Made by a program: the position numbers and the translations under genes
Part shown: one piece after another, positions 1-64,000 of the stretch
Layout: the number at the start of each line of letters is the position of its first letter
Numbering within the stretch: the first letter of the stretch is position 1
The notes under the pieces: generated by a model
Seen by the model: only the letters and a program-made list of their open reading frames with translations
The model's database searches: none
What the model was told of the DNA's origin: nothing
Origin: a virus
Reading direction: 5' to 3' (one strand)
IMG/VR virus record: IMGVR_UViG_3300010392_000634
Length of the DNA stretch: 64,000 nt

Positions 1-31
1 ATAAACTCTATAATGGGTAGAGGTATTAAAA

Positions 32-235
32 ATGTCAGTTTCGAATGGTTCCAAATCTGAGGTAGACATGCAAACATTCAAATATAAAGGCTGGTACATT
101 CATGAAAACTTTACAGACAATAGACTTGGAATTGAAATAGGGGTTATGGTTCAATCTCCAGACTATGAATTGATTACTGTTAAATCTATTCATGCTGCAA
201 AGTGTTTGATTACCAGACGCATCAAAAAGAAATAA
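32..235 (+). CDS. hypothetical protein
   Basis: 67-aa ORF; the minus-strand ORF 35..280 overlaps it and was judged less likely given the plus-strand gene polarity of the window. Confidence 0.4.
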   Translation: MSVSNGSKSEVDMQTFKYKGWYIHENFTDNRLGIEIGVMVQSPDYELITVKSIHAAKCLITRRIKKK

Positions 236-303
236 AATGGAAGAATTGATTTTTCTTAGTATTTGTGCTGCTGTATCCATTATCGAGTTAAATAGGAAAA
301 CAA

Positions 304-732
304 ATGATTGACTTGGAAAAAGTATTGCGTGGTTATGTTAATTGTGCCCTGTGGTCCACTACTGATGATGAAGAATGCACAGCGGAAGATATCGAGTACC
401 GTTGTGAAGAATGTGATGCGTGCAATAGTGATTCTTCTCTATCGGATAACGGATACACTTATGACGACATTGAATCTGACACTTTGAAAGATATGCGTAC
501 AGATGTATATGCTTTCGTTAGTGCCAACTATGATTACATCATGTGTTTATCTGACACATACAGAGAAGATGACGAAATGTTAGGGCATGACTTCTGGCTG
601 TCTCGCAATGGTCATGGTGCTGGTTTCTTCGACCGTGGAGAGGGTGCAATTGGAGATTTACTTCAAGAGAAAGCCAGAGAGTATGGGGAGTATTATCTGT
701 ATAGTGCTGTAAACGGACAGGTATGTAACTAA
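304..732 (+). CDS. hypothetical acidic Cys-rich protein
   Basis: 142-aa ORF with AGGAAAA-type RBS at 293-299; CEECDAC Cys cluster. Confidence 0.5.
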   Translation: MIDLEKVLRGYVNCALWSTTDDEECTAEDIEYRCEECDACNSDSSLSDNGYTYDDIESDTLKDMRTDVYAFVSANYDYIMCLSDTYREDDEMLGHDFWLSRNGHGAGFFDRGEGAIGDLLQEKAREYGEYYLYSAVNGQVCN

Positions 733-759
733 TCCTTTTTGAAGAAATGGTAAAGAACA

Positions 760-969
760 ATGTCTACACAAGAAATGCTTGGAGAAGTAATTTATCTTTT
801 CTCAAAAATGCCAGTCATCAATGAAGATACAGTTGTGGTATTTTACTGCGATGAGGAAAAATTTGAATTATCTATCCAGAAAGCACTTGACTGTCTCTAT
901 AATGATGTGATATACTTTGAAGAGTTCACATTGACAGATACAGATAGTATCGAAGTTGTTAATTACTAG
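760..969 (+). CDS. hypothetical protein
   Basis: 69-aa ORF ending in TAG; the next ORF (1012) is in the same frame with no intervening stop. Confidence 0.45.
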   Translation: MSTQEMLGEVIYLFSKMPVINEDTVVVFYCDEEKFELSIQKALDCLYNDVIYFEEFTLTDTDSIEVVNY

Positions 970-1011
970 TGTCATAGCTTAATAATCGGCATTGCAGCCG
1001 GGGGAGTAATC

Positions 1012-1236
1012 ATGAGAACTTATTTCATGTGGATGTGTGAGGATGGAGAGGGTGGCTATCGTCATACAGGGACGAATCAGACTTATGCTGAGTTTGGTAC
1101 TGCTGGCGATGCTGAAGATATGCTAGTTGCTTGTGGTTTGGTTGATAGAGCAATTAAAGAAAAATGGGTTCTTGTTTTATTTGAACTTAATCCTATTCCG
1201 GTAGATTTTGACAATTTGCCATATTACAATGAGTAA
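1012..1236 (+). CDS. hypothetical protein
   Basis: 74-aa ORF with RBS GGGGGAG upstream. Confidence 0.45.
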   Translation: MRTYFMWMCEDGEGGYRHTGTNQTYAEFGTAGDAEDMLVACGLVDRAIKEKWVLVLFELNPIPVDFDNLPYYNE

Positions 1237-1286
1237 AAATTGTTGCCATACGGAAACATGGCGTTGCATTAACAAGGAGTAGTAAT

Positions 1287-1541
1287 ATGATTAGACTACT
1301 AGGCACAATCAAAGTTACAGAGACTTACTCTGGTAAATCTAAATTTGACTTCTGGAAAGAAGTGCAAGTTGGTGATATTATTAGTGTGGAAATACCGATT
1401 AAACCAACAGGAAGTAATGGCGGTCGCATCTACTCGCCTCCACTGTTCCTACAGAATAAGAGCAATAATACAAACTTCTCAGGCGGGTTTAATGAAGTAC
1501 AGGTATATCTTAACAAGATTAAATACGAAGAGGTTAAATAA
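1287..1541 (+). CDS. hypothetical protein
   Basis: 84-aa ORF with RBS AAGGAG at 1273; the alternative-frame ORF 1345..1551 was rejected. Confidence 0.5.
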   Translation: MIRLLGTIKVTETYSGKSKFDFWKEVQVGDIISVEIPIKPTGSNGGRIYSPPLFLQNKSNNTNFSGGFNEVQVYLNKIKYEEVK

Positions 1542-1547
1542 AATAAG

Positions 1548-1577
1548 CTAGGAATACGCCTAAACTAACTGCAAAGG
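1548..1577 (+). repeat. 30-bp intergenic element CTAGGAATACGCCTAAACTAACTGCAAAGG, copy 1
   Basis: Exact 30-nt direct repeat of 1850..1879; both copies lie just upstream of a start codon and just after an AATAAAATAAGC motif. Confidence 0.6.
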
Positions 1578-1596
1578 GAAAATAAGGAATCGAAAA

Positions 1597-1782
1597 ATGA
1601 AAATTATTAAGGCAATCGGTTTTTTTATGTATTCTATAGCAATGATACTACCTATATTAATTTGCTATATGTTCTATGAAAGCGATTATTTCCGTATGTT
1701 TGTCTGGCTCACTGTATTGTATTACATAACCACTCCAGAAAGAGTCGGCCTGACGAATATGTTTACTGGAGAAAAACTATAA
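1597..1782 (+). CDS. small membrane protein
   Basis: 61-aa ORF with a hydrophobic core; preceded by the repeated 30-bp element. Confidence 0.4.
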   Translation: MKIIKAIGFFMYSIAMILPILICYMFYESDYFRMFVWLTVLYYITTPERVGLTNMFTGEKL

Positions 1783-1849
1783 TATAAGAATTGAATAAAA
1801 TAAGCGATGGGTTGACTGATAAGGTCAACGAATTCAGTGGAATAAACCA

Positions 1850-1879
1850 CTAGGAATACGCCTAAACTAACTGCAAAGG
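1850..1879 (+). repeat. 30-bp intergenic element, copy 2
   Basis: Exact copy of 1548..1577; preceded by inverted repeat GTTGACtgataagGTCAAC at 1811-1829. Confidence 0.6.
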
Positions 1880-1886
1880 AAAAACT

Positions 1887-2825
1887 ATGTGGAATGATAT
1901 CAAGCGAATCGACAGTTCTGAAAATGATGTATGTAAGTTTGTATATACAAACGATAGTGCTGTAGCTGAGAGCGTATTGTACAAATATCCAACATACGAA
2001 AAGCGAACTGTTATCTGTTGTTCTACAATGTCTGGATGTCCTGTAGGCTGTCGATTCTGTGGTGCTGGCGATTATTTCGTTAAAAGCCTGTCTGCGGCTG
2101 AGATTGTTAGCCAAGTTGAATATTCTCTTGAACAAACTGGCACGAATCCATTGACAATGGAACGACTACAGGTTATGTTTATGAGTATGGGAGAGCCATT
2201 ACTGAACCTGAAAAATTTGGCAGAAGCGTGTCGAATCTTGTACGCAAAATATCCGAATGTCGCATTGTTAATCAGCACAATCGGGCCTAAGATTGATTAT
2301 GAACCGTTGATGCAGTTAAGTGTAGAAATCCCCACTATCGGGCTACAATTCTCACTTCATGAATCAAACGATGAAGCAAGGGACAAACTTATTCCTTTTA
2401 AGGCAAAATTAGACCTAGATGGTATTGCACTTATCGGTGAGGGGTGGTATACTCGGACAGGCAGAAAGCCATTCTTTAATTATTGTGCTGCTGACCATAA
2501 TACATCAGACGAAGATGCTGATGCAATCATGTGTAGATTCCTTTCATCTGTATGGGAGTGTACAATCAGCGTAATATGTGAACGTAATGAGGGTATGCCT
2601 GCTAAGAATGCACACCAACAGGAGTTAGCCAGACAATTCAGTGGGAAGATGCTGGAACGTGGTTACAATGTTAGAGTATTTGACCCTGCTGGACAAGATG
2701 ATATTGGCGGTGGCTGTGGTCAATTATGGTTTGTTCAGAAATGGATGGAAGAACACCCTGAAAAAGCTAAAGCCAGTGTAGGCAATGGTTTACCAGTAAT
2801 TCATGTACCTATTTGTGGAAAGTAA
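1887..2825 (+). CDS. radical SAM enzyme, RlmN/Cfr-like RNA methyltransferase family
   Basis: CPVGCRFCGAG (CxxxCxxC) cluster and MSMGEPLLN motif, both characteristic of RlmN/Cfr. Confidence 0.6.
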   Translation: MWNDIKRIDSSENDVCKFVYTNDSAVAESVLYKYPTYEKRTVICCSTMSGCPVGCRFCGAGDYFVKSLSAAEIVSQVEYSLEQTGTNPLTMERLQVMFMSMGEPLLNLKNLAEACRILYAKYPNVALLISTIGPKIDYEPLMQLSVEIPTIGLQFSLHESNDEARDKLIPFKAKLDLDGIALIGEGWYTRTGRKPFFNYCAADHNTSDEDADAIMCRFLSSVWECTISVICERNEGMPAKNAHQQELARQFSGKMLERGYNVRVFDPAGQDDIGGGCGQLWFVQKWMEEHPEKAKASVGNGLPVIHVPICGK

Positions 2826-2826
2826 T

Positions 2827-3222
2827 ATGAAAACTGAACGACGTATAGAAATGGCAAGAAAAAAGAGTTGGTCCCAAGCTCAAGAAGAAATCACTTCTTA
2901 CATTGATGAGCGAGCCAAACACATTGACGGATACCAGAACAACAATGGATTTACTTTTAGTGACTGTTCACATACATCATTTAGTATCGCGTGGGCTGTT
3001 GAATGTAACCTGCGTGTTAACGGTGTGTCAGAACTAGTTACGCATGATGGAAAAGATTATATGCTAGTGACTGTTAGCTGCTCCGTTAATTGGAGTTCTA
3101 CTGGCAGAAGCATACCGTGTGCGTTAGCTGCTGTCAATCTGTATTCAGATGTCATCAATCTTGGTGCTAAGATTGAATCATACTTTAATAAGGAATACCT
3201 TGTGGAAGTAGAATGTTCTTAG
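2827..3222 (+). CDS. hypothetical protein
   Basis: Start moved to ATG 2827, downstream of the previous stop and in the same frame as ORF 2803..3222. Confidence 0.5.
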   Translation: MKTERRIEMARKKSWSQAQEEITSYIDERAKHIDGYQNNNGFTFSDCSHTSFSIAWAVECNLRVNGVSELVTHDGKDYMLVTVSCSVNWSSTGRSIPCALAAVNLYSDVINLGAKIESYFNKEYLVEVECS

Positions 3223-3284
3223 AAGATTTTACAGAAGAGTTATGCTGAGTTTCTTGATACTTTTAATAAGAAAGCAAAATAATT

Positions 3285-3539
3285 ATGTTCCCTGTATATA
3301 TTTCACTTTTCTTTGCTATTATGTTGTGCACATCAATTATGACAGTAGCAGCCATTGCTGCTGGCGATAAAAAGTTTGCTGAAAGAGCTGCTGTATATGG
3401 GAGTACAGTGGCTATTCTGAACCTCTTCCTATTACTACCATTATCTATCGCGTTATTGATTTACATGGTTTGTGCATATAAGAGAGTGTACACAGAAACA
3501 GCAAAAGAAATTGTGGAAAAAATCAAAGAAAGCATGTGA
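3285..3539 (+). CDS. small membrane protein
   Basis: 84-aa ORF with two hydrophobic helices. Confidence 0.45.
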   Translation: MFPVYISLFFAIMLCTSIMTVAAIAAGDKKFAERAAVYGSTVAILNLFLLLPLSIALLIYMVCAYKRVYTETAKEIVEKIKESM

Positions 3540-3545
3540 ATGCGG

Positions 3546-3580
3546 TTGACTTGGCCTTTTTTACCTGCTAAACTACTTGT
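3546..3580 (+). promoter_or_regulatory. putative sigma70-like promoter (TTGACT, 17 bp, TAAACT)
   Basis: Hexamers seen upstream of ORF 3606. Confidence 0.25.
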
Positions 3581-3605
3581 ATGACTTAACCAATTACACT
3601 TTTTC

Positions 3606-3812
3606 GTGAACATGAATGGATTGGATACTATTATGAGTGAGTGTGCTCGTACTGTATGTAACCACAAGGCAAAATATAGAATATTCAATAATCCATCTAC
3701 AGTTGAAGGATATAGAGAATACTGTACTTCTTGTTGGCGTGGTATCATTAAATACAATCCTGAACTCAAACATGAAAGAATAGAAAATGGCTCTGACTCT
3801 GGAACAACATGA
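3606..3812 (+). CDS. small Cys-rich protein
   Basis: 68 aa with CxxC-type pairs (CNHK ... CTSC). Confidence 0.4.
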   Translation: MNMNGLDTIMSECARTVCNHKAKYRIFNNPSTVEGYREYCTSCWRGIIKYNPELKHERIENGSDSGTT

Positions 3813-4293
3813 AGAATGGATGAAATATTCATGTCGTGCTTGCGGTGTTGGGAACTTGTACAAAGAATGGAATCTTCAATATTTTACAAGTATGCAGTCT
3901 GATAATACAGGCCATATTTTAGGTCAATGCCACACTGTGTTATATCCACACGACAAAGTTAAACATACAATTCGTCTACTTGATAATAGCATTATTCCCT
4001 CATGGTATACAGAAGAACATCAGCGTACAACTGTTATTCATGAAGCCTGTCATGCTATTACATATTACTATCTATTTAAAGAACATGGTCTTACAGAGTT
4101 AGCAATGAATCTAGGTGCCCAAATGGGAGGACATATAGATTTATGGTACAAATGTATGCGTAAATGCGGATATGAAAAACCAGAGGCGTTTGCTGAGGCT
4201 GACTCTGCCCCAAAATTCAAACAGAAAAAACTTTCATTATTTTTAGGAGATTTTAAGCATGCGACTAGACAACTTCTATCAAAAGCAGTATGA
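3787..4293 (+). CDS. hypothetical protein with HExxH motif (possible metallopeptidase)
   Basis: VIHEACHAI contains HEACH. Confidence 0.45.
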   Translation: MALTLEQHEEWMKYSCRACGVGNLYKEWNLQYFTSMQSDNTGHILGQCHTVLYPHDKVKHTIRLLDNSIIPSWYTEEHQRTTVIHEACHAITYYYLFKEHGLTELAMNLGAQMGGHIDLWYKCMRKCGYEKPEAFAEADSAPKFKQKKLSLFLGDFKHATRQLLSKAV

Positions 4294-4447
4294 TGCTGAA
4301 ACACAAGAGGTTGCTCGACAGGCAAAAAGCCTTCAAGATGACAATCCTGACCTAACTTGGGGCGAATGTATTCGTATTGCGGAGAAATGGAATGCAGAAA
4401 ACAAACGTTGATAAACTAAAAAATATTTGAAAATATAAGGAGAAAAA

Positions 4448-4687
4448 ATGAGTTTATTATCTTTTTGGGCTGGGTCGGCTGCATTTGGAGCTTTGCTTAT
4501 CTGTATTAGTACTGTATTAAGTTTTATATTTCATGGGACTTCAGATGAAAAAGATGCCCATATTGCGTGTCTAGTCGGTTTAGGACTTATATTTGCTCCA
4601 CTTAGTATTCCTTTACTTTTGCTTATTGGGGTCATCAGGAGTTTATATTTCACTTATAAGAGTGTTATGAAAAATATTGGAGAATAG
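4448..4687 (+). CDS. small two-helix membrane protein, tandem paralog 1
   Basis: 79 aa; similar architecture and a C-terminal ...GE tail to 4690..4938. Confidence 0.5.
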   Translation: MSLLSFWAGSAAFGALLICISTVLSFIFHGTSDEKDAHIACLVGLGLIFAPLSIPLLLLIGVIRSLYFTYKSVMKNIGE

Positions 4688-4689
4688 AA

Positions 4690-4938
4690 ATGAACTTTCC
4701 TTTGTTTGCGTGGGGTGTGGCCAGCTTATTCGGTGTTGTACTAATGGGGTCATCATTATTATTTCGTATTGCAGACCAGAATATGTCTGATAAAGATAAG
4801 CACGACTGTAATTTGATAAACTTGGGTGGTATCGCTTTGCTTTTGCTGCCAGTATCAATAGTTGCGTTAGTTATTTTTGGTTTTGTGCGTGGACTATTAT
4901 TTGTTGCCTCAGAAGCTAAGAAATTTTTTGGAGAATAA
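4690..4938 (+). CDS. small two-helix membrane protein, tandem paralog 2
   Basis: 82 aa; tandem duplicate of 4448..4687. Confidence 0.5.
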   Translation: MNFPLFAWGVASLFGVVLMGSSLLFRIADQNMSDKDKHDCNLINLGGIALLLLPVSIVALVIFGFVRGLLFVASEAKKFFGE

Positions 4939-4940
4939 AA

Positions 4941-5096
4941 ATGGTTGAAGTAGTTTACTTTGCTCTTAACACTGCTAACGGTATTCTTACTAGCATTATT
5001 GGCCAGTACGGTGAGCAAATGAAAGATGAACACAGAGAAAAGATTCATCAAATTACTAGAATCCTAGATGAACTCTCGTATGAGGTACGCAAATGA
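4941..5096 (+). CDS. small hypothetical protein (51 aa)
   Basis: ATG 3 nt after the previous stop with a GGAGA RBS; below the 60-aa threshold of the ORF track. Confidence 0.35.
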   Translation: MVEVVYFALNTANGILTSIIGQYGEQMKDEHREKIHQITRILDELSYEVRK

Positions 5097-5232
5097 ATAA
5101 TGAAGTTGGCAAGATTGTATTAGAAGCTATGAATAATCTTGCAAAATCACAAGAAATTTAGCATACAGCATTGACATAAAAATCCATTACCGTATAATAC
5201 ACGTATCAACATTACTCTTACAGGAGAAACAA

Positions 5233-5661
5233 ATGCAGTTCGTGTACAATGATGGTGGTCGCACTAAAAAAAGAACGAAGAAAACTAGAGATTGTGTTGT
5301 TCGTGCTATTGCAATTGCTACTGGAAAAGATTATGATGCAGTTGCAGATGAGGTAGTTCGTAGAGCTAACAGTGCCAGACGTAATAGTAAGAAGTCTCGC
5401 TCGTGTCCAGAAAAAGGCGTGTTTCGTGAGCTATACGAGCCAATGTTAGCTGAATGGGGATGGAAGTGGGTAGCAGTTAGCGGTATTGGTACTGGTTGTA
5501 AAATGCATATGCATGCTGATGAACTGCCTGATGCTACTATCATCTGTCGAGTATCTAAACACTTGGCCTGTGTTAAACATGGTGTATTACATGACACTTA
5601 CGATTGTTCCAGAGGTGGTACAAGATGTGTCTATGGTTACTTTATTAAGGAAAACGAATGA
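5233..5661 (+). CDS. hypothetical protein, possible Cys/His hydrolase
   Basis: RBS AGGAGAAACAA; Cys in DCVVRAIA and His/Asp in HLACVKHGVLHD suggest a papain-like triad (weak). Confidence 0.5.
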   Translation: MQFVYNDGGRTKKRTKKTRDCVVRAIAIATGKDYDAVADEVVRRANSARRNSKKSRSCPEKGVFRELYEPMLAEWGWKWVAVSGIGTGCKMHMHADELPDATIICRVSKHLACVKHGVLHDTYDCSRGGTRCVYGYFIKENE

Positions 5662-6080
5662 ATAATTATATTGTAGTTGACGTTGATGGATGTGATAAAA
5701 CTCAACAGCCTGTTCAAGTCGAAGTATACACTGACATGCAAGATGCATTGAAGGCAATTGATGGTAATAAAAAGTTGCTAAAAGTATTCGTTAACAATAC
5801 ATTCCACTGCGGAATTAAAAGTGGAAGGAGTGATTTCTTTGAGTGGTCAGTTGTCGGATACTCTGATGAGTTTATCTGTGAACAGGTAAATAAATACTAC
5901 GAAAACAAAACCTATATGTTGTCCGATTTGAAATATGGTGATAAGTTTCACTTCGGTGACAGTCACACACGTGTGTTAGTTGATGCAAGTCGTATCAAGA
6001 CAAAAAATGATGATATTGTATATATGCTTGGACATGAACTACATACTATGCATGATAGAAAGTGCTGGAGGTGCAGATGA
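5658..6080 (+). CDS. hypothetical protein
   Basis: 140-aa ORF with ATGA start/stop overlap with the previous gene. Confidence 0.5.
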   Translation: MNNYIVVDVDGCDKTQQPVQVEVYTDMQDALKAIDGNKKLLKVFVNNTFHCGIKSGRSDFFEWSVVGYSDEFICEQVNKYYENKTYMLSDLKYGDKFHFGDSHTRVLVDASRIKTKNDDIVYMLGHELHTMHDRKCWRCR

Positions 6081-6472
6081 AATACTATATTAAATGTGAT
6101 TCTCAATATGTTGTATACAGTGAGCCAGACCCATATGATGATTGGGACCAAGGCGAAGATGGTTATGAGGCACACGAATTTACTGTTAGTACAGAGACTG
6201 ATGGTTACCCTGACGAAACATTTGATACAGACATAGAAAAACCTTATTTTATTGCTGTAATTTATTCCACCGGATGTACTTTTGGTACAACTTATGGCGT
6301 AGTACAATATCTCGGTCCTTTTACTAAAGAGAAGGGAGAGAAAATCCATAAACAGTTGGAAGACAGCAATGGTGATAACTATGAAGGATTAGAGGGAGAT
6401 AATAAATACTTCTATCCTTACTGGATTGGATACTTCGAAAATTATCAAGAGTCTGTCCTGTTGGAAGGATAA
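6062..6472 (+). CDS. hypothetical acidic protein
   Basis: 136-aa ORF. Confidence 0.5.
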   Translation: MLEVQMKYYIKCDSQYVVYSEPDPYDDWDQGEDGYEAHEFTVSTETDGYPDETFDTDIEKPYFIAVIYSTGCTFGTTYGVVQYLGPFTKEKGEKIHKQLEDSNGDNYEGLEGDNKYFYPYWIGYFENYQESVLLEG

Positions 6473-6473
6473 T

Positions 6474-6746
6474 ATGTTAGCAAAGAAAAATGTAAGGCAG
6501 GGCGTCCGTATCGCTTTAACCAGAACATCTCCCCAATTACAATGCACTGTAAACGGGGGCGATACTGGATACATTACACATGATTGTATTGGTACAATTA
6601 ACATCAGGCGTTATTCAGATAGGTATCTGATTGCATTTGCGGAATACGATGATGGACGTATCAAGTATTTAGGAGATACATTGGATGGTAAAAAATGGCA
6701 CTACAATGATGATACTTTGAAAAAATTCAAAATTGTTAGCGAGTAG
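6474..6746 (+). CDS. hypothetical protein
   Basis: Start moved to ATG 6474, in frame with ORF 6426..6746, directly after the previous stop. Confidence 0.45.
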   Translation: MLAKKNVRQGVRIALTRTSPQLQCTVNGGDTGYITHDCIGTINIRRYSDRYLIAFAEYDDGRIKYLGDTLDGKKWHYNDDTLKKFKIVSE

Positions 6747-6815
6747 TATTTACATATCGTCTATTATCTAGTAAGATACATACATAACAAACAACATTAC
6801 TTTTAAGGAGATGCG

Positions 6816-6968
6816 ATGAAGACTTACGTTGTAATGCAGAGTATTCGTGGATTTGTGTTCAATGCTATGGTTACTCAAGACAAAACGCAGGCACTGGAAT
6901 TCGAAGACTATGACTATATTCAAATCTGGGAAGATGGTGAATTAGTCGATACTATCGGTGAAAACTAA
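6816..6968 (+). CDS. small hypothetical protein (50 aa)
   Basis: RBS AAGGAG at 6805; not in the ORF track (<60 aa). Confidence 0.4.
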   Translation: MKTYVVMQSIRGFVFNAMVTQDKTQALEFEDYDYIQIWEDGELVDTIGEN

Positions 6969-7250
6969 TTTTTAATACATGTCATAGCCTCACAATCACG
7001 ATTAGCTCCGAAAGAACAAAAAACGGCTTAAATTGTGTTTGAGGCTTGACATTTTTCTAAGCACAACAAAAATTCATTCAAAGGTTAAATGAAGTACTTT
7101 CATGAAACTTATCTTCAGTGTAGTAGTCGCAATAACTGCTAATACGTTTTTTAAATGGTTAAACCCAGAAGCAACAAATGTTGATATGCATATATGTTTT
7201 GAATTTCACTGTTTAGTTTCTTACATGATTATAAATTATTTGGAGAAAAA

Positions 7251-7700
7251 ATGAGTACACGTTCTAATATTGGTGTCGAGATTAATGGTATTGTTAAAGC
7301 TGTATATTGTCACTTTGATGGATATCTTGATGGTGTCGGTGAAACTCTAGTTAGACATTATTCTTCTAGAGAGCTGGCAGAACAGATTGTCAACCTTGGC
7401 CATTTGAGTTGTCTGTATGAAAATTCTGGAACACCGCCAGAAGGTCATTCGCATGATAATAAATTCACAGGATACACTGTAGCCTATCATCGTGATAGGG
7501 GTGAGGCTCTTGGCTGTAACTCCTACGCGACAAGACAACAGTACCTTGAAGATACCAGAGACTCTATATTTATTGAATACACATACCTCTGGGATGATGA
7601 AAAAGGATGGATGGTATTCTCAAAATATTTTGATATTGATGAGTTTGTACCATTTGATGAAGCAAAACGTATCGAAGCCAAACTGAACGAGGAGTATTAA
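7251..7700 (+). CDS. hypothetical protein
   Basis: 149 aa; RBS GGAGAAAAA; preceded by a ~280-bp intergenic region. Confidence 0.5.
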   Translation: MSTRSNIGVEINGIVKAVYCHFDGYLDGVGETLVRHYSSRELAEQIVNLGHLSCLYENSGTPPEGHSHDNKFTGYTVAYHRDRGEALGCNSYATRQQYLEDTRDSIFIEYTYLWDDEKGWMVFSKYFDIDEFVPFDEAKRIEAKLNEEY

Positions 7701-7703
7701 TAA

Positions 7704-8042
7704 ATGTTTAGTGCATCAGAAGCATTTAGTATGGCACAAAAAGCAAATAGCGACCTGAACTATACTAAGGTACAAAAAGAGATTGCCATTGTAATAGACA
7801 GGGTAAAGAAAGCTGCCGGTGATGGTAAATATCATATCGACCTTGGATACTTCTCAGATGATTTTTTCTGGTATGAAGGAACACATAAAGAGTCTGACTT
7901 GTGGCATCAATGCTGTAAAGAACTGCGTAACTCTCCATACAATTTCAAAGTAGAGGTAAAACAAGAAAATGAGGCTGGCTGTGGTCCATATGATGTGAGT
8001 ATTAACAGACTTTACACTAGGATTTCTTGGGGAAGTGAGTAA
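7704..8042 (+). CDS. hypothetical protein
   Basis: 112-aa ORF. Confidence 0.5.
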   Translation: MFSASEAFSMAQKANSDLNYTKVQKEIAIVIDRVKKAAGDGKYHIDLGYFSDDFFWYEGTHKESDLWHQCCKELRNSPYNFKVEVKQENEAGCGPYDVSINRLYTRISWGSE

Positions 8043-8119
8043 TATCAGTTGACCCCCACTTTTTATTCTGCTATACTATATTAAAATCAAAAAACTAGAC
8101 ATAGAGGAAAAGTTGATAG

Positions 8120-8491
8120 ATGAATACACACTCTGAAATCACTGCTGAAGACTTTTTTGTGCTTTTTGGCATAATTGCAATCGTTGGATTCTTGATTTTT
8201 GGAATTGTTTCTTGTAATATAGACGACAGAGATGGACAAGAATCAGCAAGGCTCGAAAAAGAAGTTAGTATGATTCTATTACAGGAATCTACTGAAGGAT
8301 TCGAAAGAGATGATGTATGGGGAAGCCCTGTAGAATATTCATACAAAGAAACTGACACTGGATATGTCGCATCTGCTAAATCTTGTGGAAAAGATAAGGT
8401 TTATGGTACTAGTGACGATATTATCCACATGACTAAAAAACACAAGCGTGAGAAAAACATTAAACGTATGGCGGATTTCTTATTCAAATAA
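8120..8491 (+). CDS. membrane-anchored hypothetical protein
   Basis: N-terminal TM helix FFVLFGIIAIVGFLIFGIV. Confidence 0.5.
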   Translation: MNTHSEITAEDFFVLFGIIAIVGFLIFGIVSCNIDDRDGQESARLEKEVSMILLQESTEGFERDDVWGSPVEYSYKETDTGYVASAKSCGKDKVYGTSDDIIHMTKKHKREKNIKRMADFLFK

Positions 8492-8591
8492 CACGGGGAA
8501 CTCTGTGGGAGTCAGCAGCTTTCATTAGGCTGAGTGTAGCTAGGTAGCCTGCTAAGCATCTAGTGTGATGGTTCGATTCCATCCCCCGTTA
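8492..8591 (+). ncRNA. tRNA-like element (atypical, ~100 nt)
   Basis: T-arm GATGG-TTCGATT-CCATC followed by CCCCGTT; a 5' CACGGGG can pair as an acceptor stem; too long for a canonical tRNA and sits in a gene-free gap. Confidence 0.3.
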
Positions 8592-8629
8592 ATATAAATG
8601 TAACTTTGATAGTGGGGAGTATTATTGAT

Positions 8630-8788
8630 ATGAATGATTCTTTATATAAGCGTCACAACGATGGAATGCGAGATGGTACGAAATATGACAAAAAATACAA
8701 ACATCTTAGGGATATTCTGAAGCGAGAAGTAGCCAAGATTGTCTGGGAATTCGAAGAAAATCAGGAGAAAGAATCAGATGACAGTTGA
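8630..8788 (+). CDS. small hypothetical protein (52 aa)
   Basis: ATG 8630 with GGGGAG RBS; the ORF track began at a TTG at 8606. Confidence 0.4.
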   Translation: MNDSLYKRHNDGMRDGTKYDKKYKHLRDILKREVAKIVWEFEENQEKESDDS

Positions 8789-8842
8789 CACAGAAGAAAA
8801 ATATGATTATATTACTACTATTGAACAGATTTAGGAGAAAAA

Positions 8843-9016
8843 ATGTATTTATTAATTTTCGAAGACATGTCAATGCAGCAATGTGTAGAGTTTAATCCTA
8901 AGTGGATTGAATATGTTTCTGATGGATACCTATCTGTCATGAAATTTGAACATGGTAAGTTCCTTGATATGGACGAAGATGGAAGTTGGTATGAGCCAGA
9001 AGTAATTGTAGAATAG
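8843..9016 (+). CDS. small hypothetical protein (57 aa)
   Basis: RBS AGGAGAAAAA; TAG stop followed in frame by ORF 9026 with no intervening stop. Confidence 0.4.
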   Translation: MYLLIFEDMSMQQCVEFNPKWIEYVSDGYLSVMKFEHGKFLDMDEDGSWYEPEVIVE

Positions 9017-9025
9017 GATAATCAC

Positions 9026-9220
9026 ATGCTGAGTGAATGGAAAGATATTGACCTAAGTGATGGTGAAAAACTTTTCAAAGCCAAAGATGATGCTGATATA
9101 GATTACTTATGGTCTTACATTATAAAACAGTGGTGGAGAATTAAAGATTTAGAAAAACATGTCGGCGTGGCATGTAATACTGTTAACTCTTTCCTTGGGG
9201 ATAGAAATGAAGAAGCGTAA
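9026..9220 (+). CDS. hypothetical protein
   Basis: 64-aa ORF. Confidence 0.4.
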   Translation: MLSEWKDIDLSDGEKLFKAKDDADIDYLWSYIIKQWWRIKDLEKHVGVACNTVNSFLGDRNEEA

Positions 9221-9368
9221 AGAGTCTCTTGGCTCTATTAATCCAAACAAGATGAAACTGAGCATCGGGCATCAGACACGTGAATCTGGATGCGGTGTGC
9301 ATTCCAACAAGCCTAAGCGTCAACGTACCCGTCAGGCAGTACGTGATGCTGTTTTAAAGGAATGGTGA
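9207..9368 (+). CDS. small basic protein (53 aa)
   Basis: Start moved to ATG 9207, in frame with ORF 9159..9368; Lys/Arg-rich. Confidence 0.4.
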   Translation: MKKRKESLGSINPNKMKLSIGHQTRESGCGVHSNKPKRQRTRQAVRDAVLKEW

Positions 9369-9369
9369 T

Positions 9370-9771
9370 ATGAGTCCTAATATTGATGTAGACAGTCTGC
9401 AAGTAGGAGATGCTGTGGGACACCAGCCATCAGGTATATGGTATATGAATGCATCTTGTTATGTTAGCACAGTTGAACGGATGACTAAGACTCAGATTAT
9501 TCTTGCAAATGGACGTAAGTTCAACAAACATGGCCGGGAATTAAAGTCTCCAGTGACAGATGTTCCAAGCCATAAATTGATTCATCCAGACTATGCTAGG
9601 GAATACATCGCAAAAGCAAAACGTAAGTCAGAAGTTTTTGCTATTCTTAAACAAGTCGAGGCTTTGTGTACTCGTGTTCGTAGCAACAGCTATGAGCTGT
9701 CAGACGAGCAGGAAGAACTGTTCTTTAATCTATTAATCAACTTTGAAACATGTGAGGACGACCAACAATGA
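9370..9771 (+). CDS. hypothetical protein
   Basis: 133-aa ORF. Confidence 0.5.
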   Translation: MSPNIDVDSLQVGDAVGHQPSGIWYMNASCYVSTVERMTKTQIILANGRKFNKHGRELKSPVTDVPSHKLIHPDYAREYIAKAKRKSEVFAILKQVEALCTRVRSNSYELSDEQEELFFNLLINFETCEDDQQ

Positions 9772-9971
9772 TTTTCTGGTTCTGTGTATTTGCTTATTTT
9801 GTGTGTGGACTTACGTATGTTATTGGTATTGTTACATGTCCAGAACATATTGTAAAACATAGTATTTCTAAGTTAATTCTTGGATTTATTATTTCTCCAG
9901 TTTCGCTTGCTGCTTTTTTACTGGCGATTCCTCATTTTATTGTTTCCTCATTTTTACAGGCTATTGACTAA
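9768..9971 (+). CDS. small membrane protein
   Basis: 67 aa with two hydrophobic helices. Confidence 0.45.
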   Translation: MIFWFCVFAYFVCGLTYVIGIVTCPEHIVKHSISKLILGFIISPVSLAAFLLAIPHFIVSSFLQAID

Positions 9972-10645
9972 TGCCAAACAATATTTCTAACTGTCTACAC
10001 GCTCCTAAACACATTGTTGATTCGCTCAAATCTGAAGATAGGCTAGTTGATTTCAATAATATTATTAAGATGCCTAATAGTCTTGGTATGGAAGGGTTCA
10101 GTCATGCTGTAGATATTGCGGTGCGTTCTGCGTACGACAGGCTATATTGTATTCCAGAAGATGTAGAAGAACTAATTTTGCATCACCCAGACCAGTTTTT
10201 AATGACAGGATGTGAGCAATATAATACATGGAATAGGGATATGAGATTGGAAGCATGTATCCTATTGCAAAATTATCATCAGTATGGTTATACTAGTTGG
10301 TATGACTGGTCTATTGACAACTGGGGTACTAAATGGAATGCATATAACATCGAAGAAAAGTCATATGGCGTTTATTTCGAAACAGCATGGTCTATCCCAA
10401 TGCAAGTTTATAATAGATTATCATCTCGTTTTCCATCAGACTATTTCTGTGTAAGGTGGGCGAGCGAAGATGTAGGATATTACAGTGGTATTGCTATCTT
10501 TCAATATGGTCGTGTTGTAGCTGGTGGAGAATTTACACCTGAAAGCCAACAGGCATATAACAATTATATCGAAGCATGCAACGATGGTATTATGCCAGAC
10601 TACATGTTTTGGAATAATGGTAAATTAGAATATAAGGACGAATAA
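9971..10645 (+). CDS. hypothetical protein
   Basis: 224-aa ORF with overlapping stop/start. Confidence 0.55.
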   Translation: MPNNISNCLHAPKHIVDSLKSEDRLVDFNNIIKMPNSLGMEGFSHAVDIAVRSAYDRLYCIPEDVEELILHHPDQFLMTGCEQYNTWNRDMRLEACILLQNYHQYGYTSWYDWSIDNWGTKWNAYNIEEKSYGVYFETAWSIPMQVYNRLSSRFPSDYFCVRWASEDVGYYSGIAIFQYGRVVAGGEFTPESQQAYNNYIEACNDGIMPDYMFWNNGKLEYKDE

Positions 10646-10899
10646 TGGCAGAAGAAAAAGATATGTGCGAATTACTTGACGACTTCTACGACAAATTTGG
10701 CTCGCTAAGCTCATTAGACACTCTAAACACTTTTGCTCAAGCATTGGGGTACAGGAAGAGTTTCTATGGATGTCCTATTGATGATATGTTGTCTGACTGT
10801 CCGGGTTTAGGGGAATACATTCTTGATTTCTTTGACAAACATGCTAGTGACGACACACGGAACAAATTTGAAAAATTTCTTGCAGAACACGACAAATAG
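10645..10899 (+). CDS. hypothetical acidic protein
   Basis: 84-aa ORF. Confidence 0.5.
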   Translation: MAEEKDMCELLDDFYDKFGSLSSLDTLNTFAQALGYRKSFYGCPIDDMLSDCPGLGEYILDFFDKHASDDTRNKFEKFLAEHDK

Positions 10900-10986
10900 A
10901 CTTGAAAACTAAAACTGAATAGCTTATAATATCTACATGACTGCTGCGGTGTTGCAGCGAACTTTACTTTCTTTTTTGGAGAAGTT

Positions 10987-11316
10987 ATGCGTACTGAGTT
11001 TAAAAAGGCCAAAAAGGTCAATCGTCTGGAACTGTTCACTGTTGTTCGTATTGATAAAACCGATGAAGGTTATGATATCAATATCAAGAATGACAACAAT
11101 GATTACATTGACATGTGCACAGGTGTGCCAGCGGACGTGTTGTTCAACTGCATGGAAGCAGAGGATATCGATTACATGTTGTGGAGGGACCTTGATGAGT
11201 GTGGATACTTTGCACTGATGCGTCCAGAGCGGGATAAAATTCGTAATTCCGCAAAAGGATACAAGTCAGCAAAATATCCTCGTATCTATGTTAATCTGGA
11301 GGATTGGGATGATTGA
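10987..11316 (+). CDS. hypothetical protein
   Basis: 109 aa with GGAGAAG RBS; preferred over the overlapping frame 10937..11218, which reads as low-complexity junk. Confidence 0.5.
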   Translation: MRTEFKKAKKVNRLELFTVVRIDKTDEGYDINIKNDNNDYIDMCTGVPADVLFNCMEAEDIDYMLWRDLDECGYFALMRPERDKIRNSAKGYKSAKYPRIYVNLEDWDD

Positions 11317-11404
11317 TTTTTTATACAATGCTGCTGAGTTTTGTCAGATAGGCGGTTTATGTTTTGCTGGTGCAGCTTTCTTTTTTCTATCTGAATAGAT
11401 TAAT

Positions 11405-11429
11405 GGGCAGGTAAAACTGCCCTATTTTT
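11405..11429 (+). terminator. rho-independent terminator
   Basis: GGGCAG-gtaaaa-CTGCCC followed by TATTTTT. Confidence 0.6.
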
Positions 11430-11438
11430 GAGGTAAAT

Positions 11439-11606
11439 ATGTGTTTATTTTTCCACAAATGGTCACGCTGGAGTGAGACAAAGATTAAGAAGTACAGAAG
11501 AGTATATATCATAACAAATGAAGGTTATGATTATACTACAGAAGTACAAACAAGACATTGTGAAAAGTGTGGATTGGTTCAAGAGAAAGAGGTAAAAAAT
11601 GTATAA
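11439..11606 (+). CDS. small hypothetical protein (55 aa)
   Basis: ORF below the 60-aa threshold with an HCEKCG motif; overlaps the start of the next gene. Confidence 0.25.
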   Translation: MCLFFHKWSRWSETKIKKYRRVYIITNEGYDYTTEVQTRHCEKCGLVQEKEVKNV

Positions 11607-11877
11607 AGTAAGAGTAATTGAAAAAGAATTCAAAATCAGACTGGACGATGTTGGAAACGAACTGTCTCGCAGTGTCTGGGACGAGTCAATCTACTTCATG
11701 GTTATGGATGGACCCCGCAAACAAGATGCACGCCAGAAAGTAAAACAGGCTGCAATTGACATTGTTGTAAACACGCCTGAGAAATATACGAAAGTTTCTG
11801 TCGGTCGTGCATATCCTTACAATGGCAATCTGGAAGCTGGTGAAACAATCGATATCCCTATCAAGGAATTAGTGTAA
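11599..11877 (+). CDS. hypothetical protein
   Basis: 92-aa ORF with RBS AGAGG. Confidence 0.5.
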   Translation: MYKVRVIEKEFKIRLDDVGNELSRSVWDESIYFMVMDGPRKQDARQKVKQAAIDIVVNTPEKYTKVSVGRAYPYNGNLEAGETIDIPIKELV

Positions 11878-12050
11878 TGAAAATTCGTCTGTTGACTTAT
11901 CTCTATTGTGTATTCTGTGGGAGTGTAATTACATTCCTAGTACACACTCGGATGGTGTCTGCTTTAGGATGGTTATTCCTTTTTATAGTTACCGTATTAT
12001 CAGCAGCAGTTATTGAAGAGTTGCTTTATTATTTCATGGGTGAAAAATGA
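11877..12050 (+). CDS. small membrane protein (57 aa)
   Basis: Hydrophobic ORF filling the gap; ATGA overlap with the next gene. Confidence 0.35.
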   Translation: MKIRLLTYLYCVFCGSVITFLVHTRMVSALGWLFLFIVTVLSAAVIEELLYYFMGEK

Positions 12051-12910
12051 AAATGCTTGTTACAGGGGGGACTGGATTTCTCGGTGAGCCTCTTATCAAA
12101 CGTCTGACAGAATCTGGACATGAGATTCGAGTTCTATCAAGAAATCAGGGTAAGTTAATCTCACTACAGCAAAAGTATCCGATTGAGATATTCAGTGGCG
12201 ACGTGTGTAACTATGCCGATGTATATAAGGCGATGGATGGCGTTGATGGTGTTTATCATCTTGCAGCTAGTAAGCACGTAGGATTAGCTGAGAAGTTGGT
12301 TAATGAGTGTGTAAGGTCTAATCTAATCGGCTCTCTTAATATTCTCGATGCGAGTGTATGGCACTGTCCTGAATTTGTATTGGGTGTTAGTACTGATAAG
12401 GCAGCACAAGTGGCTGGAGTTTACGGTGCTACTAAGATGTTGATGGAAAGACTGTTCAAAGAATATCATGAAGATTTCGGTGAGCTTACAGATTATAGAA
12501 TTGTGAGATATGGAAACGTACTTTATAGCACTGGTTCTGTATTATGTAAGTGGTTGGACTTGATTAAGCAAGGAAAAGAGATTATAGTAACCGAACCAAA
12601 GGCAACTAGATTCTTCTGGACAGTTGACCAAGCGTTGGATTTGATTGAAGACTGTTTATTGTATGCTGAATGCCCTGAACCATATGTACCAGAGATGAAG
12701 GCTATGAGTATTGAGAATTTACTTAAAGCCTTAATCACAAAGTACTTAGGAGTACACAATCCATATGTTAAAGATGGTGAGTTTACTTCTCTTGTTAAAG
12801 TAATTGGACTTCAACCGGGAGAGAACTTGCATGAGAAGATTCTTGAGCAAGGTCCTGCATCTAATGAAGTGGAACAATTCACTATTTCTGAAATTATGGA
12901 GTTAATCTAA
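12047..12910 (+). CDS. NAD-dependent epimerase/dehydratase family protein (extended SDR)
   Basis: N-terminal Rossmann motif MLVTGGTGFLG, and YGATK catalytic Tyr-x3-Lys. Confidence 0.65.
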   Translation: MKMLVTGGTGFLGEPLIKRLTESGHEIRVLSRNQGKLISLQQKYPIEIFSGDVCNYADVYKAMDGVDGVYHLAASKHVGLAEKLVNECVRSNLIGSLNILDASVWHCPEFVLGVSTDKAAQVAGVYGATKMLMERLFKEYHEDFGELTDYRIVRYGNVLYSTGSVLCKWLDLIKQGKEIIVTEPKATRFFWTVDQALDLIEDCLLYAECPEPYVPEMKAMSIENLLKALITKYLGVHNPYVKDGEFTSLVKVIGLQPGENLHEKILEQGPASNEVEQFTISEIMELI

Positions 12911-12920
12911 GAGGAAAATT

Positions 12921-13412
12921 ATGAGTACAACACCTAAACTTGGCGAGCTAACAACTGAAACAGAGCGTGATGCCATCCACCTTGCAGTAATTCCGTTGAT
13001 TGCCTCACATAACACGACACCGGGACAGAACGTTGGTCTGAACGAATACGGACAGGCAGATGCGGATGCATACCCACATGTTGGTATTGTTGACCCATAT
13101 TTGAAGAAGATGGTTTTCAAAGGACAGAAGATGTGGGTATGTTTGTATCCTGATACTGTAACTGGTATGAAGCATCACTGGGAACATCCTGTATTCCGTA
13201 AACTGGAAGAGGCATATGGTGTACGTGCACCTGAAGCTACTCTTGAAGAGATAACTAAACTATCTGAAAATGAGTATGACTCAGAAGTGGACGACTTTGA
13301 AATTTGGTGCTGCGGGTCAGACGCACCGGAGCCTGAAGACAAATACGAAGAAGATGAAGACGACACTTGGTCGTGTTGTCCAGATGATGATGACGAATGG
13401 TCTTGCTGTTAG
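12921..13412 (+). CDS. paralog-family protein A1 (DAIHLAV ... PGQ ... GIVDPYL ... KHHWEHP), Cys-rich acidic tail
   Basis: Shares ordered motifs with 17385..17948 and 50421..51026; C-terminus WCCGSD ... WSCCPDDDDEWSCC. Confidence 0.55.
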   Translation: MSTTPKLGELTTETERDAIHLAVIPLIASHNTTPGQNVGLNEYGQADADAYPHVGIVDPYLKKMVFKGQKMWVCLYPDTVTGMKHHWEHPVFRKLEEAYGVRAPEATLEEITKLSENEYDSEVDDFEIWCCGSDAPEPEDKYEEDEDDTWSCCPDDDDEWSCC

Positions 13413-13421
13413 GAGATAATT

Positions 13422-13754
13422 ATGGACTTAAGAATCCCCCGTCCAAGCGAAGTATACACTACTGATGTTTGTAAAGCAGTAAATGCTATTGTGAAATTCA
13501 TCTATCGTAACTCAACTGGTTGCGAATTTGAAGAACATCGTGGAACAATCGAATTCAAGAAAGCACAAATTGAAGCCATTGCTCTTGAAGATGGTTATAG
13601 GCGTGATTGCAGGTTTAGTTCCCACACAATGTCGGCTGCTTGCCGTATCATTGCCAACCACGGCTGGCTCTTCTATGAATATGGTAATTCAGAAGACCCA
13701 AGTGAGGATACTTACTATTTAGAACCAGATGAGGAATCATATGAAACCGATTAG
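13422..13754 (+). CDS. hypothetical protein
   Basis: 110-aa ORF. Confidence 0.5.
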   Translation: MDLRIPRPSEVYTTDVCKAVNAIVKFIYRNSTGCEFEEHRGTIEFKKAQIEAIALEDGYRRDCRFSSHTMSAACRIIANHGWLFYEYGNSEDPSEDTYYLEPDEESYETD

Positions 13755-14061
13755 ACCAGACGAATTAAAATTAGAATTGTACAGAGAAAAGTTTCTGTAT
13801 TCGTTTGACAAAGTAATTCAAAATAACTATAATGGCAAACGTGTAAAGATATTTCACAGTGATATTTCACAACAGTTGTGTTATGACCATAATGGTGATG
13901 TGAGAGACTTTTTTGTATCAATGTCGTATAAGGCATTTGATGGGTTCCTAGATAATTATAGACCATACTGGAATATAGACTACAAGAGACCGTGGTGGTC
14001 AGACGATTATCGTATTATAATGGCTCCGAAGGAAGATTATGAGTATCCCAAAAAGACCTGA
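13741..14061 (+). CDS. hypothetical protein
   Basis: Start taken at ATG 13741, in frame with ORF 13729..14061. Confidence 0.45.
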   Translation: MKPIRPDELKLELYREKFLYSFDKVIQNNYNGKRVKIFHSDISQQLCYDHNGDVRDFFVSMSYKAFDGFLDNYRPYWNIDYKRPWWSDDYRIIMAPKEDYEYPKKT

Positions 14062-14326
14062 AGAAACTGCATCCGACTTTAAGACAATCAATCTGATTGA
14101 TGTAATCAACGACTGTCTTAAAAGACCTATATGTACTATCAGTGGAAAATATATTAAAGAGAAGTTTTTCCTGCATACACAAGAACATGTTTCTAATGAT
14201 GATATTCAGCAGGCTCTGTTTCTGTTTGTTCTATCTGGGTGGGACATAAGTAAAAATGTAGATAAGATAGACATTGAAAGTTTTGAATATTCCTGCACAC
14301 CTAGAAATAACTATAGAACTGTATAA
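14039..14326 (+). CDS. hypothetical protein
   Basis: 95-aa ORF. Confidence 0.45.
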   Translation: MSIPKRPEETASDFKTINLIDVINDCLKRPICTISGKYIKEKFFLHTQEHVSNDDIQQALFLFVLSGWDISKNVDKIDIESFEYSCTPRNNYRTV

Positions 14327-14335
14327 AGGTTTACT

Positions 14336-15196
14336 ATGAAACTACTGATTCCAACATGTGATGCCAGCCTTTTTCTTCTGCCATTATATGAACACTTGTT
14401 TAACAAGTACGAGCTAGGTTCTATCTTTGAGCCTGTTGTACTTGGTTTTACTGAACCTAAAGATTGTGGTATGGAATTTGTGTCAATGGCAGACAAACAG
14501 GATTGTTGGTCCCGACATATATACGATTATCTCAATTCTATTTCAGATGAGTATGTAGCCTTCACTCTCGAAGACTTCTTGCCTGTAAGTAGAGTAGACG
14601 CTGAATCATTCCACTCATTGATGGCTGCAATGTTGTCTGGTAATGTTGGTCGTGCGGACCTAACGTGGGATTTGTATGCAAATTGTGAAACACAGGTATA
14701 TAATACTCTTGAAGATAAACCTTACAGTTTAATCTCGTGTCCGCGTGACGGACGTATGGTAGAGGGTAAGTCTTTATATCGTATTACTACACAGCCTGCT
14801 ATATGGCGACGTGATTACCTGATGAAGTTTCTGAAAAACGAATGGACACCTTGGAATTTTGAGATTGATGGGTCTTCACTATCTTCTCAGTTCCCAGAGG
14901 AAGTTATCGGTATTTGTGACCCAACTTTTAAACATTATCCTACTAAATGGACGCCTAAAGGTGCGATTAGTCGTGCTCAACCGGGAAAATTCAATTGCTT
15001 AGGGATGGATATTGAAACCATTAAAGAGTGTATTGAACTGGGATACTTAAAAGAGGAAGACTTAATCTGGGGCATGTGGGTTGGTAATCCAGTTACATTT
15101 CATGGTGGTGGTGGATATAACTTCACTGTAGATAGGATGCCTTTCCATTCTGCAAGTCCTACTAACTGGGAAGAATGGAGAAGTACTTATGAGTAA
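14336..15196 (+). CDS. hypothetical protein
   Basis: 286-aa ORF with no recognisable motif. Confidence 0.55.
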   Translation: MKLLIPTCDASLFLLPLYEHLFNKYELGSIFEPVVLGFTEPKDCGMEFVSMADKQDCWSRHIYDYLNSISDEYVAFTLEDFLPVSRVDAESFHSLMAAMLSGNVGRADLTWDLYANCETQVYNTLEDKPYSLISCPRDGRMVEGKSLYRITTQPAIWRRDYLMKFLKNEWTPWNFEIDGSSLSSQFPEEVIGICDPTFKHYPTKWTPKGAISRAQPGKFNCLGMDIETIKECIELGYLKEEDLIWGMWVGNPVTFHGGGGYNFTVDRMPFHSASPTNWEEWRSTYE

Positions 15197-15428
15197 TATT
15201 CTATTAACATACTTTACATTTATGGCCATACTTGGATGGATATCTTTTGCTGTGCTATCAAATGAATATTTTGTACTTGAAAGTGATGAGGCCAAAGCTG
15301 GTGTAATTTTAGGTTCTATTTTTTGGCCAATCGGAATTTTTCTTGGTGTTTGCTATTGCATTTTTAAATGTTTTATGGTATTTTACCGTCTGTACAATAA
15401 ATATGCAACTAACTTTTTGAAAGACTAA
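15189..15428 (+). CDS. small two-helix membrane protein, FWPIGI family
   Basis: Contains SIFWPIGIFLGV. Confidence 0.5.
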   Translation: MSNILLTYFTFMAILGWISFAVLSNEYFVLESDEAKAGVILGSIFWPIGIFLGVCYCIFKCFMVFYRLYNKYATNFLKD

Positions 15429-15429
15429 G

Positions 15430-15642
15430 ATGACTGTTTACGAAAAATATCTAAAGGCATTAGATGACTTAGAACAGATTCACAAAGCTGCTGTAGAAAG
15501 CCTCGACGCAATATTAGAGGCCGAACAAGAAGTCTGTAAACATAAATGGGGAGAAGTTAATCCTCACATGTTCTACGCATTAGGAAATACTGCTCCGGGT
15601 AAGAGTTGTATCGAGTGTGGTATGAAAGTCCATGTAAAGTGA
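15430..15642 (+). CDS. hypothetical protein
   Basis: 70-aa ORF with a CxxC pair (CIECG). Confidence 0.45.
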   Translation: MTVYEKYLKALDDLEQIHKAAVESLDAILEAEQEVCKHKWGEVNPHMFYALGNTAPGKSCIECGMKVHVK

Positions 15643-15818
15643 CGAAAATTTTATATGAATCGCTCTTAGTTTTTCTAAGTTTATTCTATATCATACAGTT
15701 CATACTATTTATAGTGTACGCTTGGAAAGATAGCGAAAATCCTAATATGATTTCTGTATGGAAGTGGGCACTTATATCCTCAACAATTTTAACTATTCTA
15801 ATCAAGGTGTTAGTATGA
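15606..15818 (+). CDS. small membrane protein
   Basis: Hydrophobic 70 aa; start uncertain (ATG 15606 or GTG 15639). Confidence 0.35.
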   Translation: MYRVWYESPCKVTKILYESLLVFLSLFYIIQFILFIVYAWKDSENPNMISVWKWALISSTILTILIKVLV

Positions 15819-16567
15819 CAGACTTATATGAAAAGTACCATAACGAGATGATGAAGCATATCAATGAAAACAACATTGATAAAGAGGATGCTTATCAATT
15901 ACTCGAAGCAGCAAAAGATTATTCTAATATGGAGCTGGAGCATGCTCTTAAGGTACTCGACTGGGAAGTTGGAGAGGTAAACCTAGACAGAGTTTACAAC
16001 TTTGCACAAGATGCACATTCTGGTCAAACTAGGAAAGATGGTAAGACACCATATTTTAGACATCCTGTACAAGTACGCGACCTTTTGGTAAAATGGGGTG
16101 TTGAAAATACTAACATTCTTGCCGCTGCTCTTCTACATGATGTATTAGAAGATACAGACGTAACTGGCCCACAATTGAAAAAAGTTTCAAATGGTTTAGT
16201 ATTAGATTACGTTTTACAGTTGACACACCATGAAGATGATGATAAGATTGAATATATCAGGGATTTTGCTAATATTCATTTAAAAAGCACTGAAGTAGTT
16301 CTTATTAAAGTAGCAGACCGTTGTTGTAACACGCTTGACTTTGTAAAGAGCGACCCAAAATATGCAGTAAAATATTGGAGAAAAGGGGAGCCTATTCTTG
16401 AAGGATTACGAGCACATATTTATAATTGTACATACGGTGATGGTTACCCCGGCCTTTTGCATTCACTACAAAATGCGAAAAAGTTTGTTGATGTAATGTA
16501 CCAGTTAATCTATGCTTTAGATTCTGTACAGGTTCGTAAGCGTGAAGTATATGATTTACTAAAATAA
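15815..16567 (+). CDS. HD-domain protein, RelA/SpoT-type (p)ppGpp hydrolase-like
   Basis: FRHPVQV ... AALLHDVLEDT motif (H ... HD ... ED); start moved to ATG 15815 with an ATGA overlap. Confidence 0.55.
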   Translation: MTDLYEKYHNEMMKHINENNIDKEDAYQLLEAAKDYSNMELEHALKVLDWEVGEVNLDRVYNFAQDAHSGQTRKDGKTPYFRHPVQVRDLLVKWGVENTNILAAALLHDVLEDTDVTGPQLKKVSNGLVLDYVLQLTHHEDDDKIEYIRDFANIHLKSTEVVLIKVADRCCNTLDFVKSDPKYAVKYWRKGEPILEGLRAHIYNCTYGDGYPGLLHSLQNAKKFVDVMYQLIYALDSVQVRKREVYDLLK

Positions 16568-16678
16568 TCAGACGGGTCTGCCCACAGGCGTCCTTATAAG
16601 GCGTTCCGCTTTAACAACAGTGGGAGGTTGCGGAAAGGTTCAATCCCTTGGCCTGTTATTTTTACTCTAGAAAGAAAA

Positions 16679-16822
16679 ATGATGAAGTTATTATCGAAAG
16701 TATCAATGGTTTTAGCTGCATTAGTATACATATTTGATGGTATCAATTTTAGCGGTCCTGAACACTGTATGTATTTCATTGGTTTGGCAATCTACGATTC
16801 ATTACAAAAGGATGAAGAATGA
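16679..16822 (+). CDS. small membrane protein (47 aa)
   Basis: In frame with ORF 16628 (TTG); ATG 16679 lies after a T-rich run; hydrophobic. Confidence 0.35.
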   Translation: MMKLLSKVSMVLAALVYIFDGINFSGPEHCMYFIGLAIYDSLQKDEE

Positions 16823-17148
16823 AAGTTTTAATAATTCATCGTCAATGTGTGCAAGTTTGTTTAGTCGAAGAAGAGGGGCTGACAGACGAGCAAGTTTTTG
16901 AGAAAGCTATGAAGGTTGAGGGTTCTTCTCAGTTGACAGAGCCATTTGTTCCTACTAATATGAACGGTGACTCTTTTATTTTTGACTATGAATGTCATGA
17001 ACCAACAGACGAGATTATTGCTCAGTACTTCACTAAACATGAGTACACAGAAGCGTTGCTCGATATTGAAGAGTCTAAGCGTATAGTTGAAAAACCAAAA
17101 CGAAAATACCGGAAAAGAAAGAAAAAAGCAAATGAGCGTCCCTTATAA
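16819..17148 (+). CDS. hypothetical protein with basic C-terminal tail
   Basis: 109 aa ending in KPKRKYRKRKKK. Confidence 0.5.
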   Translation: MKVLIIHRQCVQVCLVEEEGLTDEQVFEKAMKVEGSSQLTEPFVPTNMNGDSFIFDYECHEPTDEIIAQYFTKHEYTEALLDIEESKRIVEKPKRKYRKRKKKANERPL

Positions 17149-17392
17149 ATTAGAGTGCGAAGTAGAAGTGTGTTCTGATATAGAAATGATTGAATGCGGC
17201 TTCAGACAGGAATGGGTTACAGCTAACATTGACGAAGATAGTGTTGATGTGACTAGTGGGGCAGGATGTGGTAGTCCTTGGATGACCGCTACTATAAAAA
17301 TTGGGGATAAGACTCATAATATCCGTTACAACATTAAAGATTTAATCAAAAAACTGTATGATAAAGCGAAAGAAGGTGAGTTCGATGAATGA
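17132..17392 (+). CDS. hypothetical protein
   Basis: Start moved to ATG 17132, in frame with ORF 17087. Confidence 0.45.
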   Translation: MSVPYKLECEVEVCSDIEMIECGFRQEWVTANIDEDSVDVTSGAGCGSPWMTATIKIGDKTHNIRYNIKDLIKKLYDKAKEGEFDE

Positions 17393-17948
17393 ACTAGGAA
17401 AACTGATTGAAGGTAGTGAGTGTCGTGATGCCGTACACGTTGCTATTATCCCTATGGAAGCCTCAGAGATGCTACGACCCGGACAAAGGGTAGGAATCGT
17501 CTCAGATGGCATTGCTGGGCCTTCTAGCAAGGCTCTGGGGGTTGTGGACCCGTTCCTCGATGACGTTGTACCAAAGGGAAAGCAATTTTGGCTGTGCCTC
17601 TTTCCAAACAGTATTAGTGATATGCGTCACGCATGGGTTCATCCTGATTTCAAAGATGATGTTGCGGAACATGTTGATGAGCACGTACAAGGTGTTATTG
17701 AAAATACAAAAGTTAAGCAAAAAGAAATCGAAGAATGGATGAAAAAACAGGCGGACATTCTTGGTTGTGATGTCTATGACCTGCTTGATATCAATGGAGA
17801 TATTCTATCTGGTGAATATATCATTACTTATATGAATGAATCTGCTAGAGATTACTGGGCACAAATTTACAATGAATATCAAGAAAAAATCGAAGATTAT
17901 CATGGTATCCCATTTGATGATATTGGTGGTTTTTCTTGTAGTTGCTAG
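17385..17948 (+). CDS. paralog-family protein A2 (DAVHVAIIP ... PGQRVG ... GVVDPFL ... RHAWVHP)
   Basis: Paralog of 12921 and 50421; C-terminus GGFSCSC; start at ATG 17385 with an ATGA overlap. Confidence 0.55.
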   Translation: MNELGKLIEGSECRDAVHVAIIPMEASEMLRPGQRVGIVSDGIAGPSSKALGVVDPFLDDVVPKGKQFWLCLFPNSISDMRHAWVHPDFKDDVAEHVDEHVQGVIENTKVKQKEIEEWMKKQADILGCDVYDLLDINGDILSGEYIITYMNESARDYWAQIYNEYQEKIEDYHGIPFDDIGGFSCSC

Positions 17949-17956
17949 GAGGTAAC

Positions 17957-18244
17957 ATGAGTGCTGATAATTGGGGCGACTGCCCAAAATGTAAAGTACT
18001 GGTAGCTGAAAAGAACGCGGCAGAGATTGAGTCTGTAAATAAACTCTATGGAACGGTCACTGTCGAAGACTTTAAATATAAACTAAGTAGAGCCGGTTCC
18101 CATGAATATGAACATGGGACACTGCGTGAAGACTACCAGATTTGCACTACTAGTCATGGTCAATTTTACATTGGTTATGAATGTTATTGTGCTAAATGTG
18201 GTTTCGAACATAAATTTAAACACAGTGAGGATATTAAACTATGA
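17957..18244 (+). CDS. hypothetical zinc-ribbon-like protein
   Basis: RBS TAGGAGGT; CPKC ... CAKCG motif. Confidence 0.45.
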   Translation: MSADNWGDCPKCKVLVAEKNAAEIESVNKLYGTVTVEDFKYKLSRAGSHEYEHGTLREDYQICTTSHGQFYIGYECYCAKCGFEHKFKHSEDIKL

Positions 18245-18576
18245 ATTTTCAAGAAGCAATACAGGTTTTACGTGTTGGGGGACAAATCCGTAGACAATCA
18301 TGGAATAACAAATCATATCGGTGGTTTGCGAGAACATTTGACGCTACAATTAGAAGTGCCTGCAATCAATATAAGTCTAACAATGCCGCCCTGATAAGTG
18401 TGGCTGACTGTGCTGCAGAAGATTGGGAAGAGTACAAGGAGCCTACTGAGGCGTTGGTAGAGCGTATTGAAAAGTTGGTCGCTGCGTTCGAGCGAGGTGT
18501 AGTTCCGTCCGATATTAATACAGCGTACATCGTCAATGTTTTAAAACAGGCAGTCGAAGCTATAGACGTACCGTGA
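18241..18576 (+). CDS. hypothetical protein
   Basis: 111-aa ORF. Confidence 0.5.
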   Translation: MNFQEAIQVLRVGGQIRRQSWNNKSYRWFARTFDATIRSACNQYKSNNAALISVADCAAEDWEEYKEPTEALVERIEKLVAAFERGVVPSDINTAYIVNVLKQAVEAIDVP

Positions 18577-18636
18577 CCATATACGGACATAGCATTCGTC
18601 CATATCCTGAATTAACTGGGGGTTAAGACAGTTTTA

Positions 18637-18665
18637 CAGTAAATTTCAACACTAGATAATGCGTG
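18637..18665 (+). promoter_or_regulatory. putative promoter (TTTACA, 16 bp, GATAAT)
   Basis: Hexamers in a ~450-bp AT-rich intergenic region. Confidence 0.25.
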
Positions 18666-18884
18666 GCGAGATGTTAACAAGTATGTCCGACCCAGTTGTT
18701 GGCACAGAGCTAGGATTTGATTTTTATTTAATCTCTGATGGTCACGAGCCATCCGAACACCAACTCTAATTGGCTAGATTAGATTCTGTGAAGTTCCTAC
18801 ACCCAAGTCCACTGGAAGAAGGGCTTAATTTAGTTTAACCAGCGAATTTTTGAACTTAACGCAATTTACTGTAAGCCAGATTAT

Positions 18885-18912
18885 ATATTGTATATAATAT
18901 ATTGTATATAAT
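18885..18912 (+). repeat. perfect tandem repeat 2 x ATATTGTATATAAT
   Basis: Each unit contains a TATAAT box; lies in the intergenic region upstream of 19024. Confidence 0.55.
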
Positions 18913-19023
18913 CCTATGTGAGCAAACCTTGCTCTATACTAGTTTAGTTTTTTCTTCTGATTAAAACCAAACTTTTTCGGTGATTTCTATGGATTTTTTC
19001 AGACTTTTATTCTATCATGAAGT

Positions 19024-19344
19024 ATGACTATTACAGAATACGTTGCAGAACACTACCCGAATCATACTATTGTCTTCTCTACATGTAGTCCGAAGCTGCT
19101 TGAGAGTTACCTCGAATTGTATTCGTTGTGTGTCAGGGACTCTGATAATGACTATCGGCTATTCAGGCTGGATTATGACTTTTACGGAATGATTGCGATG
19201 GCTCTATTAATTGAAGACTGGCAACGTGACGATTTTGTTGATGAAATAGTGTCAAGACTATATAAAATAGCTGTGGTTAGTAAAGATGCAGGCTACCACC
19301 TCGCTCTCTCACATCTGCATGAAAATGAACCTAGTAATAATTAG
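19024..19344 (+). CDS. hypothetical protein
   Basis: 106-aa ORF. Confidence 0.5.
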   Translation: MTITEYVAEHYPNHTIVFSTCSPKLLESYLELYSLCVRDSDNDYRLFRLDYDFYGMIAMALLIEDWQRDDFVDEIVSRLYKIAVVSKDAGYHLALSHLHENEPSNN

Positions 19345-19357
19345 CAGGAGAAAAAAG

Positions 19358-19582
19358 ATGAGTTGGTTTTTAGTTGTAGTTTATATTCTAGTAGTAGTCC
19401 CTATTGTATATGAGTGCTACCATGAAGATTCTCGTTCAATGGAAGAGATTGTTGGCAAATACACTTTGGCAGCATTGTGGCCTATCGCTGTATGTGCTCT
19501 TTTTATCGGAATAGTTGGCTCAGTGTACTACGAGATTTATTCTGACATTTCTGATAAAATTGACAAAGACTTGGAGAATTGA
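19358..19582 (+). CDS. small membrane protein
   Basis: RBS AGGAGAAAAAAG; start moved to ATG 19358. Confidence 0.45.
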   Translation: MSWFLVVVYILVVVPIVYECYHEDSRSMEEIVGKYTLAALWPIAVCALFIGIVGSVYYEIYSDISDKIDKDLEN

Positions 19583-19618
19583 TATTGACGAATCATTTTT
19601 TCCTGCTACAATGGAATT

Positions 19619-19816
19619 ATGATTACAAACCCAGTTTTGATGGAACTGTACGACGCGGCACTATGCTTTATTTTCATGTATCTTGGCATCTGCTGCATTT
19701 TTTGGTTTTCTGACTATCTAAAATCGAAGTCAGAAATGAAAGATGAATATGACTTCTCGAATGGGGAGCGTGGAAAATTTTACAATGAGAAGGAGAAAGA
19801 AGATGGCAGAAAATAA
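19619..19816 (+). CDS. small membrane protein
   Basis: 65-aa ORF with a hydrophobic segment. Confidence 0.35.
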   Translation: MITNPVLMELYDAALCFIFMYLGICCIFWFSDYLKSKSEMKDEYDFSNGERGKFYNEKEKEDGRK

Positions 19817-19997
19817 CTCTAATTCTGGAGGTATCGGATTCTGCGGTTTGCTTGGTATCGTGTTTATTACACTCAAGTTGACTGGATTTATTAACTGGTC
19901 TTGGTGGTGGGTTTTGGCACCGCTGTGGGGACCAATCGTGTTTGTGTTAGCTTTTCTGGCTATCGCTTTTGGAATCTTGTGGATGTTTGATAAGTAG
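19803..19997 (+). CDS. small two-helix membrane protein
   Basis: RBS AAGGAGAAAGAAG; start at ATG 19803. Confidence 0.45.
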   Translation: MAENNSNSGGIGFCGLLGIVFITLKLTGFINWSWWWVLAPLWGPIVFVLAFLAIAFGILWMFDK

Positions 19998-20004
19998 GAC
20001 AATT

Positions 20005-20532
20005 ATGGCTAAACCTTGGGTACACGCAAAGAACTCAGCTAGGAAATACGGTGGCGTTCCTGAAGACTACATTGATATCCACAATCTTATGGATAATACA
20101 AAAGGAACACTGGCTGACAATAGACATAGAGCACTCACTCACAATTCTTGGTTCATCTCTTCTGGTGGACCGTTGGAGTTGATTTTTGGTGTTGTTATTA
20201 CAAACTCTGACGGTAAGGAAGTTTCTGTCCGCGAGATTGGTGAGCAGCATATCCTTGAGGATTTCAGTATGAAGTTTATTCCTACCCCTCAAGATTGGCT
20301 TGCAGACATTCCTATGAGAGCGTGGATGAACAACGGAAAGTCTGATGTTCCTCCTAGTTTTAAACAAATTGAAAGTCAAAAGCAAACTAAGTTCACGTCT
20401 TTTGGTGAAATTGATGGACGGTTCGATGAGGAATCGCAGCGTATTTTGGAACAACATGGATATATTGTGATTGATAATCCAGTATCACATGAACCAATTA
20501 TTACAGAAAATTTTTACCCACATTCAGATTGA
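20005..20532 (+). CDS. hypothetical protein
   Basis: In frame with ORF 19969; start uncertain. Confidence 0.5.
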   Translation: MAKPWVHAKNSARKYGGVPEDYIDIHNLMDNTKGTLADNRHRALTHNSWFISSGGPLELIFGVVITNSDGKEVSVREIGEQHILEDFSMKFIPTPQDWLADIPMRAWMNNGKSDVPPSFKQIESQKQTKFTSFGEIDGRFDEESQRILEQHGYIVIDNPVSHEPIITENFYPHSD

Positions 20533-20539
20533 GGAAAAT

Positions 20540-21001
20540 ATGGAACATTATTTAGCTGTTGTTGAAGCATCAAAAGCGTACGAAAAAGCAAAGCAATTGG
20601 TATTCGATGTATACTATGAATCTACTATCAAGAATTTAGAAAAGGCTTTTCAGGAGCTGTTTGATACATATCCTCAGTTGACTGCATTCGACTGGCGACA
20701 GTATGTTCCTTCATTTAATGATGGAGATGCATGTTATTTTACAGTCAATAACTGGGGAACATGTTGGTTCACTGTAGATGGAGTCACTTTTGATGTTGGC
20801 GACTATGCAGATTATGAAGAGTATGATTATAATACAGCTAAGTCTGTTCTAAAACAAAACGGACTTGATGAGGTCGGTAACGAAATATGTTGCTTGATTG
20901 GTGCTGTTCCATATGATATCATGGAGAAGCGTTTTGGAACTTATTCTCATGTAAAGGTTACCCGTGAAGGAATTGAGGAGGATGAATACTATGATTATTA
21001 A
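20540..21001 (+). CDS. hypothetical protein
   Basis: RBS GAGGAAAA; start at ATG 20540. Confidence 0.5.
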   Translation: MEHYLAVVEASKAYEKAKQLVFDVYYESTIKNLEKAFQELFDTYPQLTAFDWRQYVPSFNDGDACYFTVNNWGTCWFTVDGVTFDVGDYADYEEYDYNTAKSVLKQNGLDEVGNEICCLIGAVPYDIMEKRFGTYSHVKVTREGIEEDEYYDY

Positions 21002-21380
21002 TAAAGAAAATATCAACTCATATGAATACACTAACGTTATGGTAGGACCATTAACTTTTACCTTAATTCCTTTTCTGATTGGTGCTTTACCTATTATATT
21101 TGAATCACCAACATTCTTGTGGTTTGCTTTCTGGTCATTCCTCTTGTTTTTTCTTTCTGCTTTATTTGGATTTATTGCCGGATGCATTGGGCTTTCTAGT
21201 ACTGGTGGATATGGCAATGATATGCTAGTAGATAGAATTCCACGCTCTGAATCAATCACGTATATTGTCTGTTGTACTATCTTTCCTTTACTGTGGATTG
21301 CTCTATTTATTGGATGTGTAAAAGGATTGTTACGGCCACTGTCACATATTTTTAAGTCTTTGATGAAGGAAGAAAAATGA
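20982..21380 (+). CDS. two-helix membrane protein, FWP-family-like
   Basis: RBS GAGGAGG; C-terminal motif TIFPLLWIALFIG. Confidence 0.5.
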   Translation: MNTMIINKENINSYEYTNVMVGPLTFTLIPFLIGALPIIFESPTFLWFAFWSFLLFFLSALFGFIAGCIGLSSTGGYGNDMLVDRIPRSESITYIVCCTIFPLLWIALFIGCVKGLLRPLSHIFKSLMKEEK

Positions 21381-22585
21381 ACAGGCGAGAATTTTTAGGT
21401 GTAACTAGCTTAGGTGTACTTGGTGTCGGTCTTAGTTTCGGTAATGTATCTGTTTCTGAAGAGCAGAAGAAAAAGGGGAGCGTGATTTACATCACACTTG
21501 GTGGTGGTGCTTCACACGTTGAGTTCTTCAATCCTGCTCCAGATGCTCCATCAGAGTATCGCTCAGTTACTGGTAACATCTATACTAATACGCCGGGATT
21601 ACACTTTGGTAGTCTTATGCCTAATCTGGCCAAAATGTCAGACCAGTTTACAGTAGTAAAATCATTCACTCATCGTGACTTCAACCACGCTAGTGCAACA
21701 CACTTAGTTCAAACAGGAAAATATAATACACGTACTCCTGATACACAAACATGGCCAAGTTATGGGAGTGTTGTAAGCGAACAACTTGGTGCTGTTGGTA
21801 AGACTGGGCTACCTAGTTATATCAAACTGAACAAGACAGACCATGACGGGGCTGCTTGGCTAGGATTAGACCATTCTGGTTTCAATGCATCTAAGGAAGG
21901 TTTAGGCGACATGATTATGAAGGTGTCCGAAGAGAGATTCCTTCGCCGTGAGCAAATGTTGTCAGAGATTGATAAGAGTGGCAATATTCGTGACCCTTGG
22001 CTTAAGTTGCGTGACCAAGCTGTGGGTGTTTTAATGGGTGATGCATCAAAAATCTTCAACATTACCAAAGATACGATGTACAATGACTATAAAGACTCTC
22101 AGTTCGGCAAAGACTTGTTAACTGCCAGACGTCTTGTTCAAGGTGGAGCTGCTTTTGTTAAAGTCAGTAATCCGGGCTGGGATATGCACTCTAATATCGA
22201 GTCTGGACTAAAATCTAAACAAGGTGAGATTGATAAGTATCTTGCTATCCTTATTTCTGACTTAGAGAATAAGGGTCTTAATGAAGACGTGTTAGTTGTA
22301 TTCACCACAGAGTTTGGAAGGACACCGAAGATTAATCCTCAGTCTGGACGTGACCATTGGGCAAAAGTGTGTAATCTGATGCTTTATGGTGGAAGATACA
22401 ACGGTGGATTCATTGGAGAAGTTGACAGAACCTCAAGTGAGGTAGTTAGCGAACCAGTAACACCTGCTGACTTATGTAAGACTGTGCTAGACCATTGTGG
22501 TATTGCTGACAATGCACATACTATTGATAATTTGCAACGTCCTAGAATGTTTGTAGAAGATACAGCTAAAATAATTGGAGTATGA
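21377..22585 (+). CDS. Tat-signal secreted protein, DUF1501 / sulfatase-superfamily-like (tentative)
   Basis: N-terminus MNRREFLGVTSLGVLGV carries a twin-arginine motif; 402 aa; the family assignment is from memory and is weak. Confidence 0.5.
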   Translation: MNRREFLGVTSLGVLGVGLSFGNVSVSEEQKKKGSVIYITLGGGASHVEFFNPAPDAPSEYRSVTGNIYTNTPGLHFGSLMPNLAKMSDQFTVVKSFTHRDFNHASATHLVQTGKYNTRTPDTQTWPSYGSVVSEQLGAVGKTGLPSYIKLNKTDHDGAAWLGLDHSGFNASKEGLGDMIMKVSEERFLRREQMLSEIDKSGNIRDPWLKLRDQAVGVLMGDASKIFNITKDTMYNDYKDSQFGKDLLTARRLVQGGAAFVKVSNPGWDMHSNIESGLKSKQGEIDKYLAILISDLENKGLNEDVLVVFTTEFGRTPKINPQSGRDHWAKVCNLMLYGGRYNGGFIGEVDRTSSEVVSEPVTPADLCKTVLDHCGIADNAHTIDNLQRPRMFVEDTAKIIGV

Positions 22586-22847
22586 TATGAGTACTATTAT
22601 CTGGTTTTTTGTAATTTCTTGCATACTTAGTCTTGTATTTTTTCTGCTGGCCTGCTATTATCTTAATATGGGACACGGCAATAGAAAAATAATTGACAGC
22701 TACACTCGTTATCAAGTGTGCAAGATTATTGCTGGTTCAATTTTTTGGTGGGTTACTTTTTTTGTTGTGATTCGTAAGTGCTATACATCAATAAGCAAAC
22801 CAGTGACAAACGTGTTTAAATATGTCGTAGGAGATAATGATGAATAA
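22575..22847 (+). CDS. small membrane protein
   Basis: 90-aa hydrophobic ORF. Confidence 0.45.
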   Translation: MEYDMSTIIWFFVISCILSLVFFLLACYYLNMGHGNRKIIDSYTRYQVCKIIAGSIFWWVTFFVVIRKCYTSISKPVTNVFKYVVGDNDE

Positions 22848-23196
22848 AGTTGATGGTGATTTGATTGGTCCTTGGGTGTGTACTGTATTATTGAATCTAA
22901 TTGTATCTCTTATTGTTGTGGCTATATGTGCTCCAGTATCGACAATCGTAGGGTTTTTAATTTTATTCTCTGTCTGGTTTATTCCATCTGGTATTATTTG
23001 CTTTGTGTTTTCTGCACATGAAATCACGGCGAATAGTAATCATTATACAAAAAAAGACGCTTGGGAAATTAGCTTATTTTCACTTTTTTGGCCAATTGGT
23101 ATTATGATTTTATTAACGTATGCTTTGATTCTAGCATGCAAGCCAATTGGTGGACTTTTACAGAAGTTGGGGTTGCAAGATGAACGTACCAAATAA
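22837..23196 (+). CDS. membrane protein, FWPIGI family
   Basis: Contains LFWPIGIMILL. Confidence 0.5.
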   Translation: MMNKVDGDLIGPWVCTVLLNLIVSLIVVAICAPVSTIVGFLILFSVWFIPSGIICFVFSAHEITANSNHYTKKDAWEISLFSLFWPIGIMILLTYALILACKPIGGLLQKLGLQDERTK

Positions 23197-23707
23197 AGAT
23201 TATGTTATAATCAATGCCCTTTTTGGGTTTTTCCCATTAGTTTTATTTTTTTTATTTTGTATCATATTCTTGTTCTTGGATATTGGCTTGCCGTTATTTG
23301 TACTCTTGTTGTTATTTGTCATTGCAGCTTATAGTGCAAGCGTGATATCACTTATTGTCTCTGCATGTTATCATATACATACTTCAAGAGTAGACTATGA
23401 CCTTGAAAAACCTCGACTTGATGATTACAGAGACGGTTATGACCACGATTGGGGTAAATACAATGTTGATGTAGCAGAATATGAAGCTACAAGAAAATAT
23501 GCACCAATCGAAAAAATGAGTAGAACAGACGTTATTAAACTAATGGTTACATTGACATTTTGGCCAGTATTTGTGTTAAAATGTATTTTTGACTGGCTTG
23601 TATCATTATTTAACCCAATTATCAAAACTTTTGTTTATATTATAGGAGAAAAGAATGAAGGCGATTCGGATGCCGAAGATAGAACAGTTTCGGACAGTAG
23701 TCAGTAA
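23180..23707 (+). CDS. membrane protein, FWP family
   Basis: Contains TFWPVFVLKCIF; start at ATG 23180. Confidence 0.5.
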   Translation: MNVPNKDYVIINALFGFFPLVLFFLFCIIFLFLDIGLPLFVLLLLFVIAAYSASVISLIVSACYHIHTSRVDYDLEKPRLDDYRDGYDHDWGKYNVDVAEYEATRKYAPIEKMSRTDVIKLMVTLTFWPVFVLKCIFDWLVSLFNPIIKTFVYIIGEKNEGDSDAEDRTVSDSSQ

Positions 23708-24719
23708 CATCAAGCGTACAGCTCAATTTGTTGGGCTGGATGAAAATGGAGATGCTATTGTTGATAGAGATGCCAAGATGCCAACAGTTACTTTTACTGG
23801 TACTGTAAAACTACATGGAACTAATGCATCTATTGTAAGAACTTCTGATGGTCAGATTTATCCCCAGTCTAAGACTAATGTTATTAGCATGGAAAAAGAT
23901 AATGCTGGCTTTGCTCAGTTTGTCCACTCTAATCACGAAGTACTTAAGGACATGTTGGACTGTATTGCATACGACCTAGAACGCAATGCAGCTATGTATA
24001 AAACTCCATGTGAGTTTGACCCTGAGTCTAGTATTACAGTTTATGGAGAATGGGCTGGTGGAAACATTCAAAAAGGATGTTCTTTAAATGGTCTAGATAA
24101 GATGTTCTTCATTTTTGCTTGTAAAGTTACCCCAAACGATGAAGAAAAGCAGTCTTACTGGATTCAATCTGGGCATCAACATATTAGACCAAGCCGACAC
24201 GATGACATCAATACTCATAACATTTATGACTTTGATACATATACAATTGATATCGATTTTAACGAGCCGGACTTATTTACTGAAGAGCTTGAGCGTATCA
24301 CTCTTGCTGTAGAGGAAGAGTGTCCTGTCGCTAAGATGTTCGGTGTCGAGAAAGGTGTTGGTGAGGGTGTAGTATGGACTGGTTGGTACAATGGTAACAT
24401 CTATAGATTCAAGGTTAAGGGAGAAAAGCACTCAGTAACTAAGGTTAAGAAGTTGGTTGTTGTAGCTCCTGAAAAGATTGAGTCTATGCAAAAGTTTGTT
24501 GAGTATGCCTGCACGCGTAACCGTTATGAGCAGGCCATCAATGAAGTTATCGGTGATGAAGAAAAGGCGATGAACCGTCTTGGTGATGTCATTCGATGGG
24601 TCCAGAAAGATATTATTGATGAAGAAACTGATGTTTTGACTGAATCTGGCTTGACACACAAAGATGTAGCGAGTAGAATTGCTACACAGGTCAGAACATG
24701 GTATCAGTCTGAATTATAA
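23655..24719 (+). CDS. RNA ligase, T4 Rnl2-like family
   Basis: Nucleotidyltransferase motif I KLHGTN; N-terminal domain typical of Rnl2; RBS AGGAGAAAAGA. Confidence 0.6.
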   Translation: MKAIRMPKIEQFRTVVSNIKRTAQFVGLDENGDAIVDRDAKMPTVTFTGTVKLHGTNASIVRTSDGQIYPQSKTNVISMEKDNAGFAQFVHSNHEVLKDMLDCIAYDLERNAAMYKTPCEFDPESSITVYGEWAGGNIQKGCSLNGLDKMFFIFACKVTPNDEEKQSYWIQSGHQHIRPSRHDDINTHNIYDFDTYTIDIDFNEPDLFTEELERITLAVEEECPVAKMFGVEKGVGEGVVWTGWYNGNIYRFKVKGEKHSVTKVKKLVVVAPEKIESMQKFVEYACTRNRYEQAINEVIGDEEKAMNRLGDVIRWVQKDIIDEETDVLTESGLTHKDVASRIATQVRTWYQSEL

Positions 24720-24736
24720 AAAAATGGAGAGTAACT

Positions 24737-24934
24737 TTGAGTTTAATATTTGAAAGTATTGATTCTGAAGGAAATGACGCTGAGATGCGTGCTACAAGAG
24801 TTCCATATGGAACTGATAGGCGTGATAGATTACGTATTAGCGTTTCTCTTCCGTGGAACGATGGTCCACGTGACATTGAACTCACTAGAAAACAAGCCGA
24901 TGAACTAGTTAAACTGATTGGAGAAATGCAATGA
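24737..24934 (+). CDS. hypothetical protein (TTG start)
   Basis: 65-aa ORF with GGAGAG RBS. Confidence 0.35.
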   Translation: MSLIFESIDSEGNDAEMRATRVPYGTDRRDRLRISVSLPWNDGPRDIELTRKQADELVKLIGEMQ

Positions 24935-25254
24935 TTATTGACAGTAAAACAAAACGTGTAGTTGACTGCTTTCGTTCAGACGACTATGCTGGACTTGAGT
25001 ATGGTGACTATGCCTTCTATTATGGTTACGAAGAGACTGTTCCTAAGCACGATTTAGAAAATGGTGAGTGGGCTTTCGTTGCCGACTACAAAGGTAATGA
25101 GTTGTGTCGTCTGACTGTAGATGATTTTAAAGAATATGTTTGTAGAAATACATTCGAAAGGCTTGACAAATGGAATGTTGAGCATGTATTATTAACCGGA
25201 GTTGGAATTGTTTTAAATAACGAAAAATTTCACCCAGAAAGAAAGGCAATGTAA
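24931..25254 (+). CDS. hypothetical protein
   Basis: 107-aa ORF. Confidence 0.5.
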   Translation: MIIDSKTKRVVDCFRSDDYAGLEYGDYAFYYGYEETVPKHDLENGEWAFVADYKGNELCRLTVDDFKEYVCRNTFERLDKWNVEHVLLTGVGIVLNNEKFHPERKAM

Positions 25255-25610
25255 TGAAATGTTTCCCAGAATCAGTTGGCGTTTTTGGTCCCGTTTTGTC
25301 CCTCACAGCAAGTTTAATTTGTTTTGTAACTCTATTTGAGGCTAGTCTCATTGGTGTACTGTTTTTGCTGGTTGCAATCAGTTGCTTCAATTTGTTAGCT
25401 GCGATTCTATTTTTTACTTCTGAGTCATTATGTAGTAGTAGTCCACGTATTAATGATTACAATAAAGTTACAGTTGCTACAGTATTATTTTCTTCTGTAT
25501 GCTGGCCAATCGGAATCTTAATTGGACTATTTGCTCTGCTCAAAGTTGCTGCAGGACCACTTATGTTAGTTGTTAATAAGTTTGCAGATACTAAGTCAGA
25601 TACAGAGTAA
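25254..25610 (+). CDS. membrane protein, FWPIGI family
   Basis: Contains VCWPIGILIGLF. Confidence 0.5.
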   Translation: MKCFPESVGVFGPVLSLTASLICFVTLFEASLIGVLFLLVAISCFNLLAAILFFTSESLCSSSPRINDYNKVTVATVLFSSVCWPIGILIGLFALLKVAAGPLMLVVNKFADTKSDTE

Positions 25611-25638
25611 AATCTCAATTATATAGAAAGAATTAAAA

Positions 25639-26763
25639 GTGAAACCAGTTAAAATTTACGCTGAAAATATTGAAGAGACAGCATTAGAGCAGTTTAATTC
25701 AGCTTTAGAGTTGGATTGTGTCACTCGTGCTGCACTTATGCCTGACGCTCATACTGGGTACAGCCTACCAATTGGTTCTGCTGTTGAGTCTGACCAGATT
25801 GTTTTTCCAAGTTGGGTTGGATATGATATCGGTTGTGGTATGTCTGCAATCCCCACCAGCTTCACGAAAGAAAAGGTAGAACAGAACTCAAAAGATATTT
25901 TTCATCAGATTTATCGTGATGTTCCTACTGGATTCACTGAGCATGACGATAAGCAGTTTTGGAATGAGGCTACTCATTTCGATGCTACACCTGAGCTAGA
26001 AGAACGATTCTGGACTGGAAATGCACAGAACCAGCTTGGTACTCTTGGTGGTGGTAACCACTTCATTGAAGTAGGATACGATGAGAACAATCAGGTATGG
26101 ATTATCATTCACTCTGGTTCTCGTAAGCTGGGACATCGTACTGCTGAGCGATATATGAAAATTGCTGCTGGACAGGACCCAGAAGACCGGAAGAAAGCAA
26201 AAGAAGGTCACTACGGTTTCGCTGTTGATTCAGAAAATGGTGAGAATTACATCAAGGACTTGAATTACTGTTTACAGTATGCTTTAGCAAACCGTCGTCA
26301 TATGATTGAGAATGTTATTCAAAGCATCTCACGTAAAGTAGGTGGCGGCTATGGAGAATGGGACCGTTTCATCAATCGTAACCACAACCATGCCGAGGAC
26401 CGTAAAGACGATGGTAAATGGATTCATCGTAAGGGTGCTACACATGCTGAGAGTGGCATGGACGGTGTTATTCCGGGCAATATGCGTGATGGTTCCTTCA
26501 TCGTAGTTGGTAAGGGTAATCCAGACTCTCTGTATTCCAGTTCTCATGGAGCTGGGCGTGTACTCTCTCGTAGTAAGGCACGTAAGACTCTGAATGTCGA
26601 TGACTTCGTTAAAGATATGGAAGGTATCACTGCTCGCGTTGAAGAGAAAACTCTTGATGAGTCTAGTAGTGCCTATAAAAACATCTTTGAGGTGATGGAC
26701 CTACAGAAAGACTTAGTCAATGTTGTTACTCACGTCAAGCCAATTATCAATGTGAAGGGATAA
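25639..26763 (+). CDS. rtcB: RNA-splicing ligase RtcB
   Basis: GGGNHFIEVG, HSGSR and HNHAED motifs; 374 aa; GTG start. Confidence 0.8.
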   Translation: MKPVKIYAENIEETALEQFNSALELDCVTRAALMPDAHTGYSLPIGSAVESDQIVFPSWVGYDIGCGMSAIPTSFTKEKVEQNSKDIFHQIYRDVPTGFTEHDDKQFWNEATHFDATPELEERFWTGNAQNQLGTLGGGNHFIEVGYDENNQVWIIIHSGSRKLGHRTAERYMKIAAGQDPEDRKKAKEGHYGFAVDSENGENYIKDLNYCLQYALANRRHMIENVIQSISRKVGGGYGEWDRFINRNHNHAEDRKDDGKWIHRKGATHAESGMDGVIPGNMRDGSFIVVGKGNPDSLYSSSHGAGRVLSRSKARKTLNVDDFVKDMEGITARVEEKTLDESSSAYKNIFEVMDLQKDLVNVVTHVKPIINVKG

Positions 26764-26765
26764 TA

Positions 26766-26927
26766 ATGGAAATTGGAACTGACCATGATGGCAATAAAAT
26801 AGAGATGAATGTCAAAAAGGAAAGTGATGCAGTCTACCGATTCACTGTCGGGAATCATGGCGTATACACTAATATAGATGGTATATTGAGAATCATCGAC
26901 TATATAAAAGAAAGTATCTCAGAATGA
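26766..26927 (+). CDS. small hypothetical protein (53 aa)
   Basis: Fills the gap between rtcB and the next gene with an ATGA overlap. Confidence 0.4.
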   Translation: MEIGTDHDGNKIEMNVKKESDAVYRFTVGNHGVYTNIDGILRIIDYIKESISE

Positions 26928-27316
26928 AAATTTTAAATGAATTAAAAAATGATGCAGAGACGCGATGTTTCTTCTTCTGGTTTGGATTACTTGTAACAGC
27001 AATTGGTTTTGGATTGGCGGCCATTGCCACTAGCTTGATTTTTTTCTTGCCAAAATTATTGACTTTGGTTTTGTGTTTTGCCATGGTTTGTCCTTTTCTC
27101 GGATTTGTGTTTGCCTGTTTGATTACTCATGATACTCGTGAATCAGAAACAAGAGAAGAGGTTGGTGCAGTATTACTTGTATGTACTTTTTATCCCATTA
27201 CATGGTTATATATTGTAGTTTCTGCTATATTTCCATTGTTTAACAATTTTATGTACTGCCTCAAGTCAATGAGAGATACAGTAATGTATGTAATTGAAGG
27301 GAAAACAGATGAATAA
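26924..27316 (+). CDS. membrane protein, FWP-family-like
   Basis: Contains FYPITWLYIVV. Confidence 0.5.
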   Translation: MKILNELKNDAETRCFFFWFGLLVTAIGFGLAAIATSLIFFLPKLLTLVLCFAMVCPFLGFVFACLITHDTRESETREEVGAVLLVCTFYPITWLYIVVSAIFPLFNNFMYCLKSMRDTVMYVIEGKTDE

Positions 27317-27776
27317 GTTCTGGTATGGAATTTCTGTAACATTTGTTTTGTGTGTTGTTGGAGTATTTTCACATGCTGAACCTATCGATGCACCAAAACC
27401 TTTTGTTTCAGAACAAGTCAATTTTGGCATTATATTTCCGGGTAAGGTAATTAATGTTGTTGATGGTGATACAGTTGATGTAGAAGTAAGACGCGTAATC
27501 CGTATTCGTATGTTAGACTGTTGGGCACCAGAATCACGCACAAAAGATTTAGCAGAGAAAAAAGAGGGTCTGGAAGCAAAGGCTGAGCTGGCAAAAATTA
27601 TTAGTGGTCGCAAAGTAGTCGTACAGGTTCCTATTGGTAGAGATGCTAGATTTGGTGAGTCTATGACTTTTGACCGTGTTCTTGGACGAATTATTGACGA
27701 AGAAACACGTCTTGATTACTCTAAGTATATGGTACAGCACGGCTTCGCAACTAAAAATAAGGAAAAAGATGATTAA
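27309..27776 (+). CDS. secreted thermonuclease (staphylococcal-nuclease-like)
   Basis: Signal peptide followed by VVDGDTVDVE ... RIRMLDCWAPE, the SNase Ca-binding and catalytic motif. Confidence 0.6.
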   Translation: MNKFWYGISVTFVLCVVGVFSHAEPIDAPKPFVSEQVNFGIIFPGKVINVVDGDTVDVEVRRVIRIRMLDCWAPESRTKDLAEKKEGLEAKAELAKIISGRKVVVQVPIGRDARFGESMTFDRVLGRIIDEETRLDYSKYMVQHGFATKNKEKDD

Positions 27777-28377
27777 ATACGTTAAAGGGGACTTATTTGA
27801 TTTTGTCAATCAGACTGAATCGGAATACGATGTTACTTTTATTCCACATATTGTCAATACGTATGGATATTGGGCGTCTGGTTTTGTTTGTGCAGTAGAG
27901 TCACATTGCCCAGCAGCCAAGAGTCGTTATGACTCCTTGTTTGAAGGCGTTCATGCTCCATATGATTACGGCGAAGCAAATAAATGGCTTCTAGGTATGA
28001 ACCAGATTGTGTTCACCAACACTCGGAGTACTGCAATTATCAATATGTTCGCTCAGTTATTCGGTGGTGATAGACCATTAAGATACAATGCACTTACAAA
28101 GTGTATGGATAGCATAGGAGACTCAGTGCAGACATCTGAACATAAAGTTCGCATTGTAGCTCCTATGTTTGGGAGCCTTCGGGCTGGAGGAAATTGGGAT
28201 TTTATTGAGAAATTAGTAGAAGATTGCTGGATTTCTCGCGGTATTGATACTACAATAGTAGAGTACATACACAAACAAATTAAGAGTCAATGCCAAAAGT
28301 GCAACAAACAAGAGAAGCCTTTGTTTCGTATGTCAAATACTTTGTATTACTGTAGGGAATGTTATTCAGAAAGGTAG
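27769..28377 (+). CDS. macro-domain protein (ADP-ribose 1''-phosphate / O-acetyl-ADP-ribose processing family)
   Basis: GDLF ... IPHIVNTYGYWASGF resembles the macro-domain ligand-binding motifs; C-terminal Cys cluster. Confidence 0.5.
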   Translation: MIKYVKGDLFDFVNQTESEYDVTFIPHIVNTYGYWASGFVCAVESHCPAAKSRYDSLFEGVHAPYDYGEANKWLLGMNQIVFTNTRSTAIINMFAQLFGGDRPLRYNALTKCMDSIGDSVQTSEHKVRIVAPMFGSLRAGGNWDFIEKLVEDCWISRGIDTTIVEYIHKQIKSQCQKCNKQEKPLFRMSNTLYYCRECYSER

Positions 28378-28379
28378 TC

Positions 28380-28733
28380 ATGGACTATAAATTAGCAGAT
28401 GCTATTCAAACAACACTCTTTTGGGTCGGATTAGGTGTATTTGTTCTGTGTTTTCTGGCATGTACCCCTATACCATTTATACTCATAACATGGCCAATCT
28501 TAGCTATTATTTCTTCTACTTATTATTGTATTGGGCTAGTAGCAAAAAAAAGATATGATGATGTACCAAGAGATATTGAACAGGTTACTAAACTAGAAGT
28601 TATTACGATTCTTTTTTGCTGCTTTTTCTGGCCAGTTGCTTTGCCCTGTTTGGGGGTATATCTAATCGGATGCATGATATCTTTTCTATGCAAGCCATTT
28701 AAAGAGGTGTTTGAATTTTTAATTAAGGAGTAG
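28380..28733 (+). CDS. membrane protein, FWP family
   Basis: Contains CFFWPVALPCLG. Confidence 0.5.
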   Translation: MDYKLADAIQTTLFWVGLGVFVLCFLACTPIPFILITWPILAIISSTYYCIGLVAKKRYDDVPRDIEQVTKLEVITILFCCFFWPVALPCLGVYLIGCMISFLCKPFKEVFEFLIKE

Positions 28734-28735
28734 AT

Positions 28736-30013
28736 ATGCTTGAGTGGCTGACAACTTATTATACAGACTTTATCGCATTCAGTAAATCAAATCCTTTATT
28801 TGCCGGTATTATAAGTGTTTGGGGATTAGGAGTTGTAACATTCTGTTTACGGACTGTTCCGAGTAAAATTTTTAATTTCATTTACAGACAGTGTACTACC
28901 AACTTAGTTCTTAATAGTTACGATAGTATCTATCATGAGTTCTTACAATGGGTGTCTGAAAACAATATGCACTCATTTGTGCGTGACCTTAACTTCAATA
29001 ATAGAGGCGTGTGGAGTGAAGGTGTTCCAATGATTAGCATAGGATATGGGAAAACGATTTTCCTATTCAAGAGACGACTCTTCGTTCTTCATAGATTCAA
29101 AGAAGAAGCTAATCAGACAATGAGACCGAAAGAAACAATCAAGATTACTTTGATTGGTAGGTCGCATCAAATTTTTAGTGAGCTATTCGATGTTATACAT
29201 GAAAGTCAGGAAGAAGAAAACTCAATCAGCGTCCATACTTGGAAAGAGGGATGGAATTACACTGCTTATCAACCAAAGCGTGATTTAGATACTGTAGTTG
29301 TAGAAGAACATATTAAACAAGATATTCTCACCTGTATTGATAATTTCATTGGTGATTCTGATTGGTATTTTAAAAATGGAATACCATATCATCTTGGGAT
29401 TATGTTTCATGGACCAAGTGGAACAGGTAAGACGAGCTTAATCAAAGCTATCTGTGCTAAATATGACCGTCCATTATATATTATTCATCTTTCTAGAATG
29501 AGCGATGATACTCTTGAAACAGCTTTGGCTGAGATTCCTATCGGTGCTGTGGTTGCAATCGAAGATATTGACACCGCTAACTTAGGTAAAAGAAATATCA
29601 GTAATAAAATTACGACAATTAAACAAAGTGGTACAATGTCTCTTGTTCGAGGAACGAGCCATGGAGACTCTGAGGCTTCTTTGACACTCGGTGGTGTATT
29701 AAATGCTCTTGATGGAATTACTACATCAGAAGGTAGAATTTTAATTGCTACCACTAATGTTTTAGACTCGCTTGATGAGGCGTTAATTCGCCCCGGAAGA
29801 TTTGATTTGACAAAAGAAATAGGTTATATGACAGACGATACTCTACGTACGTACTTGGGAAGATTTTATCCGTATGATTTTTCCAAATGGTGTGTTAATG
29901 ACAATGTTAAACCTTGTGATGTTCAGAAGTTAGTTTTTGATAACCGTAACTCGCCTGACAATGTACTTGCAGCAGTGGCACATAGGTGTGATAATGGAGG
30001 ACTTGAAGATTGA
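28736..30013 (+). CDS. AAA+ ATPase, BCS1-like
   Basis: N-terminal TM helix; Walker A GPSGTGKTS; Walker B VVAIEDID. Confidence 0.7.
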   Translation: MLEWLTTYYTDFIAFSKSNPLFAGIISVWGLGVVTFCLRTVPSKIFNFIYRQCTTNLVLNSYDSIYHEFLQWVSENNMHSFVRDLNFNNRGVWSEGVPMISIGYGKTIFLFKRRLFVLHRFKEEANQTMRPKETIKITLIGRSHQIFSELFDVIHESQEEENSISVHTWKEGWNYTAYQPKRDLDTVVVEEHIKQDILTCIDNFIGDSDWYFKNGIPYHLGIMFHGPSGTGKTSLIKAICAKYDRPLYIIHLSRMSDDTLETALAEIPIGAVVAIEDIDTANLGKRNISNKITTIKQSGTMSLVRGTSHGDSEASLTLGGVLNALDGITTSEGRILIATTNVLDSLDEALIRPGRFDLTKEIGYMTDDTLRTYLGRFYPYDFSKWCVNDNVKPCDVQKLVFDNRNSPDNVLAAVAHRCDNGGLED

Positions 30014-30963
30014 ATAAACATGAATTAATTGGAAAAGAGTTTAAGGTACTGAGTCATGGTAGTATTATGCTAGTTGACTATATGGGTAGTGACGAAGAGA
30101 TTGAGAATGCTGCTCGTATTTCATACGGTGAAGGTACAAGACCAGTAAGTGAGACGCGTACGTTGCTACGTTACCTCAAGAGACACTGGCACACTACACC
30201 ATTTGAGATGGCTGAGCTGAAATTTAAGATTAAGATGCCTATGGATGTAAACCGTCAGTGGATTCGACACCGTACTGCTAACGTTAATGAGTACAGTACA
30301 CGCTATTCAAATCCTATTGATGATACGGATACTACACCTGTATGGCGTAAGCAAAGCACAAACAACAAGCAGGGTAGTGACGGGAAAGTCACAGAATGGC
30401 CTGAAGGTTGTGAGTGGGAATGTGAAATAGAATGGCATGATACTCCCAGCAGTTTTTTATCTGAAATGGAACAGGAGACTATTAAAGCGTGTAAAAGTTT
30501 TTATGATATTACACAGCAATTTGGGGTTGCTAAAGAGGTGTCACGCAAACATCTACCTTTGAGCACCTATACTGAAATCTTCTGGAAGTGTGACCTGCAT
30601 AATATCATGCATTTTCTACGCTTACGTTGTGACTCACATGCACAACAGGAGATTCGTGAGTACGCTAACATTATGGCTGGTATTTGCAAAGAGTTATTCC
30701 CTTTAAGTATGGAAGCGTGGTACGATTACGCTCATATGTCTCGTAACTTCAGTCGTCAAGAGATGAAAATTTTGCAACACGTACTGGATAGAGAACAGAT
30801 TCGTAATTCTGGTGTACTAAAAACTCTGGCTCAACAGGTTGGATTGTACGACCCTAATCGAAAAAGTAACCGTGAGTACGATGAATTTGTGAAAAAATTT
30901 GCAGATAATTACTCTACTAGTATTGACTCTGAGTTTGAATTGCCTTATAATAAGGAAGACTAA
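30010..30963 (+). CDS. thyX: flavin-dependent thymidylate synthase ThyX
   Basis: ThyX motif RHRTANVNEYSTRYS (RHR ... S.R). Confidence 0.8.
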   Translation: MNKHELIGKEFKVLSHGSIMLVDYMGSDEEIENAARISYGEGTRPVSETRTLLRYLKRHWHTTPFEMAELKFKIKMPMDVNRQWIRHRTANVNEYSTRYSNPIDDTDTTPVWRKQSTNNKQGSDGKVTEWPEGCEWECEIEWHDTPSSFLSEMEQETIKACKSFYDITQQFGVAKEVSRKHLPLSTYTEIFWKCDLHNIMHFLRLRCDSHAQQEIREYANIMAGICKELFPLSMEAWYDYAHMSRNFSRQEMKILQHVLDREQIRNSGVLKTLAQQVGLYDPNRKSNREYDEFVKKFADNYSTSIDSEFELPYNKED

Positions 30964-31511
30964 TGAATCGACTTGATAGACATACAGTTTACCTAGCTGG
31001 AAGCATAGATGAGTCAAAAAATACTGCACACTTGTGGCGTGAAGAGATTACCAATTTTCTTCAACCATTAGGCATTGGCACATTTAATCCATGTGATAAG
31101 CCGTGTGGGAAGGTTGAAGACCCGGATTTTGTAGATTATTGCAACCAACTCAAAGCAGAAGAAAAATGGGATGAGTTGGTTAGTGAAATGACTGGGGTTG
31201 TTCGTGCAGATTTGCATATGGTTGACCTTTCTAACTTTATGATTGCTGCTATTGATAAGGATAGACATTTATGTGGTAGTTACAGTGAAATCACTTATGC
31301 TGCATTAGAGAAGAAGCCTGTTATTATTTGGTGCCCACAAGGTAAAGCACAAGTTCCTAACTGGTTGTGGGGTTTAGGTTTAAGGCATGAATTATTTTTC
31401 TCTACTTTAGATGAAGTTAAAGATTATATTACACATGTACACACATCAGATGTGGTAGATACGCTTGGTAGATGGCGTTTTATCAACTATAGAAAGGTCT
31501 TTGGTAAATGA
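30963..31511 (+). CDS. nucleoside 2-deoxyribosyltransferase-like protein (tentative)
   Basis: YLAGSI ... NP and FMIAAID ... EITYA ... KPVI resemble the NDT fold motifs. Confidence 0.4.
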   Translation: MNRLDRHTVYLAGSIDESKNTAHLWREEITNFLQPLGIGTFNPCDKPCGKVEDPDFVDYCNQLKAEEKWDELVSEMTGVVRADLHMVDLSNFMIAAIDKDRHLCGSYSEITYAALEKKPVIIWCPQGKAQVPNWLWGLGLRHELFFSTLDEVKDYITHVHTSDVVDTLGRWRFINYRKVFGK

Positions 31512-31915
31512 AACTACAGCTAACAGGAAATAACAGTGAGCAGTATTCTGGATACACTCATATCAATGTTGAAGAGATGTATAAAATGGACAACATTGCA
31601 GATAACTCTTGTGAAGATATCGTCGCATTAGGTTTTTTCCACGAGTATACTGTTCCTGAATTACAGAATGTTATCAGGGAAGTTGTTTCAAAATTGAGGC
31701 GAGGCGGAGCACTAACTTTCAATTTTGTGAACTATCATACATTCGATGTATATAAAACAGATGTGGAAACTATTAACTCAATATTGAGTTCATCTGCTAA
31801 TGTTCTTACAATCAAGTATGTAAATGAATTAATTGCCAGCTTTGGGTTAAAAATGATTACAAAAGAAACTAATCCTACTACACATGAAACAACAATTGTA
31901 GCAGAGAGGGTGTGA
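31508..31915 (+). CDS. hypothetical protein
   Basis: 135-aa ORF. Confidence 0.45.
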   Translation: MKLQLTGNNSEQYSGYTHINVEEMYKMDNIADNSCEDIVALGFFHEYTVPELQNVIREVVSKLRRGGALTFNFVNYHTFDVYKTDVETINSILSSSANVLTIKYVNELIASFGLKMITKETNPTTHETTIVAERV

Positions 31916-32841
31916 TGTATAATTTTATCAGTGTGGTAATTCCTACATACAAACCAGTATTCTTGCGTGATACTTTGAATGCGATGCGTAAGCAGAAGTA
32001 TCCTAACAATAGATATGAAGTAATTGTTGTTGAAAATCCATTAAAAACTGATGAAGTATACAACGCTTGTAAAGTATATAATGCAAAATATTACATTTCG
32101 GAGTTGGGTTCAAATTGTGCTAGGAATCTCGGCATCAATCGTTCTCAAGGTGATTGGATTGTTTTATGTGATGATGATATTCTGCCACAGAATGGGTGGC
32201 TTGCTGGGATTAACAACAGAATCAATAGTAATCCGGGGCATGGTGTATATGGAGGACCTGTTGAGATAATTTGTCAAAAAGGTAGACCTTCATGGTTATA
32301 TGGAGAGTTTCTACAATATCTGTCTGCTGTCTCTTATGGTCCATCTGTGATAGATTTTAGTGTAAACTCTGGCATGCATCTTGTGTCAGCCAACTGCTTT
32401 TTTAGCAAGGAAAAATGGGCAAAGGTAGGCGGGTTCGATGAGTCTGTAGGATATCATGGTGATAATTTAATACCTAATGATGAAGTAGAGTTCTTTTATA
32501 AGATGGCATTTGCTTCTGAAGAGAATTCCCCTTACTTGTATGATGGCGGGCTTGGCGTTGCACATATTATTAGAGATGAACGTACAAAATTAGATTGGCT
32601 CAAACGGCGATTCCATAATCAGGGTGTCGCAGACGCTAGGATGTTAGCCAAGAATAAGGACGTGCTAGATGTTTACCATGACATGTCATACAATGATAAG
32701 TTTATGAGAATGGTAGATATCAATACTGTCATGGATGTTCGCAATATTGTTCAGAATGAAGCTGTTACAAGAGAATACATCAAGAATATTATAATTTGTA
32801 AGACAGAGTATATGGTTGGTTTCAACAAAGAGTTGGCCTAG
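31912..32841 (+). CDS. glycosyltransferase family 2
   Basis: VVIPTYKP ... VLCDDD (GT-A DxD) motifs. Confidence 0.6.
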   Translation: MMYNFISVVIPTYKPVFLRDTLNAMRKQKYPNNRYEVIVVENPLKTDEVYNACKVYNAKYYISELGSNCARNLGINRSQGDWIVLCDDDILPQNGWLAGINNRINSNPGHGVYGGPVEIICQKGRPSWLYGEFLQYLSAVSYGPSVIDFSVNSGMHLVSANCFFSKEKWAKVGGFDESVGYHGDNLIPNDEVEFFYKMAFASEENSPYLYDGGLGVAHIIRDERTKLDWLKRRFHNQGVADARMLAKNKDVLDVYHDMSYNDKFMRMVDINTVMDVRNIVQNEAVTREYIKNIIICKTEYMVGFNKELA

Positions 32842-32866
32842 TTTTTTAAAAATGAAGGAGAAGAAG

Positions 32867-33292
32867 ATGTACAAGCAATTTATTCGTAACAAAGACCGTC
32901 GTCCTATCGGTGTACTTCTTGCAGAAATGCGAGATGGTAAGCTAGTTTTTGGTTGGAGCATGCATACTGGTCTACGTCGTCAGGAAATTACTGACCCAGA
33001 GACTGGTGAAGTCACTCTAACAGACCGTGCAGTATTTACTCATACTTGGGACAAAGAGTATGGCACAGACGTAGCAAAAGGACGTCTGGACATGTGTACT
33101 CGCAGTTTTCTAAATAAGGGGCTTCCAAGTCAATATTATGACATTCCAAAAATGGGTTCTGGTCAAGCAGACGCATTTATTAAGCGTGTTCGTGGTATTG
33201 AGCAACGAAAGATTCAAGAGCAGCAAGAGGAAGCTGTAGCTCAGTCTACAATTACTCTATATACTATGGAGGAAGCACTTGCTAATGGCTAA
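32867..33292 (+). CDS. hypothetical protein
   Basis: RBS AAGGAGAAGAAG; start at ATG 32867. Confidence 0.45.
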   Translation: MYKQFIRNKDRRPIGVLLAEMRDGKLVFGWSMHTGLRRQEITDPETGEVTLTDRAVFTHTWDKEYGTDVAKGRLDMCTRSFLNKGLPSQYYDIPKMGSGQADAFIKRVRGIEQRKIQEQQEEAVAQSTITLYTMEEALANG

Positions 33293-34100
33293 ATCTGGTT
33301 CTGATTGGCTTAATGCCTTTTTTCCAGAGTCATTATGGCCCCCTACTGATTCGGATTATTATGATAAGGTCATAGGGGGTTATAATTTTATTCAGGACAA
33401 GAAGGTAATAATCTGTGGTGTTTGTAAGAATATCGAGCATAATGCTAGAAATATTACTGCAAAAATAGCAACTATTGGTGAGATGTTTGGTAGCTATTCT
33501 GTGTTCATTTATGAAAATGATTCAACTGATGCGACTGTCAAAACTTTATCAGATGGATTATGTTCAAATAATATCCCAGCCACACTACGTTCAGAAAAAT
33601 TAGATGCCGCACCACACGAGCAAGACAAGTCATTGTATCGTAGACAGGTTATGGCACAAGCACGTAATAAATACTTAGAGTATGTACGTTCCGAAACTGC
33701 TGACTATGTTATCATTATGGACTTAGATATTAAGTTTGGATTCTCATATCAGGGAATTACCCACTCTTTTTCTTGCCCATTTAATGTGGTTGGTTCTAAT
33801 GGAATTATCTATGAAACATTAGAAGACGGTAATAAAGTACGACTATTTTATGACACTTGGGCCTATCGTGAGAATGGCGAAGACTTGGGAGATGAGGCTA
33901 ATCTTTTGAGATTTAATAGGGGTGAACCTTTGGTTCCTGTCGAATCTTGTTTTGGCGGATTGGCAATTTATGAGAAGAAATGGCTTGACAATGTGGAGTA
34001 CATGGACTATGATTGTGACCATGTCACCCTGCATGACCAAATCAGGGCGAACGGGGGCAAGGTGGTCTTGAATCCGTCACAAATTGTGGTCTACGAATGA
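33279..34100 (+). CDS. hypothetical protein, possible nucleotide-sugar transferase
   Basis: 273 aa; IIMDLD could be a DxD motif (weak). Confidence 0.5.
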   Translation: MLMAKSGSDWLNAFFPESLWPPTDSDYYDKVIGGYNFIQDKKVIICGVCKNIEHNARNITAKIATIGEMFGSYSVFIYENDSTDATVKTLSDGLCSNNIPATLRSEKLDAAPHEQDKSLYRRQVMAQARNKYLEYVRSETADYVIIMDLDIKFGFSYQGITHSFSCPFNVVGSNGIIYETLEDGNKVRLFYDTWAYRENGEDLGDEANLLRFNRGEPLVPVESCFGGLAIYEKKWLDNVEYMDYDCDHVTLHDQIRANGGKVVLNPSQIVVYE

Positions 34101-34108
34101 GGAATTAA

Positions 34109-34363
34109 ATGAAGTTTTGTTTTTGGTTAGTTGGATTGTGTTTCATCCTAGTTTTTAATGAAGCGGCTATCCATATGATTTTGCCAGAAGTCCAAGTAGA
34201 TGCAGCTATGCGTCAGATGGATGGGGCAGCTTTGTCATCTAGTGGTTTTACATATGCTGACAGAGCACGTCAATTGTTTGTTCCAGTATCATGTTTGGTC
34301 TGGACGTGTATTATGTATCTTGGTGATATTGTAAGTATGTTTAAAAAAGGAGAAAGTAAATGA
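34109..34363 (+). CDS. small secreted/membrane protein
   Basis: 84 aa with a hydrophobic N-terminus. Confidence 0.4.
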   Translation: MKFCFWLVGLCFILVFNEAAIHMILPEVQVDAAMRQMDGAALSSSGFTYADRARQLFVPVSCLVWTCIMYLGDIVSMFKKGESK

Positions 34364-35379
34364 AGAAGTTACTGTTATGCGTTGTTGGACTGATGGCTAC
34401 TGGTTGTATGTATGATGTTCCAGAATTCGAGATGATTGAGACATCTGAGACTGGATTCTTGATTCCTCTTGAGGGGGATACTGCTGCTCAGAAGAAAATG
34501 CCATCTAAAGATGTGTTGGAGCAACAAAAGGTTGCTACTAAACGTGTACAAATTACTCACAAATGGGTAAGTACTGGTTATCTTCCTTGGTCCGGTGAGT
34601 ATATGGACACAGTCCGACTCGTTAAAGTAGACCGTAAACCTGTCACGCGAGAGTGGACTTCTGACCCTAATAGCGGTACATCGAATCAAAATCAGGCAGT
34701 GAAAGTTGAAAGTGCTGATTCTGTTGATTTTGGAATTGGTTTTACAGTTACGGCTATGATTCTTGAGGAAGATACATCACAATTCTTGTATAACTATACA
34801 AGTAAAGATTTATCTGGTGTTGCTGACAAGGAAATCAGAAACAAGGTTCAAGAGTACGCGTCTGATTATTGTGCCAAGTTCCCTCTCGACATACTACGGG
34901 GACAAAAGGGTGAGCTGATGGCCTTTGTTCGAGAATCAATTATTCCATTCTTCAAAGAAAAAGGCATCACTATTACCTCAGTTGGAATGGCTAGTGGGTT
35001 TATGTATACAAACCAAAAGGTACAGGATGCAATTGATAAGACTGTTCAAGACCAACAGCTCAAAGTATCTGCTCTAGCAGAGAAAGATGCTCAACTTGTC
35101 AAGAATGAGACTATCAAACTTGAGGCAGAAGCTGCTGCGGAAGCTGCCAAGATTAAAGCTGAAGGTGAAGCAAACGCTATTAAGGCTGTTGCTGACGCCA
35201 AAGAGTACGAAATTCAGAAAGCAACTCAGAATACTGAAACGTATATCGAGCTGAAGCGTCTGGAAGTTGATGTCAAACGACTTGAGAAGTGGGACGGTAA
35301 ATATCCTACCTACTTTATGAGCAATGGGGAGTCACCACAGTTACTCCTCCAGACACCAAATATTCCTTCCCCTAAATAA
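34360..35379 (+). CDS. lipoprotein, possible SPFH/band-7-like
   Basis: Lipobox LMATGC; C-terminal Ala/Glu/Lys coiled-coil resembling HflK/prohibitin tails. Confidence 0.45.
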   Translation: MKKLLLCVVGLMATGCMYDVPEFEMIETSETGFLIPLEGDTAAQKKMPSKDVLEQQKVATKRVQITHKWVSTGYLPWSGEYMDTVRLVKVDRKPVTREWTSDPNSGTSNQNQAVKVESADSVDFGIGFTVTAMILEEDTSQFLYNYTSKDLSGVADKEIRNKVQEYASDYCAKFPLDILRGQKGELMAFVRESIIPFFKEKGITITSVGMASGFMYTNQKVQDAIDKTVQDQQLKVSALAEKDAQLVKNETIKLEAEAAAEAAKIKAEGEANAIKAVADAKEYEIQKATQNTETYIELKRLEVDVKRLEKWDGKYPTYFMSNGESPQLLLQTPNIPSPK

Positions 35380-35387
35380 TCGAGATG

Positions 35388-35410
35388 GCGGGGGCAACCC
35401 CGCCTTATTT
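35388..35410 (+). terminator. rho-independent terminator
   Basis: GGCGGGG-caa-CCCCGCC followed by TTATTT. Confidence 0.6.
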
Positions 35411-35422
35411 AATAGGTGTTGT

Positions 35423-35584
35423 ATGACAATCAAAGAATTAAAAGAGTATATCAAAAATCGTATTTCTCACTGTGAGGATGTTATGGTTGCTAAATGTGAT
35501 GTTGACCACATTTACAGTCAATGGTCATGGCATAAAACTGCATATCAAGATATACTCAATATGCTAGACAAAATAGATGATTAA
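35423..35584 (+). CDS. small hypothetical protein (54 aa)
   Basis: ATG 35423, in frame with ORF 35324 and downstream of the terminator. Confidence 0.35.
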   Translation: MTIKELKEYIKNRISHCEDVMVAKCDVDHIYSQWSWHKTAYQDILNMLDKIDD

Positions 35585-35649
35585 TGTCACTGGCCACACT
35601 GACGACCCAAAAGATTATAATCGCACAGTCAGCTTGGAGATTTATATAA

Positions 35650-36495
35650 ATGAAACCGAAGTGGATAATTCAGACTGATATTTTTCAAGAAAATCTTGAT
35701 ATTTTGGCAGAAGAAATCAAACGGCAGGGGATGGAATGTCGTATATATAATTACCAGCCATTTACAGACTGCCTAGATATTATCTCAGAGTACGAAGAAG
35801 GGGACTGTGTTATCGTATATGGTTCCCTTCAAATGGGAAGAGTGTTCAAGAAGAATTCAACTTTCGTCCCCGGAGTATATTGTAACCTTGACTCTTTTAA
35901 GTGTTCCAATTATTATACATACTTTGGAGATTCACTTCTAAATAGCACATATATGTTAATTCCATATGGCGATTTACTCAGACAAAAACATTTTATTTTC
36001 GATACACTTGGTTGTATAGATTATGTTTTTGTAAGACCTGACAGTGGTTTTAAAAATTTTACTGGTAATGTAATTCATAAACAGAATTGGGAGAAAGATG
36101 TTCCTTGGTTGGGTGATTATGATGTTGATTCTGATACTCTTATCTTGGTTGCTCCTTATCAGCCTGTTGATAGAGAGTGGAGGTTCGTAGTAGTTGACGA
36201 TGAGGTAGTTAGTGGCTCACAATACAGAAATGCTAGTGGTACTAAACTATCAGAAGCTGAGAAAGATATTTATGATTATGCACAGAAAGCTGTTACACAT
36301 GCTATTCATGCTGGGTTTTTAACAGATAGAGCATGGTGTATCGATATCTGTGAAACAAAAGACTCATTAAATGTCTTGGAAATTGGATGTTTCAGTTGTG
36401 CCGGATTATATGTTGCACCGAAAGAGCCGATTGTAAGAGAGGTTAGTAGGGCAGCATTAGAAGAGTTTCAAGAATTTCAAGAATACGGAGGCTGA
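35650..36495 (+). CDS. hypothetical protein, possibly ATP-grasp-like
   Basis: 281 aa; REWRFVVVDDEVVSG resembles an ATP-grasp C-domain strand (weak). Confidence 0.5.
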   Translation: MKPKWIIQTDIFQENLDILAEEIKRQGMECRIYNYQPFTDCLDIISEYEEGDCVIVYGSLQMGRVFKKNSTFVPGVYCNLDSFKCSNYYTYFGDSLLNSTYMLIPYGDLLRQKHFIFDTLGCIDYVFVRPDSGFKNFTGNVIHKQNWEKDVPWLGDYDVDSDTLILVAPYQPVDREWRFVVVDDEVVSGSQYRNASGTKLSEAEKDIYDYAQKAVTHAIHAGFLTDRAWCIDICETKDSLNVLEIGCFSCAGLYVAPKEPIVREVSRAALEEFQEFQEYGG

Positions 36496-36520
36496 CTTGG
36501 ATTACTATGACTTGGGTAGA

Positions 36521-36667
36521 ATGTATAAACAAGCAAGCGAAGAAGTAAATGACTTTGTAGACTTGCATGAAGAGTTCCATACTATGTATGATGATTTTTA
36601 CGACACTATTGAAGATGCTTTAGAGAGAGAGTATAACGCTGAATGGACAGAGGAAGAGACGATTTAG
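36521..36667 (+). CDS. small acidic protein (48 aa)
   Basis: Short ORF in the gap; overlaps the annotated start of the next gene. Confidence 0.25.
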   Translation: MYKQASEEVNDFVDLHEEFHTMYDDFYDTIEDALEREYNAEWTEEETI

Positions 36668-38019
36668 CTGTTTTTGTTCTTGGCGATGTAGTTCCAGCAA
36701 CTTACTTGCCAGAGATTGTAATCAATGTAAACTCTATTGGTGAAATTACTAAACATGTCTTTCACCTGCCACAACATATCAAAAAAATTGCATTTATAGA
36801 TGACAGAACCGTGTTTACAAATAGACACTGGATTACAGAGGCATCAAACCTGTTAGATAGATGTGAAACATGTCAATTGTTCGAGTCTGTATATAATGTT
36901 GATTCAGAAGGTAGAATGAAATTCGCTAATCATAGTGTTGCATACAGATATGTTAACAGGATGGATGGTGATTTATCTACTTATGATTATGGATTCGCGT
37001 GGGCTGCTAATAGAAATTGGGTTGAACAAATTGGATTAGTCCGTTTGGATGTTATGACTCCAATCTTCTGTAATTATGAGTCTAACAACAATTTATCTAC
37101 GTTAGAAAAACAATGGATTAATCGTTCAGAAAGAATCAAAGGCAATACAGGATGCGTCAGAGGCTCAATTCTATTACAAGATTATCATGAATACAGACAT
37201 ATCGCCAGATTTGTAAATTTAGCAGAATATGAACCTGTACCTGTTGAATGTGATGTGATAATCCCATATTGCCAAAACAACGTTAGATGGCTAAGAGAGT
37301 CCATTGACTCTGTTCTTAATCAGAGTGGATGTAATTCTGTTGTCCATGTTATCGCAGATGGATTTGAACCAGACGCTTTTCTATTCGACATGCCTATCCA
37401 CTTATACATGAACGAGAAAACATGTGGACCTTATGTCAGTGCGAATCGCGTATTCCGTTTTATGGAAACTGACTATATTGCAATCCAAGACAGTGATGAT
37501 ATTGCATTGCCTCATAGACTACATTTTTCTATCAATGAAATGCTAAGAAATGGTACTGAGATGTTTGGTGCTGGCATGAGACAATTTGCATCTTATGAGA
37601 CAGCAGATGAAGAGTCTATTGATTATGTTAATAAGGCTCCATTCCACATTTCATCTAAAAATCTGACTTGGTCTATATCCCCTTATGGAGTGGTAATTAA
37701 TGGTACTCGTGTAATGACAAAACAATTGTTCGAAGAAATGAATGGTTTCGGAAATTATTTTATGTCTGGCGACTGCGAATTCACTACTCGATGCTACAAT
37801 TATGATAGAAAAATCAGCACAAGCGATGAGATTGTTGCATTAAGACGTGTTCATGGCATGAGCTTATCACGTGGAAAAGATTATGGCCTGAAATCTAAAA
37901 TTAGGGAATCATTACACGATGATATTGCTGTATCAATTCGTGATATGAAAACATTACCGAAAGAAAATTTTGGCAATCTGAAAAATGATTACCGTAGTAA
38001 TATTCAGAGGCTTAAATGA
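36643..38019 (+). CDS. glycosyltransferase-domain protein
   Basis: 458 aa; central CDVIIPYCQNN ... SVLNQ is a GT2-like motif; start uncertain. Confidence 0.5.
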   Translation: MDRGRDDLAVFVLGDVVPATYLPEIVINVNSIGEITKHVFHLPQHIKKIAFIDDRTVFTNRHWITEASNLLDRCETCQLFESVYNVDSEGRMKFANHSVAYRYVNRMDGDLSTYDYGFAWAANRNWVEQIGLVRLDVMTPIFCNYESNNNLSTLEKQWINRSERIKGNTGCVRGSILLQDYHEYRHIARFVNLAEYEPVPVECDVIIPYCQNNVRWLRESIDSVLNQSGCNSVVHVIADGFEPDAFLFDMPIHLYMNEKTCGPYVSANRVFRFMETDYIAIQDSDDIALPHRLHFSINEMLRNGTEMFGAGMRQFASYETADEESIDYVNKAPFHISSKNLTWSISPYGVVINGTRVMTKQLFEEMNGFGNYFMSGDCEFTTRCYNYDRKISTSDEIVALRRVHGMSLSRGKDYGLKSKIRESLHDDIAVSIRDMKTLPKENFGNLKNDYRSNIQRLK

Positions 38020-38810
38020 TTAGTATAGCAAATCTAGAAATCCATGTTGCCCATAGTTGTAACCTATTTTGTAATCAATGTACTCATTACAGTAATTTTA
38101 GCCATAAAGGAGTTTTAAGTGCAGAAGAAGCAGATAGACAGATGGCTTTGTGGTCTGATAGAATTTCTCCTAGAATGTTCTCAATGCTTGGTGGAGAGCC
38201 TGCTGTAAACAAAGAGTTATGTGATATTGTCCGTATTGCCCGTAAACACTGGAAAAATAAGATGCAGTTGGTATCCAATGGTTTTCTTTTAAAGAATCAT
38301 CCTGATTTACCAAAAGTGTTAATTGATACTGACTGCAATTTGGAAATCTCAGTACATCATAACTCTGAAGAATATCAAGAGAAATTCAGACCTGTACGAG
38401 AACTTCTGCTAGAATGGCAGGAAAAATGGGGCATCCAGTTGAATATCAGACAGTCTGTAGATAGATGGACTCGCACCTATCAAGGTTCTGGCTCAGATAT
38501 GAAGCCTTATAACGATAGAAAACCAGAGCAGAGTTGGAAGGTCTGTCGAGCAAAATGGTGCCCCCAAATATTAGATGGGAAAATCTATAAGTGCCCACAG
38601 CTTGCATACCTACCAATGCAGCTAGAAAAAATTGGAATCACAGAGGGGTGGGAAAATTACTTACTGTACAAGCCTATCGAACCGGATTGCACGTACAGAG
38701 AACTAGAAGAGTTCTTAAATAGGAAAGCAGAATACTACTGCAATATGTGCCCTGCTTATCCAGAGCTATTTCAGTTACAGAACCCATTAAGGAAAACTGA
38801 TGAACAGTAG
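38016..38810 (+). CDS. radical SAM / SPASM-domain protein
   Basis: CNLFCNQCTHY (CxxxCxxC) plus a C-terminal Cys cluster CRAKWCPQ ... CPQLAYLP ... CNMCPAYPE. Confidence 0.65.
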   Translation: MISIANLEIHVAHSCNLFCNQCTHYSNFSHKGVLSAEEADRQMALWSDRISPRMFSMLGGEPAVNKELCDIVRIARKHWKNKMQLVSNGFLLKNHPDLPKVLIDTDCNLEISVHHNSEEYQEKFRPVRELLLEWQEKWGIQLNIRQSVDRWTRTYQGSGSDMKPYNDRKPEQSWKVCRAKWCPQILDGKIYKCPQLAYLPMQLEKIGITEGWENYLLYKPIEPDCTYRELEEFLNRKAEYYCNMCPAYPELFQLQNPLRKTDEQ

Positions 38811-47287: not shown

Positions 47288-48031
47288 ATGTGGAAGGTAA
47301 TTCTTTTTCTTTTGCTAATCTCACCATGTATGGCAGACCAAGGCTTAATTGCCAAGAAACCATATGATGATGAAATATATGTCTGCAAGAAAAGAACTCT
47401 CTATATTGCTGTTGACAAAACAGAGCTAACTACGTTAGAATCTAGCTTAACTAAAAGATGGATTGATAGAGTCAATCCGAAAGTTCTAGCAACACTTGAT
47501 TCGGATTTTATTTCTGACAAAATGTTGGAATATGACTTACGTGTTGCGAACATCAAGAGGCATTTTGATGTCAAATTTGTAGACTGGTATGACCAGAATA
47601 TTACCTACTACCCAGCTTATAAAATTGGAAGTGTTTGGCATCCATTGCCTAAAGGTGAGTATGAATCTCATAGGTGGTTGCAATTTTGGGAGTGGTTCAT
47701 TCGTGAGTGGAATCTTCTAGATAATCATGAGCGATGGGATATCAAAAAATGGTCCATAAGAAATGAAGTATACAATCAACGTACAGCAGACAGAAAAAAG
47801 TTTGTTGAAAATTTAGTCTCAAATAGCGATGGTAGATACAGTTACGTTGAATATGGATGCGACGAAGTAGACGAAATTGGTGACTGTGGTTATTATGTCG
47901 TATTCGATAATAATACACAAGAAGGTGTTACCATATTTGATATTGGTTATGTCCCAAAACATATGCCAGCAGAGCCAGTGGAACCAGTAAGTACTGAATG
48001 TCCATTGGACCCAAAATACAAAATAAACTAA
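47288..48031 (+). CDS. secreted hypothetical protein
   Basis: Signal peptide MWKVILFLLLISPCMA; 247 aa; lies inside the tRNA array. Confidence 0.55.
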   Translation: MWKVILFLLLISPCMADQGLIAKKPYDDEIYVCKKRTLYIAVDKTELTTLESSLTKRWIDRVNPKVLATLDSDFISDKMLEYDLRVANIKRHFDVKFVDWYDQNITYYPAYKIGSVWHPLPKGEYESHRWLQFWEWFIREWNLLDNHERWDIKKWSIRNEVYNQRTADRKKFVENLVSNSDGRYSYVEYGCDEVDEIGDCGYYVVFDNNTQEGVTIFDIGYVPKHMPAEPVEPVSTECPLDPKYKIN

Positions 48032-48034
48032 TAT

Positions 48035-48107
48035 GGGGTTATAGCTCAATTGGATAGAGCAACGGTCTTCTACACCGTAGGTCGGGGTTCGAGTCCCTGT
48101 AGCCCTA
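48035..48107 (+). tRNA. tRNA-Arg (anticodon TCT)
   Basis: Acceptor GGGGTTA/TAGCCCT, D-arm GCTC..GAGC, anticodon stem ACGGT/ACCGT with loop CTTCTAC. Confidence 0.8.
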
Positions 48108-48112
48108 CTTAA

Positions 48113-48187
48113 CTCGCTGTAGCTCAATTTGGTAGAGCGGCGGTCTGAAGAGCCGCGTCTGTAATGGTTCGATTCCATTTAGCGGGA
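48113..48187 (+). tRNA. tRNA-Phe (anticodon GAA)
   Basis: Acceptor CTCGCTG/TAGCGGG, anticodon stem GCGGT/GCCGC with loop CTGAAGA, T-arm AATGG-TTCGATT-CCATT. Confidence 0.7.
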
Positions 48188-48214
48188 CTTTTAAAAAAAA
48201 TACGACAGATGGCA

Positions 48215-48243
48215 TTGACAACATGATTCAACTCATGTACAAT
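48215..48243 (+). promoter_or_regulatory. sigma70-type promoter (TTGACA, 17 bp, TACAAT) inside the tRNA array
   Basis: Consensus -35 at 48215-48220 and -10 at 48238-48243 with a 17-bp spacer. Confidence 0.45.
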
Positions 48244-48255
48244 ATGCAAAACAAC

Positions 48256-48325
48256 GTGGAAGTAGCTCAGTTTGGTAGAGCAGGGTTCGCGACCTGTGTC
48301 GGTGGTTCGATTCCACCCTTCCCGG
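48256..48325 (+). tRNA. atypical tRNA-like gene (70 nt, short anticodon arm; anticodon undetermined, possibly CGC)
   Basis: Canonical D-arm TAGCTCAGTTTGGTAGAGC and T-arm GGTGG-TTCGATT-CCACC, but mismatches at 1-72 and 2-71 and only ~19 nt between the D and T arms. Confidence 0.4.
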
Positions 48326-48384
48326 CTTGCAGAAGAACAAAGGGTGTGTTCGTACAATGGGCACATTTTTCTTCTGCTAAACAT

Positions 48385-48458
48385 TGGAGATTGGTGAAGA
48401 GGACTAACACACTCCCCTCATAAGGGAATATTCACGGGTTCGAATCCCGTATCTCCTA
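48385..48458 (+). tRNA. tRNA-Met/fMet/Ile2 (anticodon CAT)
   Basis: Acceptor (T)GGAGAT/ATCTCC(T), anticodon stem CTCCC/GGGAA with loop CTCATAA, T-arm ACGGG-TTCGAAT-CCCGT. Confidence 0.7.
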
Positions 48459-48594
48459 TTAGAATGTTCTCCGCACGAGAACGCGGCATTAAGCGGGAGG
48501 GGATACCCTTGACATACGGAAGACTGCTATAGAAGTCCAAGTATTTTCGGTAATAGAACGACTTACCCTCATGCGGAGAATATTTTATACATAT
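48459..48594 (+). other. structured non-coding spacer with a 9-bp inverted repeat (TTCTCCGCA ... TGCGGAGAA)
   Basis: Repeat arms at 48467-48475 and 48562-48570, about 90 nt apart, between two CAT tRNAs. Confidence 0.25.
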
Positions 48595-48663
48595 CGCAGA
48601 TGGTCCGGTGACCAGCCAAGCCTCATAAGCTAGGATAGACAGGTTCAACCCCTGTATCTGCCA
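48595..48663 (+). tRNA. short tRNA-like gene with CAT anticodon loop (69 nt, minimal D-arm)
   Basis: Acceptor CGCAGAT/ATCTGCC, D hairpin GGTC-CGGT-GACC, loop CTCATAA, T-arm ACAGG-TTCAACC-CCTGT. Confidence 0.4.
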
Positions 48664-48817
48664 TTTTTGTAGGAGTTAACTTAACAGCTACATGCTATAG
48701 CTTAATAGTTATCTTCTGCATTATGTCTAGGAGTTGCGGTAGTTGGTTACTACACTCTCTTATAAGCAAAAGTCCTTAAGAGAAACCAAAAACAACTCTA
48801 TTGGACATAAAATTTTC

Positions 48818-49432
48818 TCAAATTCGAGATATAAAATGCTGTTCTCTATGACAATTAGCACATAGAAGTTGACATTTATCTAACTCGGATTTGATTTTAA
48901 TATGATGCTTCTCCCAAGAAGTGTGTCTGGCTTTTGATATATTAAAGTCTTTTTCAGTTGGGTCAACATGATGAAAGTCTAATGCCCCTTGACATTTATC
49001 GTAACCGCATTTTTCGCATTTGCCGCCCTTGTATTCAATACACTTTTGTTTCATAAGCTGATGTCTTTCTATTGCTTTTTCGGTATTACATGTTTTGCAA
49101 GTAGGATGATATGTGAATTTGATTTTACTCGTTCTTTTATGAAAGAATGATATATCTTTTTCTATATTGCATTTGTTACAAACTTTTGTTTTTAGTTCAG
49201 TATAAACTTTTTTATAAGCACCGATGTCGAAACATTTTTTACAATAAGTTAAATTTGCTGCAATTTTTTCTTGACAAATTTTACATTCTTTTGTAAGATG
49301 TCTTTTAACATGAATTTTGTTATTATATGTTGCAGAACATGAGCGGCTACAAAAGTGATTAGGGCTTTTTTTAATTTCACTTGGTAGTTTTTTAAATTCC
49401 GTGTTACAGTTTAAACAATTGACCTGTGGCAT
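48818..49432 (-). CDS. HNH homing endonuclease
   Basis: The only convincing minus-strand gene; Cys-rich zinc fingers and DFHHVDP ... CANCHREQH HNH motif; sits inside the tRNA array. Confidence 0.65.
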   Translation of the reverse strand: MPQVNCLNCNTEFKKLPSEIKKSPNHFCSRSCSATYNNKIHVKRHLTKECKICQEKIAANLTYCKKCFDIGAYKKVYTELKTKVCNKCNIEKDISFFHKRTSKIKFTYHPTCKTCNTEKAIERHQLMKQKCIEYKGGKCEKCGYDKCQGALDFHHVDPTEKDFNISKARHTSWEKHHIKIKSELDKCQLLCANCHREQHFISRI

Positions 49433-49496
49433 GATATTCCTTCGTGTTTGTTATATTGTTGTTAGTTCGTCTCCCACTATATTATACACCTTTTTC

Positions 49497-49568
49497 GCGT
49501 CTAAAGTGTTATTGGCTGCATTTCTGGCTTCCAACCAGACGGTCAGGGTTCGAGTCCCTGTAGACGCA
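49497..49568 (+). tRNA. tRNA-Gly (anticodon TCC)
   Basis: Acceptor GCGTCTA/TAGACGC, anticodon stem TCTGG/CCAGA with loop CTTCCAA, T-arm CAGGG-TTCGAGT-CCCTG. Confidence 0.65.
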
Positions 49569-49837
49569 CTTTCGGGCTATTTTCGGATTTGCCTAGATAA
49601 CGGAAGAATTAACTTCAAGTAGTGGTTGATGGACAGGCCACTTTAAAAGTCTATCAAAAAGTAACTGCAAAACAGTTCGCAATCGCTGCGTAATAGCAGC
49701 TAATGATGCCTGACTGAGCTATAAATCATGTCAAAACAGGTAGAAGCTGTAAAGCCTGTGGATTTATCTCAGCAACAACATATACTTTGCCGGTGAAGTC
49801 ATCGGATAAACTTGTAAACGTTATTTGAATAAATTAT

Positions 49838-49871
49838 ACTAGAAACGACGGTTCGAATCCGTCATAGTCCA
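49838..49871 (+). other. orphan tRNA 3'-half-like element (T-arm plus acceptor 3' strand)
   Basis: GACGG-TTCGAAT-CCGTC-ATAGTCC-A with no complementary 5' acceptor within 150 nt upstream; lies immediately upstream of the HNH gene at 49886. Confidence 0.3.
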
Positions 49872-49885
49872 ATAGATATTGATAT

Positions 49886-50431
49886 ATGTACACAAAATTA
49901 GTTTGTAACTATTGTGGTAATTACTTCGAAAAGAAAACCAACGAATATAATAGATGCGTCAAAAAAGGACAAAAGAATTATTTTTGTTCTAGGGACCATG
50001 CAAACAAATTTTTACCACGGCCACACTTAAAACCGAGAATGGAAAATATCATTCCCGGCTCATTTAAAGATGAATATTCTGATTTTAAGTGGTATATGAA
50101 GGTTGTAAGAAATCGATGTAATAAAAAACAATACGAAACAGATATTAGTTTAATGTTTTTAAAACATCTTTGGAAAGAACAAGAAGGTAAATGTGCATTA
50201 ACTCAAATACCTATGCAATTAAGAACTCATGATAGTTCAGATAAGTTGGAATTTTATACTGCATCGTTAGACAGGATAGACAACACAAAAAGATATACAA
50301 AAGATAATGTTAGATTTGTCTGTGTTATGACTAACTATGCGAGAAATACTTTTTCTGATAATGATTTTTATGAGTTTATAAAACTAGCATCAAAAGCTAT
50401 TTTAGGAAAAGGAAAAAAGGATGGCAATTAA
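49886..50431 (+). CDS. HNH-family homing endonuclease-like protein
   Basis: N-terminal CNYCG ... FCSRDH zinc finger shared with the other HNH genes; C-terminal SLDRIDNTKRYTKDNVRFVC. Confidence 0.45.
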   Translation: MYTKLVCNYCGNYFEKKTNEYNRCVKKGQKNYFCSRDHANKFLPRPHLKPRMENIIPGSFKDEYSDFKWYMKVVRNRCNKKQYETDISLMFLKHLWKEQEGKCALTQIPMQLRTHDSSDKLEFYTASLDRIDNTKRYTKDNVRFVCVMTNYARNTFSDNDFYEFIKLASKAILGKGKKDGN

Positions 50432-51026
50432 CAAACAACCCACTCTAGGAAAAAAAGCACAAGAAGCCGGTATCAAAGATGCAGTGCATGTTGCTATCGT
50501 TTCGTGTCGTGCTGGTGGACCCCTCTCTCCCGGTGATAGGGTGAAACTCAACGAGTATAGAGAAGCAATCAAGACATATAGTAAAGACTATATCGGAGTT
50601 GCTGACCCTTTCATTAAGGGAGGTATTGACAAAGGAAGTTTCTTCTGGCTTGTAATGAAGCCTAATGAAACTGAAGCAGTTCGGCATGTTTGGGACCACG
50701 AATTGGACTTTTCCGCTCCAGACCGTGAAGTTCAGGAATGCAAATGGATAAAAGAGTACGCAGACGACCTTGGGGTGAGCTATCAGTTCTTGATGGATGC
50801 TGCAAGAAAAGCTGTCAATGGAGAGTCTTCTCCTAAGTACGAAGGAACAAAAACTCAGGAAGAAATCGAAGAAGTATTAGATGACTTCTATGACTTCTGG
50901 TATTACTGGAGCGAAGAAACTGGATACGAGTTTGAAAACTGTGGGTCTGCGTGTTGTCCAGAATACGAACATCCTTCCTCGTTTAGTATATTTGACTATT
51001 CTGAAGCTAAGAGTGAAGAATCTTAG
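50421..51026 (+). CDS. paralog-family protein A3 (DAVHVAIVS ... PGDRV ... GVADPFI ... RHVWDHE)
   Basis: Third paralog; C-terminal GSACCPEYE Cys motif. Confidence 0.55.
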   Translation: MAINKQPTLGKKAQEAGIKDAVHVAIVSCRAGGPLSPGDRVKLNEYREAIKTYSKDYIGVADPFIKGGIDKGSFFWLVMKPNETEAVRHVWDHELDFSAPDREVQECKWIKEYADDLGVSYQFLMDAARKAVNGESSPKYEGTKTQEEIEEVLDDFYDFWYYWSEETGYEFENCGSACCPEYEHPSSFSIFDYSEAKSEES

Positions 51027-51037
51027 ACTTTAGATAA

Positions 51038-51111
51038 CAACCCATAGTGTCAATGGTCTAGCACATTACTCTGATAAGGTAATAGTCGTGGTTCGAGTCC
51101 ACGTGGGTTGA
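51038..51111 (+). tRNA. tRNA-Ile (anticodon GAT)
   Basis: Acceptor CAACCCA/TGGGTTG, D-stem GTGT/GCAC, anticodon stem TTACT/GGTAA with loop CTGATAA. Confidence 0.8.
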
Positions 51112-51115
51112 CTTT

Positions 51116-51186
51116 CGCATCTTAGTTTAAAGCTAGAATACCTACCATGAGGGTAGGAGACGGTGGTTCAATTCCATCAGGTGCGA
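51116..51186 (+). tRNA. atypical tRNA-like gene (71 nt; loop CATGAGG, anticodon possibly TGA with A33)
   Basis: Acceptor CGCATCT/AGGTGCG pairs 7/7; tiny D-arm AGTT-TAA-AGCT; anticodon stem CCTAC/GTAGG; T-arm GGTGG-TTCAATT-CCATC. Confidence 0.5.
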
Positions 51187-51249
51187 CTTTAAGAGATGTT
51201 AGAAAAATAGGTCGTCTATCAACCTTTGTTCTCCGGCATCTCTTTATAA

Positions 51250-51322
51250 TGTGGAGTAGCTCAATTGGCAGAGCACTTGTCTTGTAAACAAGAGGTTGCG
51301 GGTTCGATGCCCGTCTCCACAT
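51250..51322 (+). tRNA. tRNA-Thr (anticodon TGT)
   Basis: Acceptor TGTGGAG/CTCCACA, D-arm GCTC..GAGC, anticodon stem CTTGT/ACAAG with loop CTTGTAA. Confidence 0.8.
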
Positions 51323-51327
51323 CTTAT

Positions 51328-51400
51328 GCCTCTGTAGCTCAATGGTTAGAGCAAGAAACTCTAAACTTCTTGGTTGCAGGTTCGAATCCTGTCGGGGGCA
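51328..51400 (+). tRNA. tRNA with anticodon CTA (putative amber suppressor)
   Basis: Fully canonical 73-nt tRNA: acceptor GCCTCTG/CGGGGGC, D-arm GCTC-AATGGTTA-GAGC, T-arm GCAGG-TTCGAAT-CCTGT. Anticodon stem AGAAA/CTTCT has an A31-C39 mismatch and the loop is CTCTAAA, so positions 34-36 read CTA. Confidence 0.6.
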
Positions 51401-51584
51401 CTGTTTTTATTTTTAACAAAACTATCTTCAAAGGAGAAAAGTAATGTTGTAGGTTGACGAAAAATGGTTAGCACATGGTGAATTAGTTTGGAGTTTCTAT
51501 CAGAAGCTCTTAAAAGGTGACTGGGATAATTTAAGACTCCCAGAGTGGTTTGTAGAGCATCACGAAATACTCGTATCTCTTCAG

Positions 51585-52259
51585 TTGCCTATCAAACAAG
51601 TTAAACAGTATATCATTTATCACGATTGCGGAAAGCATTTGTGTGAAACTGTTGACGAAGGTGGTAAACATTATCCAGACCACGCGAATGTTTCTGCTGA
51701 TTATTGGGCAGAACATAGTGATGACAAACTAGTTGAGAAGTTGATTCGTAATGATATGTTTTTTCATATCTGTAAAGCGAATGACTTAAAAGAAACAACA
51801 CTAACCAAACGTGAATTAGCAACATTATTAGTGACAGCACTTGCTGAGATTCATGCCAATGCAGAAATGTTCGGTGGAATCGAATCACAATCTTTCAAAA
51901 TTAAATACAAGCAGATTGAAAGACGTGGCAAATCCTTCGTAAAAGATAATCTTATCGACAATTACAAGGGTTACACATACTGTTTTGTGAGAACAGATAT
52001 TACTCCCTCTCAACAAGCAGTACAAATGTCACATGCGTGCATTGAAGCACAGAAAAAATTCAGTCCTAGTAGGCATCCATCAATTGTGGCTATCGGGACT
52101 AAAAAGAAAAAAATACAAAAAATTATACAGGAATGTATTGACAACGAGATAGATTTCGCTATATTTAGAGATAACATATTTGATAACGAGGTCACAGCAA
52201 TTGCAACTGAACCTCTTTATGAAAACAGAAAAGTTTTTGACAGGTATACATTACTCTAA
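51585..52259 (+). CDS. two-domain protein: N-terminal HD-like region plus C-terminal peptidyl-tRNA hydrolase PTH2-like domain
   Basis: YHDCGKH (HD-like) in the N-terminus; C-terminal YCFVRTDITPSQQAVQMSHACIEA ... VTAIATEP resembles the PTH2 core; no in-frame ATG upstream, so the start is probably TTG. Confidence 0.5.
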   Translation: MPIKQVKQYIIYHDCGKHLCETVDEGGKHYPDHANVSADYWAEHSDDKLVEKLIRNDMFFHICKANDLKETTLTKRELATLLVTALAEIHANAEMFGGIESQSFKIKYKQIERRGKSFVKDNLIDNYKGYTYCFVRTDITPSQQAVQMSHACIEAQKKFSPSRHPSIVAIGTKKKKIQKIIQECIDNEIDFAIFRDNIFDNEVTAIATEPLYENRKVFDRYTLL

Positions 52260-52277
52260 ATTAAAGGACCAACTATC

Positions 52278-52715
52278 GTGTTAGTCTCGAAGTACAATCC
52301 AAAATTTGATGGTTGTTTACATGTACAACAATACAAACAACTATCTGAACTTTATCTGGAAAATTTTAATGCTCCAGTATTGACATACAACGAGTTTGTC
52401 GATAGAATCAATTCAGACGATGTCACTATTTACACTTTCGAAGTGGGTGACAAAGTAGTGGCAACAGCTTCAGGATATTTATACCCGTCTCTGTTACACG
52501 GTGGACAGCCTAGAATGCAGATTGAAAATGTCTGCACTAGAAAAGAGCATCAAGGTAATGGATATGCATCACATTTAATCGGATTGCTCATAGAGCTGGC
52601 AGAAGAAAAAGGGTGCTATAAAGTATCACTAAGCTGTTCTGACAAAAACTTGGACTTCTATCAGAATAGAGGTTTCAAACAACATGAACACACTATGAGG
52701 ATTGATTTGGTATGA
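52278..52715 (+). CDS. GNAT family N-acetyltransferase
   Basis: Acetyl-CoA-binding motif HQGNGYASHLIG; GTG start. Confidence 0.6.
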   Translation: MLVSKYNPKFDGCLHVQQYKQLSELYLENFNAPVLTYNEFVDRINSDDVTIYTFEVGDKVVATASGYLYPSLLHGGQPRMQIENVCTRKEHQGNGYASHLIGLLIELAEEKGCYKVSLSCSDKNLDFYQNRGFKQHEHTMRIDLV

Positions 52716-52906
52716 CTACTGCTGATACGCATTTAGAGAATGCAAGAGACAAAGTAAAAGAGGCTGTTCGTGACCTATCACAAATTTTAATCGAAGAGTG
52801 TTATGGACATGATGAATATGCTGAAAGTTTCAATTTAAAACTGGAATCAGCATTTACAAAACTGAGAGTAGTTGATAAACTACTAAATAATAAAGATATC
52901 GAATAA
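52712..52906 (+). CDS. hypothetical protein
   Basis: 64-aa ORF. Confidence 0.4.
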   Translation: MTTADTHLENARDKVKEAVRDLSQILIEECYGHDEYAESFNLKLESAFTKLRVVDKLLNNKDIE

Positions 52907-53094
52907 AAACGACAAGGCGAATGATATGACTCGTCACCATATTATGCTTGCCGCAAACCAATCAACTGCTGCTCGCAGAGAGCATAAAGTTGTATTGAGA
53001 ACATATTCCACAACGACGATTACAGTGGTGCAGATTGAGACGTGAGGGTAATTGCCTCTAACTTCCATCTAAATGTTTGCTAGATTTTTATTCA

Positions 53095-53154
53095 TCGCGG
53101 GTAATGCTAAGGGAATCATTGACTAAGCTGGCGGTTTGAATCCGCTCCCGCAAC
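53095..53154 (+). other. 60-nt tRNA-like mini-element (acceptor + D-arm + T-arm, no anticodon arm)
   Basis: TCGCGGG-TA-AATG..CATT-...-GGCGG-TTTGAAT-CCGCT-CCCGCAA; the acceptor strands pair. Confidence 0.3.
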
Positions 53155-53309
53155 CAACAAATAATGTATGACAAGCCGAATGACTATGAATCAACTTGGC
53201 GTAAACCTGTTTTTAGGTCGCTACTAAAGACAGAGAATTGAGTACAGGCTAGTGAATTAGCTACTCACGAACAGGTCTGTAGAAATGTTTACTTGATACA
53301 TTAAAATAT

Positions 53310-53384
53310 GGCGGTGTAGTCCAATTGGCAGGAGACGCATGTCTTAGGAACATGACAGTATGGGTTCGAATCCCATTGCCGCTA
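53310..53384 (+). tRNA. tRNA, anticodon TAG (Leu-type anticodon but short variable loop)
   Basis: Acceptor GGCGGTG/TGCCGCT (with wobbles), anticodon stem CATGT/ACATG with loop CTTAGGA, T-arm ATGGG-TTCGAAT-CCCAT; 3-nt connector between the D and anticodon stems. Confidence 0.55.
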
Positions 53385-53682
53385 CTTTTATGGCCGTGAG
53401 TGAAAAGAGGCTGTTGAAATACATAAGCCGTTCACCTTAATAGTATGATAAATGTGTCAAATAAAACATACTGTATCTTACGCTTTGACTTATTGCGTCG
53501 GTCATATTTAATATAAGAGGTCGAGCCGGTGTGCGACTAAGTCTAGTAGACTGCTAGATTGAATACGTCGGTTCATCCAGAAGTTAACTGGCTTATGTGC
53601 GAACGCGGAGTAGTCACTGCTTAGTAGGCATATGTTTGGGCTTCATCACGGATGCACATCGGCACGCCCTCTTATATAACAT

Positions 53683-53773
53683 TCCCCGGTACGCTAACTG
53701 GTAAGCGGCCAAGCTGTTAACTTGGTGTAGTCCGTCTTTGAACGGTATAGAGGTTCGACTCCTCTCTGGGGAG
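53683..53773 (+). tRNA. class-II (long variable arm) tRNA, anticodon GTT by manual reading
   Basis: Acceptor TCCCCGG/CTGGGGA, D-arm CGC-TAACTGGTAA-GCG, anticodon stem CCAAG/CTTGG with loop CTGTTAA, variable-arm hairpin CCGT..ACGG; Tyr-like architecture with a non-GTA anticodon. Confidence 0.55.
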
Positions 53774-53788
53774 CTTAGGAGAAATACT

Positions 53789-54223
53789 ATGAAGGTTTTG
53801 ATTAGCGGACATAGAAAATCAAAATTAGCCAACTATGACATCAAATGGATATCTAATGAAATAGAACGGCTTATATTTGAGAATCCAGCTATAATTGGAT
53901 TATCAGGGATGGCCGATGGCATAGACCTTTTATACTGCCAACTATTACTTCAATATAGGCGTGGGTATCATTGCTATATCCCCTTTGATGAACAAGACAA
54001 GTATATGTCAGACCATGATAAAACATGGCGTCAAAGTTTAATTGACTCATCTTGGGCTGTCATAAAAGCAAAAAATTCACAAATGGTTTCAGATTGTGAT
54101 TATGGAATCATAGTTTGGGATGGAAATAAAGGTGGTACACACAACGTGTTCCAGCAAATGCTCGAAGCAAAGAAAAACTTTTGGTGGATTGAACCACATA
54201 ATCAAAAAGTAATTTATTTTTAA
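53789..54223 (+). CDS. hypothetical protein, possibly SLOG/YpsA-like Rossmann fold
   Basis: RBS AGGAGAAATACT; LISGHRKSKL ... GLSGMADGIDLL; start moved downstream of the tRNA. Confidence 0.5.
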   Translation: MKVLISGHRKSKLANYDIKWISNEIERLIFENPAIIGLSGMADGIDLLYCQLLLQYRRGYHCYIPFDEQDKYMSDHDKTWRQSLIDSSWAVIKAKNSQMVSDCDYGIIVWDGNKGGTHNVFQQMLEAKKNFWWIEPHNQKVIYF

Positions 54224-54296
54224 GGTATTAAAATGTCTATTAAACGCAAACGCAAACATCGATAAACGCATGGAGTTTATGACTTCATGTTAGCAT

Positions 54297-54368
54297 GGGG
54301 TCATGGTGTAGCGGTTGCATTGCAGACTTTTAATCTGTTAGGCGGGGGTTCGAATCCCTCTGGCCCTA
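54297..54368 (+). tRNA. tRNA-Lys (anticodon TTT)
   Basis: Acceptor GGGGTCA/TGGCCCT, anticodon stem GCAGA/TCTGT with loop CTTTTAA, T-arm GGGGG-TTCGAAT-CCCTC. Confidence 0.75.
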
Positions 54369-54396
54369 TTTTTAAACACATATGAAAAAAAGATAT

Positions 54397-54471
54397 AGGG
54401 GATTAGTTCAATTGGATAGAATATCAGTCTACGAAACTGAAGATGTTGAGGTTCGAGTCCTACATTCCCTA
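54397..54471 (+). tRNA. tRNA-Arg (anticodon ACG)
   Basis: Acceptor AGGGGAT/ATTCCCT, D-stem GTTC/GAAT, anticodon stem TCAGT/ACTGA with loop CTACGAA; weak T-stem. Confidence 0.7.
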
Positions 54472-54479
54472 CTTTATTT

Positions 54480-54902
54480 ATGAAAAAACAATGCTATCAA
54501 TGCAACCAAGAGTTGCCACTATCCTCTTTTAATAAAAACTGCAAGAAAAAAGATGGGTTGCAATCAGAGTGTAGAGATTGTGGCAAGACGTACCGTAAAC
54601 AGCATTATCAAGATAACAAACAGTATTATATAGATAAGGCAGTAAAAAGACGGGACAACAATGTTAAAAAACTTACGCCTTTATTAGTAGAATATCTGGA
54701 ACAGAATCCTTGTGTGGACTGTGGAAACAATGATATACGTGTGCTGCATTTTGACCATTTAGAAAATAAGCAATATCATGTCCCGGAAATGATTAGACTA
54801 GGACATAGTTGGCAAAATATTCTATCTGAGATATCGAAATGCGATGTTAGATGTGCTAACTGTCACGCCATCAAAACATGGCCGAACAGGTTTGATACTT
54901 AG
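54480..54902 (+). CDS. HNH homing endonuclease
   Basis: N-terminal CYQC ... CRDCG zinc finger; HFDHLENK ... CANCH HNH motif. Confidence 0.65.
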   Translation: MKKQCYQCNQELPLSSFNKNCKKKDGLQSECRDCGKTYRKQHYQDNKQYYIDKAVKRRDNNVKKLTPLLVEYLEQNPCVDCGNNDIRVLHFDHLENKQYHVPEMIRLGHSWQNILSEISKCDVRCANCHAIKTWPNRFDT

Positions 54903-54911
54903 GAATAAAAC

Positions 54912-55121
54912 ATGGAAATCACTGGAAAAGAAGTATCGGAATGGCTAATTAGCAATAAAGACAGGCTTGCTTTTATCTTGCCAAAAGTCGATGTTGCTGA
55001 ATTAGGCAAATGTATCTATGCTGTTGAAGATGATGCAATTATTTTTATGCTTCAGGAAATTCAATATCCAGAAGTTAAGCTGGACAACATGTGTCCTGAA
55101 ATAGATAATACGGGGGCGTAG
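54912..55121 (+). CDS. hypothetical protein
   Basis: 69-aa ORF; its 3' end overlaps the start of the next tRNA by ~9 nt. Confidence 0.4.
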   Translation: MEITGKEVSEWLISNKDRLAFILPKVDVAELGKCIYAVEDDAIIFMLQEIQYPEVKLDNMCPEIDNTGA

Positions 55122-55187
55122 CCCAATTAGGCAGAGGCAAGCGACTTAAAATCGCTCCAGTATGGGTTCGAGTCCCATCGTCCCTAC
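55113..55187 (+). tRNA. tRNA, anticodon TAA (Leu-type anticodon but short variable loop)
   Basis: Acceptor GGGGGCG/CGTCCCT, anticodon stem AGCGA/TCGCT (perfect) with loop CTTAAAA, T-arm ATGGG-TTCGAGT-CCCAT. Confidence 0.55.
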
Positions 55188-55235
55188 TCACGTGACAGTT
55201 TTAAAAGAGGTTTCTGTACAAAAAACCAATACATA

Positions 55236-55307
55236 CCAGATTAGTGTAATTGGTAGCACATCGGTTTCCAAGTCCGAAAGTCAGGGTTCGAGTCCTTGGT
55301 CTGGTGC
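55236..55307 (+). tRNA. tRNA-Trp (anticodon CCA)
   Basis: Acceptor ACCAGAT/GTCTGGT, D-arm GTG..CAC, anticodon stem TCGGT/TCCGA with loop TTCCAAG. Confidence 0.7.
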
Positions 55308-55317
55308 TTTTTTAATG

Positions 55318-55399
55318 GGAATACTACGCTTGTGGGAAAGTGGGATGGGTTGTAACCCCGTCGTCTCTGACTAAGCGGTTCGATTCCGTATATTCCCAC
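55318..55399 (+). tRNA. tRNA-Tyr (anticodon GTA), class II
   Basis: Acceptor GGGAATA/TATTCCC (perfect), anticodon stem ATGGG/CCCGT with loop TTGTAAC, 12-nt variable arm. Confidence 0.7.
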
Positions 55400-55412
55400 T
55401 TGGAGGTTCAAA

Positions 55413-55636
55413 TGTCAAAATTCTTATTTTTCGATATCTTAGGATATTTAGAAGAGACAGATACTCCAGTACTCAAAAAATGGTTCGACTTCGATAAAGA
55501 AGAAGGACAAATTTTGATTAAAGATTATGTTTTTACCGTAAGACCAAAAGATTCGTATATAATTGGAAAAATTCCACAAACGGACTTGAATTACGACAAC
55601 TACATAACTATAATTGATACAATCAACGAAGGATAA
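55413..55636 (+). CDS. hypothetical protein
   Basis: RBS TTGGAGGTTCAA; start moved downstream of tRNA-Tyr. Confidence 0.45.
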
Positions 55637-55639
55637 AAC

Positions 55640-56047
55640 ATGCATTGGCCAAAACTATTTTTCAAACGTGCAGACGGTGGTGAAAAATCTGGTGTAACTG
55701 GTTATATGTTGATTGAATGGAAGTCAGTTTTCTCAATTGGGCTGTTACATTTTAAAGAAGGCTCACGAGAAGCATTTCATACACACGCATTCAATGCTAT
55801 TACTTGGTGGCTTAAAGGTCTTGTTGTAGAAGTACACGCTAATGCGGATAATATACTTGACAAATTCAAATTATTTCGTCCGTCATTAAAACCAAAATTT
55901 ACAAGTAGAGACTGCTATCATAAAATTATAGCATACACAGATACTTGGGCCTTAACTTTTCGAGGACCGTGGAAAAACGAATGGAAAGAGTTAAGACCTG
56001 ACGGTGAAGTAGTTTTAACTCATGGAAGAAAAATTCAGTCTCTATAA
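55640..56047 (+). CDS. hypothetical protein
   Basis: 135-aa ORF. Confidence 0.5.
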   Translation: MHWPKLFFKRADGGEKSGVTGYMLIEWKSVFSIGLLHFKEGSREAFHTHAFNAITWWLKGLVVEVHANADNILDKFKLFRPSLKPKFTSRDCYHKIIAYTDTWALTFRGPWKNEWKELRPDGEVVLTHGRKIQSL

Positions 56048-56170
56048 ATAATATCAACTTGAGAGTATAACAGATTCATGACTGGCCGTAGTTGAGAACA
56101 TAAGAAACGCTACGAGCAAGTTGGTAACTGAAACCGTGGGAGGCAGCGGTATACAAACAGCCTTATATGA

Positions 56171-56243
56171 GGGCTGGCATGTACCAAGGGGGCGAGAAAT
56201 ACTTGCAATATTTCTGTGACGAGTTCGATTCTCGTTCGGTCCA
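56171..56243 (+). tRNA. tRNA-Ala (anticodon TGC)
   Basis: Acceptor GGGCTGG/TCGGTCC includes the G3-U70 alanine identity pair; anticodon stem AAATA/TATTT with loop CTTGCAA; T-arm ACGAG-TTCGATT-CTCGT; irregular D-arm. Confidence 0.6.
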
Positions 56244-56246
56244 TTT

Positions 56247-56771
56247 ATGATATATTATATAGAAAAATCTGGTAGAAAACGAAAAGGAATAGAGAAGACA
56301 TGTCCTGTATGTCATAATTTGTTTGTAACTAGACTAGACCAACAAGGAACATATTGTTCTAAACAGTGCTGTTCTGATAGTCGTAAGAATAAGGTACAAT
56401 TACAATGTGACTGCTGTGATAAATTGTTTTACAGACATCCTAGTGCTTTATCTTGTTCAAAAAGCGGGTTTTATTTTTGTTCTAGGGAATGTAAGGACAA
56501 ATCACAAAGACTTGGTGGTATTGAAGAAATTATGCCGAGTCACTACGGTTCATTCCAAGGTAGAAAATCAGCTATATATCGTAGAACATATAAAGAGCTG
56601 AATAATATAGAAATACTATCATGTATTCGCTGCGGATATTCTGAATTTGAATCTGCTGTAGACATCCATCATATTGATGAAAATTGTAATAACAACTCAA
56701 TAGAAAACTTAACTGCCTTATGTGCGTGTTGTCATAGGGGATTACATTATAGGCTGTGGGAATTACAATGA
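56247..56771 (+). CDS. HNH homing endonuclease
   Basis: CPVCHN ... zinc finger; HHIDENCNNNSIENLTALCACCHRGLH HNH motif. Confidence 0.65.
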   Translation: MIYYIEKSGRKRKGIEKTCPVCHNLFVTRLDQQGTYCSKQCCSDSRKNKVQLQCDCCDKLFYRHPSALSCSKSGFYFCSRECKDKSQRLGGIEEIMPSHYGSFQGRKSAIYRRTYKELNNIEILSCIRCGYSEFESAVDIHHIDENCNNNSIENLTALCACCHRGLHYRLWELQ

Positions 56772-57211
56772 TAGTAGAACCAAAAGAAATTCCATATGTC
56801 AAAATTTTAGATGGACAGACGGTTGGTCTAACAAGCGGTTGTTTTGACTTGCTCCACTTCTATCATTTGAATTATCTATTACGTTGTAAAGCTAGATGCG
56901 ATGTTTTAATCGTAGGCGTCGATGCTGACGACGTAGTCCAAGAAAACAAAGGTAAAGCACCAGCTAATCCTGAATATCACAGAGCAGCAATGTTAGCCGC
57001 ATTAGACTGTGTTGATGTGGTTTTTGTCTTACGAAGTCTTGATGACCTAGTAAAAGCTGGTGACCATGCAGATTTTCTGTTTAAAAATAATCCAACTATT
57101 TACGGACAAGAAGTAGTTGGTACGCAAAGAGCAGAATTGGTAATCGTGCCAGATGTTGAGGAAGTTACTTCAACAACTGCTCTGAAAGATAAAATCAGGA
57201 GAGATACATGA
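56768..57211 (+). CDS. cytidylyltransferase-like nucleotidyltransferase (HxGH family)
   Basis: GCFDLLHFYHLNYL (HxGH-type motif) at the N-terminus. Confidence 0.55.
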   Translation: MIVEPKEIPYVKILDGQTVGLTSGCFDLLHFYHLNYLLRCKARCDVLIVGVDADDVVQENKGKAPANPEYHRAAMLAALDCVDVVFVLRSLDDLVKAGDHADFLFKNNPTIYGQEVVGTQRAELVIVPDVEEVTSTTALKDKIRRDT

Positions 57212-57402
57212 GATTTACACAGCTTAAAAATGGTGAAGGAATTAAACGCGGTGTAATTGATATTATCGGTGCGTTTTCTGGAACCCCAAAAATAATACAG
57301 CATATGCAATTTCACGATGAAAATAATTTTGAGTCGAAAAATGAAGATGCTGAAAATGGAAGAGAGCCGAATATTGGTTTGTCGGACTCGCCTGCTAAGT
57401 GA
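57208..57402 (+). CDS. hypothetical protein (doubtful; 3' end overlaps tRNA-Ser)
   Basis: 64-aa ORF whose last ~45 nt coincide with the tRNA beginning at 57358. Confidence 0.25.
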   Translation: MRFTQLKNGEGIKRGVIDIIGAFSGTPKIIQHMQFHDENNFESKNEDAENGREPNIGLSDSPAK

Positions 57403-57445
57403 GGCCGTAGCAATGCGGTGATGGGTTCAATTCCCTCCTCTTCCG
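57358..57445 (+). tRNA. tRNA-Ser (anticodon GCT), class II
   Basis: Acceptor GGAAGAG/CTCTTCC, anticodon stem CTCGC/GTGAG with loop CTGCTAA, long variable arm. Confidence 0.7.
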
Positions 57446-57607
57446 CTTTAGTCAATCGGTTTCTAACGAGAGAATACGTGGAAGATTGGTCCCATTAGAC
57501 TAACCTGTGTTATCACGATGTTTTAGGTGCTGTGATTTAATGGAATTACTATGCAACACTACATATATAGCACAGGCGTAGCAAAGTCTCTTATTGACTA
57601 CTTATTT

Positions 57608-57694
57608 GGAAGCTATCCTGCTGGATTAGGAGCTTGTTTAGAAAACATGTGGGTCAGAAATGGCCTTGGTCGGGTTCGAGTCCCCCAGCTTCCG
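57608..57694 (+). tRNA. class-II tRNA (Ser/Leu-type), anticodon uncertain (AGA or TAG)
   Basis: Acceptor GGAAGCT/AGCTTCC (perfect), D-arm CCTG..., long variable arm, T-loop TTCGAGT; the anticodon stem has a mismatch. Confidence 0.55.
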
Positions 57695-57702
57695 CTTTTT
57701 AT

Positions 57703-57776
57703 GGTGACTGTAGTGTAATTGGTTAGCACGGGACCTTGTGACGGTTCTAGTGCGGGTTCAAGTCCCGTCGTTCACC
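57703..57776 (+). tRNA. tRNA-His (anticodon GTG) with encoded G-1
   Basis: Extra 5' G pairs with discriminator C; acceptor GTGACTG/CGTTCAC; anticodon stem GGACC/GGTTC with loop TTGTGAC; T-arm GCGGG-TTCAAGT-CCCGT. Confidence 0.7.
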
Positions 57777-57784
57777 CCTTTTTT

Positions 57785-57869
57785 GGAAGTCATCCGGCTG
57801 GATGAGGGTGCTGTCTTGAAAATAGCTGTGTCATTTATGGCATTGTGGGTTCGAGTCCCACGGCTTCCG
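57785..57869 (+). tRNA. tRNA-Ser (anticodon TGA), class II
   Basis: Acceptor GGAAGTC/GGCTTCC, anticodon stem GCTGT/ATAGC with loop CTTGAAA, variable-arm hairpin TGTCAT..ATGGCA. Confidence 0.7.
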
Positions 57870-58135
57870 CTTATGTAAAGTCTATGAGTTAATCCAACCC
57901 GGACAATGATTCGTAGCAAACACTGGAGGATAGGCAGGACGAAAGTGTAAAAGTCCAATGAAGGGCGGTTGTGGCAGTAGCTCCAACTTCCCAGAGGATG
58001 CTGTTTTTTCCCTGCAAAATAGACACCTTCGCTATCCTTCAGGTTTTATACAAGGAAATTAATATGGGCTGTCAATATATCTAGAGTGGTGTATTGATAA
58101 TCACAATAAAATCAAAAAGACATTAGGACAATAAG

Positions 58136-58543
58136 ATGGACAGCTTTGAAACAAACTTTACGATTATGCCAAAAGATGCAAACTATATGTATCCAATGGT
58201 ATTCGGCGGAGCACTTTATTCCGAAATGGATTTATGTGCAGCAAAATGTGTTGATTTGTTTCTAATTCCATCTGAATGTCAGGCTGCTGTAACTCATAAG
58301 TCAAAAGTTGAGTTTATGAAGCCTACATACGTTGGTGATACAATTCACTTGTATGCTAATGTTGTGAGTACAGGTAAAAAATCAGTAGTAGTTTTTGTTT
58401 CAGCTCATAGAAATCGCAGAGGTGAAACGGGGCAAGAAAAAGTAGCAGATGGTGAATTTATTTTTGTGTCAATCGAAAATACTGACGATGTACAAAATAA
58501 GCCAGACCTACTTCCATATAAAGAACATGGATTAAATTTGTGA
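58136..58543 (+). CDS. acyl-CoA thioesterase, hot-dog fold
   Basis: YMYPMVFGGALYSEMD matches the 4HBT-type hot-dog N-terminal motif. Confidence 0.55.
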   Translation: MDSFETNFTIMPKDANYMYPMVFGGALYSEMDLCAAKCVDLFLIPSECQAAVTHKSKVEFMKPTYVGDTIHLYANVVSTGKKSVVVFVSAHRNRRGETGQEKVADGEFIFVSIENTDDVQNKPDLLPYKEHGLNL

Positions 58544-58633
58544 CTTTTTTTTGGATTTTTCATGTTTTTATCTTTACTTTTTGGTCTTTCAATACTATTA
58601 TCTATTGTAACAACACTTTTTAAAAAATAACAT

Positions 58634-58704
58634 GCCGTATTCGTCTATCGGGAGGATACTTGGTTCTCAGCCAAGAGAGAGGGGTTCGATTCCCCTATAC
58701 GGTA
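58634..58704 (+). tRNA. tRNA-Glu-like (anticodon CTC by manual reading)
   Basis: Acceptor GCCGTAT/ATACGGT, Glu-type D-arm GTCTATCGGGAGGA, anticodon stem CTTGG/CCAAG with loop TTCTCAG. Confidence 0.6.
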
Positions 58705-58785
58705 CTTAGGGTAGAGAAGTAGAACTCTTATAAATGATAAGCAGGCGACCTGAAATCGCCGTTCAGCCTAATCGTCCTAAAACAC

Positions 58786-58858
58786 GCCGCATTCGTCTAC
58801 TGGATAGGACACGTAGGTTTTCAACCTATGGACACGGGTTCGAATCCCGTATGCGGTA
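58786..58858 (+). tRNA. tRNA-Glu (anticodon TTC)
   Basis: Acceptor GCCGCAT/ATGCGGT, D-arm GTC-TACTGGATAG-GAC, anticodon stem GTAGG/CCTAT with loop TTTTCAA. Confidence 0.75.
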
Positions 58859-58939
58859 CTTTATAGGATGTTCGTCTAAGCGGGCTATAAACAAGGTAGC
58901 AGTGTTAAAAATATAACATGATTTGCTCCAATCCTACAT

Positions 58940-59012
58940 GGGGTTATAGCTCAAGTGGCAGAGCACCCGTCTCTTAAACGGGAGCGTGTGGGTTCGAGTA
59001 CCACTAGCCCTA
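58940..59012 (+). tRNA. tRNA-Lys (anticodon CTT)
   Basis: Acceptor GGGGTTA/TAGCCCT (same as the Arg-TCT gene), anticodon stem CCCGT/ACGGG with loop CTCTTAA; T-stem has a G-A closing pair. Confidence 0.65.
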
Positions 59013-59018
59013 CTTTTT

Positions 59019-59096
59019 AACTACGGAACTTAATATCAGCGGCTGGTAGCCGGACTGCAAATCTGGTAGTAAGCAGTTCGACTCTGCCTGTAGTTT
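59019..59096 (+). tRNA. tRNA-Cys (anticodon GCA); 5' boundary uncertain
   Basis: Anticodon stem CCGGA/TCTGG with loop CTGCAAA and T-loop TTCGACT, both as in bacterial tRNA-Cys; acceptor AACTACG/TGTAGTT; enlarged D region. Confidence 0.55.
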
Positions 59097-59107
59097 TTGA
59101 GGATTAT

Positions 59108-59314
59108 ATGAGGAAATTCATTAAAGAGGGAACATTCTGGGAAGATGGGGATGGGCTATTGTACAAAGTGATTTGTATAGCAAACTTCGATAATAAATCT
59201 CCCAATTTCCCAGAAACTGTTGTATATGAATCTTTTCCCAAAAATGAAGATTACACATATGCTAATAAAATTGATTACTTTTTAGAAAATATGCAACAAA
59301 TTATTTGGGAATAA
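59108..59314 (+). CDS. hypothetical protein
   Basis: 68-aa ORF between tRNAs. Confidence 0.4.
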   Translation: MRKFIKEGTFWEDGDGLLYKVICIANFDNKSPNFPETVVYESFPKNEDYTYANKIDYFLENMQQIIWE

Positions 59315-59529
59315 GTTTGAAATCTCGCAAAGAAAAAAATATTATCGTTGAAGCAAAATTTAATGTTCCAACAGATAGTACACTCTACTACATATTCAAA
59401 CGAGCAAATATGCTAGGGTGGAGAACATATAAAAGATACGCGAATCTAAGTGCAGCAGAAGAAGCAATCAAAACGTTAAACAAAAATGGTTCAACTGCTC
59501 ACCAAGAATTTCGCATAAAACAGTCGTGA
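59305..59529 (+). CDS. hypothetical protein
   Basis: 74-aa ORF; start uncertain. Confidence 0.35.
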   Translation: MGISLKSRKEKNIIVEAKFNVPTDSTLYYIFKRANMLGWRTYKRYANLSAAEEAIKTLNKNGSTAHQEFRIKQS

Positions 59530-59553
59530 GGTAGGACTTTAAACACCTCTCAT

Positions 59554-59627
59554 GGTCATGAAGCTCAGAAGGGAGTAGCATCCGGTTGTCAACCGGAAGG
59601 TTGCGGGTTCGACCCCCGTGATGACCG
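59554..59627 (+). tRNA. tRNA-Asp (anticodon GTC)
   Basis: Anticodon stem TCCGG/CCGGA (perfect) with loop TTGTCAA; T-arm GCGGG-TTCGACC-CCCGT; acceptor GGTCATG/GATGACC with one mismatch. Confidence 0.65.
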
Positions 59628-59787
59628 CTTGCAATTCGGCAGTGCTCGTTCGTCGCTGTACAGGACAACCTTGCATGGGTTCTGGTAACGGAGGTACGTA
59701 ACGAACTTACCGGGGCACTATGTAGCAAACCTAGCTGTAATTGCAAAGCCCGGCTTTCGACGTAACATTCCGAAAGTCGGGTTACAT

Positions 59788-59859
59788 AGCTCTATAGTGT
59801 AATTGGCAACACAGGTGGTTTTGAGCCATCTATTCTAGGTTCGAGTCCTAGTGGGGCTA
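59788..59859 (+). tRNA. tRNA-Gln (anticodon TTG)
   Basis: Acceptor AGCTCTA/TGGGGCT, D-arm GTG..CAC, anticodon stem GGTGG/CCATC with loop TTTTGAG, T-arm CTAGG-TTCGAGT-CCTAG. Confidence 0.7.
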
Positions 59860-60286
59860 CTTTCTATGTGTAATGAGCACCAGAATTAAAAAAAGTACTC
59901 GCAGAGACCATTATTGTGAAATCTGGGACACGGTCAGGGCTGCGGTTTCGCTCATTTGACGACGAGTCGGTAAAACGTTGACTTCTGGGAACAGACCAGT
60001 TCACGCCGGAACCTTCAGGTAAGTACGTTGTGGTCAATTTTAATACGTTGGGGACTGCCCATCTAAAGCGTTGACTGCTAATTTCGAAAACGTATGGCAG
60101 ATGAGATGGTTATCGCACATGGGTTACATCAACTCTGGTTGGTTCGATTCCAACATCCGGCACTTCTTTTTGTGTTAGCAACAACTGGAATCGGATACTA
60201 GACTCCGACGTTAAACTAAAAATGGAGATTCCCAGCAGTGGGTACGCGAAGCCTTCAATGGTAATGGCTAACACTTCTCTTTTCTT
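59860..60286 (+). other. 427-nt non-coding region with (A)CGTTG direct repeats and a terminal orphan T-arm/acceptor element
   Basis: CGTTG-containing motifs at 59976, 60026, 60046 and 60069. At 60138-60162 sits GTTGG-TTCGATT-CCAAC-ATCCGGC-A, with no matching 5' acceptor within tRNA distance. Confidence 0.3.
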
Positions 60287-60319
60287 ATGCTAGGATGGCT
60301 TCCAATCTATGAGGTTCTT

Positions 60320-62584
60320 ATGAGTAAAATTTTCACTTTAATTCTCGCCCTATCTTTCTTTCCTGCCAGCCTATTCGCAGATATCAATTACAGTTCAATT
60401 TGTAAAGTAGTGGCAAGTACGTCTGATAGAACTCAAGGCGGTACTGGATTTATCTACAATGAAGACAAAGACAATTACTATGTTATGACTAATGGTCATG
60501 TCGTAGAAGGTATGTCAAATACCTACATTTCATTTTATAAGGATAGTTACGTAAGTAATCTTATCCCAACAAAAGTCGTAGCGAAGCAATTCCAGCCAAA
60601 CACAACAAAAGATATTGCTGTTCTGCTACTTGACAAAGAAAAAGCTCCATTTAAGGTTACACCGTTGAAATTATACGATGTCGCTCAAGGTGGAGCTTTA
60701 AAAGTTGGGGACAAGGTTATTGGAGCTGGATATCCAGATGGATACTGGCTACAAGAATGGCAGTCAAGACTCTCACAACGTAAGATTCAAAATGTCCCAA
60801 GTCTAACTACATTAACAATGGGACCTGTTGGTGGACAAAGTGGTTCACCAGTCATGGTCGAAATTGATGGTGAAAACTATGTTGTCGGCATGGTAACATT
60901 CAGATTTGGTGCAGGTATCAAACCTACTGAGTCATTCGGAGGATACATTAACATTGATTATATTAAGTCTGTGCTGAATAACACATCAACAAGAATTGAT
61001 GTAATGCCAGCAAAGGTTGAGTATCACATTAATCCAGAAATTAGACGTGCTGATTCTTATATCCAAACCGTATCTACACAACAAAATGTACAATATTACG
61101 TTTGGGTAAATCAAAGAAATCAAGTAGTAGACTATTATATCTTACCAAATGGTGAGAAGATGCCAAAATTCTACACTGAAGCTGAATTTGGTCAGGCTAA
61201 ACTGCGTCCCGGCGACTCTTTTTTCCCTGCTGAACAACATCCAGTATGTCGTGATGGTAAATTCAAGAGATGGCTACGCCAATTTGGGAACAAATTTCCT
61301 ACTATTGAGATGCATCCACCAAAAGAACCATTCATCAACAAAGACCTTCCACCATTCAATAACGTTCAACCTAAAGATGAGAAGTTGAATTTATGGCCTG
61401 AAGGGTCCCCGTTTGATAAAAAGAATAAGCCTGAAGCCAAGGATGGCGATAAGGCTGCTAATAATGACGTCGAGAAGGCCCCACAGAAGCCAGTAGAGGC
61501 CCCTAAACCAGACCCAAGGATTGCAGAGCTGGAGGCGAAGTTAAAGCACGCACAGGACGAGCAGAAGCGTCTAAAGGATGATACGTTATCTGCTCAGAGA
61601 AAAGTGTGGGAGAAAAAAGAAGCAGAGCTATTAGCTCAGATTGAGGCAGAGAAAAAAAGACAAGCTGAAAAACCAGCCCCGTCTAAGCCTAAGAGTCCCG
61701 GTTTGTTTGCTAGACTGTTCAATAAGGTAAGCGATATTAGTAGTAACGCTATCGGTGGAATAGCAGGCATGTTAGGTTTTTCTCAAGAAGGGGTAATCTT
61801 ATCGTTAATTGGCCTTGTAGGACCATTATTAATCCCCGGAGTCAGACAATTCGCTATTGCAAAAGGTATCAGTCCAGCATTAATCAAAGGTGCTGAATAT
61901 GCTGTACGTTTTGGAAAGTATCTAGTCTCTAAAAAAAACGATAAAGTAGCCAGCAAACCATCTGTAATGGATGATGATGTTTTGTGGGCACCATTTGAGC
62001 CAGATGATATCCCTGTAGAGGAAGATTCTGTCCCAGTACCAGTGACTACGGTTGTAGTAGAAGAAAATTCTGAAAAAAATGAAGAAAAAGAACAAAATAG
62101 TTCGGAATCTCAGCCAGAAGAAAACTATAATCAGACAGAGTTTAACAAAACTGTAGAAGAATTGCAAGACTCAAAGGTCACTGTTCCTCAAAGTATCAAA
62201 GATTATATTGATTTGAGGGTTACTCATGGTGAAAAACTGCAAGAGATGGTGTTAATTGGCCATCTGTATGAAGAAGCGGTTACCAGACTGGGAAAAGGTG
62301 AGCTGACAGACACAAATGGTGGACCATTAGTCAGCCACAAAAGCATCCACAACGCTATTTCTAGATGGGTGCGTGACGAGTACATCAAGAAAATACCATA
62401 TCAAACTTCTCTAAGTGCTGATGCTACAAGTTACTTAACCGCATATCGCGGATGGCTATACCAGCAAGCCGTACAGTTGCTGGAAAATGGAGAGTTCAAC
62501 GTACTCAACCACGCTACTGCAGCACGAGTAATTCAGGAGTGGGTGCAAAACGAGTACTATAAGAAGATTACTAGACATATTTAG
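60320..62584 (+). CDS. secreted trypsin-like serine protease with a long C-terminal extension
   Basis: Signal peptide; His (TNGHVV), Asp (KDIAVL) and Ser (GGQSGSPV) triad motifs; Lys/Glu-rich coiled-coil and a hydrophobic segment; 754 aa from ATG 60320. Confidence 0.6.
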   Translation: MSKIFTLILALSFFPASLFADINYSSICKVVASTSDRTQGGTGFIYNEDKDNYYVMTNGHVVEGMSNTYISFYKDSYVSNLIPTKVVAKQFQPNTTKDIAVLLLDKEKAPFKVTPLKLYDVAQGGALKVGDKVIGAGYPDGYWLQEWQSRLSQRKIQNVPSLTTLTMGPVGGQSGSPVMVEIDGENYVVGMVTFRFGAGIKPTESFGGYINIDYIKSVLNNTSTRIDVMPAKVEYHINPEIRRADSYIQTVSTQQNVQYYVWVNQRNQVVDYYILPNGEKMPKFYTEAEFGQAKLRPGDSFFPAEQHPVCRDGKFKRWLRQFGNKFPTIEMHPPKEPFINKDLPPFNNVQPKDEKLNLWPEGSPFDKKNKPEAKDGDKAANNDVEKAPQKPVEAPKPDPRIAELEAKLKHAQDEQKRLKDDTLSAQRKVWEKKEAELLAQIEAEKKRQAEKPAPSKPKSPGLFARLFNKVSDISSNAIGGIAGMLGFSQEGVILSLIGLVGPLLIPGVRQFAIAKGISPALIKGAEYAVRFGKYLVSKKNDKVASKPSVMDDDVLWAPFEPDDIPVEEDSVPVPVTTVVVEENSEKNEEKEQNSSESQPEENYNQTEFNKTVEELQDSKVTVPQSIKDYIDLRVTHGEKLQEMVLIGHLYEEAVTRLGKGELTDTNGGPLVSHKSIHNAISRWVRDEYIKKIPYQTSLSADATSYLTAYRGWLYQQAVQLLENGEFNVLNHATAARVIQEWVQNEYYKKITRHI

Positions 62585-62593
62585 GAGTAATTC

Positions 62594-63232
62594 ATGCCTA
62601 ACACATTTCGCGGGTATCAACCCGAAACAAACAATCGTGGAATTTACGCTCTTTGCGAAGAGATTATTAACTTCCGTAAGCAATTAACTGTTCGTGATGA
62701 GATTAAGTCACACAGTGGATGGAGTGATTCTCTGAATCACTTCATGATTGGGCGTCTTGAGCGTATCGCTGACACACTGGAGAGTGTAACTTACATGCCA
62801 GCACCTAAGACTCAAGAAGAACTTGAGGCAGACGCTGCTGACACAACACGTACACTTCTAGAAGACTATGACGTCTACTCAGTGAATACTGATAACGTTC
62901 TACTTCCTGCAGGTCGTTCAATTCCTTTCCGTTGGCAACTTGACGGTAGTGACCCGGACATTCCTCAGTTAACTACTGCGAACTGTCCTAATGACTGGAT
63001 GTTCAATTTCATTACTGACTTGGACTCCATCTTCACAGACATCACTCGTCTGGATTCACGTTCACAATCCAGCACAATCACAAAGTATGAGTCTGTAATG
63101 ATTCGTGCTAGACTGAATGAGCTGATTGCAATCACACAGCGTAAAGGTGGAGAGGTTAACCGGAATGACGTACCTACTGGTACTCTTCCTTCACAGGAAC
63201 CCGGAACACTCGAAGACACGCCACAGGCGTAA
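62594..63232 (+). CDS. hypothetical protein
   Basis: 212-aa ORF followed by a terminator. Confidence 0.5.
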   Translation: MPNTFRGYQPETNNRGIYALCEEIINFRKQLTVRDEIKSHSGWSDSLNHFMIGRLERIADTLESVTYMPAPKTQEELEADAADTTRTLLEDYDVYSVNTDNVLLPAGRSIPFRWQLDGSDPDIPQLTTANCPNDWMFNFITDLDSIFTDITRLDSRSQSSTITKYESVMIRARLNELIAITQRKGGEVNRNDVPTGTLPSQEPGTLEDTPQA

Positions 63233-63248
63233 TAGTCGTTTGACTAAC

Positions 63249-63283
63249 AACCCGTTATACTTAAAACCTATAACGGGTTTTTT
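63249..63283 (+). terminator. rho-independent terminator
   Basis: AACCCGTTATA-(9-nt loop)-TATAACGGGTT followed by TTTTT. Confidence 0.65.
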
Positions 63284-63295
63284 AATCACTAATAG

Positions 63296-63487
63296 GTGAA
63301 TATGCATACTGAAATATGTAAATTTTGTTCGTCTGTGAATTACATTTATGATGTACCAACAGATGGTTTTTTGTGTTGGAACTGTAATCATGGTAACTTG
63401 TCTTTTGATTTGGAATTAGAAGTAGGAGTTTACCATCTCAGTCCAATATTGTCGATTGGACAATCGTGTCCAGAGTTAGAGGAGTAG
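63296..63487 (+). CDS. small Cys-rich zinc-finger-like protein
   Basis: CKFC ... CWNC motif; 63 aa. Confidence 0.4.
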   Translation: MNMHTEICKFCSSVNYIYDVPTDGFLCWNCNHGNLSFDLELEVGVYHLSPILSIGQSCPELEE

Positions 63488-63494
63488 GTAAGTA

Positions 63495-63896
63495 ATGAGT
63501 TATTGTAAGGTTCAAATGATTGGTAATCTGACTAGAGACCCGGAAGTTAAACAGGTCGGCAGTGGAACATCAGTAGCAAATGTAGGTTTGGCAACAAACA
63601 AGCGAATCAAGAGTGGTGATAATTACACCGAGAAGGTGTCTTTCCATGATTTGGTTCTTTGGGGCAAGCAAGCAGAAATTTTTTGTAAGTATCTGTCTAA
63701 GGGTAGTCAGGTCTTCATTGATGGAGAGCTGGAATATGATGAGTGGGAAGACAAGGAAAGTGGAAAGAATCGGCGTAAAGCTGTAATCCGTGTAAATGAA
63801 TTCAAGATGCTTGGAGGCAAGAACTCTAGCTCTGATAATTCTCAACCAAGTGCTCCTGCTAACACAGATATTCCAGATGACGATGTTCCATTCTAA
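63495..63896 (+). CDS. ssb: single-stranded DNA-binding protein (E. coli SSB type)
   Basis: OB-fold N-terminus; acidic C-terminal tail ending DDDVPF. Confidence 0.85.
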   Translation: MSYCKVQMIGNLTRDPEVKQVGSGTSVANVGLATNKRIKSGDNYTEKVSFHDLVLWGKQAEIFCKYLSKGSQVFIDGELEYDEWEDKESGKNRRKAVIRVNEFKMLGGKNSSSDNSQPSAPANTDIPDDDVPF

Positions 63897-63909
63897 TAGG
63901 AGATTCTAA

Positions 63910-64000
63910 TGATGTATTACAACTGTCAATTTTGTGGTACACCAACGGAATCAGAACAAAATAGCGATTTAGAGGCGAGGACGTGCAAAGCATGTTCTCG
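63910..64000 (+). CDS. hypothetical zinc-ribbon protein (5' partial, runs off the window)
   Basis: MMYYNCQFCG ... CKACS; truncated by the window end. Confidence 0.35.

Follow-up and report, generated by a model that had tools for sequence, protein, structure and literature searches.

The 64,000-nt stretch of phage DNA analyzed here (the window) encodes a family of small membrane proteins comprising eight solid ORFs and one probable one (19358-19582), all on the + strand. That this is a true paralogous membrane protein family we regard as very nearly certain. As an overall explanation, the one that fits best, and towards which we lean, is that they are a nine-gene orphan family whose shared C-terminal module may act as an interaction surface.

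Membership was assessed by a significant match to a profile of the ~55-residue C-terminal module built without the candidate. Eight ORFs gave such a match (15189, 20982, 22587, 22837, 23180, 25254, 26924 and 28380), scoring 18.5–28.1 bits in leave-one-out HMM searches versus ≤7.6 bits for the best non-member ORF; with the same HMMs, the top score among 3,840 shuffled ORFs was ≤12.3 bits. These eight were also interlinked by all-versus-all phmmer, and an HMM built from seven of them retrieved the eighth, 26924, at 25.8 bits (E 1.6e-7). The ninth, 19358, was marginal, with 13.3 bits and E 1.2e-3 against a third-iteration profile that excluded it (shuffle maximum 8.9 bits) and an hhalign probability of only 33% against the family; its syntenic orthologue, L005 5109-5354, scored 23.7 bits. 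Sequence comparison thus makes eight members certain and 19358 a probable one. The members, with their orthologues in related phages, are as follows.

15189..15428, + strand, orthogroup 1 member: 79 aa, two TM helices, motif IFWPIGI, leave-one-out 23.3 bits; start overlaps the end of a 286-aa gene (14336-15196) by 8 nt; orthologues L005 335-577 and 577-825, L011 4215-4454
19358..19582, + strand, orthogroup 2, probable divergent member: 74 aa, two TM helices, motif ALWPIAV
20982..21380, + strand, orthogroup 3 member: ~129-132 aa, three TM helices, motif TIFPLLW, 18.5 bits; start codon candidates at 20964, 20982 or 20991; orthologues P0005 and P0016 (= L005 7033-7422)
22587..22847, + strand, orthogroup 4 member: 86 aa, two TM helices, motif IFWWVTF, in which Trp replaces Pro, 28.1 bits; earlier listed with its start at 22575; orthologues P0010, P0013, P0014 and L008 8930-9202
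22837..23196, + strand, orthogroup 5 member: 119 aa, three TM helices, motif LFWPIGI, 21.1 bits; overlaps the preceding member, 22587, by 11 nt; orthologues L005 9648-10001 and P0015
23180..23707, + strand, orthogroup 6 member: 175 aa, two N-terminal TM helices, a conserved soluble loop of ~50 aa, then the module with motif TFWPVFV, 23.1 bits; last ~17 codons shared with the overlapping RNA ligase gene; orthologues P0004, P0011, P0012 and P0017
25254..25610, + strand, member: 118 aa, three TM helices, motif VCWPIGI, leave-one-out 21.4 bits; upstream of RtcB; nearest relatives L011 12200-12547 and 11823-12191
26924..27316, + strand, orthogroup 7 member: 130 aa, three TM helices, motif TFYPITW, 25.8 bits with the HMM built without it; longer tail; downstream of RtcB; orthologues P0009, L005 11616-12011 and L011 15692-16126
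28380..28733, + strand, member: 117 aa, three TM helices, motif FFWPVAL, leave-one-out 27.3 bits; directly upstream of the BCS1-like AAA gene

The central claim of the original prediction, that the phage has an expanded family of small membrane proteins, was thus borne out, as was the homology of its five clearest members with 26924, 20982 and 22575. All of the ORFs it named were found on the + strand where it had placed them. Its count of ten or more copies was not reached, because the tally took in the 4448/4690 pair and four unrelated TM ORFs. Among the other small TM ORFs that it proposed, 22575 (here 22587) belongs to the family and 19358 probably does; 1597, 3285, 9768 and 19803 scored ≤7 bits, within shuffle noise, and were rejected. 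The pair was likewise rejected (4–7 bits, hhalign probability 4%).

4448..4938 (4448-4687 and 4690-4938), + strand, tandem pair of two-TM paralogues outside the family, with noise scores against it

The two proteins of this pair are each other's paralogues (phmmer E 5e-8), and no relatives beyond the pair itself were found among 5.8e9 proteins. Profile–profile comparison of 4448, 4690, 1597, 3285, 9768 and 19803 with the family gave hhalign probabilities of only 0.7–4.3%.

The conserved unit is the C-terminal half of the protein. It begins with the closing residues of the TM helix before it (often A-C-Y) and continues through a loop ending in (S/T)-(K/R)-x-(D/E) into a hydrophobic helix of ~27 residues, with C-x-F-W-P roughly a third of the way along; a (K/E)-P turn then leads to a short amphipathic helix (muH 0.50 vs 0.28 in shuffles) in which a Phe is conserved. 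The motif was defined by two features, an aromatic residue followed by Pro (or Trp followed by Trp) at a set point within the last hydrophobic helix and a further Pro ~21 residues downstream, and the family alignment has this arrangement: an aromatic residue fills the W column in 29/29 modules, Pro the P column in 24/29 (the 22587 subgroup has Trp there) and Pro again the tail position in 23/28. Positional conservation of WP(I/V)G, on which the original prediction had been staked, was upheld by the alignment, the Pro being invariant in the 19 aligned three-TM members. The pattern [FC]WP[IV] occurs five times versus 0.12 expected (maximum two across 2,000 shuffles), each time within a family ORF. 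Its placement at the start of helix 2 needs correction, since FWP lies ~8–11 residues into the last hydrophobic stretch. Conservation of the N-terminal TM hairpin, which evolves fast, is compositional only.

Every member has 19-residue Kyte-Doolittle peaks of 2.0–2.9 and two or three hydrophobic segments, and is predicted to insert into the host inner membrane. The description "two-helix" applies only to 15189, 22587 and 19358; by hydropathy and AF2, the other six of the nine have three TM helices, two N-terminal ones plus the module helix. Nor was the proposed cytoplasmic C-terminal tail supported, for a crude positive-inside count put the tail outside in most three-TM members and gave the opposite for orthogroup 1. 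AF2 models of 23180 (pLDDT 82.5) and 22837 (pLDDT 81; helices 10-61 and 72-110) were helical, with low tertiary confidence (pTM 0.43–0.57). In some long-loop members (e.g., P0017), the stretch following WP is so polar that it would not make a standard TM helix.

An exhaustive search of 1.84e9 representative proteins returned 16 hits; one was a repeat protein (P0018), and the others were either proteins of the window itself or small relatives with the FWP motif. A second search, of 5.8e9 proteins, returned five. Every hit whose contig was looked up sits in a related phage contig. Within the proteins sampled, the family is shown to be confined to one clade of large uncultured phages. Related phages carry 4–12 copies, often as overlapping tandem runs (nine in L005, four in a row in L008, and 11–12 in L011, including runs of four and three), and the same separate orthogroups, which differ from one another in length and loop, are found again from phage to phage; sequence comparison shows that the family stems from old duplications. 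Searches of Pfam, PHROGs, NCBIfam, PDB sequences, BFVD and PDB folds gave nothing or generic matches only. The best library matches were marginal (PHROG 3772, 24104 and 19627, with E 0.0026–0.012 for 22837 and 28380 and 0.043 for 25254). These PHROGs are small phage proteins of unknown function, and the matches span a TM hairpin, score 15–19 bits, which is in the range of hydrophobic composition, are inconsistent among paralogues and bring no functional annotation.

When the window was compared with the ERR7460770 phage, the module gave dN 0.14 and dS 0.59 (dN/dS ~0.24, for 23180) and the loop gave dN 0.15 and dS 0.79; the N-terminal TM helices gave dN 0.55 with saturated dS. Judged by these rates, the orthologues are under purifying selection. 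Between 23180 and its orthologue, identity is 34% over the N-terminal third and 76–83% over the remainder.

As the original prediction had noted, the members are scattered between genes for enzymes. Those identified here include DUF1501, RNA ligase and RtcB, together with a secreted SNase and a BCS1-like AAA ATPase; four of them are placed as follows.

21377..22585, + strand, DUF1501 enzyme with a twin-arginine signal (MNRREFLGV); Pfam PF07394, E 2.9e-70
23655-24719, + strand, RNA ligase, among family members; Pfam PF09414
25639-26763, + strand, RtcB, among family members; Pfam PF01139
28736..30013, + strand, membrane-anchored BCS1-like AAA ATPase; PF08740 and PF00004

Other identified neighbors are a phosphatase-like protein, ThyX and an HD domain protein. 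Homologues of the BCS1-like AAA protein are present in phiKZ-like jumbo phages. An SPFH protein is also encoded in the family's region.

If the shared module were a common interaction surface, it would serve either to bring the paralogues together in hetero-oligomeric membrane complexes or to bind one common phage or host membrane partner. We put forward this role for the module tentatively, as an idea somewhat more likely wrong than right. The two observations behind the proposed co-assembly are the shared module and the packing of the genes. Start/stop junctions of members overlap or abut (−4, +1, −11, −17 and −53 nt), and the overlapping tandem runs in related phages are presumably translationally coupled; however, 57/127 gene junctions overlap genome-wide, so that gene packing is weak evidence for co-assembly. 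Individual roles in altering the host envelope during infection would come from the N-terminal helices and loops, which vary between paralogues. A given paralogue might control permeability, keep competitors out or assist co-encoded exported or membrane enzymes; any single one of these physiological roles is improbable taken by itself. In a more specific and quite speculative form, the paralogues would be subunits of an undescribed phage-built hetero-oligomeric inner-membrane assembly (a channel, scaffold or membrane micro-domain), held together by the FWP helix and amphipathic tail and working with the DUF1501 enzyme, the BCS1-like translocase-type AAA ATPase and the SPFH protein. Were this true, the phage clade would carry its own multi-component envelope-remodeling machine.

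The original prediction had suggested membrane remodeling, superinfection exclusion, holin/antiholin timing or enzyme anchoring. An exclusion or inter-phage competition array would work in the manner of T4 Imm/Sp or P22 SieA, with each inner-membrane paralogue stopping a different competitor at DNA entry or at membrane steps and the N-terminal helices giving specificity; we see such an array as an outside possibility. It would account for small polytopic inner-membrane proteins encoded by accessory-region genes, for the fast-evolving N-terminal TM helices (34% identity vs ~80% for the rest, dN 0.55) and for a copy number ranging from 4 to 12 among related phages. Yet lineages keep the same orthogroups in the same order, and purifying selection acts on the module, a pattern that fits fixed, non-redundant roles better than arms-race turnover. 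Searches of Pfam, PHROG and NCBIfam gave no match to known Sie/Imm families.

We consider it rather unlikely that the members are membrane partners or anchors of neighboring enzymes such as the Tat-exported DUF1501 enzyme, the secreted SNase or the BCS1-like AAA ATPase, even though several adjacencies invite this reading. DUF1501 adjoins a family member, on one side or both, in 4/4 phage lineages examined; in the window, the stop of 20982 overlaps its start (ATGA) and 22587 begins 1 nt past its end. In addition, 28380 immediately precedes the membrane-anchored AAA gene, orthogroup 1 always follows a 286-288-aa gene and orthogroup 7 always follows RtcB. On the other hand, the enzyme beside a given orthogroup switches among related phages, and the orthogroup beside DUF1501 varies from lineage to lineage (orthogroup 3 is upstream of it in the window and in L005, but in L011 orthogroup 3 lies inside the array). 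RNA ligase and RtcB, which repair RNA in the cytoplasm and would not obviously require an anchor, shift in position relative to members. Moreover, the density of members makes adjacency expected by chance, and the synteny of the whole region means that conserved adjacency carries little weight.

Least likely of the four suggested roles, and in our view very improbable, is that the members are holin, antiholin or pinholin-like lysis timing proteins. Their small size, two or three TM helices and charged C-terminal tail are as this would require, but related genomes keep 9–12 conserved, non-redundant paralogues, the ten candidates searched against Pfam and PHROGs matched no holin family at E≤1, and the neighbors scanned included no endolysin or spanin (several small neighboring ORFs being unannotated). 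The charged C-terminus, moreover, is largely a by-product of embedded Shine-Dalgarno (SD) sequences. The terminal Glu that had been taken as a family trait is a genome-wide one: Glu is the last residue in 17% of ~128 genes vs 7% overall, because downstream SD sequences are embedded in gene ends, a core SD (GGAG/GAGG/AGGA) occurring in the final 24 nt of 61/127 genes vs 12.8% of interior windows.

Such embedding also shapes the extreme C-terminal G-E/K-N residues together with the downstream start codon (e.g., GGAGAAAAAAATG in 23180 at the RNA ligase start) and, with the spurious matches common among TM proteins, might suggest that the similarity reflects hydrophobic composition or a ribosome-binding or regulatory DNA/RNA repeat at gene 3′ ends; this we effectively discount, since members, scored leave-one-out, stand far above shuffled and reversed sequences and above every other TM ORF of the window, polar positions (K/R 27/29, D/E 22/29) as well as aromatic ones are kept, the module reaches ~45 residues upstream of the SD-encoding end, orthologue dN is well below dS, and the motif Pro codons vary synonymously across paralogues (CCA, CCT, CCC), so that no DNA repeat is involved.

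The preferred reading, an orphan family with a shared module as interaction surface, can be set against known phage membrane proteins. Class II holins such as S21 have two or three TM helices and a hydrophilic, charged C-terminal end, and the FWP family resembles holins, antiholins and pinholins in size, TM helix count and charged C-terminal end; unlike them, it is multi-copy, matches no holin family and has no lysis genes among the neighbors scanned. T4 Imm and Sp, P22 SieA and lactococcal Sie2009 are small phage inner-membrane proteins with one to three TM helices that mediate superinfection exclusion; they are single-copy, come from accessory or early genes and target the host envelope. The FWP proteins are likewise small, phage-encoded products of accessory genes, with a predicted membrane location, but differ in having 9–12 paralogues with a common C-terminal module and in the retention of orthogroups, and share no sequence or profile similarity with them. 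The high-light-inducible (hli) genes of cyanomyoviruses encode small TM proteins and are multi-copy, partly in tandem, in the accessory region. The hli proteins have a single TM helix and belong to a host-derived family with a chlorophyll-binding motif, whereas the FWP family has no cellular homologue among 1.84e9 proteins and no known ligand; as a very small TM family present in several, partly tandem copies in the accessory region of large phages, the hli genes nevertheless provide the nearest precedent.

All-against-all phmmer comparison of every window ORF of ≥40 aa grouped the candidates (named by start coordinate) as 15189, 25254, and 22837; as 28380, 20982, 22575, and 23180; and as 4448 and 4690. 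The C-terminal ~60 residues of seven candidates aligned in a co-linear pattern, and an HMM built from this alignment recovered an eighth ORF, 26924-27316 (25.8 bits, E 1.6e-7), all other ORFs scoring ≤6.8 bits. In leave-one-out tests each of the eight members scored 18.5-28.1 bits against the profile from the other seven; the non-member maximum was ≤7.6 bits and that of 3,840 shuffled ORFs ≤12.3 bits. The pattern [FC]WP[IV] had five occurrences where 0.12 would be expected, and 2,000 within-protein shuffles gave two at most; all five occurrences were in family ORFs and none was in the other five reading frames. Across 19 aligned three-TM members, taken from the window and from related phages, the motif Pro was invariant. 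Alignment and HMM thus bear out the positional conservation of the WP(I/V)G-type motif in the original prediction. We refer to these paralogues, which share a C-terminal module with F-W-P, as the FWP family.

Members of the FWP family in the window, with TM helices from hydropathy and AF2; OG1-OG7 are orthogroups delimited by pairwise scores.
15189-15428, + strand: two TM helices; OG1, always downstream of a 286-288-aa gene
19358-19582, + strand: probable ninth member; two TM helices; OG2
20982-21380, + strand: three TM helices; OG3
22587-22847 (the 22575 ORF), + strand: two TM helices; OG4, with FWW
22837-23196, + strand: three TM helices; OG5
23180-23707, + strand: three TM helices; OG6, long loop
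25254-25610, + strand: three TM helices; outside OG1-OG7, nearest relatives in related phage C (34 and 25 bits)
26924-27316, + strand: three TM helices; OG7, long tail, always downstream of RtcB
28380-28733, + strand: three TM helices; outside OG1-OG7, weak matches only (≤22 bits)

Eight of these members are solid. The ninth, 19358, is probably one on sequence evidence: it scored at noise level (6-8 bits) against the first two profiles, but reached 13.3 bits (E 1.2e-3; shuffle maximum 8.9) against a third-iteration profile of 37 sequences from which it had been left out. In a related phage, the orthologue at the syntenic position (L005 5109-5354; phmmer E 4e-4, flanking genes orthologous as well) scored 23.7 bits against the family profile, while the hhalign probability for 19358 was only 33%. 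The original prediction of an expanded family therefore stands, but its ten or more copies become eight plus one, because several candidates scored as noise. Thus, 4448-4687 and 4690-4938, tandem two-TM proteins, are mutual paralogues (E 5e-8, 35% identity) with noise-level family scores and an hhalign probability of 4%; a search of 5.8e9 proteins found no relatives other than the pair itself, which is a second, independent orphan pair. Noise-level scores likewise removed 1597, 3285, 9768, 11877, and 19803. The last of these (19803-19997), a 64-aa two-TM protein with a Trp-rich segment (NWSWWWVLAPLWGP), is kept in related phages L002 and L005 (88-123 bits) and is unrelated to the family.

Divergence from the closest relative, Logan ERR7460770 (loci L001 and L002), was estimated separately for parts of the proteins. 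In 23180, the module had dN 0.14 and dS 0.59, the loop dN 0.15 and dS 0.79, and the N-terminal TM helices dN 0.55 with saturated dS; the 20982 module had dN 0.20 and dS 0.98, and the RNA ligase, for comparison, dN 0.02 and dS 0.72. The motif codons are not the same between paralogues. Together these results rule out a DNA-level repeat as the source of the similarity, and the members are therefore genuine proteins that evolve moderately fast around a conserved core made up of loop and module.

Counts by column across 29 modules define a consensus that starts with (I/V)-(E/D)-x-(Y/M)-(S/T)-(K/R)-x-(D/E), K/R being present in 27/29 and D/E in 22/29. There follow ~10 hydrophobic residues, with Cys frequent at position -3, then the F-W-P columns (F 22/29; W 24/29, aromatic 29/29; P 24/29, replaced by Trp in the 22587 subgroup), ~17 further hydrophobic residues, and (K/E)-P, with Pro in 23/28. 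The module ends in an amphipathic helix in which a Phe is conserved (19/27) and the mean hydrophobic moment is 0.50 versus ~0.28 for shuffled sequences. FWP thus lies about one third into the last hydrophobic helix rather than at a helix start, as had been proposed, and the proposed two-helix architecture fits 15189, 22587, and 19358 but not the other six of the nine. Homology extends into the end of the TM helix preceding the module. A Cys occurs 30-31 residues before the Trp in 12/34 members, usually within A-C-Y/F/V, and a second Cys 2-4 residues before the Trp in 16/34; both would lie at similar membrane depth in neighbouring helices.

AF2 models of 23180 (21-sequence alignment; pLDDT 82.5, pTM 0.57) and 22837 (pLDDT 81, pTM 0.43) are helical, with uncertain tertiary arrangement. 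The predicted 23180 helices span residues 7-32, 37-67, 115-126, and 128-156, with a break at W-P and a confidently modelled loop domain of ~45 residues; 22837 has a single long module helix, 72-110. Where TM2 ends, within residues ~60-115 of 23180, the long-loop type has a conserved C-Y-H-I-H; a D-H-D lies in the loop, which AF2 modelled with pLDDT >90 from only five orthologues. Speculatively, this loop might be a small metal-binding juxtamembrane domain.

The original prediction also gave many members a cytoplasmic tail ending in Glu; the Glu is not a family trait, and a cytoplasmic location of the tail is not supported. Glu is the last residue in 17% of the ~128 window proteins versus 7% overall, and a core Shine-Dalgarno sequence (GGAG/GAGG/AGGA) falls within the last 24 nt of 61/127 genes versus 12.8% of interior windows. 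The terminal Glu is a genome-wide coding artefact, the downstream Shine-Dalgarno sequence occupying the upstream gene's last codons. Such embedding enriches both Glu and Lys at C-termini and creates pseudo-motifs such as G-E-K-N. Examples are at 4680-4692, 22830-22847, and 23640-23660; the sequence is ...GGAGAATAG(AA)ATG after 4448, GGAGATAATGATG at 22587/22837, and, encoding G-E-K-N, GGAGAAAAAAATG inside 23180 at the RNA ligase start. Overlap with the ligase gene accounts for the identity of the final 17 codons between 23180 and its orthologue. Annotators should be aware that seemingly conserved acidic C-termini (G-E, E-K-N) in tightly packed phage genomes may reflect the ribosome-binding site of the gene that follows and not a motif of the protein. 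As to orientation, for most three-TM members a crude positive-inside count favored a cytoplasmic pre-module loop, which is K/R-rich, and an acidic tail outside the cytoplasm, with OG1 opposite.

When 1.84 billion representative proteins were searched exhaustively with the module profile (hmmsearch), only 16 matches reached E≤1e-3, all but one of them window proteins or small relatives with the FWP motif. The exception, P0018, is a repeat protein (KSAFKPIISVFESVIT x5) that matched the tail part of the profile alone and was treated as spurious. The contigs looked up for matches were all from related phages, except an uninformative 967-nt contig (match P0019). Word-indexed searches of 5.8 billion proteins agreed, returning window proteins and a few orthologues only. 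On the short ERR7460770 contigs, 20982, 22837, and 23180 have orthologues arranged in the window's order. Lineage A (L005, a 69.7 kb contig from SRR12022142) has 9 members; lineage B (L008, an 84.6 kb NILS19-1 scaffold) has four consecutive overlapping members right after DUF1501; and lineage C (L011/L013, a 165.6 kb contig from SRR20820733) has 11-12, including runs of four and three. Because orthogroups are conserved across lineages, the duplications are old and the copies have been retained, which argues for non-redundant roles. A strict pairing of orthogroup with enzyme was ruled out: OG3 adjoins DUF1501 in two lineages but not in L011. The ancestral state looks like a tandem array into which RNA ligase, RtcB, and DUF1501 were inserted at lineage-specific places.

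The window has ~38% G+C and phage-type genes in dense packing: ~128 ORFs cover 88% of it, every gene is on the + strand, and 57/127 junctions overlap. Megablast of 20.9-29 kb against 50,697 deposited phage genomes brought up no close relative, the sole match being 48 nt in RtcB. JGI metagenome 3300010430 contains a 9-kb piece of the window. Because related contigs extend to 165.6 kb, the window is assigned to a large uncultured phage. A promoter/terminator scan of 14-30 kb was at background (60 vs 56.7 and 6 vs 8.4).

Other window features near the family or downstream of it.
21377-22585, + strand: DUF1501 enzyme (sulfatase-like superfamily) with twin-arginine export signal MNRREFLGV
28736-30013, + strand: BCS1-like AAA ATPase with BCS1_N membrane anchor
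30010-30963, + strand: ThyX, uninterrupted
34109-34363, + strand: two-TM small protein
34360-35379, + strand: SPFH/Band-7 protein
47036-59860, + strand throughout: array of 26 tRNA genes plus tmRNA
49574-49871, + strand: tmRNA, tag peptide AKQFAIAA
49886-50431 and 56247-56771, + strand: HNH endonuclease genes amid the tRNA array
51328-51401, + strand: tRNA with anticodon CTA

As originally predicted, members are scattered among enzyme genes, including that of the RNA ligase, in a region of accessory functions: DUF1501, RNA ligase, and RtcB are accompanied there by radical-SAM enzymes, an NAD-dependent epimerase, several glycosyltransferases, an HD phosphohydrolase, a signal-peptide SNase, a phosphatase-like protein, the BCS1-like AAA ATPase, ThyX, the SPFH protein, and an ATP-grasp protein. 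DUF1501 is kept in all four related phage lineages; tblastn with it against the 50,697 deposited phage genomes gave no match, nor did tblastn with a 765-aa trypsin-like protein against phage genomes. Literature searches on phage DUF1501, small membrane protein paralogues, and jumbo phage transmembrane paralogues found nothing relevant. IMG/VR scans returned no relatives of the RNA ligase or the BCS1-like AAA; the latter has 198 matching phage records, with ~30-33% identity to unannotated proteins of phiKZ-like jumbo Pseudomonas phages, Noxifer, and phiTE. Unlike the window ThyX, that of related phage A (L005 14399-16237) is interrupted: it contains an intein that bears a NUMOD4 homing-endonuclease region. 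The tRNA array, with RtcB, RNA ligase, and HD phosphohydrolase upstream, suggests heavy investment in tRNA supply and repair. Its CTA tRNA, called 'Pyl' by ARAGORN, is a potential amber suppressor. TAG is the stop codon of 28/128 window ORFs, so there is no sign of recoding in the window; late genes outside it could differ in TAG usage.

No library recognizes the FWP family. Pfam gave nothing at E<0.01 for its members; PHROGs nothing significant (best E 0.0026-0.0044, to unannotated small TM families, inconsistent between paralogues); NCBIfam nothing significant and no match common to members; the PDB sequence profile search only E 0.67 matches to complex I subunit NDUFB1; and the BFVD fold search a best match at E 2.3. 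Function therefore has to be inferred. Any account has to cover four features: the module of helix and amphipathic tail, strongly conserved and bounded by conserved polar residues; an N-terminal TM hairpin that evolves fast and keeps only its composition; many non-redundant copies per genome; and tight tandem packing, often with overlaps. We tentatively favor the module as a shared interaction surface and the variable parts as role-specific. The module might join paralogues within the inner membrane of the host, or it might contact a single shared membrane partner, of phage or host origin, with the variable parts giving each copy a separate role. Were either true, the family would be a new phage membrane machine. 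An array of superinfection-exclusion factors, which would represent a new modular Sie family, is a less probable reading. It is doubtful that members serve the exported and membrane enzymes encoded next to them as partners or anchors: the orthogroup adjoining DUF1501 differs between lineages, and the cytoplasmic RNA-repair enzymes shift position relative to members. A holin/antiholin function seems very improbable, and an artefact hardly credible. Returning to a shared interaction surface, we think it unlikely, though conceivable, that the phage builds a multi-subunit inner-membrane assembly working with the Tat-exported DUF1501, the BCS1-like AAA, and the SPFH protein.

No part of phage genomes is less well understood than the small membrane proteins. 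The FWP family is a solid but functionally open observation; a clean, conserved module of 55 residues, present in 4-12 non-redundant copies per genome and sorted into clear orthogroups across at least four related large phages, makes it a tractable way into how large phages reorganize the host inner membrane. Another membrane-organizing module in the same phage is the pair formed by 34109-34363 and the SPFH/Band-7 protein directly downstream, kept in L005, an arrangement that resembles NfeD/SPFH. The sequences of the FWP family itself are new, and its range is limited to one clade of uncultured phages; small membrane protein families of this kind, multi-copy and lineage-specific, are already familiar from other large phages.

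Follow-up and report, generated by a model that had tools for sequence, protein, structure and literature searches.

Three phage copies of a protein family combining a predicted β-tulip domain with a C-terminal Cys pair, a possible metal or redox module

Three genes of a viral genome, termed A1, A2 and A3, encode members of one protein family, the N-terminal domain of which is assigned to the β-tulip fold; both the membership and the fold assignment can be regarded as nearly certain. As the leading, still tentative, explanation it is proposed here that the three proteins are anciently diverged versions of a two-module unit, formed by the N-domain (module N) and a Cys pair (module C) that could cooperate in metal or redox chemistry. 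The cooperation as such, between a His/Asp cluster of the N-domain and the Cys pair, is possible and is advanced with greater reserve. The term "window" is used below for the whole stretch of DNA analyzed, 64,000 nucleotides in length.

The homology of the three proteins is far past chance in pairwise BLASTP comparisons (A1–A2, E = 4e-25, 43% over 89 aa; A1–A3, E = 6e-17; A2–A3, E = 4e-20), and a search with the family HMM detected exactly three copies in the window. The initial annotation, which had described three homologous copies, is thereby upheld. The genes and their parts are as follows.

12921..13412, plus strand: A1, 163 aa; N-terminal β-tulip-like domain and acidic Cys-rich tail
12921..13205, plus strand: N-domain of A1, residues 1–95
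12969–12989, plus strand: A1 motif DAIHLAV
13020–13037, plus strand: A1 motif PGQNVG
13083–13103, plus strand: A1 motif GIVDPYL
13122–13139, plus strand: A1 motif GQKMWV
13170–13190, plus strand: A1 motif KHHWEHP
13287..13409, plus strand: acidic tail of A1, probably disordered, residues 123–163, with three W-(S)-C-C units
13305–13313, plus strand: A1 tail unit WCC
13368–13379, plus strand: A1 tail unit WSCC
13398–13409, plus strand: terminal A1 tail unit WSCC
17385..17948, plus strand: A2, 187 aa; canonical form of the family
17385–17660, plus strand: N-domain of A2
17661–17717, plus strand: unconstrained linker of A2
17718–17945, plus strand: helical C-module of A2
17937–17945, plus strand: CSC of the C-terminal end GGFSCSC of A2
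50421..51026, plus strand: A3, 201 aa; member of the "ACCPE" subfamily, within a tRNA island
50421–50714, plus strand: N-domain of A3
50715–51023, plus strand: C-terminal region of A3
50952–50957, plus strand: vicinal Cys pair of A3 (GSACCPEYE), followed by a 22-residue tail

All five motifs listed for A1, which had been described as common to the three proteins, recur in the same order in A2 and A3; the second motif of A3 is PGDRVK and does not end in VG as had been stated. The Cys strings quoted earlier (WCC, WSCC and terminal WSCC in A1, the GGFSCSC end of A2, GSACCPEYE in A3) were read correctly.

Each of the three ORFs is preceded by a purine-rich ribosome-binding site. For A2, the start is assigned to 17385 in preference to another ATG further upstream, at 17358, which agrees less well with the N-terminus typical of the family. 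As had been observed, each copy stands at the 3' end of an unrelated gene: A1 starts 11 nt downstream of a PseB-like dehydratase gene (Polysacc_synt_2), A2 overlaps a small ORF, and A3 overlaps an upstream gene of an HNH/EndoVII-type endonuclease (phrog_3322/1035/3118). The stop codons of A1 and A2 overlap the Shine-Dalgarno sequence of the next gene (TAGGAG). All three genes stop with TAG, and a gene for a tRNA with a CUA anticodon is located nearby; the TAG stop was rejected as a property of the family (17/78 versus 157/941 in neighbouring genes, p = 0.27). A scan for promoters and terminators gave no enrichment over shuffles and no dedicated signals at A1, A2 or A3. The window represents a non-structural region, with genes for a radical SAM protein (1887–2825), the PseB-like dehydratase, HD, Tad2-like and DUF1501 proteins, RNA ligase, RtcB, a BCS1-like AAA ATPase, ThyX, glycosyltransferases, an SPFH protein and a trypsin-like protein, together with the tRNA island. 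The Tad2-like domain belongs to a gene neighbouring the family gene and is not part of the family itself.

All three copies match phrog_11912 (E from 1e-24 for A3 to 3e-30) and phrog_17232 (E from 2e-14 to 2e-18), which are one and the same family. The two PHROG entries contain no function, fold or architecture, and the Cys-pair rule, split forms and cellular members described below are not recorded in them. Pfam, NCBIfam and PADLOC gave no useful match for the three proteins, the PADLOC matches being short and spurious (E ≥ 2e-4 over 34 residues). Searches against PDB sequences and profiles with full-length and N-domain profiles returned nothing relevant, a nucleotide search of the phage collection gave no match, and no paper on the family was found in the literature searched. 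The earlier statement that the family cannot be placed is therefore valid for Pfam, NCBIfam, PADLOC and PDB sequences; it does not extend to PHROG 11912/17232, where the family is catalogued with function unknown, nor to its very large size and the β-tulip fold of its N-domain.

When 1.84 billion representative proteins were searched exhaustively with the family profile, 3,865 clusters at 50% identity were collected with E ≤ 1e-3, 2,079 of them with E ≤ 1e-30; nearly all have lengths of 170–200 aa. N-terminal extensions of longer homologues contain no recognisable domain and are probably mis-called starts. In a census of weak Pfam matches among 121 members, the only recurrent ones were 13 weak matches to the proteasomal-ATPase OB domain (best E 0.009), discarded as caused by a generic L-PG-x-V hairpin. 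Weak matches of A3 to Argonaute-associated nucleases (Pfam E 0.0025, PADLOC 2e-4) cover 34 residues only and were treated as spurious.

In a typical member, such as A2, a linker that varies between proteins joins an N-domain of about 90 aa to a helical C-module, and the exact end is Φ-(S/T)-C-x-C. According to the alignment of 121 sequences, the positions that are invariant or conserved in at least 90% of members (A2 numbering) are L4, G5, D15, A16, H18, A20, A26, L30, P32, G33, G52, V54, D55, P56, L58, F68, L72, P74, H82, W84, H86, C185 and C187. The N-domain elements D-A-x-H, G-x-V-D-P and H-x-W-x-H, with columns invariant or at least 90% conserved in alignments of 121 and 32 sequences, are present in A1, A2 and A3, and the invariant columns of A1 are D17, A18, H20, A22, A28, G55, P59, H85, W87 and H89. 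The segment HHWEH was considered as an inverted zincin motif (HxxEH); this was rejected, the Glu being only 31% conserved.

The AF2 model of A2 (mean pLDDT 90.5) contains a five-stranded N-domain, a helical C-module with pLDDT 96–98 and a short terminal strand, 182–184; with a pTM of 0.56 its inter-domain geometry is undefined, and the linker is less confident. In the model of A1, pLDDT reaches 95–99 over residues 21–80, which are followed by one or two helices and by a tail of low pLDDT (ranges of 45–62 and 45–52, in part below 50). Confidence drops over the H82-W84-H86 segment, to a pLDDT of about 62 in the A2 model and of about 78 in that of A1.

The five-stranded core was recognised as a β-tulip by structure comparison with established members. 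Fold matches include the HVTV-1 capsid stabilisation protein, the base of φ29 gp8.5, Sf11 gp40, YSD1_16, Pam3 cement, the FCWL1 and TW1 decoration proteins, E217 gp24, mycobacteriophage minor capsid proteins, Borrelia BB1 decorators, λ gpD and the P23-45 auxiliary protein, as well as the MoeA/gephyrin E domain, herpesvirus Tri2/Tri1 and the φ29 gp12 C-fragment. This set corresponds to the β-tulip class as defined by Stone et al., and the top fold matches of the A2 model are identical to the decoration-protein/MoeA set. In BFVD there is one strong match, to a member of the family in an N4-like phage of Achromobacter, followed by weak matches to DUF2190 and decorators. At the sequence level, Pfam and PDB sequence and profile searches gave no link between the family and β-tulip decoration proteins. 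The β-tulip of the MoeA/gephyrin E domain is a subdomain of a 400-aa enzyme that has no motifs in common with the family, and the family lacks a molybdopterin context.

The second constant element, present in about 96% of members, is a pair of Cys residues at the C-terminal end or close to it. Of 265 family proteins, 238 have the exact CxC end and 14 have CC, either as the A3-type GYEFENxG(S/T)ACCPE or as a CC at the very end; CxxC, or a CxC that stops just short of the end, occurs in a few, and about nine short proteins have no pair. The window contains three of these variants: A2 ends in CSC-COOH, the pair of A3 (ACCPE) lies 22 residues from the end, as part of the GYEFENxG(S/T)ACCPE sequence also found in its subfamily relatives P0005, P0015, P0028, P0037 and others, and A1 has three CC pairs including a terminal one. 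The strings that had been described as a different Cys cluster in each protein do differ, as variants of one family-wide C-terminal Cys pair. The acidic tail that had been ascribed to all three belongs to A1 only, where it is long and apparently disordered, with 18 D/E and six Cys among the last 41 residues; the C-termini of A2 and A3 form a folded helical domain.

Attachment of the pair to the N-domain varies. In some short forms the N-domain is followed by a short acidic linker and a terminal pair (…DYEDCAC, …DIDDGCRGC, …YDDECRGCDG, …YYDGCSGC), and A1 is built on this design; its own form is a triplicated W-S-C-C arm. For short forms that lack Cys, the C-module is encoded by a separate gene next door. 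Among 37 cellular loci drawn from bacterial and archaeal genome assemblies, N and C are split in 28, lying in adjacent genes and different frames, fused in eight and cut by the contig end in one, so that both modules are present in 36 of the 36 informative loci. Separate C-module proteins begin with a TIGR02996 domain. Split forms also occur in viral contigs, including ones with ATGA stop-start overlaps and one in which an HNH endonuclease gene is inserted between the N and C genes. A search of 5.8 billion proteins with the C-module only gave a single match, P0266, the short profile being too weak.

The fused-or-adjacent arrangement argues that the two modules work together. The short acidic forms, taken with the C-module gene beside the Cys-less forms, show that the constant partner of the N-domain is the Cys pair and not the helical domain, and forms such as "N-domain + acidic linker + ...DDECRGC" show the minimal unit to consist of the N-domain and a tethered Cys pair.

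The family was found in 66 of 50,697 phage records, with one copy per record and all annotated as hypothetical. The carriers are N4-like Schitoviridae of Klebsiella, Erwinia, Pseudomonas, Achromobacter, Shigella and Stenotrophomonas; the Rak2-like jumbo phages GAP32, CBB, Serratia BF and Erwinia SNUABM; ΦM12-like phages of Sinorhizobium; and Caulobacter CcrColossus and CcrPW, Achromobacter Motura and Xanthomonas XbC2. A single copy is present in 64 of 65 viral loci and in each isolate, so three per genome are unusual. When 269 matches of the A1 N-domain are ranked, A2 is 145th and A3 263rd. The copies are thus nearer to proteins of other phages than to their siblings, which points to three old lineages and no recent local duplication. 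Paralogy, as claimed initially, stands in the broad sense; the accompanying idea of local diversification of the three copies gives way to old lineages or separate acquisitions. No close relative of A1 was detected among 5.8 billion proteins, the best match having at most 57% identity, in the N-domain only.

Family genes are located on Planctomycetota chromosomes as well, with split N and C proteins in Gemmata and Rubripirellula among others. In multi-megabase contigs the N/C pair is flanked by ordinary cellular genes (α-L-fucosidase, GSDH, P-type cation ATPase, PPK2, CorA, MscS), with no phage genes nearby, which indicates genuine cellular members of the family. Beyond the family's own split C-module, no conserved neighbour was found in 65 viral loci (1,604 ORFs forming 1,348 clusters) or in the 37 cellular loci; the family gene is stand-alone.

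The preferred explanation can be formulated as follows. Module N, of about 90 aa, is a predicted β-tulip bearing the invariant polar cluster D15-A-x-H18, D55-P56 and H82-x-W84-x-H86 (A2 numbering), and module C provides the two C-terminal or nearly C-terminal Cys residues, mostly as Φ-(S/T)-C-x-C-COOH, otherwise as CC or CxxC. The pair is attached in four ways: by a helical domain (A2, A3), by a short acidic linker, by the long acidic, apparently disordered tail of A1 with its three W-(S)-C-C units, or through the protein of the next gene. The proteins are taken to be cytoplasmic, as suggested by the absence of a visible signal peptide or hydrophobic N-terminus in the family sequences, and their genes are stand-alone in early or accessory regions of large virulent phages, whereas Planctomycetota chromosomes have them as a cassette of two genes. 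On the β-tulip, the His/Asp cluster could form a transition-metal or redox-active site; a metal site on the N-domain is plausible from the conserved residues. The tethered Cys pair could then be mobile and act as a partner of this site, completing, servicing or gating it, and during infection the small metallo/redox module could act on, or bind, a conserved cellular component.

We infer the metal/redox chemistry, the contact between N and C and any target; the main argument for a metal or redox site with the Cys pair as its mobile partner is the minimal natural form, which is an N-domain with a tethered Cys pair. The idea is further suggested by the fact that CxC, CC and CxxC pairs at flexible C-termini are typical of metal hand-off and redox arms. 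In the mobile C-terminal arms of MerA (CC), insect TrxR (SCCS-COOH), CCS domain 3 (CXC) and DsrC, a Cys pair on a flexible tether services a separate active or metal site. The ...WSCC-COOH of A1 and the ...CSC-COOH of the family resemble these arms in form alone, the partner domains being unrelated and homology absent. In the A2 model the terminal strand 182–184 probably pairs with strand 145–147 of the C-module and not with the N-domain; since it apparently packs on the C-module, a contact of the N-domain with the Cys pair is only putative. Pfam and NCBIfam searches and the Pfam census of 121 members gave no match to a known metal-binding family or motif, and the conserved His, Asp and Trp could instead belong to a surface that binds protein or nucleic acid, or to an interface between subunits of an oligomer.

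Four other explanations were considered; in descending order of likelihood they are an AcrIIC1-like inhibitor, a small enzyme, a capsid decoration protein and a RiPP-type precursor. According to the first, which is improbable, the β-tulip would inhibit a host enzyme purely by binding to it, in anti-defence or host takeover and free of catalytic or metal chemistry, and the copies would hit different host factors or variants. The β-tulip is documented as a protein–protein interaction module and as the fold of AcrIIC1, likewise a small non-structural phage protein, which provides a precedent for a β-tulip acting off the capsid. The family genes lie in accessory regions. A syntenic relative of this phage with 70–85% nucleotide identity (L005) retains an ortholog of A2 and, two genes further downstream as in the window, the Tad2-like gene, but has 122 bp in place of window positions 12911–13546, which contain A1; its presence or absence between close relatives marks A1 as accessory. 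In phage CBB the homologue, CBB_514, directly follows a σ70-like factor within CBB_390–546, suspected by the authors to be an early, host-takeover region (PMC5259590).

The comparison of A2 with its L005 ortholog bears on this inhibitor role in both directions. Synonymous sites are saturated (pS about 0.76–0.81). The linker retains 24% identity and the C-module 51% (pN 0.34), so the latter evolves about four times faster than the N-domain, a point in favour of an inhibitor, and the GGFSCSC end is retained. The N-domain keeps 90% amino-acid identity (pN 0.08) despite the saturation, which implies a very strong purifying constraint on it. The initial annotation had suggested anti-defence proteins or host-factor mimics. 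Circumstantial evidence for this exists in the accessory location, the Tad2-like gene near A2 and the AcrIIC1 fold precedent; against it stand the purifying selection on the N-domain, residues invariant over thousands of clusters and cellular homologues among housekeeping genes.

An enzymatic role is rather less probable still. In this case the His/Asp residues would be the catalytic centre of a hydrolase or redox enzyme, with a small molecule or the end of a macromolecule as substrate, and the C-terminal Cys pair would be a swinging redox or metal-transfer arm, comparable to those of MerA, high-Mr thioredoxin reductase or CCS. The invariance pattern suits such an enzyme as it does the preferred two-module explanation, the Cys pair is on a flexible or variable tether or supplied in trans, and the cellular homologues suggest a general biochemical activity. 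However, a β-tulip of 90 aa is not known to serve as a catalytic domain, no enzyme family was matched by sequence or fold, and no substrate-related neighbour genes were found in the 65 viral and 37 cellular loci.

A divergent structural β-tulip binding the capsid surface as decoration or cement protein is very unlikely. The established decoration and cement proteins (λ gpD, P74-26 gp87, TW1 CSP, HVTV-1, φ29 gp8.5 base, YSD1_16; DUF2190-type) have a similar fold and no conserved polar motifs, whereas the family has invariant D, H, W and C residues, a terminal Cys pair, non-structural gene locations and cellular homologues, the latter on bacterial chromosomes away from prophages. In the PDB searches sequence similarity to any solved decoration protein was absent, and no DUF2190 or HDPD match was obtained at E ≤ 1 in Pfam for 121 members. 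The family gene is found in early or middle regions and never in a structural module, being among small early or middle genes in S6, ΦM12, CcrColossus and BF (the homologues of Erwinia S6 and CcrColossus are gp057 and gp248), and A1 is dispensable between close relatives. The virion evidence is indirect, as it comes from other phages (CBB and an Erwinia phage) and not from the phage of this window. CBB_514 is not among the 55 virion proteins of CBB identified by MS (PMC5259590, Table 4), though decoration proteins are abundant and its neighbours CBB_494, 496 and 536 do appear in the list. Nor do the LC-MS tables for the Erwinia phage list its homologue, 00533; the label "putative structural protein" in that phage belongs to the gene after 00533. 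As far as the available proteomes go, the family proteins are most likely non-virion.

A RiPP-type precursor, with a long leader, a Gly-Gly site, a Cys-rich core (…RGG|FSCSC) and a maturase such as the radical SAM protein, is suggested by RGG right before F(S/T)CSC in many members, the radical SAM gene in the window and the Cys-rich tail of A1, and is scarcely credible, given that GG occurs in only about 30–36% of sequences, what precedes the core in the A2 model is a domain folded with high confidence and not a leader, no conserved adjacent maturase, protease or exporter exists in the 65 viral and 37 cellular loci, and the radical SAM gene is 10 kb off and unlinked in other genomes.

The β-tulip fold is already known, and the family is catalogued yet uncharacterised. 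As far as searched, the combination is new: a β-tulip with an invariant His/Asp/Trp cluster, a C-terminal Cys pair that is obligatory whether fused or split, and members in both phages and cells. Thousands of "hypothetical" genes of N4-like, Rak2-like, ΦM12-like and φCbK-like phages, and of metagenomes, belong to this family, for which Pfam has no entry. As argued here, the fold of capsid decoration has been reused non-structurally far beyond the single example of AcrIIC1. It is conceivable, if unlikely, that the members form a two-component class of mini-metalloprotein or redox protein shared by Planctomycetota and virulent phages, in which a catalytic or metal-holding β-tulip is served by a Cys-pair arm, either fused or provided in trans, with the three versions of this phage manipulating a conserved metal, redox or sulfur process of the host during takeover. 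Should the metal/redox idea be true, a new type of small metalloprotein would take part in phage takeover; should it fail, the family would remain a good target for anti-defence and host-factor screens, because culturable model phages have a single copy.

The first of the three family copies, A1 (12921-13412, + strand), occupies the variable spot directly after the PseB-like dehydratase gene. An indel separates close relatives at this site: 636 bp of the window (12911-13546), comprising A1 and the start of the next gene, are replaced by 122 bp with a 49-aa ORF in the syntenic phage contig L005 (5440-5561). A promoter-like site follows further downstream:

13805-13833, + strand, perfect σ70 consensus (TTGACA, 17 nt spacer, TATAAT) inside ORF 13729-14061

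Promoter-like sites overall showed no enrichment over shuffled sequence.

The second copy, A2 (17385-17948, + strand), precedes a Tad2-like gene by two genes, an arrangement also kept in L005. The genes concerned are as follows:

17942-18244, 100-aa protein with Zn-ribbon-like CxxC pairs, between A2 and the Tad2-like gene
18241-18576, Tad2-like (Thoeris anti-defence 2) protein (PF11195, E 7e-8)

Other genes of the window include an RNA ligase/RtcB pair with several genes near it, and a radical SAM gene:

1887-2825, radical SAM protein (PF04055, E 6e-8)
21377-22585, DUF1501 protein, near the RNA ligase/RtcB pair
23655-26763, RNA ligase (PF09414) and RtcB (PF01139), close together
28736-30013, BCS1-like AAA ATPase, near the same pair
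30010-30963, ThyX, near the same pair

The RNA ligase and RtcB, which are retained in L005 as well, may constitute a tRNA-repair set. The radical SAM protein was considered as a possible maturase of Cys-rich tails; this was dismissed because other genomes show no linkage between it and the family.

The third copy, A3 (50421-51026, + strand), is located in a dense tRNA island, where it is scattered among the tRNAs together with several small ORFs and endonuclease genes:

47036-59860, tRNA island (26 tRNAs by ARAGORN, 22 confirmed by Rfam)
49574-49874, tmRNA (RF00023, 68 bits, E 4e-25)
49886-50431, free-standing endonuclease gene of the HNH/EndoVII type (phrog_3322, E 4e-21)
51328-51400, tRNA with a CUA anticodon (Rfam tRNA, 66 bits; labelled 'Pyl' by ARAGORN)

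The endonuclease gene overlaps the start of A3 by 11 nt. Separately, on contig L082, where the family is split into an N gene and a C gene, an HNH-like gene stands between the two.

Outside viruses, the family is represented by a two-gene cassette in assemblies of Planctomycetota, Verrucomicrobiota and other groups (genome loci L088-L118; for example, L118 5986-6755, L108 5980-6772 and L100 247-991), flanked by ordinary cellular genes. A protein of ~108 aa consisting of the N-domain is encoded first, followed by a protein that combines a TIGR02996 domain with the C-module and ends in F-x-C-x-C. The C-module of this subfamily carries two additional cysteines (…SCxNNxxxCD…), giving four in total.

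Multi-copy forms are rare outside the window. Two adjacent family genes, one ending in …SCRGCD, are found on a 347-kb viral contig (L022 5734-7114), and one 404-aa protein (P0121) contains two tandem N-domains and a degenerate C-module. In two further viral contigs (L041, 6224-6288; L015, 3703-3719) the gene is interrupted: in one, the frame shifts by +1 at a homopolymer (A9), and in the other there is an in-frame TGA; sequencing error, pseudogene formation or recoding could each account for this.

The CUA tRNA, 300 bp downstream of A3, is of the amber-suppressor type, with both U33 and A37 in place, and A1, A2 and A3 all terminate at TAG (13410-13424, 17946-17960, 51024-51026). TAG serves as 20 of the 84 stops within the window, and therefore genome-wide recoding is not evident there; nor is TAG enriched across the family (17/78 versus 157/941, p=0.27). 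The shared stops are probably mundane, since those of A1 and A2 overlap the Shine-Dalgarno sequence (TAGGAG) of the following gene. If TAG were suppressed, A1 would be joined in-frame through three codons (E-I-I) to ORF 13422-13754, yielding a 277-aa fusion, while A2 would gain four residues (the suppressed codon and three more) and A3 seven (the suppressed codon and six more).

Follow-up and report, generated by a model that had tools for sequence, protein, structure and literature searches.

Do an Rnl2-like RNA ligase, an RtcB ligase, a staphylococcal nuclease (SNase)-like protein and a macrodomain, encoded within 5 kb of a phage genome, act together on broken RNA, or are they independent neighbours? 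The window analysed here (64 kb, 64,000 nucleotides) is only part of a genome, the contigs of relatives being 165–175 kb long. A first-pass annotation of this window had described the locus as an RNA end-healing and sealing toolkit next to a large tRNA array with possible split tRNAs. The four open reading frames it named are present, all on the + strand, as are all genes of the region:

23655–24719, + strand: Rnl2-like ATP-dependent RNA ligase, 354 aa (the JGI gene call starts at 23670)
24737–24934, + strand: ORF of unknown function between the two ligases, 65 aa; a homolog directly follows Rnl2 in the related phage L001 (E 9e-7)
24931–25254, + strand: ORF of unknown function, 107 aa, recurring upstream of RtcB in relatives
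25254–25610, + strand: small membrane protein, family paralog (leave-one-out HMMs)
25639–26763, + strand: RtcB, GTP/Mn-dependent ligase joining 3'-P or 2',3'>P to 5'-OH, 374 aa, GTG start (Pfam, PHROG)
26924–27316, + strand: membrane-family paralog between RtcB and the SNase-like gene; orthologs in L001 (15211–15645, E 7e-17) and in the related phage L166 (9120–9515)
27309–27776, + strand: SNase-like (thermonuclease-fold) protein, 155 aa (weak Pfam, PHROG and PDB matches)
27769–28377, + strand: ALC1-like macrodomain, SCO6735/Bt_1257 subclass, 202 aa (PDB profile, AF2/Foldseek)
28359–28733, + strand: membrane-family paralog after the macro gene (the JGI call starts at 28380)
20964–21380, 22575–22847, 22837–23196 and 23147–23707: further membrane-family paralogs

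In profile HMM searches, Pfam confirmed the ligase and RtcB; the SNase-like protein scored just under the cut-off, and the macrodomain, missed by Pfam, was found via PDB and profile matches. The gene identities of the first-pass annotation hold (that of the SNase only weakly), as do its two ligases of opposite end chemistry in a tRNA-rich phage; the healing step, the role given to ADP-ribose-1''-phosphate (Appr1p) and split-tRNA maturation are unsupported.

Two RNA ligases of opposite end chemistry

The Rnl2-type ligase with a KLHGTN motif was confirmed by Pfam RNA_ligase (PF09414, 6.7e-10), by phrog_548 'RNA ligase' over its full length (8e-59), and by comparison with T4 Rnl2 (gp24.1; PDB 2HVQ/2HVR). 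The profile of the homolog family matches 2hvq at 2e-7 over residues 53–314, which include both domains, and the AF2 model (pLDDT 84.7) has 2hvr as its best Foldseek match (1e-12); T4 Rnl2, of the same two-domain fold, is thus the best PDB match by both methods. Motifs I (KLHGTN, aa 52–57, K52, nt 23808–23825), III (YGEW, E132), IV (GEGVVW, E237) and V (FKVKGEKH, K253/K255) are kept, with the catalytic Lys, Glu, Glu and KxK, and a C-terminal helical domain is present. Identity to T4 Rnl2 is only 16–17%, however, the NCBIfam Rnl2 model TIGR02307 gives only 23 bits (cut-off 197), and the Asp of the T4 FYVFD stretch (motif IIIa) aligns with Ala or Gly. There are 4569 homologs, and those of cultured Vibrio, Erwinia and Caulobacter phages, about 40% identical, are annotated 'RNA ligase 2'. 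Judged from sequence and model, the ligase is Rnl2-like but belongs to a phage clade separate from T4 Rnl2.

Given its fold and motifs, this enzyme would seal 3'-OH/5'-P nicks in duplex RNA, which would provide a second, non-redundant sealing chemistry. It could use the products of anticodon nucleases only if another part of the genome encodes a kinase-phosphatase. We know of no established biological role for T4 Rnl2 itself.

RtcB matched PF01139 at 2.3e-90 and phrog_1075 at 6e-116, and carries the GGGNHFIEVG motif on which it had been recognized (aa 137–146). In an alignment with Pyrococcus horikoshii RtcB, GYDIGCG (Asp/Cys), GGGNHF (His), HSGSRKLGH (His) and NHNHAE (His) are kept, as is SSSHGAGR with the His303 nucleophile (nt 26545–26547). 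The metal-binding Asp, Cys and His and the GMP-accepting His of E. coli RtcB and P. horikoshii PH1602 (PDB 1UC2/4DWQ) are thus all conserved, and the sequence makes the RtcB identity certain. The protein is shorter than the P. horikoshii chain (374 versus 481 aa) and falls below the NCBIfam equivalog cut-offs. Its partners RtcA, RtcR, archease and PrfH are absent from the Pfam lists of the 64-kb window.

The enzyme would directly reseal broken RNA with the 2',3'-cyclic-P or 3'-P and 5'-OH ends that metal-independent ribonucleases produce, and this sealing would require no healing enzyme. Anticodon nucleases, HEPN toxins and MazF-type toxins make such breaks and are candidate sources of them in vivo. 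The proposed purpose, to reverse the cutting of anticodon loops by a defence nuclease of the host, is that of T4 Pnkp-Rnl1 in the repair of PrrC-cleaved tRNA-Lys; the window has neither Pnkp nor Rnl1, and RtcB would need only a single step, of different chemistry. The phage, which has 27 tRNAs and a tmRNA, encodes the two RNA ligases of opposite end chemistry 0.9 kb apart, and repair of RNA breaks inflicted by defences is the usual interpretation of such ligase genes (PMC7824862).

The 'end-healing' part of the first-pass title had to be dropped, as no end-healing enzyme was found in the 64 kb. Complete Pfam lists for all 117 + strand ORFs contained no Pnkp, other kinase-phosphatase, 2H/CPDase, RtcA or RlaP; Rnl1, KptA/Tpt1, archease and Ro60 (TROVE) were likewise absent from the window, and phmmer searches of it with Pnkp, Rnl1, DNA ligase and PARP from the related locus L003 returned nothing. 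The rest of the genome, outside the window, may still encode Pnkp or KptA.

Side by side, RtcB, an Rnl2-like ligase, a macrodomain and a probable nuclease are a gene repertoire already described for large phages. Jumbo-phage RNA-repair sets (Iyer et al., 2021; PMC7824862), such as RtcB, Rnl1 and Rnl2 in Burkholderia phages BcepSaruman and BcepSauron, likewise bring together at least two types of RNA ligase with a large set of tRNAs, a tmRNA and a macro domain, and have been read as non-redundant means of countering RNase effectors. Compared with these repertoires, the ATP-dependent ligase of the window has no polynucleotide kinase, phosphoesterase, KptA or RlaP within 64 kb, and the genes are interleaved with lineage-specific small membrane proteins.

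The macrodomain and the SNase-like protein

Pfam gave no macro match for the ORF at 27769–28377; the macro identity proposed for it was nevertheless borne out by PDB sequence matches and by superposition of the AF2 model. The single sequence matches macrodomain structures 5e3b, 2afc and 2fg1 at about 1e-9 to 1e-10 (5e3b, 3.5e-10). The family profile matches 2afc (2e-34), 2fg1 (4e-34) and 5e3b (8e-31), followed by ALC1, TARG1, Poa1p and DarG, and Foldseek aligns the model (pLDDT 89.4) with 2fg1, 2afc and 5e3b at TM 0.82–0.85. By sequence and model, the domain is real despite the Pfam miss, and is placed in the SCO6735/Bt_1257 subclass of ALC1-like macrodomains. An invariant Gln in NMFAQ aligns with NMIGQ of 2afc and 5e3b and would occupy the Gln85 position of SCO6735, in the subclass that has this Gln where TARG1 and DarG have a catalytic Lys (PMC9411070). 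The macro class also includes Poa1p, a yeast Appr1p phosphatase, which keeps Appr1p processing among the possible activities.

SCO6735 of Streptomyces coelicolor and Bt_1257 have the same fold as the phage protein and form its nearest sequence family; the phage protein, whose activity is predicted, differs by being phage-encoded and by a C-terminal CxxC...CxxC zinc ribbon (nt 28291–28362) common only to its nearest phage relatives. The characterised activity of the subclass is removal of DarT thymidine-ADP-ribose from DNA (PMC9411070), and DarTG is a cited phage defence (PMC11833690). By analogy with this homolog, the macrodomain with its zinc ribbon would be an ADP-ribosyl hydrolase that most likely strips ADP-ribose added to phage nucleic acid by host toxins such as DarT, or Glu/Asp-linked ADP-ribose from proteins; clearance of Appr1p is less likely.

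The SNase-like gene, whose stop overlaps the macro start by 8 nt, gave near-threshold matches: 20.5 bits with Pfam SNase (cut-off 21), E 0.0015 with PDB staphylococcal nuclease and 2e-16 with phrog_452 'endonuclease'. A profile of three SNase-like sequences found no PDB match at E <= 0.01. DGDT, the R35-like and E43-like residues and 'RVLGR' are kept, and the D40 position is W. These matches weakly support an SNase-like nuclease, and its export is also weakly supported. The label 'secreted' fits the copy in the window, which has a GAAGGGA Shine-Dalgarno upstream of ATG 27309, no later start codon and a signal-like hydrophobic N-terminus (27309–27383); the L166 copy also combines such an N-terminus with W at the D40 position. 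It does not fit the L001 ortholog, which has no N-terminal extension and keeps the D40-type Asp. Because of its signal-like N-terminus, the protein of this phage probably acts outside the cytoplasm: it would be a probable nuclease, exported or membrane-anchored, and hence outside cytoplasmic RNA repair.

In the pathway of the first-pass annotation, RNA would be cut, healed and sealed by Rnl2 or RtcB, and the macrodomain would clear Appr1p coming from a 2'-phosphotransferase. Processing of Appr1p from tRNA splicing requires Tpt1/KptA and a ligase leaving a 2'-phosphate, and neither is in the window. By established enzymology, junctions made by RtcB or Rnl2 carry no 2'-phosphate, and the Appr1p argument is therefore unsupported. 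The 64 kb also lack 2H, Pnkp, RtcA and RlaP, the nuclease bears a signal-like N-terminus, and the nearest characterised macrodomain works on thymidine-ADP-ribose in DNA (PMC9411070). This integrated pathway is thus unlikely, despite the grouping of the genes within 5 kb on one strand, the membership of Poa1p in the macro class and the KptA-2H-Macro RNA repair proposed by reviews for some jumbo phages (PMC7824862, PMC9503650). We found no evidence that the four enzymes act as a single repair pathway, and the reading as an 'end-healing toolkit' lacks support.

The tRNA array and a permuted tRNA-like element

The large tRNA array exists, but 'next to' describes it loosely, as it starts at 47036, 18.7 kb downstream of the cluster. 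Its 27 tRNAs and tmRNA are all collinear and full-length, and cover 19 amino acids and a suppressor; no split tRNA, as had been suspected, and no intron-containing tRNA was found among the 27 detected. One element outside the cluster has a permuted order:

about 46818–46890, + strand: permuted tRNA-like element, YrlA-type topology (Rfam YrlA, ARAGORN)

It reads anticodon-stem 3' strand, variable region, T-arm, acceptor 3' strand, 2-nt linker, acceptor 5' strand, D-arm and anticodon-stem 5' strand, and ARAGORN calls a tRNA only once the two halves are re-ordered. Rfam YrlA matches it over the full model (35.2 bits, gathering score 69; E 1.3e-4); there are mismatches in its outer (Ro-binding) helix, and no GNCGAA motif was seen on reading the sequence. 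A second permuted element, with compensating stems, lies in the tRNA array of phage L170.

RtcB ligates permuted and spliced tRNAs in archaea and eukaryotes. This role and the two permuted elements would fit an RtcB, possibly with Rnl2, dedicated to the maturation of split, permuted or intron-containing tRNAs of the downstream array. We regard this as very unlikely: all 27 tRNAs and the tmRNA are collinear, full-model matches that already cover the amino acids listed above, the window Pfam lists contain no splicing-endonuclease family, the element is 20 kb away from RtcB, and its closed acceptor hairpin fits a YrlA tRNA mimic rather than a gene requiring ligation (PMC4201824). RtcB and a YrlA arrangement (T-arm, closed acceptor stem, D-arm) also occur together in the Salmonella rsr-yrlBA-rtcBA operon (PMC4201824), compared with which the phage element is below the gathering score, distant from RtcB and in a window without TROVE/Ro60.

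Conservation of the cluster and its accessory setting

At 80 IMG/VR loci with this Rnl2 clade, the usual neighbours are Rnl1 (33 loci), a Pnkp-like gene (18) and DNA ligase (43), whereas RtcB, the partner of the ligase in the window, lies within 10 kb at two. Conversely, an Rnl2-like gene is found at 1 of 80 RtcB loci, and the macro, SNase and membrane families at none. Since so few or no other loci combine these genes, the cluster is not a conserved module; it is specific to this phage lineage. Within the lineage, L001 keeps all four genes, as the integrated pathway would predict, but L166 and L167 keep RtcB and the macro gene with no Rnl2 within 10 kb, which, like the lack of conservation outside the lineage, argues against that pathway. 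The Rnl2-like ligase, missing at the locus in two of four related phages, is an optional gene.

RtcB, the SNase-like gene and the macro gene stay adjacent in three of the four relatives, down to 62% macro identity. The persistent adjacency and the 8-nt overlap could reflect a functional link, a point against independent genes that we discount.

Micrococcal-type nucleases leave 3'-phosphate ends. The three genes might form a lineage-specific trio that cuts, cleans and rejoins damaged or modified RNA or DNA, the macrodomain removing ADP-ribose adducts from ends or bases: SNase-type cuts give 3'-P and 5'-OH, exactly the RtcB substrate, and TARG1-class macrodomains act on ADP-ribosylated nucleic acids (PMC11833690, PMC9411070). 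The order RtcB, membrane paralog, SNase, macro is common to the window, L001 and L166, the SNase/macro overlap recurs in two phages, and the L001 SNase has its D40-type Asp and no signal peptide. However, synteny with these relatives extends over the whole region, so that adjacency is not specific evidence; in place of the SNase-like gene, L167 has one for a different, non-SNase protein; signal-like N-termini and W at D40 occur in the copies of the window and of L166; this macro or SNase is near none of 80 other RtcB loci; and SCO6735 was reported inactive on 5'-phospho-ADP-ribosylated RNA and DNA (PMC11833690). We therefore consider such a trio improbable.

The four genes are most likely independent counter-defence genes, a pattern published for jumbo phages, and on balance we favour the view that the locus is an accessory, counter-defence-type region of an uncultivated large phage, with independently acting enzymes packed on one strand. 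Accessory genes cluster in this phage lineage, and the four would be neighbours without forming one pathway. The accessory character of the region is evident from what else the window encodes: ThyX and Band_7, glycosyltransferases and a 'GT4-conflict' domain, an HD_4 hydrolase and a Tad2-like (Thoeris anti-defence) domain. A promoter and terminator scan of the region gave no enrichment compared with shuffled sequences.

The small ORFs of 65 and 107 aa had no match in Pfam, PHROG or NCBIfam. Homologs of the latter share DDYAxL..YxFYYGYEETVP and lie upstream of RtcB in L166 (6122–6445) and immediately upstream in L167 (7071–7370). The small membrane proteins are a lineage-specific family with at least seven paralogs in the window, 10–12 in L001 and seven in L166. 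Each has two to three hydrophobic segments and was recovered among 384 window ORFs by leave-one-out HMMs (E 1e-7 to 5e-10); only 19 matches at E <= 1e-3 were obtained among 1.84 billion representative proteins.

Identity of the four proteins

The + strand carries essentially all coding in the window, whose GC content is ~38% and which appears to be a segment of a large phage genome. The same sequence was found as a 9-kb JGI metagenome contig (sample 3300010430). The sole match of positions 23000-29000 in a megablast search against 50,697 phage records was a stretch of 48 nt in RtcB, so the phage has no close cultured relative. Between 20.9 and 30 kb, the gene order is mp (a member of a lineage-specific family of small membrane proteins), DUF1501, three further mp, Rnl2-like ligase, a 65-aa ORF, a 107-aa ORF, mp, RtcB, a 53-aa ORF, mp, SNase-like protein, macrodomain, mp, a BCS1-type AAA ATPase, ThyX and a protein resembling nucleoside deoxyribosyltransferases. 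The four genes at issue are:

23655-24719, + strand, Rnl2-like ligase
25639-26763, + strand, RtcB (374 aa)
27309-27776, + strand, SNase-like protein
27769-28377, + strand, macrodomain

Scans of 19-32 kb gave 40 promoter-like sites for 41.8 expected and 4 terminators for 6.7 expected, and marked no operon boundaries.

The ligase was recognized by Pfam RNA_ligase (6.7e-10) and, over its full length, by a PHROG annotated 'RNA ligase' (8e-59). A phmmer search of the PDB with the single sequence gave no true match and a profile was required; built from 30 of 4569 homologs, this profile found T4 Rnl2 (2hvq) at 2e-7, covered both the nucleotidyltransferase and the C-terminal domains, and its alignment reached T4 residue 299. 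In the AF2 model (pLDDT 84.7), helices at 272-353 correspond to the all-helical C-terminal domain of the Rnl2 type, and the best Foldseek match was T4 Rnl2 (E 1e-12, 380 columns aligned to full length), followed by Trl1, Rnl1, REL1 and the Naegleria ligase. Nucleotidyltransferase motifs I (KLHGTN, K52), III (YGEW, E132), IV (GEGVVW, E237) and V (FKVKGEKH, K253/K255) do not vary among the 30 homologs and correspond in the alignment to those of T4 Rnl2. The Asp of the T4 Rnl2 motif IIIa stretch FYVFD aligns with Ala or Gly in the window ligase, and the NCBIfam Rnl2 equivalog model TIGR02307 scores it at 23.3 bits, below the cut-off of 197. These two differences indicate a separate Rnl2-like clade rather than a T4 Rnl2 equivalog; ~40%-identical genes of cultured Vibrio, Erwinia and Caulobacter phages are annotated 'RNA ligase 2'. 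From its motifs and modelled fold, the protein is predicted to seal 3'-OH/5'-PO4 nicks in duplex RNA.

The RtcB assignment is unambiguous (Pfam 2.3e-90, 304 bits for a cut-off of 27). Motifs GYDIGCG, GGGNHF, HSGSRKLGH, NHNHAE and SSSHGAGR align with those of P. horikoshii RtcB, and the metal-ligand Asp, Cys and three His are all present, as is the His nucleophile for guanylylation.

The macrodomain was missed by Pfam and NCBIfam. Its single sequence matched 5E3B (SCO6735), 2AFC and 2FG1 (Bt_1257) at about 1e-9 to 1e-10, and a 24-homolog profile matched the same structures at 1e-31 to 1e-34; ALC1, TARG1 and yeast Poa1p were more distant (~1e-5 to 1e-8), as was DarG (~5e-3). The AF2 model (pLDDT 89.4) retrieved 2fg1, 2afc and 5e3b in Foldseek at E 1e-11 to 1e-12 with TM 0.82-0.85. 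The invariant Gln of the phage NMFAQ motif aligns with NMIGQ of the SCO6735/Bt_1257 subclass structures, and would occupy the position of SCO6735 Gln85, which replaces the catalytic Lys of TARG1/DarG (PMC9411070). Fold, closest sequences and this Gln all point to an ALC1-like protein of the SCO6735/Bt_1257 subclass. Unlike SCO6735 and Bt_1257, the phage protein has an added CxxC...CxxC zinc ribbon, common only to its nearest relatives. SCO6735 efficiently strips DNA of the thymidine-ADP-ribose that DarT makes, and it rescues cells from this toxin (PMC9411070); the DarTG system is cited as a defence against phages (PMC11833690). By analogy, the phage macrodomain is a probable anti-ADP-ribosylation enzyme, predicted to hydrolyse thymidine-linked ADP-ribose on DNA or Glu/Asp-linked ADP-ribose on proteins.

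The fourth protein scored 20.5 bits with Pfam SNase, just below the cut-off of 21, and matched staphylococcal nuclease in the PDB at E 0.0015 and phrog_452 'endonuclease' at 2e-16; a 3-sequence profile found no match in the PDB. The ortholog in the related phage L166 was scored 'SNase (weak)'. Since the ATG at 27309 follows a good Shine-Dalgarno sequence and no start codon occurs further downstream, the ~25-residue hydrophobic N-terminus belongs to the protein. This signal-like N-terminus is also present in the L166 ortholog; that of a second related phage, L001, begins directly at the nuclease domain, behind stop codons. D21, R35 and E43 each have an equivalent. The position of the Ca-ligand D40 is Trp in the window and L166 copies, which carry the signal-like N-terminus, and Asp in L001; a counterpart of R87 requires 'RVLGR' to be read manually against 'YGRGLA', and the HMMER alignment differs. 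The SNase identity suggested by these sequence matches is weak.

The first-pass annotation, which had named an Rnl2-family ligase, RtcB, a staphylococcal-type nuclease and a macro domain, was thus largely right. Three identities are solid: the ligase stands, as a member of an Rnl2-like clade, on Pfam, PHROG, the T4 Rnl2 profile match and fold; RtcB on its Pfam score and complete active-site residues; and the macrodomain on PDB matches and fold, the Pfam check itself having given no match.

Partner enzymes and conservation of the cluster

The four genes had been interpreted as one RNA end-healing and sealing toolkit, in which the macrodomain would clear the Appr1p that tRNA splicing leaves. In Pfam lists that covered every one of the 117 + strand ORFs of the window, there was no polynucleotide kinase or phosphatase, no 2H/CPDase, KptA/Tpt1, RtcA, RlaP or archease, and no CCA-adding enzyme or TROVE; nor did phmmer searches of the window with the Pnkp-like protein and Rnl1 of another viral locus (L003) give a match. 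In T4-type heal-and-seal repair (Pnkp + Rnl1/Rnl2), a kinase-phosphatase is encoded along with the ligase, whereas the 64-kb window is without one; NAD-dependent KptA-2H-Macro repair requires KptA/Tpt1 and 2H, neither of which is in the window Pfam lists. RtcB needs no healing step, and Rnl2 without healing cannot use 2',3'>P/5'-OH ends. Neither RtcB nor Rnl2 leaves the 2'-phosphate that calls for Tpt1 and hence for Appr1p clean-up. With no KptA/Tpt1 in the window and no 2'-phosphate left by the ligases, the tempting splicing model for the macrodomain is unsupported and is corrected here.

Related loci were not found in IMG/VR with the single ligase sequence, and an alignment query succeeded. 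Of 80 IMG/VR loci that carry this Rnl2 clade, two had RtcB within 10 kb and one had a macro gene; the same loci contained Rnl1 (33), Pnkp-like (18), DNA ligase (43) and PARP-like (23) genes. Among 80 RtcB loci, an Rnl2-like gene was found once, and macro, SNase and the mp family not at all (0/80). The four-gene cluster is not a recurrent module. All four genes are kept in L001 (a 165-kb contig, ligase 67% identical), in which DUF1501 is relocated. L166 and L167, whose macrodomains are 62% and 49% identical respectively, keep DUF1501, RtcB, macro, BCS1 and ThyX, and Rnl2 is missing within 10 kb in both; an unrelated protein occupies the SNase position in L167. With no healing enzyme in the window, no recurrence and gene turnover within the lineage, the evidence does not support the integrated reading as 'end-healing and sealing'.

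An HD_4 (SpoT/MESH1-type) hydrolase is encoded at 15758-16567 of the window. HD_4 homologs occur within 10 kb in 28 of the 80 Rnl2-clade loci compared with 2 of the 80 RtcB loci, which suggests a recurrent Rnl2-HD_4 link.

The adjacency that persists in the lineage is that of RtcB, mp, SNase and macro, the SNase and macro genes overlapping by 8 nt in two phages. These three enzymes might be functionally linked as a lineage-specific trio; however, the adjacency is weak evidence for such a link because the region is syntenic as a whole, and we consider the trio unlikely. It is very improbable that the run of RtcB, SNase-like protein and zinc-ribbon macrodomain forms one nucleic-acid damage-reversal unit for de-ADP-ribosylation-coupled ligation. 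In such a unit, ADP-ribose adducts on the ends or bases of RNA or DNA would be stripped by the macrodomain; trimming by the nuclease would give 3'-P and 5'-OH ends, which RtcB would rejoin. Rnl2 would join as an optional extra, and the permuted tRNA mimic that heads the tRNA array might participate. We know of no description of such a pathway so far.

The reading that we favour, at slightly better than even confidence, is that the four genes encode independent counter-defence enzymes, with two sealing chemistries and a probable anti-ADP-ribosylation macrodomain. A Tad2-like domain, the HD_4 hydrolase, a 'GT4-conflict' glycosyltransferase and Band_7, all encoded in the same window, fit an accessory counter-defence region. 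The cluster is a new instance of a known pattern in the RNA-repair repertoire of jumbo phages, in which the RNA ligases were judged non-redundant, and for Macro, KptA and 2H a possible role either in NAD-dependent RNA repair or against ADP-ribose signals was suggested (PMC7824862; also PMC9503650). If independent counter-defence is the true explanation, this is one more uncultivated lineage of large phages that counter host defences with stacked RNA ligases, tRNAs and ADP-ribose hydrolases. The practical value is modest: a compact RtcB, a divergent Rnl2-like ligase from a large clade, and a zinc-ribbon phage macrodomain as a candidate anti-DarT factor.

Small membrane proteins and neighbouring genes

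The less ordinary items sit beside the cluster: the lineage-restricted mp family and a permuted tRNA-like RNA near the tRNA array. The window contains the following members of the family:

20964-21380, mp copy
22575-22847, mp copy
22837-23196, mp copy
23147-23707, mp copy
25254-25610, mp copy
26924-27316, mp copy
28359-28733, mp copy
4448-4687, weaker mp candidate
15189-15428, weaker mp candidate
19286-19582, weaker mp candidate

Leave-one-out HMMs (E 1e-7 to 5e-10) showed that the copies are a true paralog family. They have 2-3 transmembrane segments and the motif T[KR]xxV..FWP[IV]..KP followed by an acidic tail, and are interleaved with nearly every enzyme gene. Phages of the lineage carry 7-12 copies (10-12 in L001, 7 in L166). 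The family had no Pfam, PHROG or NCBIfam match and 19 matches in all among 1.84 billion representative proteins; deep searches returned the same phage lineage only. At the DNA level, 19-31 kb contained no repeats beyond short ones expected by chance, which argues that the paralogs are neither recent DNA duplications nor cassette borders.

The DUF1501 protein (21377-22585, Pfam 2.9e-70) has a twin-arginine-type N-terminus, MNRREFLGV, and is kept near RtcB in all four related phages; NCBIfam gave no match for it or for the small ORFs. An ORF of ~100 aa with the motif DDYAxL..YxFYYGYEETVP (window 24931-25254, L166 6122-6445, L167 7071-7370) lies upstream of RtcB in three of the four related phages, immediately so in L167. 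It is without any family match and could be an RtcB-associated factor. The BCS1-type AAA ATPase (28736-30013; BCS1_N and AAA domains, hydrophobic N-terminal segment) adjoins the macro and ThyX genes in all relatives, and is preceded in L167 by two inserted genes, for a PspA-like and an ion-channel protein. ThyX is intact in the window (30010-30963); that of L166 (11903-13741) is split by an intein, whose Intein_splicing and NUMOD4 domains separate the halves of Thy1. The Tad2-like (Thoeris anti-defence 2) domain (Pfam 6.7e-8) is in one ORF within 32-21001 of the window; in L166 it lies at 1502-1822, 8 kb upstream of the macro gene.

The tRNA array and a permuted tRNA-like element

The window encodes 26 tRNAs and a tmRNA at 47-60 kb, to which Rfam adds a tRNA at 48256-48324, probably Ala(CGC), missed by ARAGORN. 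Split tRNAs had been proposed, and no split gene was found in the array. The 92-nt tRNA-Asn(GTT) at 53683-53774, considered as a split or intron-containing gene, is intact, and its variable arm is long (Rfam 50.6 bits). At 51328-51401 lies a tRNA of the amber-suppressor type, anticodon CTA ('Pyl' in ARAGORN; Rfam 65.6 bits); stop-codon recoding, considered for this reason, is not evident in this region, TAG terminating 23 of 107 tallied window ORFs. After the TAG-ended ORFs 760-969 and 12921-13412, the next ORF continues in frame.

Just upstream of the array lies:

~46818-46890 (flanks 46797-46917), + strand, circularly permuted tRNA-like element

Its order is T-arm, acceptor 3' strand, a 2-nt UA linker, acceptor 5' strand and D-arm, with outer flanks that close an anticodon-type stem, and a degenerate second 3' half follows at 46892-46917. 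ARAGORN called a tRNA only when the halves were swapped, and Rfam YrlA scored 35.2 bits, below the gathering score of 69. In Salmonella, YrlA RNAs occur together with Ro60 and RtcB (PMC4201824). In contrast to the Rsr(Ro60)-YrlA-RtcB module, the window lacks TROVE/Ro60, its YrlA score is subthreshold and the Ro-binding helix is not conserved.

When the permuted pattern was scanned for elsewhere, most matches were ordinary tandem tRNAs; L170 gave one clear case and L176/L180 a partial one, and none reached YrlA at E 0.001 or better. In the tRNA arrays of L176/L180, around 6805-6850, the 7-bp acceptor hairpin is the sole clear feature, pairing of the anticodon-like stem being partial. The L170 element (IMGVR_UViG_3300012988_000040, ~12896-13061, - strand) lies within a phage tRNA array, and both its stems differ from those of the window in a compensating manner (acceptor UAGUGGG/CCUAUUA, anticodon-like GGAGAA/UUCUCC).

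What the first reader, a model, noticed from the sequence alone, without database searches (positions are those of the whole stretch)
51328..51400. Canonical tRNA with anticodon CUA (putative amber suppressor) in a genome that uses TAG as a stop
The gene has a perfect cloverleaf: D-arm GCTC-AATGGTTA-GAGC, T-arm GCAGG-TTCGAAT-CCTGT and a 5-nt variable loop. Positions 34-36 read CTA, with U33 and A37, and the acceptor stem and short variable arm point to a Gln/Lys/Trp-type parent.

About 12 predicted genes in this window end in TAG. In two cases the next ORF is in the same frame with no intervening stop: 760..969 runs into 1012..1236, and 8843..9016 runs into 9026..9220. Read-through would fuse those products.

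Phage-encoded suppressor tRNAs are known from phages that recode TAG, or they may tune late expression. Here TAG mostly looks like a genuine stop, so regulated or partial read-through is the more likely role.
Basis: seen in the sequence. Interest (0 to 1): 0.65.

Follow-up and report, generated by a model that had tools for sequence, protein, structure and literature searches.

The report
Suppressor tRNA with its hidden target
The amber-suppressor tRNA is real, and right beside it is the gene it appears to exist for: a tRNA-end-processing enzyme whose third codon is a conserved in-frame TAG, a pairing found in every related giant phage examined, including cultured ones whose suppressor tRNAs had no known target.

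Summary
The tRNA at 51328..51400 is a genuine elongator tRNA with anticodon CUA (ARAGORN; Rfam 65.6 bits). It lies in an array of 26 tRNAs plus a tmRNA in a novel jumbo-phage-like genome. In the window TAG is an ordinary stop: it ends 27 of 118 ORFs, and recoding it gives no gain in coding density.

43 nt downstream come a Shine-Dalgarno, ATG TTG TAG, and then a 268-codon open frame (51444..52259). That frame has no alternative start for 44 codons, and homologs and codon usage show those codons are coding.

An in-frame TAG at codon 3-4 of this gene unit occurs in 18 lineages, down to about 38% identity. These include the cultured phages XacN1, RAS14, Xoo-sp13, ME3, pT24, RsoM2USA and Arash. 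Three Rak2-like phages carry the TAG at codon 47 instead. None of the 21 lineages examined is a counter-example, and a tRNA-CUA was confirmed in all 16 that could be checked.

The XacN1 and RsoM2USA papers report that no target could be identified. I read this as a dedicated suppressor/amber-gated gene module.

The parts
51328..51400 (+). Amber-suppressor tRNA (anticodon CUA at 51361..51363; G1-C72, A73, A31.C39 mismatch)
   Evidence: ARAGORN. Rfam tRNA 65.6 bits with CUA at positions 34-36. Covariation in 16 of 20 pairs across 8 orthologs.
51430..51436 (+). Shine-Dalgarno AAAGGAG, 7 nt upstream of the ATG
   Evidence: Read from the sequence. An SD-like motif precedes the ATG-NNN-TAG in every lineage.
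51444..51446 (+). Inferred true start codon (ATG) of the gated gene
   Evidence: It is the only start codon in frame upstream of the conserved HG motif. The next ATG/GTG/TTG is at 51585, after the motif.
51450..51452 (+). Gating amber codon (TAG, codon 3), followed by a purine
   Evidence: It is the only TAG in the 271-codon frame. The position is conserved in 9 marine lineages and in XacN1, RAS14, ME3, pT24 and Arash. It is at codon 4 in Xoo-sp13, L029, LR745206 and RsoM2USA.
51453..51584 (+). 44 codons after the TAG that are coding but lack any start codon; they contain the conserved HG..VW motif
   Evidence: Codon-usage score is 0.35 per codon, against an in-frame mean of 0.42; only 0.6% of off-frame windows reach it. 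phrog_14850 coverage extends from profile positions 147-264 to 102-264, and bits rise from 151 to 178. Homologs cover 96-100% of the extended protein.
51444..52259 (+). Amber-gated gene: N-terminal HD-superfamily domain (HG...HDCGKH...) fused to a C-terminal PTH2-like peptidyl-tRNA hydrolase fold; terminator TAA
49574..49874 (+). Phage tmRNA (tag AKQFAIAA), recurrently close to the tRNA-CUA in relatives; a possible functional partner
   Evidence: ARAGORN and Rfam, 68.4 bits. tmRNA is adjacent to the tRNA-CUA in L015 and 1 kb away in XacN1.
47036..59860 (+). tRNA array (26 tRNAs) in which the module is embedded

Best explanation
The tRNA-CUA and the gene immediately downstream form a two-part module.

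The gene (51444..52259) encodes an HD-phosphohydrolase/PTH2-like enzyme. Its folds point to chemistry at tRNA 3' ends: peptidyl- or aminoacyl-tRNA hydrolysis, or 3'-end repair. It opens with SD-ATG-TTG-TAG.

Host RF1 would end translation after a dipeptide. Only when the phage's own charged suppressor tRNA decodes UAG at codon 3 does the ribosome continue and make the enzyme. Synthesis of this tRNA-directed enzyme is therefore tied to the presence and activity of the suppressor, that is, to the balance between suppressor and RF1. Elsewhere in the genome TAG remains a normal terminator.

Shown:
- The tRNA is real and under selection.
- The in-frame TAG exists.
- The 44 codons after it are coding.
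- There is no alternative start in this lineage.
- TAG position, reading frame and co-occurrence with a tRNA-CUA are conserved across very distant jumbo phages that use the standard code.

Inferred:
- This tRNA, rather than another mechanism, decodes the TAG.
- The inserted amino acid is unknown. Gln is the precedent in phages.
- The purpose of the arrangement is unknown. My preferred reading is a feedback or sensor loop, analogous to prfB's in-frame UGA, linking suppressor activity to an enzyme that handles the suppressor tRNA or the peptidyl-tRNA and stalled-ribosome products of read-through or drop-off.
For: 1. tRNA-CUA confirmed by two methods and by strong covariation.

2. The frame 51417..52256 is open except for one TAG at codon 3, after an SD-led ATG. 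No ATG/GTG/TTG occurs for the next 44 codons.

3. Those codons are coding:
- codon score 0.35;
- extended PHROG match;
- homologs of 260-283 aa cover 96-100%;
- they contain the conserved HG motif of the HD domain.

4. Nine marine-clade lineages (47-100% aa identity) all have a tRNA-CUA 38-250 nt upstream and TAG at codon 3. Codon 2 varies (TTG, TTA, CTG, TCG, ACC, ACT) and downstream codons change synonymously. A search pattern that did not include the TAG found only TAG-bearing loci.

5. The same gate occurs at 36-43% identity in cultured and complete phages:
- XacN1, RAS14, Xoo-sp13;
- L029;
- ME3, pT24, RsoM2USA;
- Arash and LR745206.
It sits at the start of the unit whatever the domain order (HD-PTH2, PTH2-HD, or two cistrons).

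6. Rak2-like phages XbC2, fHe-Yen9-04 and GAP32 have the TAG at codon 47 instead.

7. The stop is TAG in 21 of 21 lineages, never TAA or TGA, and always in frame. The gene's own terminator is TAA or TGA wherever it was seen: 7 of the 8 marine loci analysed (L012 runs off the contig).

8. A tRNA-CUA was confirmed in 16 of 16 phages where it could be checked: 9 marine lineages, XacN1, fHe-Yen9-04, GAP32, ME3, pT24, Arash and RsoM2USA (PMC8504454).

9. These phages use the standard code. XacN1 structural ORFs are intact. L029 portal and protease genes are intact. TAG ends 26% of ORFs in the window and relatives.

10. The XacN1 authors looked for targets by reading through 18 terminal ambers and found none (PMC5852040).

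11. The base after the gating TAG is A in 11 of the 13 lineages tallied. It is also A in pT24, ME3, RsoM2USA, Arash and LR745206, as read from the sequences.
Against: - There is no direct evidence of read-through: no proteomics, ribosome profiling or reporter data.
- In XacN1, Xoo-sp13 and L029 an in-frame ATG lies 4-5 codons after the TAG. In those lineages a two-codon uORF with reinitiation could also give a functional protein.
- In most marine relatives the codon after the TAG is ATT or ATA, a rare start codon. In the window itself it is GTT, which is not a start.
- The tRNA is adjacent to the gene only in the marine clade. Elsewhere it lies 0.4-200 kb away.
- The late-gene region of the window's own genome could not be obtained, so additional in-frame TAGs there are not excluded.
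- TAG-terminated genes show no enrichment of backup stops (p = 0.2). It is therefore unexplained how about 25% of genes tolerate the suppressor.
- The apparent Gln evidence from P0016 was an artefact of a code-15 gene call.
Confidence: 0.78

Rival explanations
1. The phage is a code-15 (TAG-to-Gln) recoded phage. The tRNA enables translation of many late, structural or lysis genes with in-frame TAGs that lie outside the window, and the neighbouring gene is just one of many recoded genes.
For: Phage tRNA-CUA is the hallmark of TAG-recoded phages, and recoding is concentrated in late genes that a 64-kb early region would not show (10.1101/2021.08.26.457843). The rest of this genome could not be retrieved. 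One source's gene caller used code 15 on relative L017.
Against: - TAG ends 23-26% of ORFs in the window and in six related loci, whereas recoded phages and their relatives are TAG-depleted.
- Coding density does not rise when TAG is recoded: 0.845 falls to 0.834.
- Only one coding-supported in-frame TAG was found in 64 kb.
- Phages with the same gated gene use the standard code. XacN1 has only 18 TAG stops and intact structural genes. L029 has intact portal and protease genes. GAP32, fHe-Yen9-04, pT24, ME3 and Arash are deposited with standard-code annotation.
- The TAG position is fixed at codon 3-4 over deep divergence, unlike scattered recoding.
Confidence: 0.06
2. ATG-NNN-TAG is a two-codon 'start-stop' minigene or uORF, like the lambda bar minigenes. 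It regulates the downstream ORF by termination-reinitiation or by peptidyl-tRNA drop-off. The TAG is not read through, and the tRNA-CUA is unrelated.
For: - XacN1, Xoo-sp13 and L029 have an in-frame ATG 4-5 codons after the TAG.
- ATT or ATA follows the TAG in most marine relatives.
- From established knowledge, SD-ATG-NNN-stop minigenes generate dipeptidyl-tRNA, which is the substrate class of the PTH2-like domain encoded downstream.
Against: - In the window, L007, RAS14 and others there is no ATG/GTG/TTG between the TAG and the conserved HG motif. The window has GTT after the TAG.
- A uORF need not be in frame or use TAG. Yet 21 of 21 cases are in frame and use TAG, while TAG accounts for only about 26% of stops.
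- This rival leaves the 16-of-16 co-occurrence with a tRNA-CUA, and the 9-of-9 adjacency in the marine clade, unexplained.
- The Rak2-like TAG at codon 47 splits the HD domain and cannot be a uORF.
- The codons between the TAG and the HG motif evolve as coding sequence.
Confidence: 0.08
3. One reading: the suppressor causes low-level read-through of ordinary terminal TAGs, producing C-terminally extended or fused proteins (760/1012, 8843/9026) as its selected function.
For: 27 window genes end in TAG. Three of them run in frame into the next ORF. Any active suppressor will extend some of these products.
Against: - There is no homology support for any fusion.
- The linker shows no coding signal.
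- Same-frame run-ons are equally common after TAA and TGA stops.
- Read-through extension lengths do not differ by stop type.
- In XacN1, in-silico read-through of all 18 terminal ambers found nothing (PMC5852040).
Confidence: 0.05
4. The in-frame TAGs are pseudogenising mutations or sequencing errors in a decaying gene, and the suppressor tRNA is a neutral passenger.
For: GenBank annotators treated the genes as truncated or split.
Against: - The same codon position recurs in 18 independent assemblies and isolates.
- The window matches the JGI contig L006 (sample 3300010430) at 100% identity over 13.6 kb. Whether that contig is an independent assembly is not known.
- The rest of each ORF is intact (271-298 codons, with a single TAG) and under purifying selection, with many invariant residues.
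- The AF2 model is confident.
- The tRNA shows compensatory evolution.
Confidence: 0.01

Closest known systems
Stop-codon-recoded phages (genetic code 15: crAss-like, Lak and other gut phages) with phage-encoded tRNA-CUA
   Same: A phage-encoded amber suppressor decodes in-frame TAG in phage genes inside a host that uses the standard code. Expression of the TAG-containing genes is thereby made to depend on the phage tRNA (10.1101/2021.08.26.457843; PMC9523058).
   Different: - Here TAG remains a frequent genuine terminator (23-26% of ORFs).
- Only one gene unit is known to carry the in-frame TAG.
- That gene is a tRNA-related enzyme in the early/tRNA region, not a late or lysis gene.
- The TAG sits at a fixed position (codon 3-4) conserved across distant lineages.
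- In the marine clade the tRNA is physically adjacent to its target.
Orphan suppressor tRNAs of cultured jumbo phages (XacN1, RsoM2USA, GAP32, fHe-Yen9-04, pT24, ME3)
   Same: They share the same kind of tRNA-CUA in tRNA-rich, standard-code jumbo phages. The window's tRNA-CUA and theirs have G1-C72, mostly A73, and often a non-Watson-Crick 31:39 pair.
   Different: In the literature their targets are unknown. [quoted passage not shown] RsoM2USA: no target named (PMC8504454). This analysis supplies a common candidate target, hidden by mis-annotated starts and split CDSs.
prfB (RF2) autoregulation through an early in-frame UGA
   Same: A gene of the translation apparatus carries an early in-frame stop codon. 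Its bypass reports on the cell's termination and decoding capacity. This gives a built-in sensor (established knowledge; PMC13245932 was listed).
   Different: prfB uses a +1 frameshift at codon 26 and senses RF2 itself. Here bypass would be by a dedicated suppressor tRNA at codon 3, and it is not known whether the enzyme feeds back on suppression.
Lambda bar minigenes and peptidyl-tRNA hydrolase
   Same: Both have the SD-ATG-NNN-stop architecture. Such two-codon ORFs release dipeptidyl-tRNA, whose recycling needs peptidyl-tRNA hydrolase. Here the downstream frame encodes a PTH2-fold domain (established knowledge, from memory).
   Different: bar minigenes are stand-alone, use TAA or TGA, and are not in frame with a downstream coding sequence. 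Here the stop is always TAG, always in frame, and a cognate suppressor is always present.
Programmed stop-codon read-through in viruses (Q-beta A1 protein; MuLV gag-pol UAG-to-Gln)
   Same: Read-through of a single defined stop codon is needed to make a functional viral protein.
   Different: Those viruses use host near-cognate tRNAs at low efficiency to make a C-terminal extension at a fixed ratio. Here the virus brings its own cognate suppressor, and the stop lies at the very N-terminus, so the whole protein is all-or-none.
Synthetic amber-suppressor gating circuits (e.g. suppressor-tRNA feed-forward 'leak dampener', PMC7969014)
   Same: The logic is identical: an early amber codon in the target gene plus a co-expressed suppressor tRNA makes expression conditional.
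   Different: That system is engineered. This would be a natural, evolutionarily conserved counterpart.

Membership tests
Canonical elongator tRNA (Rfam RF00005) | Cloverleaf with 7-bp acceptor stem, D arm with G18G19, 7-nt anticodon loop with U33, and a T-loop of TTCGAAT type | tested here: met
   65.6 bits against a gathering score of 29, full-length model match. The only non-standard pair flagged is 31:39. ARAGORN agrees.
Amber (UAG) suppressor tRNA | Anticodon CUA at positions 34-36 | tested here: met
   The anticodon is invariant in 8 aligned orthologs. ARAGORN calls anticodon CTA in all 16 tRNA-CUAs found.
Amber (UAG) suppressor tRNA | It is expressed, aminoacylated and decodes UAG in vivo | not testable with these tools
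   Supported only indirectly, by compensatory evolution and by the conserved in-frame TAG target.
tRNA-Pyl (ARAGORN's label) | Pyl-type anatomy: 3-nt variable loop, 6-bp anticodon stem, very small D-loop lacking G18G19, atypical T-loop | tested here: not met
   The tRNA has a 5-nt variable loop (TGGTT), a 4-5-bp anticodon stem, an 8-nt D-loop with GG, and a canonical TTCGAAT T-loop. The Pyl-type features are recalled from established knowledge.
Code-15 (TAG-recoded) phage | Many genes with in-frame TAG, and coding density rises when TAG is read as sense | tested here: not met
   Density is 0.845 in code 11 and 0.834 with TAG recoded. One coding-supported in-frame TAG was found in 64 kb.
Code-15 (TAG-recoded) phage | TAG avoided as a terminator | tested here: not met
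   TAG ends 27 of 118 ORFs in the window, and 78 of 299 across the window and six related loci.
Code-15 (TAG-recoded) phage | In-frame TAGs concentrated in late, structural or lysis genes | tested here: inconclusive
   The late region of this genome was not retrievable. Phages that share the gated gene have intact structural genes in the standard code: XacN1 and L029.
PTH2 peptidyl-tRNA hydrolase family (PF01981), C-terminal domain of the gated protein | PTH2 alpha/beta fold | tested here: met
PTH2 peptidyl-tRNA hydrolase family (PF01981), C-terminal domain of the gated protein | Sequence membership above Pfam's gathering score, and catalytic activity | tested here: inconclusive
   Pfam PTH2 scores E 0.0035, 18 bits, below the cut-off of 23. 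A few homologs carry a precomputed PF01981 hit. Activity was not tested.
HD-domain metal-dependent phosphohydrolase superfamily, N-terminal domain | H...HD...D motif on an all-helical HD fold | tested here: met

The most novel reading that the evidence does not exclude
tRNA-rich jumbo phages carry a conserved natural translational circuit. It consists of a private amber codon at the N-terminus of an HD/PTH2 tRNA-end enzyme and a phage suppressor tRNA that decodes it.

The enzyme in turn acts on the suppressor tRNA or on the by-products of suppression and early termination: peptidyl- or aminoacyl-tRNA, or ribosomes that ran past TAG stops, possibly together with the neighbouring phage tmRNA. 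The loop would measure and set the level of UAG read-through during infection.

This would be a virus-encoded analogue of prfB-type autoregulation built from a tRNA, and it would be the long-sought function of 'orphan' suppressor tRNAs in standard-code phages.
Probability: 0.3. Interest if true: 0.9.

Novelty: new variant of a known kind. Interest (0 to 1): 0.8.

Why it matters
Suppressor tRNAs are repeatedly reported in cultured jumbo phages that use the standard code. Their purpose has been an explicit open question. The XacN1 paper states that no target genes could be identified, and the RsoM2USA paper could only speculate.

This analysis gives a specific candidate answer that holds in all 21 lineages examined. 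That makes the question directly testable in at least seven culturable phage-host pairs: XacN1, RsoM2USA, GAP32, fHe-Yen9-04, pT24, ME3 and Arash.

It also shows a natural case of single-gene 'private codon' gating by a virus-encoded tRNA in a genome that otherwise uses TAG as a stop. This state is distinct from genome-wide recoding and may be an evolutionary stepping stone to it.

It links the gate to a tRNA-end-processing enzyme of unknown function that has about 1,400 cluster representatives.

In practical terms, it exposes a systematic annotation error. The genes are truncated or split, and one tRNA-CUA is labelled tRNA-Phe, in GenBank records and in metagenome gene calls.

Tried and rejected
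- **Finding the source genome failed.** Megablast of 1.2 kb and 24 kb against GenBank phages found nothing. The exact tRNA and a semi-degenerate tRNA-CUA pattern found nothing in the viral, metagenome and genome collections. The look-up of encoding contigs returned only identical fragments of at most 13.6 kb. The late genes of this phage could therefore not be examined.
- **The search for related loci** with the AAA ATPase in IMG/VR found nothing.
- **'TAG = Gln' from homolog P0016 (MTQINF...) was retracted.** The locus DNA has TAG at that codon, and the Q came from a code-15 gene call.
- **Amino-acid identity from paralogs gave nothing.** No array tRNA is more than 66% identical. TAG-free N-termini are not collinear. 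The codon-47 site in Rak2-like phages lies in a variable loop.
- **Backup-stop adaptation after TAG terminators was not found.** Median extension is 11 codons for TAG, against 14 for TAA and 9.5 for TGA; p = 0.2.
- **Other N-terminal extensions across a TAG in the window were rejected.** The candidates (RtcB and the ORFs starting at 33279, 58136, 19969 and 6426) show no coding signal in frame.
- **Other suppressor-type tRNAs in relatives do not gate a neighbour.** The L007 tRNA-UCA is followed by a normal gene. The L011 tRNA-UUA is followed by tRNA-like elements. An apparent open frame after L007 TAG 9013 is a tRNA-like region.
- **No code-change module was found.** No release factor or aaRS appears among the 40 window ORFs scanned in Pfam.
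- **No promoter or terminator separates the tRNA from the gene** in the simple scan, which is only weak evidence.
- **Literature searches** for a prior description of an amber-gated gene next to a phage suppressor found none. The library is incomplete, so prior work cannot be excluded.
Full report
**1. The observation**

ARAGORN finds 26 tRNAs and a tmRNA between 47036 and 59860, all on the + strand. One is a tRNA at 51328..51401 with anticodon CTA. Its 'tRNA-Pyl' label only reflects the anticodon.

Rfam's tRNA model matches 51328..51400 at 65.6 bits. The covariance-model alignment places C-U-A at positions 34-36, flanked by U33 and A37. The only non-standard pair it flags is A31.C39.

The tRNA is not a recent anticodon mutant of a neighbour. 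The most similar array member is 66% identical.

**2. The genome and its use of TAG**

All plausible genes in the window are on the + strand, and GC is about 38%. Annotated products include:
- RtcB, an RNA ligase, ThyX, a BCS1-like AAA ATPase, glycosyltransferases and radical-SAM enzymes;
- a second HD protein and an SSB.

The nearest GenBank phages are jumbo phages at about 30% protein identity, and there is no nucleotide match. This is a novel, tRNA-rich, jumbo-phage-like genome. It is known otherwise only as short identical metagenome fragments.

Among 118 non-overlapping + strand ORFs, 49 end in TAA, 42 in TGA and 27 in TAG. Reading TAG as sense does not raise coding density: it goes from 0.845 to 0.834. 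Across the window and six related loci TAG ends 78 of 299 ORFs. TAG is therefore a normal terminator here, unlike in TAG-recoded phages and their TAG-depleted relatives (10.1101/2021.08.26.457843).

**3.

760..969 and 8843..9016 do run in frame into the next ORF. So do comparable fractions of TAA- and TGA-terminated ORFs. No PHROG or Pfam family spans either junction. The 970..1011 linker has no coding signal. I regard these as chance same-frame neighbours.

**4. The actual target in the window**

43 nt after the tRNA the sequence reads AAAGGAG-N7-ATG TTG TAG GTT GAC GAA AAA TGG TTA GCA CAT GGT....

The frame 51417..52256 is open except for this single TAG at 51450. There is no ATG, GTG or TTG in the 44 codons between the TAG and the TTG at 51585, where ORF finders and the JGI gene call start.

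Three results show those 44 codons are coding:
- Their codon-usage score is 0.35 per codon, against an in-frame mean of 0.42. Only 0.6% of off-frame windows reach that value.
- Adding them extends the phrog_14850 match from profile positions 147-264 to 102-264, and raises the score from 151 to 178 bits.
- Dozens of homologs of 260-283 aa cover 96-100% of the extended protein. This includes an HG..VW motif, conserved in all full-length N-termini, that lies inside the stretch.

In the window, this is the only TAG followed by 40 or more open, coding-like codons with no start codon. Other possible extensions across a TAG are not coding.

**5. Conservation in the marine clade**

I fetched the genomic context of homologs at 47-84% identity: L007/L013, L010, L011, L012, L014, L015, L016 and L017.

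Every one has a tRNA-CUA 38-250 nt upstream and begins SD-ATG-NNN-TAG.
- Codon 2 varies: TTG, TTA, CTG, TCG, ACC, ACT.
- Codon 4 is ATT, ATA or GTT.
- Later codons differ mostly at third positions. This is the signature of a translated sequence.
- The TAG is invariant. It is the only TAG in each 271-278-codon ORF.
- The real terminator is TAA or TGA in all seven loci where the end of the gene is present.

A pattern search built only from downstream codons, so not biased towards TAG, returned two loci in the metagenome collection. Both have the TAG and the tRNA.

The eight tRNA-CUAs show compensatory changes in 16 of 20 stem pairs, with an invariant U33-CUA-A37.

**6. Conservation far beyond the clade, in cultured phages**

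tblastn against GenBank phages found the family in many jumbo phages. I translated the homologous frame in each.

| Phage | N-terminal reading |
|---|---|
| XacN1 | SD-ATG AAG TAG ACC... |
| RAS14 | SD-ATG AAG TAG ACC..., with no start before the HG motif |
| Xoo-sp13 | M K K TAG |
| L029 (219-kb contig) | M N T TAG...; portal and prohead protease intact in the standard code |
| LR745206 (634 kb) | M N T TAG I |
| RsoM2USA | M K S TAG I; the TAG also ends the upstream gene |

Where the domain order is reversed or split, the TAG is still at codon 3 of the first cistron:
- pT24, a PTH2-HD fusion: M K TAG I.
- ME3: M T TAG I on the PTH2-like gene.
- Arash: M L TAG N on the PTH2-like gene.

In the Rak2-like phages XbC2, fHe-Yen9-04 and GAP32 the HD-only gene instead has one conserved TAG at codon 47 (SELDTG*GDPVLL). 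GenBank splits the gene in two there.

In total, 18 lineages have an N-terminal TAG and 3 have the codon-47 TAG. I found no counter-example among the 21 examined. All TAGs are in frame, and none of these positions is TAA or TGA.

**7. Co-occurrence with a tRNA-CUA**

Besides the nine marine lineages, a tRNA-CUA is present in:
- XacN1, two per terminal repeat;
- fHe-Yen9-04, 2.5 kb away;
- GAP32, 2.3 kb away;
- ME3, 0.4 kb away;
- pT24, 2.6 kb away, one of only four tRNA genes annotated in the 40-kb stretch fetched;
- Arash, 0.5 kb away and mislabelled tRNA-Phe;
- RsoM2USA (PMC8504454).

That is 16 of 16 where I could check. For RAS14, Xoo-sp13, XbC2, L029 and LR745206 I held only a few kb.

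These phages use the standard code. XacN1 has intact multi-kb structural genes and only 18 amber stops.

**8. What the literature says**

[quoted passage not shown] The RsoM2USA paper names no target.

Work on recoded phages describes genome-scale recoding of late genes and a 'code change module'. It does not describe a single N-terminal amber in a tRNA-related gene. My searches found no prior description, but the library is incomplete.

**9. The gated protein**

An AF2 model built on 54 sequences is confident (pLDDT 95.8).

The two domains occur fused in either order, or as adjacent genes. That argues they work together.

The family has 1,399 cluster representatives at E <= 1e-10. Its neighbours are often translation-related: a GatB/YqeY-like gene in XacN1 and Xoo-sp13, ValRS in RAS14, and separate PTH2 genes, tRNAs and tmRNA elsewhere. 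The catalytic function is inferred from fold only.

**10. Mechanism**

*Shown.* A functional-looking tRNA-CUA exists. There is a conserved in-frame UAG at the start of a conserved gene. In several lineages there is no other way to initiate upstream of an essential-looking motif. TAG specificity, frame conservation and tRNA co-occurrence are all strict.

*Inferred.*
- The tRNA decodes this UAG in competition with RF1, so the enzyme is made only when the phage suppressor is active.
- The purine after the TAG favours suppression. It is A in nearly all cases (and the sequences read). The rule itself comes from E. coli genetics, recalled from memory.
- An unsuppressed UAG at codon 3 costs only a dipeptide and, by analogy with minigenes, yields dipeptidyl-tRNA, which is the substrate class of a peptidyl-tRNA hydrolase.
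- This, together with the recurrent proximity of a phage tmRNA (window, L015, XacN1), suggests a loop coupling suppression to clean-up of its by-products. That part is hypothesis.

*Undetermined.* The inserted amino acid is not known.
- G1-C72/A73 is not E. coli-Gln-like.
- XacN1's two suppressors differ in acceptor stem and discriminator.
- My one apparent Gln clue was an artefact.

**11. Caveats**

- No experimental read-through data exist.
- Reinitiation is possible in lineages that have a downstream ATG.
- The late region of this particular genome was not seen.
- It is unexplained how the roughly 25% of genes ending in TAG tolerate the suppressor. They show no enrichment of backup stops.
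- Lineages are phylogenetically related, so simple probability products overstate independence. However, turnover of the flanking codons shows the TAG has had ample opportunity to change.

**12. Verdict**

It is wrong about the targets.

The finding leads to a conserved suppressor-tRNA/amber-gated-gene module that has, to my knowledge, not been described. It answers a published open question and can be tested in culturable systems.

Noticed in passing
window 49574..49874; L015 3124..3496; L027 (XacN1) 36047..37621: A phage-encoded tmRNA (tag AKQFAIAA in the window) lies close to the tRNA-CUA in three distant lineages: 1.5 kb away in the window, 3 nt away in L015, and 1 kb away in XacN1 (a permuted tmRNA). 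This may be a functional link between suppression and ribosome rescue.
   Followed up: partly
window 51361..51363 region; 12 tRNA-CUAs analysed: 8 of 12 phage tRNA-CUAs have a non-Watson-Crick 31:39 pair (A:C, C:U or C:A), which gives a 4-bp anticodon stem. XacN1's also have a 27:43 mismatch. This recalls reports that 4-bp anticodon stems promote stop-codon decoding (PMC13092985 was listed).
   Followed up: partly
L027 (XacN1) 36047..36122 and 36130..36205: XacN1's two tandem suppressor tRNAs share identical D, anticodon and T arms. They differ in acceptor stem (GGCCCGU versus GCUUUCG) and discriminator (A73 versus G73). They may therefore be charged by different synthetases.
   Followed up: no
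window 51116..51187: The tRNA called 'Ser(UGA)' is only 72 nt. It has a short variable arm and A rather than U at position 33, so it is not a normal bacterial tRNA-Ser. Its identity and function are unclear.
   Followed up: no
window 48256..48324: A tRNA-like sequence is found by Rfam only (35.4 bits) and not by ARAGORN. It has an irregular anticodon arm and acceptor-stem mismatches, and may be a pseudo-tRNA or an unusual tRNA.
   Followed up: no
window 23655..24719, 25639..26763, 15758..16567, 56756..57211: A tRNA repair and maintenance toolkit lies near the array: RNA ligase, RtcB, a second HD_4-domain protein and a cytidylyltransferase-like protein. This is consistent with defence against host anticodon nucleases.
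   Followed up: partly
L011 14458..14533 and 14540..14790; L007 3013..3085: Relatives also carry ochre-type (UUA) and opal-type (UCA) suppressor-like tRNAs. In L011, tRNA-like or Y-RNA-like elements sit just upstream of a Ro60/TROVE gene (14825..16399). No gated gene lies next to the UCA tRNA.
   Followed up: partly
GenBank records: RAS14 WAX21615; XacN1 ORF364; GAP32_398/399; fHe-Yen9-04 g408/g409; XbC2_408/409; ME3_195; pT24 BPT24_235; Arash gp84c and the tRNA at L032 3928..4002: The in-frame TAG causes systematic mis-annotation. Starts are placed at internal GTG or ATG codons, genes are split into two CDSs, and Arash has a 50-aa 'peptidyl-tRNA hydrolase' fragment. ARAGORN reads the Arash tRNA at L032 3928..4002 as anticodon CUA, but the record labels it tRNA-Phe.
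   Followed up: yes
L022 (RsoM2USA) 877..2004: In RsoM2USA the gating TAG is also the stop codon of the upstream Cys-rich gene (RsoM2USA_92). That gene is in frame with the HD gene, so read-through could also make a 92-91 fusion protein.
   Followed up: no
L017 (Logan SRR15237806 contig) 326..1156: One public gene call (P0016) translated the TAG as Q, so a code-15 model was applied to that contig. Such calls can masquerade as evidence for Gln in protein databases.
   Followed up: yes
window 60287..62584: A 765-aa trypsin-like protease gene ends in TAG and is followed one codon later by TAA. 54480..54902 and 4448..4687 show a similar tandem stop. Overall, though, backup stops are not enriched after TAG.
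   Followed up: yes
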